64,000 bases of DNA from Azolla caroliniana (GCA_043228905.1 JBHGNT010000008.1:17236001-17300000), one strand, 5' to 3'. Positions 1 through 64,000 are shown, counted from the first letter of the stretch. Notes: a model not told the origin generated them from the letters alone. Program-made: numbers and translations.

Positions 1-1004
1 TACGAATATGTCCCTTCATCGGGTGAGCACTCCTCACCGGGCCTGCATCATTCGGCCCTTGCCGGGCACTCGTCATCCGGTTCTCACCGGGTCTTCACCA
101 TCCGGCTCTTGTTGGGCACTTGTCATCCGGTTCTCACCGGGTCTTCACCATCCGGCTCTTGCCGGGCACTCATCATCCAATTCTCACCGGGTCTTCCTTG
201 CCGGGTACTCCACATCCGGTTCTCACCAGGTCTTCTCACTTCCCATCCGGGGCCCAGGACTCCGCACGCCCTGAGTCATCCCTCTACCCGTTTTTTACAG
301 GAATACACGCTCCCGATGAACAACGCTCGGCCACAACCGAGTCTAGGATCAAACACCGAAAATGGGTAATGAACACACGACACAGTGAAGAGAAGAGTAC
401 ACAGGATGTTAACGTGGAAAAACCCAAACTAGGGAAAAACCATGACAGCCCACAGACTGCAAAACTATCACTATATCACAATGTACATCGGTAAAGCACC
501 GAGGCAACGACCTCAAGCTTGCTATCTTCACCACAGGCGCCGGTTACAACAGAGGCAACGACCTCTTCCTCTCTCTCTCTCTCTCTATACACAGTTACGC
601 ACTCAAATCTTGCACCAACAAGAATGACAACTACAATCTAAGTTTGCCCTAAGTCATATTTATACTAATATGACTTTTTGGCTATTTACAAATATAGCCC
701 CAATGGACTCTAAGAAACATATTTACGAATATGTCCCTTCATCGGGTGAGCACTCCTCACCGAGCCTGCATCATCCGGCCCTTGCCAGGCACTCGTCATC
801 CGGTTCTCACCAGGTCTTCACCATCCGGTTCTCACTGGGTCTTCACCATCCGGCTCTTGTCGGGCACTCGTCATCAGGTTCTCACCGGGTCTTCCTTGTC
901 GGGTACTCCACATCCGGTTCTCACTGGGTCTTCTCACTTCCCATCCGGAGGGACCTGTTTCCTATTAGTTTCTTCTCCCGGCCGTTAATGTCGGTTGTCT
1001 TACA
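1..1004 (-). mobile_element. Tandem LTR-derived sequence of Copia family B (related to the LTRs at 30206/34204), with internal ~51-bp subrepeats
   Basis: 1-250 recurs at ~723-947. The reverse complement of ~640-700 (..gtaaatagccaaaaagtcatattagtataaatatgacttagggcaaac) and of ~325-342 (actcggttgtggccgag) match segments of the 30206-30807 LTR. The right boundary is approximate (TGTAAG on the minus strand at 1004). Confidence 0.7.
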
Positions 1005-1125
1005 ACCTCCATTGTCGGAGAATCAAAATTCCCTACCTATTGTATAGGAATTCCTTCCTATGGTACACGTGCGGGGTGTTTCTAGGGTGTTCAAACTAAA
1101 AATCCCCTCGGCTTGATAGCCCTCT

Positions 1126-1515
1126 CTAAAAATCCCCTCGGCTTTCGCTACCGAGGGTCTCTCGGTTACGCTTGTGGTTCGGTCGCACCGTCAGAAATTG
1201 GACAGATTGTCTCCCATCTTGGCTCTTCATGCGCGCGTACGCCGATCCGTTATCCACCAACTTTGTCTCCATGCATGCTGCCCTAATGTACGGTTGTCCG
1301 AGTATCACCGGATGCGAGGATGTCTCCTGCACGATGTCGTGAAGATTTTCGTCCACGAGCGGAAACTCGAGCAACAACAGCCAAAGAGCGATGTGCAACG
1401 TTGCATACGTACATAATGTATTTGTAATAATAATAGGGGTAAAGGGTATGGTGCTAGAAATGCCCCATAAGATCCCTAAGGTATAAAGGCGATGTGCTCT
1501 TGTGCGCACATCCAC

Positions 1516-1551
<36 letters not shown>

Positions 1552-3880
1552 CTATGCGGTACATAGGTACCTAGTCGTTTGTGAGGAGGTGGGAGTTAAG
1601 GGGCCATCAATCTCACCCTCCCCCAAATCAAGGCAAATATTCCCTTTGAATGAAAGGGGATATTTTAGTCTCACTTTGTAAACGGTCTTCCCTCCTTGTG
1701 CTATAAAAGGAGAGGGAAGGCACCATTGTAAGGGTTGCCTATTTTGAGTGTGCAAGGTATACCACATAGGTCGAGCGTTAGGGTTAGGGTTAGGGTTTCG
1801 AGTAGTCATTTGGGGCGGCCTATGTGGCCACCATTTTGTAATCGTTCATCTCGTTTTGAATACATCTTGTTGTTCATCTTGTCTCCATCTTCCTCTTGTT
1901 TCTTCTTCTTCTTGAGCAAAGCTTCCATTCCGTGTCTGATTCCTTCTCCTCTACTCCTTAGTCCAAGACCCCCGTGGTCCCGCCCTTCTCCACGCACGCG
2001 TGTAGCAACGCAACAACGAAGAAGTGTTGGTCAATCTCGACATCACCAATTTTTACCCGTACATTTGGGCAGGTCCCGTGTAGATCCTATGTGGCATGCG
2101 TCGCCGCTCGTATTTTCCACCCATGCTTGGTGTTGATCGGTCACTTGCCCTTCTTGTAGAAGTCCATAGACATCAGGTTGATCTCCGAACCATGGTCTCC
2201 TAACGCCACCACCGGCTCCTGGACGTCTCCGATCCGAATGGGGGTCTCCGTAGTGGCTCTTGCCCAGTGCAACTTCGAATAGTGGCTTTCCGCCAACTCG
2301 TCTTCCAGGGCCTTATCTTCTAGGTGCGTCGTTCGCACCTTGACCGGCTTCTCCGGCTCCGGCTCCGTCGAAAGCCTTTTCTCTTCACCAAATCCACGAT
2401 GGAGTCATGGAATTCTTTCTTGGCAATCCCAAGCACTTCCCTCCGCGACAACTCCACCTTGTTGTCGAGGATTTGTTCTTCAAGGACCTTCCGCACGTCC
2501 ATCGTTCTTTCTATCTCGGTGTTGAACCGGTAACCGGCTTTCTTTGTTTTATCCGGTGTGCCGGAAGTACCGGCATCATTATGCTTCGGCCTGAACCGAG
2601 TCTCATACTGTTGTAGGGGTCCGGCTCCTCCGGCCTTCCCCGCACACTTGTCTTCTACCAGAACCTCGCAGTTCTTACATGCGGCTTCCACGAAGCCGGT
2701 CTTTTCCTCGACCGGATCGCTCCACCCGGTGACCTCCCAGACCCGTCTTTCCATGCAGTCCGCTTCCTCCCTCCTCAGCCGCATACCGGCAAGGCCTTCT
2801 AGCACCACCAGCTAGAACCCGGAGTCCTTCGTCACTCTTGACCCGGATTACTGCGGACATTGAGTAGTGGATGGTCTTTGTGTGGCGTGCCGCCGCTTCT
2901 TCCATCATCCTCTTCATTCCTCCTTGTCCGATATTCAGCTCCAGGGCTCTCCGGGTCTCGCTAGCATGCACCCTCTCATTCCACAGGTACACCACGTTAG
3001 CCCTTATTGCTTCTACGAAGTCCACGCAGTCCTTCCAGACGTGATCGACCGCGTCACACCACAAGCACCGATGCCCACCCGGAGGCCTTCGGTCGCGAGG
3101 GTGCTCGCCGTCGTCCCTCCTTGCATGTGCAATCAGGAGGTCTCATACCATCTGCATCAGCTCCTCCAGAGCCGCTCCTCCAGGTGGGCCTTTGACCACA
3201 CTGGTCGACGTCGAGCCTGTCTCGAGCCAATCCTGGGTTTCCTCCCTTTGCGCCAGCGGGGGTCCCTCGAGCTTCCTTGCCACAGCTGCTCCTGCCCCCG
3301 ATGAGCCCTTGTTGACCCACTCATGCCGTTTGTCGAAACGGCCACAGACCCCTTTTACCACGGCACAATCGGTTGTCAGCCCATCGTCCATCTCCAACGG
3401 GAGACCCACTTGCTCCCGATCCCGCTCGTCCATGGCTTTGACGAATAAAAGGACATGGCTCGTGTCCAGTACGGTCCTGTCTAGTGCCAAAAGTCGTGCG
3501 AAGCATTCCTCAAACTCCCGGAGGAGCACCGATGCATTCCTCCCCTTCCCGGGGGTCTCCACCCAATCCATGAAGTCTCACTTCGTTAACCGAAGTGCGT
3601 CATCAAGCCCGTACCGTTCGAAGAGCCGCGCTTCCAATTCTCCCTAGGTCCGGCATCTAGTCTACACCTCGAGTAGCTCTACATGGATGCCCGGTGTTGC
3701 CACCCGAGGTAACCCAGCCAGACACCTTTCCTCTGGGATGTCCCTCATCACCATTTCGGCTCGGTAGGCCACCAAATAACTCGTGGTGTCAATTGTGCCA
3801 ACAATTTCTTAAATGGCCCTGTCGAGGGCGCTCGTGCCCTCACGAGCACTTACTATCCGATCGACCGCTGCCACCATGGC
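1126..3880 (-). pseudogene. Degenerate Gypsy gag-protease ORF (frameshifts and stops, split by a solo LTR)
   Basis: ORF-track fragments 3143-3571, 2675-3064, 2320-2808, 2141-2338 and 1126-1515 each align by eye with 34752-35501, 29943-30200 and 29035-29817. The start is approximate. Confidence 0.8.
1335..2015. mobile_element. Solo LTR (681 bp) of the Gypsy lineage inserted into the protease of copy 1
   Basis: Termini TGTCGTG...CGCAACA with a 4-bp TSD ACGA (1331-1334 and 2016-2019). Removing it restores DQHFFV|QETSSHPVILGQP, matching DQHFFVQESASHPVILGQP in copy 2. Confidence 0.92.
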
Positions 3881-3927
3881 TTCGGCGAGCTCTGATCCCC
3901 TCATCTTCAATTCCGTTGCCGCCTTGT

Positions 3928-3945
3928 TTCACATCGGGTTCACCA
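3928..3945 (-). other. Primer-binding site complementary to the tRNA-Trp 3' end
   Basis: Plus strand ttcacatcgggttcacca matches the plant tRNA-Trp(CCA) 3' end (..UUCACGUCGGGUUCACCA, from memory) with one mismatch. It lies 4 nt from the LTR. Confidence 0.8.
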
Positions 3946-3949
3946 AAGA

Positions 3950-4601
3950 TGTCGTGTTATTCTACACACACAGGAGAAACCAAGGTGGGACTAAGGGGGT
4001 GTTACGGGATATTAAATGGTCATGCCAGTAACAGGGGGTCCTGAACCGGGGAATTACCGAACAAAAGGAGGAGCACCACGAACCCACGGCCAAGCCGCGC
4101 ACACACAGATACACAGAGAACTCATAACAAGGTCGAACAACACGGGAGGCGAATGTATATATATATATATAATCAAGATTACAACCGGCTAGCTGGCAAG
4201 CGCCAACTGGTTGACACCAACTCACACAGCACACATGCCTCCGGCTTTCCACGAAGCAGAGGCAGCCCTATAGAGAATGATGAAAGACAGAGGAGAAGAG
4301 CTCGGTCCAAGTCCGACTGCACTTAGTCCTCGACAAAAGCGATCCCCCTCTCAGCCTTCTCCCCTCCCGTTTATAGGCCCCGAGGACAGACTGTTATACC
4401 CTGGTAACATCATTTTTATTCTCTGTCACTTCGGACAAAGATACACTACGATTTCCTAATAAATGCGTACTAGCTAGTATCTTCATATCAACTAAATTGC
4501 TCCTAAGTATGTACAAGTTATTAAATAGTGTGCCCACACGTAAGGGCCAATTCATGCGCATATTTCCTTGTTTCCTCCTAGGGGCGGTTTTCTCCACGAC
4601 A
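3950..4601 (-). repeat. 5' LTR of Gypsy copy 1 (652 bp)
   Basis: Perfect 7-bp inverted termini TGTCGTG...CACGACA adjacent to the PBS. Confidence 0.85.
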
Positions 4602-4860
4602 ACGCGAGAGATAACTTTCGTAAGGAAATTAGGGTTTACCTGAGAGATAGCTTCCGTAAGGAAATTAGGGTTTTTGTGACAAATAGCTTCTAAAAGGAAA
4701 TTAGGGTTTCTGTGAGAGATAACTTCTGTAAGGAAATTAGGGTTTACGTGAGACATAGCTTCCGTAAGGAAATTAGGGTTTACGCGAGAAATAGCTTTCA
4801 TAAGGAAATTAGGGTTTTTGTGAGAGATAGCTTCCGTAAGGAAATTAGGGTTTTTGAGAG
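4602..4860. repeat. 36-bp minisatellite (~7 units), each carrying a telo-box-like TTAGGGTTT
   Basis: Unit ~gagagatagcttccgtaaggaaattagggttt(ac/tt)gt. It appears as a 12-aa repeat in ORF 4394-4801. Confidence 0.9.
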
Positions 4861-5867
4861 ATATTCGATAAGATAATTAGTATTTTCTTCTCTAAGATAA
4901 TTAGGCTTAGAGTTTTTTTTTCCCACTCGAAGATACACTTGCATGAGGAACTCTAGTTTGCATCTTGAGTTTTTTTGCATGCATCCACATGACCTTTACT
5001 TTACATAAAGCTTGACTTTTGTTGCATGGCCTCTACCTTTAGTTGCATGTCTTCCACATGACCTTTAGTTTATGCATGTCCTCCCTCTTTTCTTTGCATG
5101 CCTTTCACATGACCTTTACTTTATGTACGCCCTCCAACTTAAGTTGCATGCGTCCACATCGCCTTTAGTTTACTTTACTTTACTTTACTTTAATTTGCCA
5201 CATGATCCTATCATCCGTCCATCTCGATCGTCGCCCATCAGATCCGTCCGATCTGCATCCGGTTTTCGTTCGGTTTTCATTCGGTTGCCGGTTGCCGGCT
5301 CCATCTGATAGGTCGTCGGTTGCCAGTTCCGTAGCCATCCGGTTCCGATTCCCAACTTCATCACCGACTCATTCGGATTTCCGGTTGCCAGTTGCCGACT
5401 TCGTCTGATAGGTCGTCGGTTGCCGATTCTGTCATCATCCGGTTCGGGTTCCCAACTTCATCGCCGGCTATATTCGATTTCTGGTTGCTGGTTCCTAGCT
5501 TTGTTGCCGGTTCTATCCGGTCACCAATTCCTTAGACACATTTGTCCATGTAGACAACTTGGTCCAAGTCCAACCATTCCTTTTGTGCTCTCAACACATA
5601 GATGAAAACTAATGGTTCTCAATCTGCTTATATAGATGGATCCTAAAGTTTCCTATCTATATCTATGTGGGATATTTCACAAATATATTTTCCTTATCTT
5701 CTCAAGCTTTATATTCACATATCTTGATACTTATTTATCTGTTTCATGTGTAGAAAAATGTGTTATGAAGCTCTTGAAGATATCTATCTTCCCATATCAA
5801 TCCATTAAGCTAATCTTAAATACTTATTTTACTAGTTTTCATATCGTGTGTGAAAAACCACACGACA
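4602..5867. mobile_element. Partial LTR of another Gypsy-lineage element (target of copy 1)
   Basis: Ends in CACGACA at 5867. Shares blocks (ctcaacacataga, ctatgtgggatat, GC-rich ccggtt array) with the LTRs at 27038 and 35900. Confidence 0.65.
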
Positions 5868-6105
5868 GCGACAACATGTCAGTACTTCTGTAAGTCCATA
5901 TGGACTTGTATAAAAGTGCCCTATGAGCACATCCTTTGTACAGAGTTTTTACACAAGGTTTACACATTATTCGAATTTAGTTTTTGCTGTTTGTTTTCCC
6001 TCTCTATCTCTCCCGCTTACATTGTGTCTTAACCTCTCCATTAAACCTGTTTTTTCTCTGTCGGTATTCTGTGTTTCGTATAGCTTCCGCATGTAACATT
6101 TCACA
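5868..6105 (+). mobile_element. 3' part of a Copia family-C-like LTR
   Basis: Similar to 39440-39631 and 43152-43225 (cagtactt..., tataaaag(g)tgc, ctctccattaaacct, gcttccgca...ca terminus). Confidence 0.55.
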
Positions 6106-6211
6106 TCATCTCTATTCCCATTTTTGTGTTTGATTCTTAAACGAAGTGATTCAAGACTCGATTGTGGCTGAGTAATATTCCATGTTATTCTCTTCAAACT
6201 GGTATCAGAGC
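6106..6211 (+). mobile_element. End of a Copia family-B 5' LTR plus tRNA-iMet PBS (6200-6211)
   Basis: actcgattgtggctgagt resembles actcggttgtggccgagt of the 30206 LTR. The same 'ca aac tggtatcagagcg' junction occurs at 30806-30823. Confidence 0.7.
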
Positions 6212-6215
6212 GAAT

Positions 6216-9200
6216 TGTTGGGGTAAAGGCCCTAAATGACCCCCTTATAGTGTGTACATGTATATAGGCCTATTTATAAAGGCCAAAAGTCACTCATCAC
6301 TTTTTTGTTACTTTTGGGCCAAGTTCAGTGTGAACTTGGCAAACCCTAAATGGGCCATATAAAACATAAGTTAAAAAAATTTGGATCTCACTTCTAAAGG
6401 TGAGCTCCGCCAACTATTGCTCTCTCTCTCTCTCTATCTATCTTTTCTACCATAACTCCACTATTGCATCTAAAGGGCCTATACTAGGGTGAATCCTGAG
6501 TATTCCTTAGCCCTATTGACATCAGTCCTAACCCTTACAATTGGTATCAGAGCAAATTTAGGGTTTCTGAACTTTTGCACAGTTGATGTACAACAAAGAA
6601 CAGGTGTTCAGACCTCTTTATTGTGAGCTATGGTGTCATCCTCCTCAGAAGTGAAGAATCTTTTTGAGATTCGACGATTTGAGGGAACAAGTTTCGACTT
6701 GTGGAAGGAAAGAATGCAAGGAATTCTTTTTTTGAAGGATTGTGAGAGTACGTTGGAGGCAGAAAAACCAAACAACATGTAAGAAGATGCATGGCAGATT
6801 TTAAACAAAAAGGCTATCATATATATCAAGATGGTTGTTTCTGATGGGATCTTGATAGATCTCAAAGGGTTGGAATCTGCTTCTAAAATATGGGCAAAGC
6901 TGAAGGCCACATATGAAAACAGTACACCTATTAATCAAGTACACCTAATGCGAAAGCTCGTTGGCATGCAATTAGATGAGTCCAAGAGTGCAACTGAACA
7001 CTTGTCCTTGTTTACAGGTACCTTATCACAGCTGCAAGACTCAGGAATGACTCCTTTTGATGATAAGCTCAAAGCCATTTTCCTGTTAATGACACTACCC
7101 GACTCATGGGAGACATTGGTAGTCTCATTATCTAATAGCCCCAACTTGACCTTTGATGGTGTTAGGGGCTCCATACTCAATGAAGAGATCAGGAGAAAAG
7201 CAAGTGGAGAAGGTGGCAACTCAGCCAATATGGTTAGAGGTAAGACAGATAAAAGAAGTAACTATGCACATAGGAACAAAAGTAAAAGCCATGAAAGGGG
7301 AAATAGCAGCAAAGTTAAAAGCAATGATGTAACATGCTATCAGTGTGGCAGGAAAGGCCACAAGAAACCTGATTGCCGCTATTACAAAGCTAAACTTGAA
7401 AGAAAAAGGAATTCTGGAGATAAGAGAAAGGATAAGACTAATGCACATGACAGCCAAAAGGATGAAGAGAAGGCCAATTTGGCCTCTAATGTAGTCATAG
7501 AGGAGCTCTCAGATGTTGAGGACATTTTATGTGCTAGTTTTTCAACATATGATACTTATGCATATGATGCCTCTCCAAATATTCCTTCAGAGGACATGTG
7601 CATCACTAAGAATGATCTTATTGATGCTTTGTTGACTGTCAATGATGCATTAGCCCAAACATGGATAGTTGACTCTGGTGCTTCATTTCATGTGACTCCT
7701 ATCAAGGAGTGTTTTTCTACCTTTACTGTGGGCAGCCATGGCCATGTATACCTTGGAAACAATCATGCATGTTCCATTGAGGGTATTGGCACTGTGCGTT
7801 TTTCTACAAATGGCACTAATGAGCTGGTTTTGCATAATGTACGTTATGTACCAGGGATCAAGAAGAGCTTGCTTTCTGTGGGGCAAATGGATATGCATGG
7901 TTATAGCATTCTCTTTGAGAGAGGGTCATGGAAAATGACAAAAGGTTCAAGGCTAATTGTGAAAGGCACAAAAAAGGGAACACTTTATTGCTTACATAGA
8001 AATGCTATATCGGGCAAATTTATTGCTTTGGCTGAAGTTCACTCCCATATGGCATAAGAGACTTGGCCATATGAGCCAAAAGGGTCTCACGAGGCTTTGT
8101 AATCTAAAGAAGCTTGATGCTAAAGGCACGAAGCTTAATTTTTGTAATGAATGCCAATATGGAAAGCAAGTGAAGCGTTCCTTTTACTCTGGTGTGTCTC
8201 GTAAGTCTTGTGTACTTGATCTTTTTCATTCTGATGCGTGTAGCATGCCCACCAAATCTATGGGGGGTGCAATGTATTTTATCTCATTTGTTGATGATTT
8301 CTCTAGAAAAAATTGGGTTCAATTGCTTAAATCTAAGGATGAAGCCTTAGCTACATTTAAGCGTTTTTATGCATTTGTGACCACTCAAATAGGCAGAAAA
8401 CTAAAAAGTTTGTGTATGGACAATGGTGGTGAATATACAAGTGTTGAATTCAAGAAATTTTGTGAAATTTTGGGTATTAAGAGGGAGCTTACTGTTCCAT
8501 ATAGCCCCTCTTCTAATGGTGTGGCTGAACGATATAATAGGACGCTTTGTGAGAGAGTGAGATGCATGTTGTCCACCATTAATCTCCCTCATGTCTTTTG
8601 GGGAGAGGCACTAAAAATTGCAGTACATATATGCAATAGATCCCCTCACACGTCTTTAAAGGGTGGCATCCCTGAAGAGGTTTGGTCTGGCAAACCTGCT
8701 TCATATGATCACTTACGTGTCTTTGGTTGCGAGGCTTTTGTACATATAAGGCATGAGCTGAGAAACAAACTTGATGCCAAGTCCATTAAGGGCCTCTTCA
8801 TGGGATATGGTGAAGAAGGCGAAATGGGTTATAGGATTTGGATACCCCAGCTCAAGAAGGTTATACACATCCAAGATGTTGTTTTCAATGAGGTAAGGCT
8901 GCTTCAAAACAATTGTGGCTCAAAAGATGACCATAAAAGGGTTAGATTTCAGCATGACCAGCAACCTGTTAGACCTAGTTTTGACCATCAGGATCCACCA
9001 CAAAGGACTGAAAATATTGATCATCCAGTGGTTTTGGAGCCAGAAGATGTTGGACAACAAGATGAGGATCCTGAAAGGAATATGCAACCAAATAATAATG
9101 CTGAAAATGGTGCTAAAAATAATGGACAGCAGCCCAACAATGATGATTTGGACATGCCACCTGATGTTGATCCATTTCCTGACAATATGGATCATTGGGT

Positions 9201-9835
9201 GAGACGTTCTACTCGTATAAGACGAAATGTGAGTAGATTTGACCCCTCGTTGCACTACATAATGTTGACCGATGAGGGAGAACCTCTTACATATAAAGAG
9301 GCAAAGGCATGTGAGCACAGCAATAAGTGGGAGCTTGCTATGCAAGAAGAGATTAAGGCTTTGCATTCAAATAATACTTGGGACTTGGTTGAACTGCCCA
9401 AAGGAAGGAAAGCTATTCCGAACAAATGGGTATATAAAATCAAGACCGTTGATGACAAACCCAAGTATAAAGCAAGGTTGGTTGCAAAAGGATATGCTCA
9501 AACTAAGGGCATAGATTTTCAGGAAGTGTTTTCTCCTATGGTAAAAATGACCACTTTGCGAGTGTTATTTGCTATAGTGGTTGCACTTGATCTGGAATTA
9601 GACCAAATGGATGTACATACAGCTTTTTTGCATGGTGACATTGACGAAGAGCTTTACATGAAATAGCCTGAGGGCTTTGTTATTCCTGGACAGGAACATT
9701 TGGTATGTAAGCTCAATAGAAGCTTGTATGGGTTGAAACAAGCTTCTAGACAATGGTACAAAAAGTTTGACGCTTTTATGCTCAAACATGAGTACAAAAG
9801 AAGCCATGTTGATCATTGTTTGTATGCTAAAAGAG
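6216..9835 (+). mobile_element. Ty1/Copia family A element: 5' LTR 6216-6539, PBS 6542-6553, degenerate gag-pol truncated within RT
   Basis: TG...CA LTR followed by tggtatcagagc. The ORF from ATG 6630 has a zinc knuckle (CYQCGRKGHKKPDC), protease WIVDSGAS, integrase HHCC and catalytic core, and RT (KARLVAKGY, QMDVHTAFLHG). Stops at ~6780 and 9664 and a frameshift at ~8050. Confidence 0.9.
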
Positions 9836-12817
9836 ATGAAATCAAGCTTGCTAGATGAAGAAGCTCGCTGGAAGAACCGGGAGTTTAGAACCGATCCGAA
9901 GGCCTTGGTCACGGAAGATGACCACAACCGGGGAAGAGGCCAGTATCGGAGTCCCCAAAACCGGGACAAGTTGGGGACGAGGTCAAAGTCAAGGGCGAGG
10001 CCTACTTGCTTCTACTGTGGGAAGTTAGGGCACTTGCTTCTACTGTGGGAACGGAGTCATGAAGTTCAGCAAAGGGAGTCTAATAGTGGCTCGATCCCGG
10101 AAGGTCAAGAAACTTTACTTGATGAATGCCCGGATATGCCGGGAAGAAGTGAACGTTGCATCCAACACTACCGGTGAGTTGTGGCATAAGAGACTGTGTC
10201 ATATGAGCCAGAAGGGGATGAGAAGACTTGCCGAAGAAAACCTCATTCCAGAGGTGAAAGATGTGCATCTTGAGAAGTGCACCGATTGCTTGGCCAGCAA
10301 GCAAAACCGCATCTCCTTCCAGTGAAGACCACCAATGAGACAGAATACACCACTAGAGCTAGTGCATACCGATGTGTGTCAAGTGGACACAAAGTCACAT
10401 GCCGGATCGCAGTACTTCGTGACATTCATAGATGACCACAACCTGAAGTTGTGGGTTTCACCGTTGACGACGAAGGATCAGGTGCTATCTGTCTTCAAGG
10501 AGCTCCACATGAGAGTGGAAAGAGAAACCGGTTGGAAGCTAAAGGCAATTCGAGCGGAGAAGGGAGGAGAATATCGGGGGCAGTTCAAGGAGTATTGTCG
10601 GTCGAAGGGAATCCTTCTCGACTTCACCATGCCGAAGACGCCGGAATTGAACGGGTTGGCCAAAAGGATGAACCGAACCATAATGGAGAGAGTCTAGAGC
10701 ATGCTTGCACATGCCAAGTTACCCAAGATGTTTTGGGTTGAGGCGCTAATGACGGTGACCTATCTGATGCACAGATCAGCCTCAATACCCTTGGACGGAG
10801 ACTCACCGCAGAAAGTATGGACCAGTAAGGACGTGCATATTCCTTGGATACGGCGATGCTGAGTTTGGTTACTAGGTGTGGGATTTGGTCGATAAGAAGG
10901 ATGTATCCTACGAGCATCTAAAGGTGTTCAGATGTCTCGCTTACGTGCATGTGGCGAAGGACAAGAGAGAAAAGTTGGATCCGTAGTCCTAGCCATGCAT
11001 ATTCCTTCGATACGGCGATGATGAGTTTGGTTACTAGGTGTGGGATCTAGTTGATAAGAAGGACATATCCTACGAGCATCTAAAGGTGTTCGGATGTCTC
11101 ACTTACGTGCATGTGGTAAAGGACAAGAGAGAAAAGTTGGATCCGTAGTCCTAGCCATGCATATTCCTTGGATACGGCGATGATGAGTTTGGTTACTGGG
11201 TGTGGGATATGGTCGATAAGAAGGTGTTCTAGAGTCAGGACATAGTCTTCATGATAGGACCATTACCTATTGGGAGTCGAAGAAGAAGGTGATGAACTCT
11301 GGATCATCCAATGAAAACCGGCTTGAGGACACAAGGACTTACCCGGTTGAAAACTGGATGTAAGCCGGCAACCGGATGACACTTGACGAACCGGCCGGAT
11401 ACGGATAAGAAACCGAACTGACCGAAGAAGAAAAAGAAGAAGAAGAAGACACCAAAACTGGACAAGATCCTGAATCGGATTCGGACGAGGAACAAACGGA
11501 GGAATCGGTAGTCTTAAACCAAGGACGGAGATATCCTTTCCAAGAGAGATCCCCCAGAGATTTCCGGATACAGAGCACGTATTGCTTACTGATGAGGGGG
11601 AGCCAGAAAGCTTCGAAGAAGCAAAGAGAGACACCCACATCCACAAGTGGTGAGTGTCATGGAGGACGAGATGGATTCCTTGCAATTGAACCACACATAT
11701 GAACTGATGGAGTTGCCGAAATGGAAGAGAGCAGTCCGGAACAAGTGGGTGTACAAGCTGAACCCGGGAGATGTTGGAAACCCGCTAAGATACAAAGCCC
11801 GAATTGTAGTGAAGGGTTTTTAGTAGAAGAAAGGAGTGGACTTCGATGAGATTTTTGCCCCGATAATAAAGATGATATCCATCCGAACGGTATTGAGCAT
11901 AACGGCAAGCATGGACCTCGAGGTAGAGCAATTGGACGTCAAGATGACATTCCTACATGGCGACCTCGAAGAAGAGATCTACATGCATCAACCGGAAAGA
12001 TTTGAGAAGAAAGGGAAGGAGCACCTGGTGTGTCGGCTGAAGAAGAGCTTATACGGATTAAAGCAAGCCCCCCGACAATGGTACCGTAAGTTCGACTCCT
12101 TCATGACCGACCAAGGGTACCACAAGATGCAGGCTTATCACTGTGTGTTTGTGAAGAAATTTGACGAAGTAGAGTTCCTGATACTTCTCCTATATGTGGA
12201 TGATATGTTAATCGTTGGACGAGACCAAGGCAAGATTCGAATGCTGAAGAAGGCTCTGAACGGGACCTTCTCAATGAAAGACTTAGGTTCAGCAAAACAG
12301 ATATTATGAATGCACATTATCTGGGACCGGTCAAAGAAGTTGTTGTGGTTGTCACAAGAGAAGTATGTGAGAAAGGTGCTTCAACGGTTCAACATGTCGA
12401 AGCCGAAACCGGTCAGATCGACACCTTTGGCAAACTGCAAGCTATCCGGAAAACAAAGCTCAAGGACAAAGGCGGAGAATATGGATATAATGAAGATTCT
12501 ATATGCCTCTGCCGTCAGAAGCCAAATGTACGCAATGGTATGTACCCGGCCGAAAATAAGATATGGAGTTGGAGTGGTGAGCCAATTCATGAGCAATCCC
12601 AAAAAAGAGCACTAGAACGCGGTCAAGTGGATACTCCAGTATTTGAAAGGCACCTCAAGTATGTGCCTCTGATTCGGCTCCAGTAAACCCCTCTTAAAAG
12701 GCTTCACCAATTCATACATGTCGACTGATACGGATACCAGCCAATCTACATCCGGATATGTCATGACTTATGCACGAGGAGCTATTTCGTGGTAATCAAG
12801 GCTACAGAAGACGGTTG
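9836..12817 (+). pseudogene. Old, degenerate Copia family-B gag-pol (gag C-terminus, integrase, RT, start of RNase H)
   Basis: Colinear with 31370-33840 (EEAR..., HKRLCHMS, ELVHTDVCQV) and retains LLLYVDDML. Many stops, a protease deletion at ~10050 and a locally triplicated segment at ~10830-11220. Confidence 0.9.
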
Positions 12818-13644
12818 AATTAGTTTGATTTATAATGAATTTTAATTATACATATAACTAAAGTAGATCACACTTTTTAAGCTTCCACCGCCATCCACCC
12901 GTTAAGTGGATCTTGTGGTATGTATACAAACATTCATACAAATTGTACACACATACATTCATCAAAAAAACATATGATTGTATAAATGTATATATGTATC
13001 TATGAATGTGTGTTGCATGCACATTTCCATGATCATGTGTATCATGTATGATTGTAAATTTGTATGTATGTATGATTGAATGGTGTAACATGTATGTCTA
13101 TAAAGATGGTGGCAAAGAGTGAGCATAAACAAATGAAAAAAAAGGGATTCGACATCCACCTTTTTCTTAAGTACAAAAGTTTTTATTATTTACAAATGCA
13201 ATGTTAATTAATCATTGGTTTCTTTTACCCACAACATTTAATGCCTAGTTCGAGAGTAGATACAATGCTAATAATAATATAAAAATGGTTAGTCATGAAT
13301 GACTCAGTTGTACCGTTGTCATTTTATAAAAACCTGTTTTGAAGGATCGCAAAGGTGCAATTTCTATGTTATAGACGTGATGAGCCATTAATATATTAAT
13401 GCCTAGTCAAGACCAAAAGAGTTGTGTGCACATGTGTCATGATAATGAACAAGGCAAAGCACACTTACATTGTCAACCCCAAGCCCCATCCACCGACTCC
13501 GCATCTACAAAGCAACTTCACGTGCTTTGACTTACTTCCCATGCAATTCAACAACAACATTGAATTGTTCTTCACATACATACATACCTCAAATAAATTG
13601 CAATACAATGCAATACATACATATCCATATGTATGTATGTATAG

Positions 13645-13664
13645 ACACACACACGCACGCACGC

Positions 13665-13697
<33 letters not shown>

Positions 13698-13699
13698 TA

Positions 13700-13734
<35 letters not shown>
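13645..13734. repeat. (CA)n/(TA)n microsatellite
   Basis: Directly visible. Confidence 0.9.
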
Positions 13735-13736
<2 letters not shown>

Positions 13737-14247
13737 CTTATCCTTCTTCGCAAGGTCATGCGACTTCTTATTCAAAGTTCATATATTCTCCCAAGAATTT
13801 GTATGTATGGATTATGTAATACATCTTCACGTCACATCCCAAAAGAAAGACAGAAAATTCAATGACCGTGTGTATTTCCCCCGGGCCCAAAAAAAGAACC
13901 CACGAAAGCCAATGACTATGTCATCCTGTCTTATCGGCTCACGCAGTAAGTAATCAGCGAGACCCTGACAGAGACACACACCCACGGGCCACAGCAGCGA
14001 ATATTTCTCCTGGCTCTCTCTCTATACAATATATATAGGAGTAGAGTTTCAGAATCCCTATCATCATCAAAACCGACTCTTCCAACAACCTCCTCCTATA
14101 GGTTATACATATCCATACATACATATTTTATATATACATACCATCCACTTAGCGGGCTAAAACATTTCCAAACCTTCTAGCATACACCATATACATACAT
14201 ACATACTTTGAAATTTGATTAGTACCCATCCCATCCCATCCCATCCA

Positions 14248-14955
14248 ATGGCATCATCCCTCCCCACCATTCTTTCGCTCAGCTTCCTCCTGGCCTTTTT
14301 GTGCCTCACATCCCCAGCCCAGCTGGCGTCCGCCGCCGACGAGGACCCCTTACAAGACTTCTGCGTGGCCGCCGCCGTCGACGCCGTCACCATCAACGGC
14401 CGCACCTGCAAGCCGGCCGCCGCCGTCACCGCCCAAGACTTCACGTCCACGCTGCTCCGGACTGCCGGCGCAGCCGCCCCGCCTACCAACAACTTCCCAC
14501 GAGCCGTCGTCACTCTGGCTTCCGTCAACAACTTCCCTGGGCTCAACACGCAGGGCCTGTCCATCGCTCGCATCGACTTCCCGGCCAACGGCGGACTCAA
14601 CCCTCCCCACGTCCACCCGCGCGCCACCGAGGTCCTCTTCCTGGTGCAGGGCACGCTCACCGTCGGCTTCGTCTCCACCGCCCCCAACAACACGCTCTTC
14701 CAGGCCACGCTCTATCCCGGCGATCTCTTCGTCTTCCCCCGCGGCCTCGCCCACTTCCAGATCAACCTGGACAAGAAGAACCCCGCGCTGGCCATCGCCG
14801 CCCTCAACAGCCAGAACCCAGGCGTCTCTCAGCTCGCGGTGGCCCTCTTCGCCGCCAACCCACCCCTGCCAGGGATCGTGCTCCAGAATACCTTCGGCAT
14901 TCACCAGTCCGAAGTGGATTCCCTCACCGCCAGCGTCAAGGCCACCCTAACTTGA
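14248..14955 (+). CDS. Germin-like protein (cupin), secreted, intronless, 235 aa
   Basis: Hydrophobic signal peptide, DEDPLQDFCVA motif, second Cys (GRTCK), germin box 1 GLNPPHVHPRATE and box 2 GDLFVFPRGLAHFQ with all His/His/Glu/His Mn ligands, and NSQNPG. First ATG at 14248. Confidence 0.95.
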   Translation: MASSLPTILSLSFLLAFLCLTSPAQLASAADEDPLQDFCVAAAVDAVTINGRTCKPAAAVTAQDFTSTLLRTAGAAAPPTNNFPRAVVTLASVNNFPGLNTQGLSIARIDFPANGGLNPPHVHPRATEVLFLVQGTLTVGFVSTAPNNTLFQATLYPGDLFVFPRGLAHFQINLDKKNPALAIAALNSQNPGVSQLAVALFAANPPLPGIVLQNTFGIHQSEVDSLTASVKATLT

Positions 14956-15571
14956 ATAACCCCCCCATCATGAATCTGAAGACGGTCACCCTGCAGCAAG
15001 CAGAGCAACCCTCCCTTGAATCTCACTACCGTTATACCTATCATCTACATATCTATCCGCGCCTACGTCTGTCTGTCTCGTAATTAATTAACTGCGTGCC
15101 TGCCCTACCACCATGTTCAATCAATAATACTTTGCATTTGGGGTTGCATTCCTCACTCCCCCCAATAAGTTGGTAAATCTTCGTCTAGTAAATGCTATCT
15201 ATCTATACTGTGTGTTGCTCATGTGTGCGTGTGTGTGCGCACATGCCCTAACTCTTTGTGTCACGACTTGAGTGCCATTCGCATGCAAAGAAATCATTAC
15301 CACATGTATACATGTGCGGCTCGTTGTTTTAAGTCCTTTCGGTTTCCTTGTTGTGAAACATAACCCCTAGGAGGGTTTATGTATCGAGAAACGAAGTTAC
15401 GCATTTGTGGAGGTAAGCACATGAAAGGTTTGATACCAATGTAATTTTATATGGAACATAGTACCTACAAAGGTTGGTAGGTGCATGTTCCAATAGAATA
15501 CATGCATGGAAACTATGCGACACTAGGCTAGGTTATGACGTGCACACATCACATACTTTTAAGCAATCAAT

Positions 15572-15575
<4 letters not shown>

Positions 15576-15618
<43 letters not shown>
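15576..15618. repeat. (GA)n microsatellite
   Basis: Directly visible. Confidence 0.9.
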
Positions 15619-15622
<4 letters not shown>

Positions 15623-17199
15623 CATGTTTTTTTGCATATTTGAGACGAACATTGTCTATATTGATTGATCGATAGTATAATGGCAAGGGCCATCTAGAAA
15701 TTTAACTCTATAGTGTGGGCTTTTATATGCAGAATGTGGAAACCCTCATTTCAATATTACAATTCAGAATGCCTTCCCTACATTTCAAGATACCCTTTCA
15801 ATATCTAAGGTCGATTTCTCTTCCATATAATTGAGTGTTCCTCTTATGCTCCGTTTCTATTAGTAGATTGGAACGCCTTTGTTTTTTATGCTTAATACGG
15901 AGTTTAAAGACACATTTGACGATTAAAAGCCATATTGTTACGATGGTTTTCCTTGTTGGAAACTACATGGAGGTTGTCACAAAGAGGAATTAGGGACTTG
16001 TAGGTTGGCATGGCATCATGTCCATCATTTGCATTGGTCTTTATCACATGGGACTAAATAGGTTCATAATGATGATGTATCTAGAGATGAAGAATGTCAT
16101 GGGAACCTTGATTGATTTTTTGGTGAGCCAATAGGACATCATATTCCATAGGTTGTAATTTGACTTTCATAAGTAATACATTATTATTTCCGTAGAGGGG
16201 GTGGGGGGGAGGATGGAAGGTACGTAACTCTAATTATGGATGGTGGCGGATCGTGAAACGTAGTTGGCACTCTAAATTACCACTAGTAGCAAAGGTTGTC
16301 ATAGTGATTGGGAGATTTGCCTTTGGGGTTAGCTCTAAAGTGATATGTGCTAGTAATAAGTAGTTGCCTCTTTTCCACTATTCAAGTGGAAGATAATTCT
16401 CATTATTTTCTAAAATTTCTATACTTGGAGTTACATTTCTTAGATTTGGTTGCAAGTTTTATCTGCATGTTATTTAGCGAGCTAAAGAAGTGGCAAGGCT
16501 ATCAACAGACATAACGATGTGTTTCTAAATCCCTATGCCCATTGTTATGTTGTTGTCAATGGATATAGATGATAACATTTATAGATATCACTTGGGAGAT
16601 GGAGGAATGTAATTGATCAATGTTGTACCTTATCAATTGCTAATTTGTATCCAGATTACTTTGTAGAAAATCTTGATTTTCATGTGATGACTGTGAGATC
16701 CATTGATGTAAAACTATATTAATATCCATGCCTTTATAATAAAAACTACTCTTAATCCATTTATTGGATTAGCCATTTGGCAACTTTTGCACTAAATAGT
16801 GTTACACACTTTATTCAATGTACAAAGATTTCTTCGAAATCTCATATGGCTTTTCCACATCTTTTAATGGAGTATGCATATTTTCTATTTTATTGTTGTC
16901 ATCTTTTAATTGAGAATTCATATTTTCTATTTTATTGTTGTGTGATTGTTCCAACAATTTAATATTACCATTTTTAATGTTGATGTGAATCAATTACCTT
17001 TTCATGTTCACACAGATTACTCCATTTAATCATAAATAGACAAATATCTTTTCCTTAAGGAACCAGTGACCACTACTTGGATTACCACTTAAACATAATG
17101 TTGAGCATAAAATAAATCTCATACCATGTGTTGTTGTGAGAATTTGACCTTGTCAACTTGGTCCACTTGAAGGTAATGAGATTGCAACACAACTTAAAG

Positions 17200-17570
17200 A
17201 TTACTCAAGGATGTGTCACATTCGTTATAATAAAGCTCCTTGGGGGTAGATGCACCGATTATCTCAGTCAATGGAGAAGTTGGAACATGGAGAATAAAGT
17301 AACTATTAAGAAATTTGTATCCATTGTTACGTGCTTACAATTTGATTGATCGTATGCACAATGCTTGATATTTTACCAAAATTGACGTTTGAACAGGCTA
17401 CCATCAAACAAGAATTGTTGAGGAGGATATTCCTACAACCGCATTTCATATGTGCTATGACTATTCTAACTTTTTCACCATGCCATTTAGTTTGCCTAAT
17501 GGTCCAACCACTTTTCAACTAGAAATGAATGGCATTTTTCAAGATCAACTTTGTCATTTTCTTAGAATCA
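17200..17570 (+). pseudogene. Highly decayed Ty3/Gypsy reverse-transcriptase fragment
   Basis: Reads YFTKIDV*TGYHQ..IVEEDIPTTAF..MPFSLPNGPTTFQLEMNGIF across frameshifts, matching the canonical Gypsy RT motifs KIDL-SGYHQ, KTAF and MPFGL-NAP-TFQ. Confidence 0.7.
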
Positions 17571-18120
17571 TACTTTGATTGAATGTTACACTTGTGTTTG
17601 GGTCATGCAAACATTGTGAAACAAACATTTCTTTGCCAAAGCATCAATTTTGTGATTTTTTAAAAAGATTTGAAACAGTTAATTATCGACCAAATAAATT
17701 AAGATTGGGACCAATTATTTGGGACTTAATTTTGTTAAGTTCCAATGAAAATCTATTTGTAATTATTTGCAATCGACTACGCCATTTATTGATCTTTTTA
17801 ACTGTTAAAGTGTCTACTAAACCAATGAATCCTTGCATTGACCACTTGCAAGAATAATTTACTATGCTCAAACAACATGTATACATTGCACCTACACTTC
17901 ACACTCAAAATAGTCATCAATATAATTTCATATTCCTACGTATACATAATAACACAACTAAAATCAATGGATGGAGGATAATTTGGAGGGGAGAATCGAC
18001 TTAGTTAGATTGGGAGGTGGATCATTGTCAAGGTTCTTTCGACCACATCCATCCATGTGGGAGATCCTCAAAATAGGATTCTAGTTAAACTTTTTATACA
18101 TACATAAGTTATGGTATAGG

Positions 18121-18145
18121 AACCCTAAACCCTAAACCCTAAACC
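18121..18145 (+). promoter_or_regulatory. Interstitial plant telomeric repeat / triple telo-box (AAACCCT)3
   Basis: aaccctaaaccctaaaccctaaacc, about 120 bp upstream of a candidate gene start. Confidence 0.7.
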
Positions 18146-18266
18146 GGTCCTAAGGATTGGTTCCTGGTGGACAAATGATTTGACCGATTTCCTTGGACAA
18201 CACTATCTATGTCCACTCTTCCATACCTGCACAGGAAGGCATCAGGCAGCTGCAGCCGCAGTAGCC

Positions 18267-19123
18267 ATGGTTGTCGCCTCTTCCAGTCCGATCCTCCTCC
18301 AGCACGCTCGCTCAGACAGCTTCTCCATATCTGCTCCGCCTCTTCGTCTTCTTCGCTCCCACTCTTTCGCAAAGCATCGGACCTGCATTTTTTCCCTGCC
18401 TTCTGCCTCTTTCCGTCCTTCGACTCCTTCTTTGTCTGTTTATGCATTCCAACCGATCGATTCTCAGGAAGGAAACACGAAAGGTTCTTTTGGATAATCT
18501 CTTTGTTTTATCTCTTCTAAAACTCCTTCGTCTTTTTCAGAGCTCTTATTGTCTGGTTTTCTTCTCCTTTACAGGTGCGAACCTTCTCCACGAATCTGAG
18601 TACTGTCAGAGTTCTGTAAGCGCGAATCCTTTTTTGGACTCTCAAATATATGGCGTGAGTTTAATTTTACTTCGTTCTTGAGATTGTTTTCGATTATTTT
18701 TGTATGTATGGTTGAGTAAATCCCGAATGAGCTCTTAAAAAAACGACGTAAACATGAATGCTTATAATGCAAAATCTTGCAGATGATAGTCTATGAGTTC
18801 TTGTTGCTCAAAAGAAATTAGTTTTTCTTGTAGAACATTGCGTATTTCCTTGTTGTACAATGCGTTGTTGATTGATTAATGAATCAAAACAAAGGCTACT
18901 ATTTTGGTTCTAGAAATTTGCTTGATTCGTTGGCTTTTTTGTCCATGTCTGGTTGCATAAAATCTTAAATGGTTTCTAAAATAATCTTCTGAAATGCAGA
19001 GTGTAGTGATACCAGAGTTAGGAAAATGCTGGTTCTTGTTGTCTTGCCGACAATCAACAAGCACAATAGGTCGAACGTCTTACTCCGAGATCTTTCTATC
19101 AAGAAAGTTGTGGTCGGAGATAT
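18267..19123 (+). CDS. Candidate 5' exons of an unidentified, possibly plastid-targeted gene
   Basis: gccATGG at 18267 opens a Ser/Arg/Pro-rich, acid-poor peptide (MVVASSSPILLQHARSDSFSISAPPLRLLRS...). GT-AG intron 18484-18574 has a polypyrimidine tract and keeps frame. Further donors at 18616/18655, and a possible exon at 19000-19123. No recognisable domain. Confidence 0.35.
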
Positions 19124-19203
19124 GGTATTTGTTGATACTAGCAGTTACTCCGAACTTATGTAAATAATAGTTGCACGTAATGTAATTAATAGAATTAGAA
19201 CAT

Positions 19204-19243
19204 ATTCAGTTCTGCTATACAATTATGTATAGCAGAACTGAAT
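19204..19243. repeat. Perfect 18-bp inverted repeat with 4-nt loop
   Basis: attcagttctgctataca-atta-tgtatagcagaactgaat. Confidence 0.9.
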
Positions 19244-22200
19244 TCTAACATTCGACATGATAGACAACAGAATAAAACAGAACAGAACAGTCGACACAGC
19301 AAATACTATAACTACCAAAAGTATATTACTACTAATGATAATACAATGCTCTCAGCCCCTTTTCATAGGCGATCCAAGAGTCTTTTCCAAGATTATACAC
19401 TTGCTTGTTCGGCATGAACCTACAATTATACAAAACCTTCTTATTTTTTAAATTATTATGTTTTTTATGCTTGGCAAAAATTACAATTCAAATCCTATCT
19501 TTTCATACACATCTGACTCTGACTCCGACTCGTATGCCGACTTTTATCCTTCGGTAGCTGAATGGCTAACAGTTTTGTGATTCTTAGTTCACAATTGATA
19601 AAATTTGTTTTTCTTCCACCGGTCTTCTTTGTCACACTAGAGTCTTTTTGTTAGTATGACTACATAAATTCTTATACAGTTATCCTAGATATAAAAAAAT
19701 ACCCCCTGTGTTTGCAAATGAATGCATTATTTATTCTTATTACTCAAGGGAGACTTCTGATTTTTCTTGTAGAAATTTGCCAATTTTCTTGGTACCCTAG
19801 TGGCATTGACATTGTTGGGGGGTGAGAGCTGATGATAGTGATGTATTAGACTATAATATCAATATATATAATGGCATAAAGATAGGATCTTTCCAAGTAC
19901 AAGAGTGTGAAGGTATTAGAGTCTACAAAACATCGAAATGAAGTGTGGCACAAAGACAAATGCCTTTGGAAGTGCATTGGTGCTGGAATATTGATGATAA
20001 TGATTTATCATAGCCAAAAGAATTTAAAAATTGACTATGGACCAAAGACAAGTGTCATTCCTAATGCAAGATTGTTCGGACACTGATGTGATGATGTATT
20101 AGAGTCTTTAATATATCAAAATGAACTATGGCACAAAGACAAACAACTTTCCAAGAGCAAAGATGTCGAAACATTGATGAGGACATAGGGTATGGTACAA
20201 AGACAAATGTCTTTTTTGTGCGAAGATGCAGAGACATAGATGATAATGATGTCTTAAGAGTCACAGTTCAAAAATGAACTATGAAATAAACACAATTAGC
20301 TCCAAGGGACCCAAGACATTGACCTATGATAATGGTAGAAAGAAGAGGAAGAAAAAATAAATGACTATCTACCCAACAACAAGATCATTGACCACCGTCT
20401 AGGTTGCATTTTTGTATACACGTTGTCTCTAGCTGTATGGTTCTACATGATTGCCACTTTTCAGAAGACTGTTATTGTACAAAACATCATGTTTCTCTCA
20501 TAACTAATTGAATATTTCCTTTGTGCTGTAGTTGCATTGATCGTGTGACTGCGAGATTGTCAAAACTCATGAAGGTGGTCTCAGCAATAGTCATGGTAAT
20601 ATTTTAGTATTTAAACACAAACGGATGGCATGTCAAAATTGTATTTTTACAAAGTTAGACTCTGATTTTTCACCAATGAAGGTCAATTACAGTTTATGTA
20701 ATTTTGTGTACCATGTGTTCGTCATAGGTGATGCTGGGAAAATGTAATAAGAACACAAGGCAATCACCCGTAGAAAATTGTTTTTCAGATTCTAAAGATT
20801 CCAATAGTGTAAAGCTCATACATTCATCGCTAAAAAGCATCATAATATCCCTGGGAATTCTCTCTATTTCAACTAGTCTATTTTGTGGATGTGCCCAACC
20901 TTCAAAGGCTACCATTAAAGCTTTTGATCTTGGTCTTAAAATTGCTTTGATTTACGTCAAACTGGGTGGCCTGATGAGGCTATTGTTTTCTTCATGGCGA
21001 TGATTCCTGTCTTGGAACTATGTGGGGCCATCTCCCTCCCTCCCTGTCTCTCACCTTTGCACTCATAATCTATTTTCTTCCTATTACATTAACTACCCTA
21101 TCGCAAAGTGGATCGCACTCTTTGCTACAACCCAACAGTTAACAATAAAAGCTAGATCATATTTTCTATGGAGGGATTATCATCGGATTTGGAACCCATA
21201 ATAGTGATACTTCGACTCACATCGAGTTCAATGTCGAGTTCCCTCCGCAACAAATGATGACTTTTGTGGTGGCTACTTCGACTACACCTACTATGAAACC
21301 TAGAAGTGCCAACAAACGTCCAACCAAAAAACCATGAGCTCCAATAGTTTTCAAATACTTTGACCCCTCCAAAAACTACTAGTACCCAAGTAATCTCCAA
21401 TGAATCCCCGCTAATTTCCCAACACTTTGAAGATTACAAGTGTAGGATAATTGCAGAGTTTAAAAACCTCAATCGAAAAGCACGAAAAGCAAAAAGAACA
21501 TACACTCGTATGTCAAACCTAAATTCACATAATATAGCCCCTCATAGCTTGAGAATCCAACCCCCTAGACTAATTATCGAACACGAAGATATTAATAAAA
21601 GCCTACACCTAGAGTTTACTTTCATCACAACAAAATATAGTAAAGATCTCACTATAACATATGTTAAGCATGTTGACAGCCTTGCGCATTACTATACAAC
21701 AACAGTAGATGACTTTCCTATAACCATGCGAGCGGATATACTCAAGCTTGCTAATCTCCTAAAAGCTCTTGTTTGTTTTGGCCAAGTAGTGGAACCCGAT
21801 TCAAGCCCAAACTCGTTTAGCAAACAACTTGAGATTTGCAAGAAGTGTTAGCAACTAATATTTTAAAAGAATGCAATACTATAGCTCTCTCATTCACTTA
21901 TAGGGAAGCCTTTAGGGTTGCTGCTATACAAAGAAGAGATAAAGCACAATAAAAAAACGACAACACTCAGCGCACAAGTAAGCACCATATTAGAGAGATT
22001 GACGTAGATATGGAGTTAGATGATGATATTGAAGATGATATTGAAAAGGTAGTAAATAGTTTTGAGAAAGTACAATATGACAAATTTCAGTATACAACTC
22101 ATCACAATAACCCTAACTTGAGAACAAACCCTAACCCTAATTTGAGAACAAACCCTAACCTTGACCCTAACTCTAAAACAATTCCTAAAATGAAAACTAA

Positions 22201-22489
22201 CCTTCAATTCATCTGCAACATAAATAATTATGAAGTTAGCATGAACCTGTCGACCAACACAACCAACATCAGCACGACGGGATGAATGCATAGGCATGCA
22301 ACAAAGGTGTTCTTGACTTGGGGCGCACAGTTGACTACAAAAGCGTCAACCTTCCCCATTTTCATCTTCCCCCTTTGCTCTCCACCCTTCCTTTGTATAC
22401 TAAGCCCCTCGAGGCCACTCATCCCTCATTTCCCCCTCAATTTTCTTTCCCTCCTCCTACTTTGGGGCAACGTAGGTCTAATTGTTTAA

Positions 22490-23915
22490 GGAGACAGGTA
22501 TTATAAATATGACCCCTCTGTGCATTATGTCATGTTGTTAGATGAGGGTGAACCTATTACTTATAAGGAGGCAATGTAATGGGAACTTAACAGTAAGTGG
22601 GAGCTTGTAATGCAAGAAGAAATAAAATCTTTGTATGCAAATGATACTTGGGATCTTGTGTCCTTACTCGAAGGAAGGAAAGCTCTTCCAAATAAGTGGG
22701 TTTATAAGGTAAAGAAAATTGAAGGGAAACCAAAATACAAGGCAAGATTACTTGCCAAGGGTTATGCATAGAAGGAAGGGGTATCAACTTCCAAGAGGTC
22801 TTCTTTCCTGTTGTGAAGATGACCACACTTCGTGTGCTATTTGCTCTCATTGCAATGCTTAATTTGGAGTTGTACCAAATGGATGTAAAGACCGTTTTTT
22901 TGCATGGTGATATTGGTGAAGAGATCTACATGTCTCAGGGTTTTGTAGTCCCTAACAAGGAGCATTTGGTATGCAAACTAAAACGTAGCTTGTATGGCCT
23001 AAAACAAGTACCCTGATAGTGGTATAAGAAGTTTGCTACTTTTATGCTTTCTCAAGGCTTTGATCGTAGCTATACATATCATTGTTTATACACGAAAAAA
23101 GATATCGATGGCAGTCCCATCATACTTGTTCTATATGTGGATGATACGTTGTTAGCTAGGGAAAGAAAGACTAGTCTTGATGCTCCAAAAGATCAACTAA
23201 AATTGGTCTTATTTGTGAAAGATTTGGGAAATGTAGAGCATATTTTGGGCATGAGAATCAGTAGAAACTGAAAGGACAAATTATTGTTTTTGTCACAAGA
23301 AAAGTACATTGAAAAAATGCTTAATAGATTTAATATGGCAGAAGCAAAGTCCCTTGGAGTTCCTTTGCCGTCATATCTTAAACTTAGCAAGGTTGATTGT
23401 CCATAGGATGAGATGGAAGTCAATGCTATGAAGGGAATTCCTTATGCATCAACATGTGGTTCTCTAATGTATGTTATGGAAGCTACTCGTCAAGATATTG
23501 CTTATGCAGTGGGAGTTGTCAGTCGCTATATGTCTAATCCCAACAAAGCACATTGGGAGGCTGTCAAGTGTGTTTTCAAGTATCTTGAAGGTACACAGAG
23601 AAAATGTTTATGCTATGGGAAGGGCACATTAAGTTTGCAGGGATATTGTGATGTAGACATGGTAGGTGACTTGGATACATGTAAGTCTACCAATGGGTAT
23701 ATATTTACAGTTGCTGGTGGAGCAATGTCTTGGTGTTCCAAATTACAAAAGATTGTAGCACTGAGTACTACTGAAGCTGAATATATTTCAACTATAGAAG
23801 CTTCAAAGGAAGCTATATGGCTCAATAGACTTGCTGAAGACCTTGGCATGTCTGTTAGTACTCCTGTGTTAGGATGTGATAGCTAGAGTGTTGTGTATCT
23901 GGCTAAGAATGCCAT
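22490..23915 (+). pseudogene. Copia family-A-like RT/RNase H fragment (second copy)
   Basis: Start is similar to 9240-9830. Motifs QMDVKTVFLHG, LVLYVDD, GYCDVD, ALSTTEAEY and CDS; multiple stops. Confidence 0.88.
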
Positions 23916-26639
23916 GAACCAAAATTTGGAATCCCCTGCTTAGGAAACCTATAATTGACAATAGGATTCCCAACCATGTTGATTATACCGTCTCTAATTG
24001 TGTAAGTACCCTAGCAACATAAGTGTTACCAGTACAAGGCATAATCTAGTAGTAGAAAGTGGCCAAAAATAAGAAATGAGTATGCACATTTTATTTCATA
24101 TTCTAATAACGAAAAAGACAATCATCTCCATTTGTACTTTGTTAATCATCGAGGTAAACATTACAAACATAGAGAGATGGATTAGTTTATTCAAAGAGAC
24201 AAGGGTAGGTAATGAAACTGCAAAGATGAAAATCACACTAGCATACATCTACTATGAGAAATTAGATATAATAAACTCATTGGATTTCTATCTCACACTT
24301 ATATATCATTACAATATTGGCCGCAACATCGAAAAGGTCAAGTTATATATGGGGCATAGTGATGGTTATAACCTCCCCCCCTCCCACCAGACTACCCACA
24401 TCACTCGAGACATGGCATTTGTTTGAGGATATGATCCTCAAGGTAGATTATAGTACTCATAAAACATGTCACTGCTTCTAATTTGATACACAAACAAAGT
24501 GAGGAGAGTTCTTGGTATATGCCAAACCTCATATTGACTTTAACATGGTAGCAATTTGCTTTGGTTTATGTGCAACCGAGTATATAAGGTTTATAGGTAG
24601 TGTATATGGTTCACAAAACCTAATGAATATGAAGTCGTTGTGCAAATAATGGTCAATTTGTTTGAGCAAAGTGGGTGGCTGATTCCTAGAACCACGTTGT
24701 TGATTTTAAAAAACATTGATGAAGATATCGACATGTTGGGTGTCATTTGGTATTTGAGCTTTGGAACCATCATGTGCAAATAAATGTAACTAAATTTCGA
24801 GCAAAGTAAAAGTATGTGAACAAAGTTTTGAGTGCAAAAGAGGAGGAAATATATGTATGTGTGATCATCTATGAATGAATGAAAAAAGTATGAAAGAGCT
24901 TAAAGTTAAAAAACTATGCACATGAGGCATGGTGGAGGAAATGGTTAGGTAACAAAAAGTGTATGCATGAAATTGGGTGTACAAAAGAAATTTTGTGCGG
25001 TGAAAAACAGAGAAGAAAATACATTACAACATTGTCCAAGTCATATGAGCATTGAAGGGCAAAGATAATGGCTTGTTGGTGATGGTGAAACCAGGTGAAA
25101 CCAGAGTTTCATGGCGAGGGTGGGAAGTGGTAATGAAATGGATGTTGGAATGTGGACAAGGGCATAGATGGAAGTACCTGAGATATAAAAGTTGCTACAT
25201 TTGCAAATGATGATTGGTGTATTGGTCAACGATGATATCATTGTAGTGAGGAAGAGTGGTGTTAGCAACCAAAGCTACATATGAATCCTTTTATATTGTC
25301 ATGATCATCTTGACAAACATAGTTGTGGGCCATGACAATCACAATACTTATGGGGTCATCAAGCCATTGTAATGAAATCTACATATCCCAAAAAGGCTTT
25401 ACACAAGGTTTACACCCACACTAGATGTAGATATATGTACTTGCATAGCCACGAAGTTTATTGTATGCTTGGGATTTAGTGCCAAGCTAGCATATGGGGT
25501 TTTGTGCTAATGATTTAACTATCACAATTGGATTGTGTGAACTAGGGAGCCAACAAGCATCAACTTTTTAGCCTTTGCCATCCTTTTTATTTCTCCAGAT
25601 CGCATCATCTCTCACATATGTTGTAATCTCGTATTTCTCTAATAATATAATGACCTATTATTTATTGTTCAACTTAATCTTAATGTCGTTACTAGAAATG
25701 CTCTCACAATAATATTGTTCCCAGTATGTATTTGATCCTCTGAATATCTTATGTGCAACTAGGAGGGCAAATCTCCCACGTGAACGTCTTATAGATCACA
25801 ATTGGTCATTGTGGACATTAGTCTAACTATCTATCAAGTATGTGAAGTAGGTGCATAGGTTCAAGGATGAGGAGTGTGTTATTGGGTTGTATGACATATG
25901 CAACAATCAAAATTCAAACATTGTGTTAGCTCAAACTAACTTGCAAGTTTATTTTATTTTCAAGCTCTTCAGATAGGAGGTGCATGTACAATCGACATAC
26001 TAGAATATAAACCAAATGGTATGTGAGATAACTCAATGAAGTCCAATCTTATCTTGTTGTGTAACAGATGCCTTATGGTCACCTTATGGATTTGGAAGTC
26101 TCATAAGCAAAACAATAATTTTTCTTTTCATTGCCTATCTGTCTCTCTCTACCTCTCTAGACCAAACCCCCATCACCCTTGTTATCGACAAATCACGACC
26201 ATTATCATCGACACCCAAAGTCCTTCTCGCACTTTGGAGAACTCCTTGTCTTGTATTGGCCTGTGTTCGAGATCTTTCAAAGGCAAAAGTTTTATTGCAC
26301 CTAACTTAGATTGTTAAATTCTTAACTAACTAGTAACAACAATATACAACACCTTACATAATTTTACAAATTTAGACAATTTTAACGTGTAATATTTTAT
26401 TCAATCTCTTAGGCCATTTCAAACTGTTGAGTCTTAAAATGCTGTGATATATCTTTCTTGCTTTCTCTCTTACCACCTTCCCCTCCCAACGATGTTGGGT
26501 GATGAAAGTGGGGGAAGGGGGGTTGAAGAGGTTGAGATGAGAACTGTCAACACTAAAGGAGGGAGTTAAATTGATAGTTATGTGAGGTAAAACACTAAAG
26601 TAGAACATGCAAAGTAACTAATATAAGAATAAAAATACT

Positions 26640-27003
26640 AATAATAAACAATACAAGAAGATATTTCCAAATGCAAGAGATGAAAAAGAAAAACTTGTTT
26701 AAGCTCAAACCAAAATTAGCATGGGGACAACTCAAGGGTAAGAAAGAAGATTTAAAAGGCCACTTTACAAATGAAGAGATGTTAGACTATGTACAAAGGT
26801 TATATATGCATAAAAGGTGTGGCTCCTATGGTTGAGAAAATTGAAACACCATGCACTACATGTATCGATATTGATGATGTCAATAAGGGAATAAAGAAGA
26901 TGACAAGTGGGAAAGCAGCGGATGTAACCTACATTTCAAGTGAGCTTCTAAAATGGACAATGCCACATACTCATCATTGGATAATGACAATTATAGAGCA
27001 CGC
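26640..27003 (+). mobile_element. 5' piece of a LINE ORF2 (region just upstream of RT)
   Basis: DIDDVNKGIKKMTSGKAADVTYISSELLKW is the typical LINE pre-RT 'K..KA.G.D.I..ELLK' segment. It stops at an LTR-like start at 27004. Confidence 0.65.
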
Positions 27004-27037
27004 TATCGTGAAGATTCCAGGCCATCGGGGGAAACGT
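27004..27037. mobile_element. Start of an older Gypsy-lineage LTR (continues at 37103), target of copy 2
   Basis: tatcgtgaagatt is a decayed TGTCGTGAAGA terminus. Joined to 37103 onward, it resembles the left end of the 1335 solo LTR and the reverse complement of the 39328 LTR end. Confidence 0.55.
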
Positions 27038-27541
27038 TGTCGTGAAGATCCGTCACTAGGTGCGGATCGCGAGGCGGAACCGCCGGGGTTCTGGACCGGA
27101 AGGATCGAAGTTCGCACCAAGCTTAGCGAGAGAGTATTTAGGATAGATTGAGAGAGAGAAAGAGATTAAGATTAAACGCTTAACTTAGATTGAGAAAGAT
27201 TGATATGGCCAAGAGACGAGAAAGTACTTAAGCTAGATTGAAAGAGAGATTAAGATTGAACTCTTGATTTTAGATTTTAAGAGACAAGTTACACCATCAA
27301 TTCGATAACGAATTCTCTTCTTCATAATTTCATAACCAAAAAAAGCCTAACCCTTCTTCTTTTTTATCCCTTCTTTTATAGATGCTCTCATGTATATGAT
27401 GCATGTGAGGGTACAAGACATGCATAAAATGCATGTTTGCCATTTGGCGCTCATGTATTACATGTGGTGCATGACAACTTTAACTCTCAAGTATGAGAAT
27501 TTCTATGTAAAAGTACAATGATAGAAATATAAATTCAACTA

Positions 27542-27612
27542 AATGTCATGGCTTAGTGGTAAGCCTACTGACTCTTAACTAGGAGGTGTAAGGTTTGAAT
27601 CCTCACTTGCCC
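27542..27612 (+). pseudogene. tRNA-Lys(CTT)-like sequence inside the Gypsy 3' LTR
   Basis: A-box TGGCTTAGTGG, loop ctCTTaa and B-box GGTTTGAATCC at tRNA-like spacing. The acceptor stem does not pair. Confidence 0.55.
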
Positions 27613-30205
27613 TCCTTGTGTATATATATGTGATATATATTTATTTATTAATTTGGACGCCGGTTTGCCGGTCGTCGTCGATTACCGGATGACGCTGGTT
27701 CGTCGAATGTCGCCGGTTATCGCCGGATCGCCGCCGCCTCGCCGGTTCCGTCGGATGCCGATTCCACCGGATCCGCCGCCGCATCTCCGGCTTCGTCGAA
27801 TGCCGATACTGCTGGATCACCCATCGCCGGTTACCGTCCAGTTCCATTTTCGTTGGCCAAAACCTTTACAAGTGGCTAAGCCACCTCCACCCTTAGTTCA
27901 AGTTACCTTGAACTCTCTATGCTCAACACATAGACACAAAGATAATAGCTTTTGATCTACCTTATATATTATGAGAGTCGTATTTGTCGTGCCTATGTGG
28001 GATATCTCACAGTTTTCTCGTTTCCTTTCACAAACTTTATACCCTCATATCTTGACATCTAGTTGTCCGTTTCTCGTGTAATAAAGTGCATTCGGAGTAG
28101 ATGGACCGGCCAGCAAACGCTTCGGCAAATTCGTCCACGCTCGGACCGATTCCGGCATTTCGAATTGTCACCTTGTTCACGGGTTAAAGATCTTGGATGA
28201 ATCGCAATGACCCATTCTTCTTCGGCACCGTGAACCACCTATTGGAATAAGGAGCATTCGACGGTTCTAGAATTCCCATACTCACCTTCTCCTTTAAGAG
28301 CTCGATCAGCTTCGGAAGGTGTGCTCTCGGAACCGATATCAGTTTCGTATTCCAAGGCACATGAGGCACCGTGAAGATCACCATTGGCTCTATAACCTTT
28401 GGGTCGTCACATCTGATTTCTTGTGGGAAGAATGTGAAAGCCTTCCCATGTCTCTCAAGCATATCGCAAAACATTCGCTCCTCTTCAGGGAGAAGGAAAT
28501 CCTCCTTTCCAACTCGTAGCTTCCCCTTCGTCTCTTCGGTGAAAACATGACCTATCATCTTCGGATCTCTTAAGCTTGGATCGTTAGCGACTTCCTTCAT
28601 CTTTTGCCAGCTATCTTCCGGTAGCGGAACCGCAACTGGCTTGATCTTCCTATCCACCGTTTTATATTTTGTGTTGATGTCAGCTTCCTTCATTGAGATG
28701 CCATGACGGTATTCATCGATGATAACGTACATGTTGACGGAGTTAACCGAAATCACGCTTTGGTCGTGAAGATAGCTCAAGTCCACGACGTCCTCGATTT
28801 CACGGATGGTGTCGTTAAATGAGGCCTCTTCTATAATATGAGACACGAACTCTCATTCTTCTATCTTCTTTCAACATCTTCTAGAATTCTTGTATCTGAC
28901 GCTTGTCCTTCTTGTCGGGTAGTACTAGTTTACATGCGCCACTAGGTGTGACACATGTTGCTTCTCCTCACAATTCACGCACTCTTCTTACTTGTGGGGT
29001 CTTGTGATTGCTCAGACTATTTGTGCCCCATGCTTCAATAGTCCGCTCTAAAAATCCGGGATTCGCTTATAAGATTATCTCGATTCCTTTCATGATTGGC
29101 TCGCACCGTTAGGAATTGGACCAATCTTTGGTTGTCAAGACTCTTTATTCGTGCGAAGGCTGCTCCATTATCGAACACTTTGGTCTCCATCCAAGATAAT
29201 GTGATATACGGTTGCCCTAGGATGACAGGATGCGACGCCGATTCTTGTACGAAGAAGTGTTGATCCATCTCCACATCCCCGATCGTGACTTTGGCATTGG
29301 GACAAGCTCCGTACAAGTCCTCTGTAGACTTTGTTGCCGCGCGAATCTTCCATCCGTGGTTTGTATTGATTGGCCATCTTCCTTTTTTGTAGAAGTCGGT
29401 TGACATGAGGTTGATCTCTGAGCCGTGGTCGATCAAAGCTACCACGGTCTCTTTCTTCTCCTCGATCTTCACCGGCGTCTTCGTTGTCGCTCGTGCCCAA
29501 TGAGGTCGAGTATAGTGGTTGTCCATCATATCCTCATTGACTTCGTCTCTTGCCATCGTTATGGCATTCTTTTTTGCTTTTTGTAGCTTCTCTTCTTCCT
29601 CGTCTGATTGTTGTCTTTTTCTCTTTACAAGGTCCACGATCGCGTCATGGAACTCCGTAATGCCAAGCAATTCCCTCAAGGACAAAGTCATGTGGCTATC
29701 AAGAACTCGTTCTTCGAGAATCTTCTTTAGGTCCGTCGTCTGCTCTATGTCCGACCTTAGCTTATAGGTAGGCATAGTCCTTGTCCTCTGAGCGGGGTCT
29801 TCGACACTAACCTTCACGGGTCGAACCGTTTCTTTAACTCGTATGCTCAGCTCCCCTTTTCGGCTTGATGTTCCTCTGTTTGTAAAGGTCGACTCGTCTC
29901 CGAATCGTCCTTCTTTTTCGCGTTCCTTGTTTCATGTCTTTTTTATGGGCCTTGCTCTTCTATGCTTTTTCTCTTTTCTTCGACGAACACCTCGTGGTTG
30001 TCGCACATCACCTCCGCGAGTATGGTGTTGTCGTCCACCGGATTCGACCACCCGGTTATGCTTTGTACGCTTCGGTCCGCAAGCTCTACTTCGTTCGAAG
30101 TGACTTTTCCCTTTTTCTCATATTCAAGAACGGAAGTCCAAAACTTTGCTCCCGCTCTAGCAGCTTCAGTCTTGTCTTTCCCGACTCTTATTCCGGCGGA
30201 CGTAG

Positions 30206-33200
30206 TGTTGGGATTACGGTTCCTTCGGATGGGATGGTCGGATATCGGAGATGAATGCCGACAAGCCCGGTTTCGGTTTCGGAACCGGATGATGAAGACC
30301 CCGGCTTCGGAGCCGGATGACGAATGTACCCGGAGCGAGATCCGGATGCGGGGACATATCTGTGAATATGTTTGCCAAGGGCCCTTGAGGCTATAGTTGT
30401 AAATAGCCCCAAAGTCATATGTGTATAAATATGACTTAGGGCAAACAGTTTTAATGTTGCTACTCATTTTTCTGTTTTTCCACTCAAGAGGAGTGAAGAG
30501 AGAGCAGCCGTGAGAGAGATAGAGCGTGAGAGAGGAGGAGGTCGACGCCTCTGTGTATTTCCGCCGCCTGTGGCGAGGACAACGAGCTCAAGGTCGTCGC
30601 CTTGCAGCTCGCCATTGTATATTTCTCTGTGCATAGTTTTGGTTTGGAGTCTTGTACTCCCGTGGTTTTTCCCGTCTAGGGTTTTCCACGTTAATCCCTG
30701 TGTATTCGTGTTCTTTCTCTGTGGTTCCTATTTTCTGCTGCATTGATTCGTGCTTACTCGGTTGTGGCCGAGTGGTGAAGGTTAATCGGAGCGTCGATTT
30801 CTCTACAAACTGGTATCAGAGCGACTGCTGCAGAAAATGGAAGGCGGCGGCAGCGGGCAGTCGGGGATGATGGTGCTGAATGCGCAGAATTACGCCGACT
30901 GGAAGATCAAGATGGAGGATCTTCTGATTGTTCGGGACCTGTACGAACCGATCGACAGGTCGGAAATACCGAAGGGGGTACTTGAGTCGGAATGGAGGCT
31001 TCTGAACCGGAAAGCCGTAGCAACCATTCGGCAATACGTAGACGTGAGCGTTCTACAACATGTGGCGAACGACACCAACGCATATGAGATGTGGCGGAAG
31101 CTGTCGGGCCTCTACGAGAGGAAGAATGCGTTGAACCGGACCTCCCTGATGAGGAAGATAGTGAACCTCAAGTACCGGGACGGCGAGAGTATGGTGGAAC
31201 ACGTAAGCACGTTCATGGGATTCGTGAACCAGCTTGTGGCGATCAAGTTCCCGTTGGAGGATGCAATGCAAGCCATCATCCTGATGTGTACATTGCCGGA
31301 AAGCTGGGAGAACTTGGTGGTGACTCTCAGCACCTCCTGCACCGAAGATAACTTGTCCCTACAAACGGTAAAGACAAGTATTTTGAACGAAGAAGCGCGT
31401 CGGAGAGATAAAGAACCGGCCTCCGATCCGAAGATGTTGTTTACCGAATCGGATCGGGGAAGACAACGGAACCGGAGTCCGCAAAGACGGGAGAAGTCGG
31501 GGACCCGGTCGCAGTCAAGAGGAAGACCCACATGCTTCCACTGTGGGAAGCCGGGGCACTTCTGAAAGAATTGTCGGCATTACCGAAAAGACAACGGAGC
31601 CGACGACACCGATTCGAAGAAGTCTTCGGAACGGAACGGTGCTTACCGGGGAGCCACGGACCGGAATGGTTCGGATCGGCGAGGGCAGGACAGGAAAGGA
31701 ACGACGACACTCGCGGCAAGTGAGGAAGAAATCATGCTCATCACTGAAGAAGGTGAGCTAAACATTGCCGGCGATGAGACGACCTGGGTGGTCGATTCCG
31801 GAGCGTCGTTCCACCTGACCCCGGAGAAGAAATACTTCTCATCCTACACAGCCGGTGAGCACGGCTGTGTTCGGATGGGAAATGAAGGTACGTGCCGGAT
31901 CGCCGGCATAGGAGACGTGTGGTTGACAACCTCGACCGGATGTAAAATGCTGCTGAAGGATGTCCGACACGTTCCGGAGGTTCGATTGAACCTTATTTCG
32001 GCCGGGAGGCTAGACGATGAAGGCTACACAGGTAGCATCCGGAACGGCGTAATGAAGTTCAGCAAAGGGAGCCTGATAGTGGCTCGGGCCCGGAAGATCA
32101 ACACACTGTACCTGATGAATGCCCGGTTATGTCCGGAAGAGCTGAATGTGGCAGCCGACACTGCCGGTGAGCTGTGGCACAAAAGACTGTGCCACATGAG
32201 TGAGAAGGGGATGAAGAGGCTTGCAGAAGACAACCTTATTCCAGTGAAGCATGTGCACCTGGAGAAGTGCACCGATTGCCTGGCCGGTAAGCAGAACCGA
32301 ACCTCCTTCCACTCAAGGCCACCGACGAGACGTAGCGCACCATTGGAGTTGGTGCACACCGATGTGTGTCAGGTAGAAACGAAGTCACATGGCGGAGCCC
32401 AGTACTTCGTAACATTCATAGATGATCATAGCCGAAGACTGTGGACGGCACCGATGAAGACAAAGGACCAAGTGTTGTCCGTCTTCAAAGAACTCCACGC
32501 GAGAGTGGAAAGAGAATCCGGCAAGAAGCTGAAAGCGATACGAGCGGATAACGGAGGGGAATACCGGGGACAGTTCCAGGAGTACTGTCGCTCGAAGGGA
32601 ATCCAGCTCGAGTTTACTGTGCCGAAGACGCCGGAACTGAACGGGCTGGCCGAGAGGATGAATCCGACCATAATGGAGAGGGTCCGGAGTATGCTGGCGC
32701 ATGCGGAATTACCCAAGGGGTTTTGGGCTGAGGCGATGTCAACGGCGACATACGTGATAAACAGATCACCCTCAGTACCTTTGGACGGAGACACGCCGCA
32801 GAGAGTGTGGACCGGTAGGGAAGTATCCTACCGGCATCTGAAGGTGTTCGGGTGTCTCGCATACGTGCATGTGGCAAAGGACCGGAGAGGAAAGCTAGAT
32901 CCAAAGACCCGGCCATGCATATTCCTCGGTTACGGCGATGACGAGTTCGGCTACCGAGTATGGGACCCGGTCGACAAGAAGATATTCCGGAGTCGTGATA
33001 TCATCTTCATGGAGAACAAGACACTCGTCGACTGGGAGTCGGAGAAGAAGATGAAGAGCTCCAAGTCGACCGGTGAGGATCAACTCTACGAGGAGCAGTC
33101 CCGACCGGCAAGGGACCGGTTAGCACTCGAGGATCCGGCCGAAGACGGTGAAGAAACAGAACCGGCCGAAGAAGATGAAAATGATACCGGAACCGGCCCC

Positions 33201-34805
33201 GATCCCGAAATAGATTCGAATGAAGAAGAATCGGAAGAACCGGTTACCGAAGCTCCGGAACGGAGATATCCTCTAAGAGAGAGAAGGGGCCCCCGGAGAT
33301 TACCGGAACCAGAGCACCTGTTGCTAACCGACGAGGGGGAGCCGGAGAGCTTTGAAGAAGCAAAGCATGACACCCAGAGCCGCAGGTGGTTGAGTGCCAT
33401 GCAGGACGAGATGGATTCCCTGCATGAGAACCACACATATGAACTTGTGGAGTTGCCGAAAGGAAAGCGGGCACTTCGAAACAAGTGGGTGTTCAAGCTG
33501 AAACCGGGAGATGCCGGAAACCCCCCGAGATACAAAGCCAGGATCGTGGTGAAGGGGTTTCAGCAAAAGAAGGGCGTCGACTTCGACGAGATATTTGCCC
33601 CGGTAGTGAAGATGACCTCCATCCGGACGGTGCTGAGCATAGCGGCCAAGTGGATACTCCGATACCTGAAGGGCACGGCAAACGTGTGCCTTCGATTCGG
33701 CTCCGGTAAGCCCGAACTCGATGGCTTTACCGATTCGGATATGTCGACTGATGCAGATACCAGCCGGTCCACATCAGGGTATGTGATGACGTATGCAGGG
33801 GGAGTTGTTTCATGGCAGTCGAGGCTGCAGAAGACGGTTGCGTTGTCAACCACGGAGGCGGAGTACATGGCGGCTGTTGAAGCCGGCAAGGAAATAATAT
33901 GGATGAAGGACTTCATTAGAGAGCTCGGTATCCGACAGGAGGAGTACCGACTCTACTGCGACAGTCAGAGTGCAATCCACCTTGCGAAGAACGCAGCCTA
34001 TCACTCCCGGACGAAGCACATCCAGCGAAGATATCACTGGATCCGGGAAAGGATAGAAGACAAGGAGTTTGTGCTGACGAAGGTCCACACGGACGAGAAC
34101 GGGTCGGATATGCTGACCAAGGTGCTCACGCCCGACAAGCTGGAAGCATGCCGGAAGAGGATCGGATTGGAGAGACATCCCATGCCGAAGTGAAGGGGGA
34201 GTTTGTTGGGATTACGGTCCCTTCGGATGGGATGGTCGGATATCGGAGATGAATGCCGACAAGCCCGGTTTCGGTTTCGGAACCGGATGATGAAGACCCC
34301 GGCTTCGGAGCCGGATGACGAATGTACCCGGAGCGAGATCCGGATGCGGGGACATATCTGTGAATATGTTTGCCAAGGGCCCTTGAGGCTATAGTTGTAA
34401 ATAGCCCCAAAGTCATATGTGTATAAATATGACTTAGGGCAAACAGTTTTAATGTTGCTACTCATTTTTCTGTTTTTCCACTCAAGAGGAGTGAAGAGAG
34501 AGCAGCCGTGAGAGAGATAGAGCGTGAGAGAGGAGGAGGTCGACGCCTCTGTGTATTTCCGCCGCCTGTGGCGAGGACAACGAGCTCAAGGTCGTCGCCT
34601 TGCAGCTCGCCATTGTATATTTCTCTGTGCATAGTTTTGGTTTGGAGTCTTGTACTCCCGTGGTTTTTCCCGTCTAGGGTTTTCCACGTTAATCCCTGTG
34701 TATTCGTGTTCTTTCTCTGTGGTTCCTATTTTCTGCTGCATTGATTCGTGCTTACTCGGTTGTGGCCGAGTGGTGAAGGTTAATCGGAGCGTCGATTTCT
34801 CTACA
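30206..34805 (+). mobile_element. Young Ty1/Copia family-B element, structurally complete but RT-deleted
   Basis: 602-bp LTRs at 30206-30807 and 34204-34805 (TG...CA, one visible mismatch). 5-bp TSD CGTAG, PBS tggtatcagagc 30811-30822, PPT gaagggggag 34192-34201. Excision restores host Gypsy gag MHYAT|SAGIRV. Confidence 0.97.
30837..34193 (+). pseudogene. Copia gag-pol in a single frame with one nonsense codon (TGA 31563-31565) and an in-frame RT-core deletion
   Basis: ORFs 30837-31565 and 31734-34193 are in the same frame. The stop lies inside the zinc knuckle (CFHCGKPGHF*KNC). Protease WVVDSGAS, integrase and RNase H are present, but RT jumps VLSIAA|KWILRYLKG with no YVDD. Confidence 0.92.
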
Positions 34806-36310
34806 CGTAGCATAGTGCATCGCATTCACATGAGTCGCATCGGCATCCTTCATAGCTTTCTTCATTCCTCCTCTTCCGAAATTCACCTGTAGGGGTCTTC
34901 TAGTCTCGCTCGAGCAGATCATGTTGCCATCTATGTACACGATATTTTGTCGGATCGCCTCTCGAAGGCTCGCGCAATCCCTTCTCATGTGGTTCATGCT
35001 ATCGCACCACACACATCTAAAGGGTTCTTTTCCTTTGGGCCCCCAACGATTCATGTTGGCTAGCGTGACCTTCTCAAACTTCTTCGTTAGCTCTTCAATG
35101 ATGTCGTCATCAATCTTCTTTTCTTCTGGACTGCTTTGTTTGGGCGGCTCAACTACTTTCGGTTGTCTTGTTTTTTCCGCAACAGTCGATCCCGCCAAGT
35201 CGGTGTCATCAACCCACTGACGACGCTTGTCGAGCCTATTGCATGCTCGCTTTACCGCAACCCAGTCCGCCACAAGCCCGTTCACTTTGGTATCATCTTC
35301 GAGAAGAGTTCCCAATTCTTGTCTATCCTTCATGTCCACGGCCTTCAAGAAGTACAAAGTCTTGTCCTCTTCAAGCAACACTTGGTCCGTGTTGGGGAGA
35401 CGAATAAACATCTGGTCGAATTCATCGTACACCCTCCAGGCGCTCATCTTCTTATTCTTCTTCTTTATCCACTTCATCAGGGCATGTCGAGTCATCCTCA
35501 TTGAGTCTTCAGTCGCGAACTCTGCTAGTATCGTTTTCTCAAACTCAGACCATGTTGTCTTATCTTCTTGAAGCTCAATGACGCGTCTTTAGATGTTGTT
35601 GGCGACAACTCTCTTGAAGCTTGCGATTTGACGTGCTTCGAACACGTCCCTCTGATTCATCTCCCTTCTATATGTGTCAAGGAACTACGTAATGTTCCTT
35701 CGTAATGTTCCTTCAAGGAACACGATCGACAACCTTCTCCAGGCTCGCGTTGTTGTCCCGAGATCTCATCATTTGCTCAACGATTAGCATCATCCTTTCG
35801 AGCTCTCCCGCTTGATTACTTGAGGATGCCATCTCCAAGTATTAATCTCGTCTTGATCCTTCCTACCGCCTCTTTCATGTCGGGTTCACCACTTAATTAT
35901 GTCATGAAGATCCGTCACTAGGCGCGGATCGGGAGGCGGAACCGTCGGGGTTCTGGACCGGAAGGATCGAAGTTCGCACCAAGCTTAGCGAGAAAGTATT
36001 TAGGATAGATTGAGAGAAAGAAGAGAGATTAAGATTGAACTCTTGATTTTAGATTTTAAGAGACAAGTTACACCATCAATTCGATAACGAATTCTCTTCT
36101 TCTTAATTTCATAACCAAAAAAAGCCTAACCCTTCTTCTTTTTTATCCCTTCTTTTATAGATGCTCTCATGTATATGATGCATGTGAGGGTACAAGACAT
36201 TTGGCCCTCATGTATTACATGTGGTGCATGACAACCATGTCACTCATTTTAGCTCTCATATATGAGAATTTCCATGTAAAAGTACAATGATAGAAATATA
36301 AATTCAACTA

Positions 36311-36381
36311 AATGTCATGGCTTAGTGGTAAGCCTATTGACTCTTAACTAGGAGGTGTAAGGTTTGAATCCTCACTTGCCC
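36311..36381 (+). pseudogene. tRNA-Lys(CTT)-like sequence inside the Gypsy 5' LTR
   Basis: Near-identical copy of 27542-27612. Confidence 0.55.
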
Positions 36382-37399
36382 TCCTTGTGTATGTATATGT
36401 GATATATATTTATTTATTAATTTGGACGTCGATTTGTCGGTTACCACCGGCCCGTCGGATGTCGATACCGCCGGATCACCGTCTCCGTCGGATGTCGATT
36501 CCGCGGCCGCCTCGCCGGCTCCATCGAATGCCGATACCGTCGGTTACCGTCCAGTTCCGTTTTGGGTATGTATATGTGATATATATTTATTTATTAATTT
36601 GGACGTCGATTTGTCGGTCGCCACCGGTTAGCGGATGACGTTGGTTCGCCGTATGCCACCGGTTACCGCCGGCCCGTCGGATGCCGATTCTGTTGTCGCC
36701 TCGCCAGCTCCGTCGAATGCCGATACTGCCGATTATCGTCCAGTTCCGTTTTCATTGGCCAAAAGCTTTACGAGTGGCTAGGCTAGGCCACCTCCACCCT
36801 TAGTTTAAGTTACCTTGAACTCTCTATGCTCAACACATAGACACAAACATAATAGCTTTTGCTCTACCTTATATATGATGAGAGCCGTATTTGTCGTGCC
36901 TATGTGGGATATCTCACAGTTTTCTCTTTTCCTTTCACAAACTTTATGCCCTCATATCTAATAAAGTGCATTCGAAAGCTCTTGAAGACCTCAATCATTT
37001 TGTACTAAGATACTTCACTATTATGGTTTTATGTGATTCATACTCGATTTTGCACGTTTTATGTGATTTTCACACCATTGCCGAAAATCTTCACAACAAC
37101 GTCGCCAAAATCATGGGAACGCGGGTGTGCACAAGTGCACCCCCTTTTTGTACTAACTTGTGTAAGTACTAGGTGTAAGTACTAGGTGGCCTCAAACTGT
37201 TTGAGGGGTGGTTGTTTTTTTTTCCTCTTTTTTCTTAAGAAGCAGAGGACGTTGCTGAATAGCGGGAAGGAGCTCGCTCATCCATTCTCTCTAGGACCTC
37301 CACGACCAATCATTGGAAGGAACCCTCGGCTAGCGTTAGAATGAGGTCGACGAGGAGTGGCTTCTAATCGGAAGGTTCCTAAGAACGATAATGACGGAC

Positions 37400-38580
37400 G
37401 CATCATGGACAAGGGAGGAAGCGAGTCAACTCCGGAAGAGGGCGTACTGGTACTTCCTACGAAACGGAAAAATTTGGAGGCATCCGAAGAAGCGCAACGA
37501 CACGCCACTCCGGGTAGTAACGTGAATCGAGGATCAAGCAAAGCTGATATCGGAGTTCCACGAAAGCCCTTGGTTCAGGCATTGGGGTGCATGGGCCACG
37601 TTCGAGAAGCTAAAGGATAAGTATTGGTGTCCGGGAATGTATAAAGGCGTACACCACTTCGTGTTGACATGTGAGAGTTGCCATATGCACTTAGTGGTTT
37701 GGCACCGCGACGAGCTGCACCCGACTTACCCTCCAACCATACACTTCAAGTGGATGGTCGACTTGGTGACAATGTTGATGGGAGTAGGACAGATGCAATA
37801 CCTAGTGCTAGCAAATGAAGATCTGACAAACCAAGCAGAGGGCCGAGCGTTAACAAAAAAGACCATTGCGGCCGTGTGCAAGTTTCTGATTGAAGATGTC
37901 GTCTGCCAGTACGTGTGCGTAGGAAAGATAGTAGCCGAACGAGGAGAACTGGATGTGGAGGCCAAGGAATTGTTTGACCGACTAGGGGTGAAGTTGACCC
38001 TCACAACAACGTACAACGTAGAAGCAAACGGGAAGGTCGAGCAGGGTCATGGACCGATCGTAAAGGCCATAGTACGTGCATGCGAAGGACGAGTCAGCAA
38101 CTGGCCGAGACTACTCCCTTACGCGCTATGGGCGGACCGAACTACCCACAGTTCGGTGACTGGGTACATGCCTATAGAGCTCATGTTCAGGCAGAAACCC
38201 ATCATGTCGGTGGAATGAACAATTACCTCTTGGATGGCGGTCAATTGGGCCGATGAAATGAGCCGAGAAGAATTGTTGGCGGCACGCATCCGACAACTTG
38301 AGCGAAGGTCGGAAGATGTGGAACGAGCGACGAGGGTAAAAGAGGCACAGAGCATAAACAAGGCCAAGTTCGACCGGACACATCGACTCCGTCCAAAGAA
38401 GATCGAGGAAGGTGACCGAGTGTTGGTCTACGACAACAGTCTCGACAACCAGCATCGGTCTACACGTAAGTTCGCAAAATGGTGGTTCGGGCCGTACGTG
38501 GTGACTTGTGCAAATGACAACGCAACCTACCATCTTGTGGAACTCGATGGAACATGGATGACGACACCAGTAGCAGGGAA
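37400..38580 (+). pseudogene. Degenerate Gypsy integrase
   Basis: H...H..CESC zinc-binding region, catalytic core (WMVDLV..., ANGKVEQGH) and GPY/F motif (WFGPYVV...YHLVELDG); stops and frameshifts. Confidence 0.85.
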
Positions 38581-38587
38581 GTGGAGT

Positions 38588-39328
38588 TGTTACGCGTGTG
38601 CGTGTAGAAGGGCGGGACCACGGGGGTCTCGAACTAGGGAAGAGGGGAAACCGTGAAGACGATTCTCGGCGGGTTCCAGAAGCCACCGAACGGGAGAGAG
38701 AAAGAGAGAGAACGCGCGCTTGACTCCGACTCGCACCCACACACACACCCCGTCGAACCAACTCACGCCCTTATGTACAGAAACGCAGGGAAGGGAACAC
38801 CAAAACACCCATGAGACACGAGTATGCACAGATGGATACTAGTATGTATATTACAAAGGGGAAGAATACAATCCCGGCTTCGAGCCGGACCATGGTAGGG
38901 TAGGTTACAGCAGCAGTCTGCTGCCAAGTTGTCGTCCGGGGAGCTCTCGGGCTCGTAAAGCGGAGCGGGGTCTTGCACAGGAGACCTAGCAGAGACAGCC
39001 CTCAACGGTTGAACTCCCCGCCAAGAAGAAGAAGAAGAAGAAGAAGAAGAAGAAGAAGAAGAAGAAGAAGAAGAAAACTAACTCTAAACCTAATGGTATA
39101 CCCTCTAACACAAAACGGACAACCCTTTCACAAAGGGCGCTCCCTTCCTTTTATAGAACAAGGAGAGGGATGCGTTACAATGTGGGATAAATCCCGACTT
39201 ACTCTTCGGCGCCATAAAGGCGCCCTCGTTATTCACACTAAATGTACTAGGGTGAGCACACATGTTGCACCCCGCCGATGTAGCCAATGTTTCCCGGTTT
39301 CTGCCTCTGGCCGAAATTCTTCACGACA
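38588..39328. mobile_element. Gypsy-lineage LTR related to the 1335-2015 solo LTR (opposite orientation), with an internal (AAG)n tract
   Basis: The left end ..agaagggcgggaccacgggggtc is the reverse complement of ~1967-1989. The right end is tcttCACGACA. Left boundary uncertain by ~8 nt. Confidence 0.75.
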
Positions 39329-42300
39329 CCATTGCGTAACGAGAGGTCGTATTGGTGCGTAAACCGAAAGGCCGTTAGAGAGATATTCCTCGTAAGGAAT
39401 AGTTTTAGGAGTAAGTGTCAAGGCTCATTTATGAGCAGTCAAGTACTATCAGTACTTGTGTCAGCCCATTGTCAGGGCTTATATAAAAGGTGCTCACTGA
39501 GCACGGTGTATGTACAGAGTTAGTATTTTTTGAATTGAATTTCTTGTGTGTTCTCTCTCTGTCTCTCCTGTGTACTGTGTATACTCAAGCTCTCCATTGT
39601 TTTCTATTGCTTCCGCACATAATCTTTTACATGGTATCAGAGCGCGAGGGTTGAGAACCTTTGCAGCCGACATAGCTTGAAAGAAAAACCAACCAAGAAG
39701 AACATGCAAAACTGATGGATAGAGGCATGGCTAGCTCGCTTCCAACAGAGAAGCTCGACAGAAACAACTACGCGTCTTGGTCTTACAGATGCACCAGTAC
39801 CTGCTCGAACACAGTTATTGGAGCTATGTCGACGGAGCAAATGACACAGCACCCGATTCGACACACAAAGACTTCTCGGCTTGGGAACAGTCGGCGAGCA
39901 AAGTATTGTACTGCTTCGCGTCTTGTGTGGGTGAACAACTCTTGACCTATATTTGGGATGAGAAAACGCAAAAGGATGCTTGGGGAAATCTGAAGAAGAT
40001 CTTCGCCACAAGCACCACAACCAGGAAGCTTCAACTCCGATAGGAGGTGAGCAATTTACGATAACACGACTTGTCGGTGGCTGATTACACCTCGAAGATC
40101 AAACATATATGTGATTCTCTAGCCTCTATCGATGTGAACGTCGAGGAAGGCGAGATGGTGCAAATTTGTCTCAGAGGACTGGCGTCGAAGTTTGGAGCGT
40201 TCCAAACTGCTGTGTGTACACAGGAGAATACGCCGTTTTTTTTCGACTTACAGTCGATGTTCCTTATAGAGGAGAACGACGCGGGTGCGTCGACGAGCAA
40301 GCATGCCGACAGCAAGATGTTGTACACGGAGGGAGATAGGCCTTGTGGTCGTGGCGGACGAGGCGAGTCGGTGCGTAATGGAGGCGGCCGACGGGATCAA
40401 GGAAGAAGGCATGAAGTGATGCCGACATCAACTCCAGACCCTCCGGAAACAGGGGGAGTCGAGGCGACGAGAACCGACAAGGGAAATTCGTCGCGGAATG
40501 GTGGTATTGTGGCAAGAAAGGCCACAGGGAGAGCGAGTGTTGGAAAAAGCGCGCCGATTCGGAGAGAACCGTGTTCGAATCAGGTTTCAGACATACCGAC
40601 AAAGGAAATCGGCAGCGATCGCACTACGCCGAAGGATCCGAAGAAGCCGAAAAAGGGTCAATCTTTGTGATGAGACATGAAGCAAACTCGATGAAGAAGA
40701 TCACCCCGAAGTCGGAGGAGGTGTGGTATGTTGACTCCGGTGCGTCAAACCACATGACGTGCCACAAGGAGTGGTTCTCTTACTTGGAAAAACCGATGCA
40801 ACCGGGAGTAGTCGCAACCAGAGATGACACTCCGCATCCGATCGCAAATGTTGGTGAAGTTCCCTTGAGCCATGTCGGGCAGAAAGGGAAACTTATGAAC
40901 GTGCTACACGTTCCAACAATCACGAAGAATTTGGTGTTGTTCGGGCAGATCGTCGACCAAGGGATGCAAGTCCGGTTCATGCATCTCGGGTGCTTCATCG
41001 AGCAAGAAGGCCGAGTTATTGCTCAAGGGTGCAGAGACGAGAGGATGTTTATCCTCGACTCTAGTGACGGTGACACCGCAATGTTCGCGAAAGGACAAAA
41101 AGTCGAGTCGGACATCGACTTATGGCACAAGCGGATAGGTCACATCAACTATCAATGGCTTTAGGACCTACAATCGAAATATGTGGTGTTTGGATTGCCC
41201 AAATTTAGTGGTCGAAAGGCACAAATTTGTGAAGCCCGCTAACTCGGGAAGCAACATCGACTTCCCTTCCCTAACGAGCATAACCGGAGCCGGAACAAGC
41301 TCGGCCTAATACATTTCGATGTATAGGGGCCGACACAGAACGTTAGTCTTGGCGGGAGTCGATATTTCATCTCCTTCATCGACGACTATACGCGGTACAC
41401 GTGGATCTACCTTATTGAGAAGAAGGGTAAAGTCTTCGACTGTTTCCGGGACCTTAAACAGTTCGTGGAAATGGAAACAGGACGAAAGATCAAGTGCATG
41501 CGGTCGGATGGCAGAAAAGAGTACTTTTCTGGTCAATTCAACGACTATTTGCAACAGATGGGAATTCGGCACAAATTTAGTTGTAGATACAAGTCAGAGC
41601 AAAACAGCGTGGCCGAGAGGAAGAATCGATCGATTGTGGAAGCGGCGCGGGCAATGCTAGAAGAAAAGAGCTTGCCCAAGTTCTATTGGGCCGAGGAAGT
41701 GTCGGCGCATGAGTAGTATTTCGGCAAGAAGCTGAATCTGTGATACTTGAGAGTTATCGGTAGCATTGTGTATGTGCATGTGCCAAAGGAGAAACGGAGG
41801 AAGCTAGACACGAAAGCCGAGAAGAGTATCTTGGTTGGCTATTCGGACGAGCAAAAGGGTTATAAGTGTTATAACCCACACACCAAACAAGCGCGTGCGC
41901 GTAAGCCGCGACGTTGTGTTTGATGAGTCCGCGTCCTGGTACTTGCCTCCGACTCCGGACCTCACCTCCAATCCAAGTTCTGACGATGAGGTCAGCGAGG
42001 CCAAGATGCCTTCGGATGAGCCTAAAATCAGGACCCGTTGGATTAAGTCAATTCGACTAGTCCGATGGAGAGCCGGCGAGTAGTGGAGACTCAGTCGTGC
42101 ATTCCCTGCACAGGAAGCCGAGGAGACGGCTTACGCACAAGGAAAAAGGGAAGAAGAAGGTGTTGGATTACGGCACGGATAGGAACGAGTCGGATCGACG
42201 TGAGTTCGACTCCGAGGGAAGTGACGACGGGTCTTCGAGACCGAAGTCCACGTCAGCCAAGAAAGCCTCAACATCGGCTAATGAGCAATTACGCCGATAA

Positions 42301-43225
42301 ACCCGCTAGAAGAACCCTGTTATGCGGTTCGGTTATAATGAGTACATGGCGTACCATTACGCGTACATGATGCGAGTGGCGGAAGTGCGTGAGCGGGAGA
42401 GCTACGCCAAAGCGGCGAAAGACGTGAACTGGCGTGTCGAGATGGCGGAAGAGATTCGCGCATTGGCGGAAAATGCAACCTGGGACCTGGTTGACGCAGC
42501 GAAAGGTGTGAAACCGATCGGATGTAGGTGGGTGTACAAGGTCAAGTACAACACCGACGGCTCAGTCAACCGATACAAGGCCCGAGTAGTAGCGAAAGGC
42601 TATGCGCAGAAACACGGCATCGACTATGATGAGACGTTTGCGTCGTCACGAAGATGACGACCGTTCGTGTTTTGCTCGCGGTAGCTGCGGCAAAGGGATG
42701 GCACTTACATCAGATGGATGTAAAGAATGCGTTCCTACAAGGTGAGCTTGAGGAACGGGTGTACATGGTACAACCCCCCAGATTTCACTCCGGAACAAAC
42801 ACTTCGATGGTGTGCCGATTGAAGAAGTTCCTTTACGGACTAAAGCAAGCCCCGCGTGCCTGGAACGCGAAGATCACGCATTGACTACGTCGGATGGGCT
42901 TTGCGACGTCAAAATCAGACTCCTCATTGTTCATCCGGAAAGGTCAACTCGGGCCGGTTAGTATTTTACTTTATGTTGATGACTTGGTCATCACCGGCGC
43001 CGACCTAGGTGAGATTGATCGCGTGAAGCTCTAGCTCGCGGCATCATTCGACATGAAGGATTTGGGGGACCTTCATTACTTCCTCGGGATCGAAGTGATC
43101 CGCACCCCTGAAGGCATACTGATCAGCCAATGGCATTATGTATTGAGTATGCTCAAGCTCTCCATTAAACCTACGTATTTTCTGTGTGTTTGGTTTTCTA
43201 TTGCTTCCTCACAAAATCTTTTAAA
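39329..43225 (+). mobile_element. Ty1/Copia family C element, degenerate: partial 5' LTR to 39631, PBS 39632-39643, gag-pol 39715-~43150, 3' LTR tail 43152-43225
   Basis: tggtatcagagc PBS; [44 protein letters not shown] and LYVDD motifs. The LTR tail ctcaagctctccatt...cttttaca is repeated at both ends. Confidence 0.88.
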
Positions 43226-45050
43226 CTAAATTATATAGCACTATTATGGAGCAAAAGATAAGCACATGGGTTGAAAGTACAAGCAAAAGAGCACTTGGGC
43301 AAGCAGGATTTAGACCAAAACACTCTCCATTGTGGATCATTTGGTCACATTAAGGGTAATCATGGAAGAGAGTCGACTACAAGGAAAAACGTTTTATTGT
43401 TGTTTTGTTGATTTTAAGAAAGCTTTTGATACCGTACCACGAAGTGAGCTCTGGAATAGAATGGTAGAGATTTGCATGCCATTAGAGTACCGAGTTGTTG
43501 TTGCACACCTATATGAACAAGTAAAATGCCAACTAAAAATGGATAGTGGATTCTCAAAGCACTTTTTAAGTAACATGGGGGTCAAGCAAGGATGTCCACT
43601 ATCACCCACACTTTTTGGCTTATGCATTGATAAATTAGAAGAAGTGGTAAATAAGGTTGTGAGAGAAGAAGGATTGAATGCTCCCAAATTGATGCAACAT
43701 GTTATCTGATTGCTTCTATATGCTGATGATGTGGTACTCTTCTCATATGATGTTGATAGTATGCAAAATTTACTTGGGGTATTAGAAGAATTTTGCCATA
43801 GTAGTGGACTAGCAGTGAATATGGAGAAAACAAAAATGATGGTAGTGCAAACCATCTAACCTCATCATTACCCTATGCTCACATATAGAGGTGAACATAT
43901 ACAATTTGTTCAAAGCTTTAAATATCTTAGTACTGATGTACCTACCACAAATAAATGGAGTGCATGCGTTGATTCTAGGCTCCAAGCCGGTTGGAAATCG
44001 TATTACCTTTTGGAGAACCAATGCAACCAAAGTGATACTTGTGGATGGGAAGTAAAACTAATGTTGTTCAATTCCATGGTAACTCAAGTATTGCTTTATG
44101 GAGTAGGAGTATGGGTAGCACCATCTCTCTTAATGCATGGATTGAGATTGAGAAAATTCAAAAGATGTTTTTTAAGGAGGCAATTAGGAGTTAAATGCCC
44201 TACCTCTTACCAAGTTATGCTCTTGGAAACAGGTGTTCAACCCATAGAACTATTGGCACTCCAAAAGGTATATAAATACATTACAAAAGTCAAGAATATG
44301 CCGAATCATCGATTACCACATCTTGCTTGGAATGTTTGATGTAAGCTACAAAAGAATCATAAAAGTAAGATTCTCTCATCCTGTTGGGTTGTTGACATAA
44401 GGAAATGGTTTAGAAGATGGGGTTTGGATGATCTTTTAGAGCTTTCGAGCAATGTTATGCAATATGTAATGATTGAGGAAAGGTTGGTGGAATCATTAAG
44501 GATGAAGTGAGAATATGCTAAGAGGACAAAGCTAGAATACTACATTGCAAATGTCAACCCTCAATGTTGGTCTCAATATAAAGCAAGAATGCCTATTGAT
44601 CTTATCCAACCTTATCTCATTACCAATATGATTAGTAATGCTCGTAGAGCCCTTACACTACTTCGCACTCAATCTCACAAATTAGGTATTGAAGTTGCAT
44701 CATGGAATCAAAATGTAACTAATTTGAAGACATGCAAAGTATGCAACGAAGGCATGGTAGAGGATGGATGTCACTTGCTCTTCACATGCTCGACATATAG
44801 TGCAATTCGTTTCAAGATATGGTTACATACTAAGAGGGAGTGATAACTTAAGTGTCATACTTAAGACACCACTGAGAAGGTTGAGCTCATATGTGTATGC
44901 TTTATTCACACATAAAGACTTTGTGCTTCAATGTATGAATACCCCTTCTTAGGAAGGAGACACATATTGAGAATACATGTATACTTTGGTCCCATAGGTC
45001 AAAATTGGCCTCTTTATGGACGATAAAAATTCTAATTCTAATTCTAATCC
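43226..45050 (+). mobile_element. 3' piece of a LINE (RTE-like): RT, C-terminal Cys/His motif, 3' UTR and tandem-repeat tail
   Basis: QAGFR, FVDFKKAFDTV, GVKQGCPLSPTLF, LYADD, FKYL and CKVC..ED..HLLFTC motifs; tail (ttctaa)3 at ~45030-45047. The clade assignment is tentative. Confidence 0.88.
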
Positions 45051-46909
45051 TAGATGGATCTCATATTACTGATTAGGCACTACAGAGGGTAAAATAACTC
45101 TAACTCTACAGATAGATACTTATTGTTAAGTTATAATTTTAGTAGGACCAATTTTTCAACCTTATTCATTAGAACATATTAGTTTAATGTTTTTGTAATA
45201 ACGTTTTTCCTCTCCCATTAAATACTAGGAAAACAAAAGCAAAACAAATATAAAGTCACAACTTTACCCTGATAAAATATAGAAAACTAAATATGGACGT
45301 AGATTGTTTACAATTAACAAAATGCGATCATTAGGAAACTTAGGTTAGAATGCACATTCAAGATCTATAAAGAATGAACCGATTTAAAAATACATTGTAG
45401 TGAGGAACTCTTTGTATTTTTTTGCTCGGTAAGGAAACTTAAATTAAATTTAAGAAATACTAATGAATTAATTGCAAAATATGATTTGAGAAAAGACGAT
45501 GACTTCTTCACACTTTTCGTTTTCTATGTGCCCATTAATGATACTAGAGTTGCTTTCTAGTGAGAATTTGGGAGTACAAATATCATCTTATATTTTATGT
45601 GCACACAAAGAGCAAGAAAGAACATAAACAATGCAAATATATTCATTGATGAACACAGAGATACAATGAAAGATCAAACAAAATCATGCTTGGAGGAGTG
45701 CATTTGTACAAGCTCCAAAGTAGAAGCTCATTGGTTTCGGCCCATTCAAAGTTGTCCTCACTTGGGTGTTCATACTAAGATCCTAGCTACATTTTTTAAT
45801 ATGGTAGGCATATATAGGACATATGCAATGGTAGACGCATTAGAAGTGAGCTTCATTTGGCAAGACAAATTATTAATCATCATCTCCACTCATAAATGCA
45901 CTACAACGAGGGAAGATGCAATAGAGGTTGAAATAAGGTATTTTGCGCAGCTTCGACTTTTTGCAAATGTAGTTTCTAGAGAGGGATTCCTATAGAGTGA
46001 AACTTATGGATGTGCTCAATCCACATCAAAAGGACAAATTTTGGGTTATGTAGAAAAATTAAGGTCATGCTTTCAAGTGATCCTGGACAAAAACCTACAT
46101 TTGGGAGGTTGTGAACATATGAAAAAACATAGAAAAACTTAGGAAATTTGAGCCACCATAATAAAACAAGAATATGGTCCTCCTAGTCAAGGAAGATAAA
46201 GATGTGAATTTCAATAACTAGAAACAATATGCAACACAAGCGTATACAATATGCCGACAATTTAGATGTATTTGGTTTGAAGAAGATCCTTGGCAGAAAG
46301 TGGTTCAAGGGCATCTTGATCTTCTTGATGTTCATTCTCTTTTCACACTTTTGCTTACGAATAGATCCACTACTTGAATGGTCACAATGGGAGTGTCTCC
46401 CTACTAAGAATCAACCGACCAAACGGTATATTCTACCATTTGTTAAAGCCATTAGAGTGACGTGTTTATTTTACAAGGTTGTGACCTTGAAATTCAACCA
46501 AACAAATCATGTTTGGACTACGAAGTACTTAGAAACAATATTTTATGCTTGACTATTATAAAAAAGTTGCACATTAAAATAATCACGTGACATGGTATGT
46601 ATATATTTAATTCTAGAGCATATCTTAACACTATTATGTGGAAGCAACAAATAACTAATTTATATGTACAACACATCTTGCAAAATGGGGCTTTATGAGG
46701 TAGAGATTTTGTTTTTGCCCATCTATACCTGTGTAGTGAAAAAGAGATGGCATGGTGGCTAAGGAAATACATAACATTTGTATTCACCTAGCCAAAAAAA
46801 TATTGAATTACCTAATGAGCCCCTTTAAGCAAGGTGCACAGTGTCACTAAGTTATCATCACTTGTGAGGCGTCTTACTTATGTTTTTTTTATGAATGATG
46901 CACAAAACA

Positions 46910-47760
46910 AAGTATTTCACCAAATTCTTATGTATAAAGTCTTTGTAGCTGAAATCAAACTTTCACCCGTGAAGTATTCCAACTTCGAATAGTCAACATC
47001 ATAATTCATATGCGAAGTTAATGTGCGAGTTTATTGTGGTGTTGGGAACAAGTTTGACAAATTAAGTCACATTATGTTGGGGTCTTAACCATATAATGTA
47101 CCCTACTGGGGTGCATATATAGGATCAAGTATTGATGTTCTTTGCATGTGAATTACTCATAAGTTTCCTATGACAATGATGATCTTGATTGATAATGTCT
47201 CACCATTAATGTGCAGGCAAGATATCATCCATATATATGTCCATGCATTATCCTCCATTTTCATACAATACTATTGTCAACCTCGTGGATACAAAAAGGT
47301 ATGTAGTATAAATGTTACCGTGAGATGATTGGACATCTTTGAATGTAGACAAAAGGAAGTATTTCACTAAAGTCTTCTTTATAAAGTTGTTGTGGATGAA
47401 ATCAAACTTTCGTTCGTAAAGTATTCCAACTCCCAATAATCGATATCATAATTCATATAATAAGCTAATGTGAGGTGCTTACATTGGTTTTGGAAACACA
47501 TGGGGCAATTACTGACACATTACTATAACAATCTTAGCCATATAACCCCCTCTTGGGTGCATATACACAACCAAACTGTGGTCTTGTTTGCTTCTTGAAT
47601 TGCTATTTGTATGCTAATATTGTTCTTGATTGATTATATTCCATTATTAAACATGGAAGCAATATATCATCTCTCTCTATATGTGTTTGTGTGACCCTCA
47701 ATGTTTGAAGGATAGTATTGTCACACTTGTGCATGCAAAGAGGTCTGTAGCACAAAATGT
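46910..47760. repeat. Degenerate tandem duplication, period ~450 bp
   Basis: aagtatttcac...tgaaatcaaactttc...aagtattccaact...atcataattcatat occurs at ~46910 and ~47358. Confidence 0.75.
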
Positions 47761-48624
47761 TGTGAAATTCACTTTATGACATTGTTATCATAAGATGTCT
47801 AAAGAGGACTAAATGACAATTGTGGTAACTTAGCATACCTATGCATTTAAAACTCAACCATATGTTGCCATACCAATCTTTTACAAGATCGTGATAAAAC
47901 AACAATCTTAGGAATGTGTTTTCCTATCTACTTGGACATTAAAAGATGGGCAAACTCTCCAAGCTTATGACAATCAAGACTGGGTGTAGATGAAAATTTA
48001 ATAGCCCAATAGCCCACTCCTAAAGCATATGATAGTCCAAAATGGATATTGCAAAGGAGTTTTCCCTATTGGAAATTGAAAAAGGTTACCATCATTTGGT
48101 CAGTTATTAGTGGCCATTTTGCATTTTCTTCCCATGATTCCCCTCCAATCATTGTGTTGCCACTTCTAGAATTCGCAAATGCATATTTTCATTAGTAGAC
48201 ACAAGTCCTAAAAAATCTCAGTTCCATGACCTTGCAAGCAGAATCTTTGATCTGTCTATGAGACTTCAATTGAACATTTGGATTTGGGTGCAAGTATAAC
48301 AAAAGAACTCTATCTACAATATACATGAAAACTTAATATGAATGCATCATGCCTCCACAATTGCCACTTTTGGGGGGCTAGTCATTATCGATGTACCTAC
48401 ACATTCTGTTGAAGTTCATATATACATGTGCCCCCCATACCCATCTTGCACCTCGAGTTTGAAGATGTGCACGTACTTATAATCACGATTGAAGAGAACA
48501 TGCACAAAAAGTTCTATTTGAGAAACATGACCTTCCTAAGTTTACGAAGGTAATGATACACATATAGGCCTAAGCAAGGCAAGGGACAAAGAGTTGCATT
48601 ATAGAACATCGCATTTGTGCTTCA

Positions 48625-48852
48625 CCTCCTCTATGTTAACATGCGATCTGTGAAAAATAATGCGAGAGAACATTGTTGCACCCCAAAACCAATGTAGGTG
48701 TGGTCTATTGTAATGTAATGTCCTAAAGAACAACATGCTCCTCCTCTATGTTAACATGCGATCTGTGAAAAATAATGCGAGAGAACATTGTTGCACCCCA
48801 AAACCAATGTAGGTGTGGTCTATTGTAATGTAATGTCCTAAAGAACAACATG
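48625..48852. repeat. Perfect tandem duplication (113-bp unit, period 115)
   Basis: 48625-48737 is identical to 48740-48852. Confidence 0.92.
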
Positions 48853-48997
48853 GAAATCATAATGGGACAACATTGAAGGCATAATATTGAATGTGTCATG
48901 TGTGTTCTATCCTACCTAAATTACATATGCCTTCTGTATGCTTTGCCACCTTTCTCTTTGGTTAGATAGGTGTATAGCAATGTTTTGTTTACATATA

Positions 48998-49062
48998 CCA
49001 TTTACATGCCATTGTCGTAAACGCCCGCAGACAAGAGGTGCCTCGAATATGAAGTCTCAATG

Positions 49063-49131
<69 letters not shown>

Positions 49132-49335
49132 AGAGGCACAAGAAAGTTGTGAAATGAGAAACATACCCATTCTATGTGCAACAATGACTGGTAACCATTT
49201 ACATGCCATTGTCGTAAACGCCCGCAGACAAGAGATGTCTCGGATCTCAAGTCTCAATGTTACACACACACACACAAACAAACAAACAAACAAACAAACA
49301 CAAGAGAGGCTCAAGCAAGCTATGAAATGAGAAAC
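48998..49335. repeat. Imperfect duplication containing (CA)n and (CAAA)n microsatellites
   Basis: ccatttacatgccattgtcgtaaacgcccgcagacaagag...aagtctcaatgttacacac occurs twice. Confidence 0.85.
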
Positions 49336-50496
49336 ATGTCGACGTAACATGGGCACAAACACAGAATAGACGGAGACACAAACACAAGCACAAAAGCAGG
49401 AGAGGCACACGAAGGTTACGAACCGAGAGACGTGCTGACGTAACACGGACAGAAACATAGACAAGCACGGGCGTGAGCCGGGGGACACAGAGAGGGAGAG
49501 GCACGCTAAGCTCTCGTGAACTGAACGGGAAATGGCCAGGACACGGGTGGCCGTGGCCGGAAAGAAGGAGACATGAGAAGGAAAAGGAGGTTAGTTATAT
49601 ATTGTATTGAAGAGAACAAAACAGGGTCAAAAAAAAAATTCCCCTTCTTCTTCTTCTTCTTCATTTTCCTTCTTCTCTCTTCTTCATTCTCCTTCCCTCT
49701 TCTTCTTCCTTCTTCCCTTCCTTTTTGCTTCTTCTTCTTTACCGATCTATCTCTCTCTCTCTCTCTCTCTCTGCTTTGGATTCAGACCTGTTAAGAAGGC
49801 AGGGAAAGGCAGGAGGAAGACAGAAGACAGAAGACGAGGAAGAAAAGAAGGGCTAGACAGACGAAAACGTGTGAAAGCATCATCGAGAGACAAAGACAAG
49901 GGAGAGAATCCACACACCCCCCCCATCCCCCACTGGTCTGGTCTGTGTGCTCCAATCCTAAGGTGCTCTGTTCTTCTTCTTCTTCCTCCTCTTCTTCCTT
50001 CCATCTTTCCTTCATTCATTGTCTTTGATCTTTCTTTCTCTTTCTTTTCCGTTTTCTTCCTTTTGTTCCTTTCGCTCTAGGGTTTTTTTTTCCCTTTTTC
50101 TTGTCTTGTATTGTCTTGCCCTCTCTGTACCGACTTTGCGGTTATGCCTGCTCCATCTCCCTACAACAAAAGATCTGTTTCCTCCGATTTTAGGGTGTTC
50201 TGCAACCCCATTTTCCTCTCAGTCTTATTGTTGTTGTTGCTGCTGCTACCATTTCTATTTTTGTTCAGATTAGAGTTTCTGACCTCCTTGCATCATCGTT
50301 TTCATGAACGGGCTGCCATGGTTTCATCATCACCATCACCACTACGGCCATCATCTTCATCATCATCATCATCATCATCATCTTCATCATCATCATCATC
50401 TTCATCTTATTGTAGAGGAAGCTTTGTAATTTGTTTCATTCATTACCTAATTTCATCATCCTTAGCAGGAAAACAAGAACGCCGTGTCTTCATCAG

Positions 50497-52275
50497 ATGC
50501 AGGAAGAAAGGATAGCATTATTTCATCATCATCAACTTCATCATGGAAATCCTCAGAGAAATGGTGTAATGGATATTAAAGCAGAGTATGAAGGTGCACA
50601 TAATTTGGAAGGGAAACCAGAGTTTGAGGAAGAATTTGGGGTGTTTGATGCAAATGCTATGCTAGAAGAACATCATTCACACATTGAAGGGCATCATCCG
50701 CAGAGAGAAGGGCACCATCCACATATCGAAGAACATGATTCACATATGCAAGGACACAATTCACATATACAAGTGCATCATCAACATATACAAGGTCACC
50801 ACCCACATATACAAGGGAATCATTCACATATGGATGCCCATCATCATCATTCACATATGGATGTGCATCATCATTCACACATAGATGGCCATGATTCACA
50901 CATACAAGGGCCTCATTCATACATAGAAGGGCATCATCCACATATAGAAGAACACGACACACACATAGATGGACATCACCATTCACACCTAGAAGGTGAC
51001 CTAGATGGGCACAATCATTCACACCTAGAAGATGACATAGATGGGCACCTTCATTCCCACCTAGAGGGCGGCATAGATGGACATCATCATTCACAACTAT
51101 TAGAGATGACCCAATTGGAAGAAGAGGAAGACTTGGAAGACACCAAAGTAAAGAAGGAAGAAGAGGGGGCTCTCGTTGTGGACCAAGCCATTGTAGTAGT
51201 GACAAAGAATGCACAACGAAGGCTATGGAAGAAAGACCGATCACAAGCATGGTGGGATCGATGCAATGAGCCCGATTTTCCAGAGCCTGAGTTTCATCAA
51301 GCTTTCCGAATGAGTAAAGCTACTTTTGATCATCTTTGCGATGAGATAGGTCATGCTGTGGCAAAAGAAGACACCATGTTAAGGCAAGCTATTCCCGTTC
51401 GTCAACGTGTGGCTGTTTGTATATGGCGCTTGGCATCGGGAGAGCCCCTAAGACTCCTTTCGAAGAGATTTGGTCTTGGTATTTCCACTTGCCATAAACT
51501 TGTTATCGAGGTTTGCACAGCTATTAATGATGTTTTACTTCCTAAGTATATATGTTGGCCATCTCACGAGCATTCGCAAGCTATTCGGGAAGATTTTGAA
51601 AGGATCACGGGCATACCCGATGTTGTAGGGGCTATTTACACCACCCACATGCCCATCATTGCTCCTAAGGTGAATGTGACCTCATATTTCAACCGAAGTC
51701 ACACCGAGAGGACTCAAAAGACTTCATATTCTCTTACCTTACAAGGCGTAGTGGATGCTCACGGTTTGTTCACTGATGTATGCATCGGGTGGCCAGGGTC
51801 ATTTTCAGATGAACTTGTGCTCGAGAAGTCAGCCCTATATGAAAGGGGACTTGCAGGTTTTTTTCAAAATGATTGGATAGTAGGTGGCCCAAGTTCCCCG
51901 CCTTTGGATTGGTTGCTAACACCCTATGTAGACGGACACCTTACTTGGGCACAACACGCATTCAATGAGCGTATTGAAGAAGCGCTCAAAGTGGCTAGGA
52001 GTGCGTTTAGTAGGCTCAAAGGGAGATGGCAGTACTTGACTAAAAGGGCCGAGATTAAGGTGCAAGAGCTACCAACTATTCTTGGAGCTTGTTGTGTGCT
52101 GCATAACTTGTGTGAGAAGCTTGATGAGCCTTTTGATCCTGATCTTTACATGATTATTCAAGATGATTTGACCGTGTGTGAACATCTCCCTTGGTCGAGG
52201 ATGTCATTGGAAAGACGTGATCAGATCGCCCACAATTTGATGCATAGCATGCATTCTGGCATGGCATCCCTTTGA
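50497..52275 (+). CDS. Harbinger/PIF transposase-derived protein (HARBI1/ALP1 superfamily, resembling Arabidopsis At5g12010/At4g29780) with His-rich N-terminal repeats, 592 aa
   Basis: Intact single ORF with RRLWKKDRSQAWW, FRMSKATFDHLC, IPVRQRVAVCIWRLASGEPLR, FGLGISTCHK, FTDVCIGWPGS, RLKGRW and ACCVLHNLCE. No TIRs or partner Myb/SANT ORF seen. The start may extend upstream by splicing. Confidence 0.9.
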   Translation: MQEERIALFHHHQLHHGNPQRNGVMDIKAEYEGAHNLEGKPEFEEEFGVFDANAMLEEHHSHIEGHHPQREGHHPHIEEHDSHMQGHNSHIQVHHQHIQGHHPHIQGNHSHMDAHHHHSHMDVHHHSHIDGHDSHIQGPHSYIEGHHPHIEEHDTHIDGHHHSHLEGDLDGHNHSHLEDDIDGHLHSHLEGGIDGHHHSQLLEMTQLEEEEDLEDTKVKKEEEGALVVDQAIVVVTKNAQRRLWKKDRSQAWWDRCNEPDFPEPEFHQAFRMSKATFDHLCDEIGHAVAKEDTMLRQAIPVRQRVAVCIWRLASGEPLRLLSKRFGLGISTCHKLVIEVCTAINDVLLPKYICWPSHEHSQAIREDFERITGIPDVVGAIYTTHMPIIAPKVNVTSYFNRSHTERTQKTSYSLTLQGVVDAHGLFTDVCIGWPGSFSDELVLEKSALYERGLAGFFQNDWIVGGPSSPPLDWLLTPYVDGHLTWAQHAFNERIEEALKVARSAFSRLKGRWQYLTKRAEIKVQELPTILGACCVLHNLCEKLDEPFDPDLYMIIQDDLTVCEHLPWSRMSLERRDQIAHNLMHSMHSGMASL

Positions 52276-54483
52276 CCAACAAATTTTTAGTGTACCTGTC
52301 AGAGAAGATGCTGACTTCTAATTGAACTTTTGGAATACATAAAAAAGAGGCCATTTATTTTCTCGGTTATTTGTATATCTAATTTTATCTCATATCAAAT
52401 CTTTGTATGCGTATCTAAGCAAATGAATTGTTGAGGAATTCTAAAGGTCTTCTACTTATAATTCTATCCATGTAAACAATTTTTAAAGCTGAAAGTTGTT
52501 ATCATATGTAATCCAAATACCACCATGCTTGGAATGGATTCATTGAAGGCTCAGATATTTTCAGTAATCTTTGCCTTGGCTTATGGCATGGAAGCAAGTA
52601 AGAGTTGGAAATCATGCAATATCAAGCCTATTGTTTTCTCTTTTCACTATTCATTGGTCACTATCGGCTTTTCACTATTCATTGAGTGACTGATGGCTCA
52701 TGTGAACCTAGCTTATGAGGATTTTTTGTTATCTGATTTATTGACTATTGTATTGTGCATGATTGCAGTTTTCCCTACCATCTATCTCTGTAGAGGCAAG
52801 AGTTTGGTATTTGTGTTTTTGGGTAATGCATGATTTCACTCTTTTTGTACTCTCATATGTTTGGTAGTGTTTACAAGTGCTATGCAAGAGACATCAAAGC
52901 GATCACAGAACACAAAGCTTTAGAAGTACCGGAGAATGTCAACACATCCAATTTGCAAAGCTTTCTTAGATGCTTGACACTGAAAGTGACAACAGTATAT
53001 ACATATGGGCATTGGTATGTTGGAATCAATGTTGCCCTTTGTGAAAACTAGCTTAGTTGCATAACCTTCATAGTTTTCTTTGCAAATGAATTGTTTCATT
53101 AGGACTCTATTATGATTGGACTTTTTTTCCCTAGAGATGCAACATTTTGATGTTTCTATTGTTAGGAAGAAATAATTGGATCATGGTTGGCAAGAAGTAT
53201 ATGCATGTAAAGTTCAATGAAGAGTGATGATATCATAGAGCTAAGTGGAAATTGTGGCCGAAAGAAAGTTATGAATGAATATATGTTTTTATTATGAGAA
53301 ACTTGGTGGATGATGATTTTTCTTCCCTTTTAACCATGTTTTATGAATAATTTGTTAGTAATTATTATAATTGGATATGGATGATAAGCAATTAATGAAA
53401 ATATTAAAGAAAACAATGGTTTAAGGATAACAACACCAACCATCCTCAAGTGAAGGACAAGAGACAAATATGAACCCCATCGGCATTTCATACCATCGAC
53501 AATGGTTATCATATCACACTTTGGATTCATGATGAATATGTATATCTATAACAAGAGTTTTGCCGCATTGATAGAGTCTTAGCAACGTCTATTAGATGTT
53601 GACAGTTGTAATAAAGGAGATAACGAGTTCCCTTTATATATATAGCTCAATTCGTCAGGCCCAGTGTCATGTGTTCACGTGTCACAAGTCCTAGGATAAC
53701 TGGTTTCCCACATATTCTTGGAAATGAAGGTTTGGAAGACCCTTAGAGGGAATCAAAAGTTAGATCGGAAACTCCTAGCCAAGCACAAGATTTTGACATT
53801 ATTAGAACAAAACTAAGAGTAGTTAGGGGATTACATAAAAGGGATCAAATGTTAAAGAACAACTATCTCAACGATGGTTTTATATTCCTTGATGATCATG
53901 GTTACATTGCTTTATCTCATGCTTGGTATTGGGTATATTTTTTCTACTCACAAAATTTTACTCATCAAAAGATCCATGTTATCCCGTATGATGTAATTTC
54001 TTTGGTTGCACAAGTAGTTTTGGCCTCTCAATGCAACATTTCATTTTGTCCTTGAGTTGGGCATGTAAAATAGGATTATTACTAGTTTGACATTTGTTGG
54101 AAACATATGTATATGAAGATGCTAGGATGTGGCCAACCACACATTTTCATTTCACACAATTGAAAATTTCTTCTACGTACACAAAGTTAGATATTGTCGC
54201 ATTAAGAGTCTTGAAGAGAGTAGACAACATTTGCATGTCTTATGCCCCGAAGACCATTGATAATGTGAAGCATATGCTCCTTGCAATTCAATAATGTTTC
54301 TCATCCTCCATCACTAACATTTGGTCAGTGCCATGTCCACAATCCTCATTCTCTAGGTACACTTATAGTTGCTCTCAATTTGAGAATAAAAAGAGACATA
54401 AACGAGAGAATTGAAGCCCAATCCTCTACCATGAGGTGAACATCCATCTTCCATTGATCCATTAGTATGTGTCTCAATTGAGA

Positions 54484-54856
54484 CATACATACAATGCATA
54501 CAACACATGCATACATACACATACATACATACATACATACATACATACATACATACATACATACATACATACGTATGTACATCCATACATACATCCATAC
54601 ATCCATCCATCCATCCATCCATCCATCCATCCATCCATCCATACATACATACATATATACATTCATACATACATACATACATACATACATACATACATAC
54701 ATACATACATACATACATACATACACACACAAACATACATACATACAGTCTACATACATACAGACATACATACATACATACATACATACACTCAGAAACC
54801 TACCTACCTACATACATACATACATACACACACAAACATACATATATACATACATG
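54484..54856. repeat. Compound (TACA)n/(TCCA)n microsatellite
   Basis: Directly visible. Confidence 0.95.
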
Positions 54857-54893
54857 ACATTGTCATTTGGGAAAATTATAGATGTGGAAGGCC

Positions 54894-54901
54894 TAGGGTT
54901 T
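54894..54901 (-). promoter_or_regulatory. Telo-box (AAACCCTA) upstream of the ribosomal protein gene, followed by a pyrimidine-rich leader
   Basis: tagggttt about 115 bp upstream of the RPS14 ATG; telo-boxes are typical of plant ribosomal protein promoters. Confidence 0.65.
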
Positions 54902-55013
54902 CTCCCTCTCCTTTCTCACTCGTCTCCGCTCTTCTTCTTTTTCTTCCTTCCCTCATCTCAGAGACACCGTCTTCGTCTTTTTCCTTCTCCTGCGTTTTCC
55001 GGCTCTGCTAAAC

Positions 55014-57162
<2,149 letters not shown>

Positions 57163-58314
57163 ATGTGTTTCATATGTCAATTTTATTGAGATGTTTTTGA
57201 TGGTATTAAAGGGTTTTTTTAATCACACCTCCTAGAAAAGATTGTTGGTTTGAGATGTATTGTGGTATTCAATGCTGACCTTGGCATTTAGTTTAAAAAC
57301 TTGCTGTTTGCTACTGTTCTACCATTAATTTCAAGAGCATTTTGAGCATTCTTGTCGAATGTTTGTAATCTATTTTAAGTCCATTGAGATGGTGTCTCTT
57401 GACGTATAAATAATCACAACCAAATTGTGAGCAATGTCCACATGTCAAAAGATCCTACTGAATATGTGCAGAGATGGGGGCAAGTGGGATCGCTGCTGCT
57501 GCTTAGTTTTCACCTTCTAGTTTTGTGTGGTCTAGATGATCGATCATACAGGCTGAAGGCATTGGATGGCTGTATTTGCCTTTCATGAGGTGCAGGTGGA
57601 GATTATGTAAAATCTCATTATGTGATAGGGTATGAAAGGTTCTCATGTGAAGACATGATTATATGAGCTTGATGCATAAGAACGCTCTAGGCGGATCATT
57701 GTTTGGGATTGGGATTATTTGATATGTTGGAAAGCTGTGTTTTTACTCTTTGCTTATTAAGAAGTGGTAGGGGATACTCATCCTGTGCGTGATTATAGGT
57801 GCGCCTCTCATTTGCTTGTGTAATGTCCTCATGCCTTACCTTGTCAATACTGAGTGCTTTTGTAATCCTTACTACACAGTCAATTTTTAAATTTGGAGAT
57901 TATCTCAAGGTATATGGGTTCAAAGGTATGATTGTGGGAAAATATGTTTTGACAATTTATTAGTTAATTAGTACAATTAGTACAATTAGTGCATATAGTA
58001 GGATTTGAACATAGGTTCATGGGTTTGAGTGTATAATTGTGCTCGAGAACAAGCCAGACAGTGAAGTGAGCATAGTTCTATGACATGTGCTCATGACGGA
58101 AATGTAGTTGAAGACTTATCACTTCATTCCCAATATACTCAGAAGCTACAAAGAATATTCATTATATAGGATTTGCATATGATCACCTAGTAAGCTTGAT
58201 AACCTTAGTGTCACAAACATTATTGATTGGTATCACAGAATTGTTTGGCTTGGTTGAATTTTATTCGATGTTAGCATGTTATATCATGGCATCTAAAGCA
58301 ATGATTCAAAAGCT

Positions 58315-58502
58315 TGAGGGTACATGAAACAAAAAGTTTTCATGGAGTAGAGAAGTCTTCTCTAGGAAGGAAGTTGAAATGCCACTTACACTTACGTTGG
58401 AATTGTTTTAAAATAATCCAAAAGTTTGAGGGTACTTGAAAAAAGGAGTTTTCGTGGACTAAAGTCTTCATTAGGAAGGAGGTCGAAATGCCACTTACAC
58501 TT
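58315..58502. repeat. Imperfect tandem duplication, period ~110 bp
   Basis: gagggtac...ttttc.tgga...aagtcttc...taggaagga.gt.gaaatgccacttacactt occurs twice. Confidence 0.75.
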
Positions 58503-60790
58503 GCACTTACTTATGATGATCTAGATAGATTATGCGAGCTTGTGGATTTTCTAAAAATACTATTGAAAGGCTTGAATATTCTAGTTACATTTGGAGATTT
58601 TTAGAACATTGTTGAAGAATCCAAAAACTTTTGAAAGAATTAATGATGTTATCTATAGGGATTCAAATGTTTTTGGAAATATTTAAGAATATGCTCCTCT
58701 ATGAGAATGAGCCTTGATGTTCTAGAAAGTTTGAAACTATTGTCGCATACATTTCCTAATGTTTCCTCATACCTAATAGTGATACGGGTTGTGAATTAGA
58801 GTGAGTGATGTGTTGTCAATGTTGGCTTATATTCTTTCATATGATTTCATTATGGACGTATAGTTTCCTAGTTCTCGCATGAGATAAAATGTTTTTGTCA
58901 TTAATCAAGAAATCTTTTATGAAGTGTGACCTCATCTTTCCAAGTACCAATTGATTTTCTAAATCCTACAACTTGATGAAGCGCTTATGATGATCAATGT
59001 AATGAAATTTTACTTCATGTGAATCTAAAACATGTTTCAATTCATGCGGAACATAACTACATGGGATGGGAAGCATCATCCATATCCAAGATAACGTGAC
59101 TAAGAATCTAAGCATAATGGTTATGAATCCTCAAAAACTCTTAACGAGCCGATTAATATAATAAATAGGATCAGTTTTACTATATGAAGGCAAATCCAAC
59201 TTAATGGCCACATCTCCAATTCGTTTACCTCCTAATCTCTACCTAAGAAACTTATGAACTGGAATGGGTCCATCTTAGGTCTCTCTCAATGGACACAAGG
59301 TAGATAGCAACAAACATACTATATTTTACTGAATAACACCATAACTATTGTTGATGTTCTTAACATGAAGCTCGTACCCTTTTGGTTGATAACTAATCGT
59401 AATGACGTCTTGTCAAACCAAAGTGCACCATTATCTTGATCGTTCTTCTTTTTCCAATTCAAAGTTTTGTGATAGGTGATCAAGGTTGAAAAATATACAT
59501 TAACATGAAACTGATAGTAGTTGTACAAATATAATTTGCACCCTTATATGCCAAAGGTGAAATCCAAATTGATCTTTAAAGTCTCCTTATTTTGTTTAAA
59601 ATTCATGTGGAAGCCCGACTTCCAACACTATTAAACAAGTTTCCTCTAGCAAGTTGTTTATAGATTATTTGTTGTACTAAATGGAACCATCTTCTCCAAC
59701 AATTTGAACAACCTTGTTAACCAACACACTTTTTTTTGGGATCATATATAGTGTAAGCGGGCGAGCCATACAAACAACACAATTGATCCATGAAATTACA
59801 TGCTAAATCATGAGTTGCAATTTTACCTCCTATGGAGATAAACTTAGTGACTTTTGTAAGTCAATTGGCAATCACCAAAAATAGCGGCATGACCTTTGCC
59901 ATCTTCAAGAAACTAACAATGACATCTATCAAAATGCTTTCTTGCACCATTGGCAATTTGCCATAGCATTGTCAATGGCAAACATTTCCACAATATTTGT
60001 TTGTTCGTAGTGAAGGAAGAATGGACACAAAAGTATTATTTTCAATGTAAGTGAGACATTATTGTGTTTGTATGACATTACCTCTCTAGCTCAATCATAG
60101 TCACAAACATCACATAATCCAACTAGTTCACGAATTGAAATGTGAATAGCTAAAAGACCATGGATTTGTGGTCAATGCCCGAGTGGACATGTAGTCAAAC
60201 CAACCTACAATATAGATATTGACCCAAATTCGAAACCATCTATGATCAGAAAATGATTATGTAGGCCTAGTTTCAACTTCTCGTCTTTTGAACACAACAC
60301 ATCTTCGGGTAGTAAAACCCTCTTTCATAGAAGTAACCATTTTCCAGCACAAATCAATGGTTGGGATCCACAACTAGCAATTTGAGAGCTTAAGCTCTCG
60401 AGAATAACCCTGAAAGGAAGGAACCCTCGGTTCAAATTGAAGTAACCCATTGTCCCATAACTAGTGATGGGGTCTAGTTTATTGGGAATCGTCTTGAAAG
60501 GAAGGGGACAACGCATTGTCATGTATTTGGTGATCAAGTGAGGCAAGCACAGATGAATGACACAATGATGAACCTTGAGAAGACCAGTTGTGAGTCTTAC
60601 GACCATATATATATGTATGTATATACAAGTGAGTCATGGGGTGGAGGGTAAACATAGGACAGGGCCCATGAACTGCCCGACCGACCGTAAGAGAAGGCAC
60701 GAGACAAAAGCCCATAAGAATGAATCGAGGAGCGGACACCGTGAGTGGTGTATGTGTATGTGTGTCTGGAAAGGTCGAGAAGGTCGGAAA

Positions 60791-60964
60791 CGAGATGGGA
60801 GTGTCCGGACAAGTGTGAAACGGAATCAGGTCCGTTCACGGAAGCCTTTTTTTTTGAATCAAACTTCGACTTTGTACGTAGCACGGCGAGATGGGAGTGT
60901 CCGGACAAGTGTGAAACGGAATTAGGTCCGTTCACGGAAGCCTTTTTTTTTGAATCAAACTTCG
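60791..60964 (+). promoter_or_regulatory. Duplicated 78-bp module in the CKS proximal promoter with AACGG (MSA-core) and TTTGAA (CHR-like) motifs
   Basis: 60791-60868 and 60887-60964 are near-identical; each has gaaacgga, tccgttc and tttgaa. Confidence 0.6.
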
Positions 60965-61054
60965 GCTTGGCACATTCTCTGCTACGTATGTCTTCTCCTC
61001 CCATTTCCTTCTTGTCTGCCTGATCCATTTCTTCTGCAGATCTGATCCTCAGCC

Positions 61055-62936
61055 ATGCCTCAGATCCAGTACTCAGAGAAGTATTGCGATGACATCTATG
61101 AGTACAGGTATTTCTTCCCTTCCCTTTGTCTCTGTATGTTAAGGTTTCTCCCTTTTCAATTCCCAAATGCGCATTTTTTTGTTTTTATTTCTACCATTAC
61201 TTGTCGGTCTATTCTCTGTATTTCTTCTTTTTACGAGAAAAAATATCATGTTTCGATCTTCTCTTCAGAGCACTCTCATTAACTTATTCGAATTGTGTCT
61301 ATTAAGTATAGGTATTTTCTTGTACCTTTACGACATTTTTATATGCCGATAGTAAAAATACGCACATTTCCATAGCTTTTTTACTTAAGGTATTATGCTC
61401 ACAGGACCTTCTGGATCTGGTCTGTAAACTATTTGCATTTCTTACTGATGTATGTGTATGTATGTGTTTATGTTGAGCTTGATTATAATTCAAGCTTTTG
61501 CGATTATTTTACATTTTCTTGTGGATATCAATATCTGATCTTTTTATGTATTAATACACTCTTATGGTGTTCCTTTGAATCGAGTTTATATATATCTCTC
61601 TCCTGTTTTACAAGAATGGTTTGTATATATTTAAAAATACATAAATCTTTGCTTTCGGTTCAGTGTTTATTACGTTCTCTTGTTCTCATCTTAATTCTTC
61701 ACATGTTTTGACATTTTTTTGTAATCCATAACACGTAATTCAGATCTTTATGGAATTTTGCTTCTTTGGTCTCCATAGCTTATAGAATGAGTCATTTAAA
61801 ATTGATTTTGATAGATTAAAATTGGAATTGTAGATTGAGTCTTTAAAATACGTGCAAACGTATGCAAAGCTTAACAAGAACCCAGAATTACCTTCTTTTT
61901 GAAATCATTCCATCCCATTCTAGCAGACAAAAAGTGTAGAGAGCACTTGTAGCTAAACACAATTTAGAAAACGACCGAATGCACATTTTTGTGGATGACC
62001 ATGCTTGAAGCTTTTGGCATCCTTTCTGGAGGTATTTAAAGTCTGATGACATGGCAATGGTTTGTTGAAAGTCAATAGTTTCCATAATGCAATTTACAAT
62101 GGATAGCTAATATTTATCAATGGAAATACGTTTTAAAGAGAATACATTCTATTGTACATTCAATATTATTTAAAGATCATAAACTATACGGAGAGTATAT
62201 CCTGTAAATTGTATATTGTAAAGAAAATCCACTCTGTCAATTCTTACAGGCATGTTGTGTTGACACCGGAAGTCACGAAGTTGCTTCCCAAGGATCGGTT
62301 ACTGTCAGAGGTATGCTTTTTACTGTAACTTCTCTTGTAAATAATCATATTTGTATGGATTTTAATATGTTCTTCAAAGCATTCTATTGTGTTAATATGA
62401 ATTATAATATGTTGTCCAAACCTAGTGTCTTCAGTAAGTGCGACTTATTATTACTGATTTTTATACAATAACATGTGCATGTCATCCATGTGAATTGTTA
62501 CAGGAGTTCAATTTTTTGTAGATGCTCCTACGCATATGTATCAATATATATTGCTCAAGCTACAATGTCTTTATAATAATTATCTTACAATGAATCCAGG
62601 CAGTTTGCCAATTTTTTTCTTGTAAGCGTCACAACTAACTTATACGAATCTAAGCATTTCATTTGAAGTGGTCTTTTAAGTGTCACTAGTATTATGATCA
62701 ATGTTCAGATAGTGAATCCACGATGACTCTAAACAATGTTGTGTTATATTGTTGCATGTTGAAAATAGAATGAATGGCGTGCCATTGGAGTTCAACAATC
62801 ACGGGGGTGGGTTCATTATGCCATTCATAAACCTGAGCCACACATCATGTTGTTTCGGCGTCCCTTGAATTATCAACAAGCGATTACGAATGCCTCTCAG
62901 CCACAACCATCTCAACCTGTTGGAATGAAAGCTTGA
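61055..62936 (+). CDS. CKS1: Cyclin-dependent kinase regulatory subunit (CKS/Suc1), 93 aa, 3 coding exons
   Basis: Exons 61055-61107, 62250-62310 and 62769-62936 (282 nt, GT-AG). They give [75 protein letters not shown].... Confidence 0.96.
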
Positions 62937-64000
62937 TTTCTGTGATAGATTTGCTTGTTTGCTATCATCCCCATCCATTCCTTCTCACACAGCATTTGAG
63001 GCTTTGGGATTTGTAGTGCTTTTGTGCAAAGATAGGTGAGGTATTTGTTTTTTTTCCTTTTTACTCTCTTGTGAATGTAGATCACTTATCTACTTATTTA
63101 GTTTGATCTTGCTTTGTTTGTCTAGACAAAATTATATATCATTTTCTCAATTCATAACTCACTTATGTGAATGCGATTTGGATTCCTTCGAAGTGGTAGT
63201 GGTAGTTAATGGATGAAGGCCATCTAGATGCCATGGACATTATTTTGTACGCAATGGCTGGATTCTAACGTTTAGTTCTCCAAAAGATAATGTTATATGG
63301 AAAATGTGATAGTAAGTATATTGGAAAAATGCTTTTCATGGTTTAACTCGTATGAGAACATGCAAACAGACCATTCCTCATTAATGTAGAGAGACAATAT
63401 GATTTTGTTATTGTCTTGATCCATCTAACAAGATCATAGTATTATAAATTTTGGAAATTGATGATACTTTTCCCTAGAAAATATGGCGTTTTAAATTCTG
63501 TCACAGACTCACAACCCAAAGATTGGAGCAATAGAGGGGATGATTTTGTTATTTTCCTGATCCATCATACAAGAACATGGTACCTAAGCCGATTATTGAG
63601 GAGGTTCATTAAAATATTTGTTGAAAAAGCACGACCTTTTTATGACCTATTTAAACTCTTCAAAACTGCATTTACGACCTATTTAAACAACCATCTTTCC
63701 ATCCCTTACGTGGTAGGAGTTTGCAAAGCTTTGGCTCAAGCTTGAATCGAACACTAAAATGGTTAAACAGTCTTGTGGTTAAAGAGTTCTAGTGTGGGAC
63801 AAAAAATGTTATGGGGAGTAGCATGTTTATAAATGAAATGGTTGTGTTGAGACTAGTTTCATTATCATCCAAGTCTCTTGAAAAGGAGCAAAGGGTGAAA
63901 GTTTGTTGTGAGTACTTCTCATGATCTTGATGTAAATGGTGTCTTGAGTCTTCACTAGGTGGGGTAACTTAGGTTCCCTTATCTTCTTAATTGCTTTTGC

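What the first reader, a model, noticed from the sequence alone, without database searches (positions are those of the whole stretch)
1331..39332. A Gypsy lineage that appears to integrate at CpG-centred 4-bp targets (NCGN)
Seen: the six outer junctions I could read for the TGTCGTG/CACGACA-type LTRs are ACGA (true TSD, 1331/2016), ACGT (true TSD, 27034/37099), ACGC (4602), ACGC (27000, inside an otherwise CpG-poor LINE), GCGA (5868) and CCAT (39329). Five of six have a central CG; the sixth is what CCGT gives after CpG deamination. Known: most plant LTR elements make 5-bp TSDs with little sequence specificity. Inference: the integrase may recognise CpG (possibly methylated), steering insertions into other TEs; all six sites are inside other retroelements. 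n is small, and four sites are single-sided.
Basis: partly seen in the sequence, partly recalled or inferred. Interest (0 to 1): 0.8.

Follow-up and report, generated by a model that had tools for sequence, protein, structure and literature searches.

The report
Phygy-type retrotransposons inserting at CG
These plant jumping genes almost always insert into a 4-letter site with CG in the middle, a habit already reported for the Phygy group to which they likely belong, and the data here show no sign that they seek out other transposons beyond landing where CG is common.

Summary
The six 4-mers are as reported. Genome-wide, 1357 of about 1501 outer LTR starts of a young sister family follow NCGN, against 3.4% background. 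All 41 perfectly matching duplications are 4 bp and CG-centred. A Copia control gave 5-bp TSDs in 15 of 15 insertions, none CG-centred. Neumann et al. 2019 (PMC6317226) report 4-bp NCGN TSDs and tRNA-Trp priming for Phygy. These elements match on TSD, tRNA-Trp PBS and lack of chromodomain or extra RNase H. No Phygy reference sequence could be placed in a tree. Added here: the target is a palindromic V-CG-B core, best ACGT, a strict form of the foamy-virus VYRB site. Flanks are repeats as often as random CpGs are (139/197 vs 412/600, p=0.66), so CpG distribution suffices to explain nesting. Whether the CpG must be methylated is untested. Two look-ups of earlier scan notes showed no report of this.

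The parts
1331..1334 (+). TSD ACGA, left copy, inside the gag-pol of element B (same lineage)
   Evidence: empty-site paralogue has one ACGA
1335..2015 (+). solo LTR, family A (TGTCGTG...CGCAACA)
   Evidence: relatives have a tRNA-Trp PBS after the LTR and a PPT before it
2016..2019 (+). TSD ACGA, right copy
972..3937 (-). degenerate gag-protease and start of pol of element B, split by the solo LTR
   Evidence: tblastn 65-85% to the gag of an intact relative, 42% over 62 aa to the start of its pol
3934..3945 (-). tRNA-Trp primer binding site of element B
   Evidence: complementary to the 3' end of genomic tRNA-Trp(CCA)
3950..4601 (-). 5' LTR of element B; probable partner 3' LTR lies about 13 kb left of the window (L190:5848-6476)
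4602..4605 (+). outer flank ACGC (probable partner flank ACGT in L190)
5200..5867 (-). LTR fragment D, related to family C (other end not found; start approximate, strand by analogy with family C)
   Evidence: 70-75% to family C LTRs; three other D-type ends are flanked by ACGG, ACGG and ACGT
5868..5877 (+). GCGACA (likely terminus of another LTR of the lineage) followed by ACAT, where the Copia host LTR resumes
   Evidence: paralogues read TGAAGT-ACGT and TGAAGT-ACAT
27000..27003 (+). outer flank ACGC in a CpG-poor LINE (CpG o/e 0.32); junction ambiguous by up to 3 bases
27004..27037 (+). start of LTR E, interrupted by element C; its last four bases (27034-27037, ACGT) are the left TSD copy
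   Evidence: continues at 37103; the uninterrupted paralogue L112 has one ACGT
27038..37098 (-). element C: 3' LTR 27038-about 28110 (inner end deleted), pol fragment 28094-29057, gag-protease 29056-35729 split by a Copia, tRNA-Trp PBS 35880-35891, 5' LTR 35900-37098; LTRs 94% identical
30206..34805 (+). young nested Copia (LTRs 99.8% identical) with 5-bp TSD CGTAG; its family served as control
37099..37102 (+). TSD ACGT, right copy
37340..38581 (+). integrase fragment of element E (75% to the intact relative), cut at its 3' end
38584..39328 (-). LTR F (family A-like); left end lost in a deletion junction (start approximate)
39329..39332 (+). outer flank CCAT in a Copia LTR; paralogues read CCGG

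Best explanation
These are Ty3/Gypsy LTR retrotransposons, likely of the Phygy lineage, that insert into a 4-bp target with a central CG, and their integrase likely chooses that target by its sequence and shape rather than by its methylation or by being inside another transposon. SHOWN: 4-bp duplication; CG centre; palindromic V-CG-B core (A first and T last favoured; T first and A last avoided); no evident preference outside the four bases; tRNA-Trp PBS; no chromodomain; nesting no higher than for random CpGs. INFERRED: as in the foamy-virus intasome, the closest solved integrase, the target is kinked at the central step, which favours a pyrimidine-purine pair. Base-specific contacts would then narrow YR to CG. 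Candidates are the invariant acidic residue at the position of PFV Ala188 and the conserved QH..KF loop of the C-terminal domain. Because CpGs are concentrated in repeats, insertions pile up in other elements as a side effect. After insertion the TSDs would be methylated and decay to CA or TG.
For: Genome-wide exact counts for a young sister family: 2701 LTR starts, 1200 inner (PPT-preceded), 1357 after CGN, 1456 after YRN. That gives 90% CG and 7% other YR among about 1501 outer ends. 41 of 41 perfect TSD pairs are CG-centred, and 63 of 64 two-sided sites have CG on at least one side. CG is only 14% of YR steps in background, so this is more than bendability. Among 188 CG ends, T is first in 6 and A last in 11; T precedes 33% of background CGs. 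TCGA was seen 0 times against 13 expected, ACGT 32 against 7. PFV's consensus TSD is VYRB with an unstacked centre and Ala188/Arg329 base contacts (PMC4422553, passages). PFV integrase is the best PDB match by sequence and by fold. Repeat content of flanks equals that of random CpGs (locus bootstrap 0.63-0.78 vs 0.58-0.77). No chromodomain or methyl-binding domain at Pfam E<=0.1. 14 of 17 central TSD mismatches are C/T or G/A. Phygy features as published.
Against: No REXdb Phygy sequence could be read (the files are too large), and no Physcomitrium protein was among the hits listed (120 of 226, 120 of 977), so lineage membership rests on features. Intact copies are about 7.3 kb, below the published Phygy range of 7656-9968 bp. 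The repeat test sees only high-copy repeats (600-kb library), and most repeat CpGs may be methylated anyway, so a methyl-CpG preference could hide in it. Non-repeat, CpG-depleted flanks are rarer for insertions than for random CpGs (9 of 197 vs 57 of 600), which fits selection or chromatin effects. The candidate residues are unproven. The C-terminal loop has pLDDT under 50. The Ala188-equivalent contacts bases 3 positions outside the site, where no clear preference is seen here.
Confidence: 0.72

Rival explanations
1. The integrase reads methylated CpG itself, so new copies are steered into already silenced repeat DNA.
For: CG choice is far stricter than flexibility alone predicts (41 of 41; CG is 14% of YR steps). 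TSD CpGs decay by C-to-T (14 of 17 central mismatches). Flanks are repeats more often than random positions are (139/197 vs 279/600).
Against: There is no excess of repeat flanks over random CpGs (p=0.66) or motif-matched CpGs (p=0.26). Flanks are not more CpG-depleted than those of random CpGs (o/e below 0.5 in 20 of 197 vs 93 of 600). No reader domain was found. Ginger1 DNA transposons with a Gypsy-like integrase use CCGG or CCGT/ACGG targets, and that paper's main text never mentions methylation (PMC2836005, passages). TSD decay reflects the state after insertion.
Confidence: 0.15
2. Integration is driven only by DNA bendability (any central YR step), and CG dominates for compositional reasons.
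For: Retroviruses with 4-bp TSDs favour central YR and disfavour T first and A last (PMC4422553, passages), the same edge pattern as here.
Against: CA, TG and TA together make up 86% of YR steps in this genome. They are 0 of 41 perfect TSDs and only 99 of about 1501 outer ends. In two-sided sites a CA or TG centre nearly always faces a CG on the other side.
Confidence: 0.04
3. The elements work like Phygy but form a separate lineage that reached 4-bp CG targeting and tRNA-Trp priming independently.
For: No reference sequence was placed in the tree. The size is slightly below the Phygy range. TatI also has 4-bp TSDs and a tRNA-Trp PBS.
Against: NCGN is listed for Phygy alone among all plant lineages. 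There is no second (archaeal-type) RNase H, which TatI has in 100% of elements. The clade holds liverwort and fern proteins, and Phygy has been annotated in a liverwort (PMC12885004, passages).
Confidence: 0.08

Closest known systems
Phygy (non-chromovirus Ty3/gypsy; Neumann et al. 2019, PMC6317226; passages and supplementary lineage table read; the element list and FASTA were too large to read)
   Same: 4-bp TSD with NCGN, tRNA-Trp PBS, no chromodomain, no aRH, no extra ORF, coding region filling the internal part.
   Different: Described there from Physcomitrella only. Intact copies here are about 7.3 kb against 7.7-10 kb. The paper gives NCGN; here it is refined to V-CG-B with ACGT best. 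ORF organisation is not determined there; here gag-protease overlaps pol in another frame.
Prototype foamy virus intasome (PMC4422553, passages read)
   Same: Closest solved integrase; 4-bp TSD; VYRB pattern, of which VCGB is a subset.
   Different: PFV's preference is weak, takes any YR and extends outside the TSD. Here it is near-absolute for CG with no clear signal outside. The Ala188 position is acidic here (E 73, D 11 of 84 relatives).
Ginger1 DNA transposons (PMC2836005, passages read)
   Same: Gypsy-like integrase, TGT termini, 4-bp CG-centred TSD (CCGG 75%, CCGT/ACGG 24%).
   Different: Cut-and-paste DNA transposons of animals that prefer CCGG. Here ACGT leads and CCGG is not enriched (8 observed vs 9.8 expected).
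TatI (Neumann et al. 2019, supplementary table)
   Same: 4-bp TSD, tRNA-Trp PBS.
   Different: TatI carries an archaeal-type RNase H (100%) and has no NCGN note. No second RNase H was found here.

Membership tests
Phygy | 4-bp TSD | tested here: met
   41 of 64 two-sided sites match exactly over 4 bp and none of these over 5; 22 differ by 1-2 bases, 1 by 3; 1 of 64 matches as a 5-mer
Phygy | NCGN target | tested here: met
   41 of 41 perfect TSDs; 1357 of about 1501 outer ends genome-wide
Phygy | tRNA-Trp primer binding site | tested here: met
   The PBS is complementary to the 3' end of tRNA-Trp(CCA) genes of this genome
Phygy | Gypsy domain order, no chromodomain, no aRH, no extra ORF | tested here: met
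   Intact copy L130: gag-protease 726 aa overlapping RT-RH-INT 1172 aa, the only two ORFs of 300 aa or more; Pfam at E<=0.1 shows one RNase H and no chromo domain
Phygy | Length 7.7-10 kb | tested here: inconclusive
   Intact copies measure 7.26-7.35 kb, just below a range drawn from one moss; the paper treats size as a weak classifier
Phygy | RT/RH/INT phylogeny groups with REXdb Phygy references | not testable with these tools
   Reference FASTA too large. The RT tree shows a distinct clade (100/100) with Riccia and Adiantum proteins, apart from five other RTs of this genome at 23-26% identity, but holds no labelled Phygy row
TatI / Tat clade | additional archaeal-type RNase H | tested here: not met
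   One RNase H region only, directly followed by integrase
Chromoviruses (Tcn1, Galadriel, Tekay, Reina, CRM) | chromodomain at the integrase C-terminus | tested here: not met
   No Pfam chromo hit; the ORF ends about 30 low-confidence residues after the C-terminal domain
Methyl-CpG-directed integration (hypothesis) | target methylated before insertion | not testable with these tools
   No methylome available; sequence proxies show no excess over random CpGs

The most novel reading that the evidence does not exclude
The integrase of this lineage is a near sequence-specific CG cutter that reads 5-methylcytosine directly, through an acidic residue at the target-contacting helix and a lineage-specific C-terminal loop. 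It would then target silenced DNA without a chromodomain, a targeting route my searches did not find described for a retroelement.
Probability: 0.15. Interest if true: 0.7.

Novelty: new member of a known kind. Interest (0 to 1): 0.2.

Why it matters
The headline (a Gypsy lineage with 4-bp NCGN targets) is in print for Phygy, so it is not a discovery. What remains useful: (1) a young, high-copy family (about 1,500 outer LTR ends with an exact 20-mer, many intact ORFs) makes the untested question of methylated versus unmethylated CG directly testable; (2) the refined V-CG-B motif ties the lineage to the foamy-virus integration geometry and points to candidate specificity residues; (3) strict CG choice appears enough to explain nesting, without chromatin targeting; (4) the lineage's termini and PBS recur in metagenome relatives, with CG flanks where readable, and its proteins occur in liverworts and a fern, beyond the one moss for which it was named.

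Tried and rejected
Two apparent full-length copies of window families A and C (L091-L094) were deleted elements filled by nested Copia and gave no usable pol; I then used an intact sister family found through the window's integrase. A first junction count with short fuzzy end patterns picked up internal LTR matches and mixed families A and C; it was replaced by alignment-anchored ends. Preference outside the four bases: no clear signal over 10 positions on either side. Re-insertion into an old TSD as a hotspot: back-to-back LTRs separated by ACGT exist (6 of 7 junctions inspected look like LTR ends), but the short genome pattern gave 157 places against 119 for its control, and my screen flagged only 2 of 220 ends, neither a convincing LTR start. 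No hotspot is shown. Mapping PFV Arg329 onto the model failed because the loop has low confidence and the domains are arranged differently. A tRNA-like stretch in the family C LTR gave no Rfam tRNA match. The primary PFV structure paper was not held under the id I recalled, so PMC4422553 was used. PMC7466625 (passages) has no mention of TSD, target site or methylation. PMC6911290 (passages) notes GC-rich centres of 4-bp TSDs and Phygy nested in Tcn1. Searches for a test of methylation dependence found none: listings only for most hits. Earlier scan notes held nothing on this subject (0 hits; 8 of 74 shown, all on other elements).

Full report
Observation. Two are true 4-bp target-site duplications, confirmed by paralogous empty sites with one copy: ACGA around the solo LTR 1335-2015 and ACGT around element C, 27038-37098. 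Of the single-sided sites, 4602 gains a probable partner. Element B's pol continues in the left neighbour (L190), whose LTR is 90% identical and is flanked by ACGT against ACGC here. CCAT at 39329 corresponds to CCGG in three paralogous Copia LTRs; a fourth (L209) did not align over the site. GCGA at 5868 appears to be part of another LTR terminus, with the host resuming at ACAT, where one paralogue reads ACGT and one ACAT. The junction at 27000 is ambiguous by up to three bases. The window is a nest of at least five LTR types of one lineage, plus Copia elements, a LINE and a Harbinger-like ORF.

Genome-wide test. I collected relatives by LTR ends and by integrase, never by flank. Alignment-anchored mapping in 250 loci gave 388 LTR ends, of which 147 were inner and 220 were unique outer ends. 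188 of the 220 have a central CG, 12 TG, 8 CA and 12 something else. Of 64 two-sided sites, 41 match exactly over 4 bp and all 41 are CG-centred; 13 differ by one base, 9 by two and 1 by three, and one matches as a 5-mer. 63 of 64 have CG on at least one side, and 14 of 17 central mismatches are C/T or G/A. Background CpG is 0.0335 per position in 60 evenly spaced 10-kb stretches and 0.0495 in the local flanks. For a young sister family that is not itself in the window (pol 75% identical to the window's integrase fragment), exact whole-genome counts are 2701 LTR starts, 1200 inner, 1357 after CGN and 1456 after YRN. So about 90% of some 1501 outer ends are CG and 7% other YR; the remainder includes mutated inner junctions. 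Control: the Copia family nested in the window has 5-bp TSDs in 15 of 15 insertions (read by eye; one unpaired LTR left out), none with CG at an inner position and two with CG at an edge.

The motif. The target is a palindromic V-CG-B. Among 188 CG ends, A is first in 111 and T in 6, T is last in 87 and A in 11. Among 118 de-duplicated CG sites, ACGT is seen 32 times against 6.7 expected and TCGA 0 against 13.2. There is no clear signal in the ten bases on either side. CG makes up only 14% of pyrimidine-purine steps in the genome, so bendability alone does not explain it.

What the elements are. Intact copies are about 7.3 kb, with LTRs 99.1-99.9% identical, a PPT, and gag-protease overlapping a 1172-aa RT-RH-INT frame. 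The PBS is complementary to the 3' end of the genome's tRNA-Trp(CCA) genes. Pfam shows no chromodomain and no second RNase H. Named relatives come from the liverworts Riccia and Calypogeia and the fern Adiantum. In an RT tree of 33 rows they form one clade (100/100) with this genome's copies, apart from five other RTs at 23-26% identity; only 3 of the 47 near-identical copies were kept. In 80 metagenome loci (INT 52-94% identical) the TGTCGTG start, CGACA end, PPT and Trp PBS recur. The four readable outer 5' flanks all have a central CG, and one 3' flank reads CTGC.

Comparison with what is known. Neumann et al. 2019 (PMC6317226; passages) write that Phygy elements have an insertion preference for NCGN, the only exception among plant lineages. 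Their supplementary table gives 186 elements, 4 bp (100%, NCGN), 7656-9968 bp, tRNA-Trp 81%, no extra domain. The element list and FASTA were too large to read, so tree membership is untested; TSD, PBS and domain content fit, and the size lies just under the range. TatI shares the 4-bp TSD and Trp PBS but has aRH, which is absent here. Jedlicka et al. (PMC6911290; passages) noted GC-rich centres of 4-bp TSDs and Phygy nested in Tcn1. Phygy is annotated in a liverwort (PMC12885004; passages). Ginger1 DNA transposons use CCGG or CCGT/ACGG with a Gypsy-like integrase (PMC2836005; passages).

Mechanism. The closest solved integrase is that of prototype foamy virus, by sequence (E 2e-21) and by fold (Foldseek E 1e-16 on an AlphaFold model of pLDDT 78, though with a different domain arrangement). 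PFV makes 4-bp duplications with consensus VYRB, unstacks the central step, and contacts bases through Ala188 and Arg329 (PMC4422553; passages). VCGB is a strict subset of that pattern. I infer the same kinked target capture, with added base readout. The catalytic triad is D862, D921 and E956 of the L130 pol frame. The residue aligned with Ala188 is acidic in 84 of 84 relatives, and the C-terminal loop keeps Q (82 of 84), H (80), K (84) and F (84). These are candidates only: the loop is modelled poorly, and Ala188 acts outside the TSD, where no clear preference is seen.

Methylation and nesting. With one classifier (blastn against the 600-kb sample, own locus excluded), 300-base flanks were repeats in 139 of 197 insertion ends (23 of the 220 were dropped for short flanks or non-CG/CA/TG centres). 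The figures were 412 of 600 for random CpGs (p=0.66), 396 of 600 for motif-matched CpGs (p=0.26), 279 of 600 for random positions (p=4e-9) and 27 of 30 for Copia flanks (locus bootstraps). Nesting therefore follows where CpGs are. The test sees only high-copy repeats, the two ends of one insertion are not independent, and repeat CpGs may be mostly methylated, so a methyl-CpG preference is not excluded. Against my reading, non-repeat CpG-depleted flanks are rarer among insertions (9 of 197) than among random CpGs (57 of 600). TSD decay shows methylation after insertion only. My searches found no test of this question.

Verdict. A real and very strong target preference, correctly spotted from six junctions, but already published for the Phygy lineage. 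These are new members in another genome. The steering-into-TEs idea is not needed to explain the data, and the methylation idea remains open at about 15%. Interest 0.2.

Noticed in passing
L190:5838-5860; L362:1501, L363:1501, L365:1501, L366:1501 and 2227: Two LTR ends of this lineage sit back to back, separated only by ACGT, as expected when a new copy inserts into the CG of an older TSD. No excess over chance was shown.
   Followed up: partly
window 3934-3949 and 35880-35899: The PBS lies 4 bases (element B) or 8 bases (element C) from the LTR end, and 0-6 bases in metagenome relatives. From recall, 0-3 is more usual.
   Followed up: no
window 27038-27054 and 37082-37098: The two ends of family C LTRs share an inverted repeat of about 12 bases (TGTCGTGAAGAT), longer than the usual few bases; the termini themselves contain CG and can serve as targets (see 5868).
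   Followed up: partly
window 27546-27612 and 36316-36382: A tRNA-like stretch (by eye, Lys-like) inside family C LTRs; Rfam gave no tRNA match for 27038-28200.
   Followed up: partly
window 30206-34805: Very young Copia (LTRs 99.8% identical, TSD CGTAG); 587 exact LTR starts genome-wide; its flanks are repeats in 27 of 30 cases, more than for the CG-targeting lineage.
   Followed up: partly
window 50416-52275 (+): 619-aa open frame with a DDE_Tnp_4 (Harbinger-type) domain.
   Followed up: no
window 13665-13735: A 70-base near-perfect palindrome.
   Followed up: no
G000:C8:17796786-17823371, C16:4989495-5105657, C5:10105608-10112201: Clusters of tRNA-Trp 3'-arm matches, spaced about 1.2 kb apart on C8, suggesting tandem tRNA-Trp gene arrays.
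   Followed up: no
L091-L094 and window 28094-28110: Copies of families A and C that lack most or all of pol but keep LTRs, PBS and gag-like frames, possibly non-autonomous derivatives.
   Followed up: no
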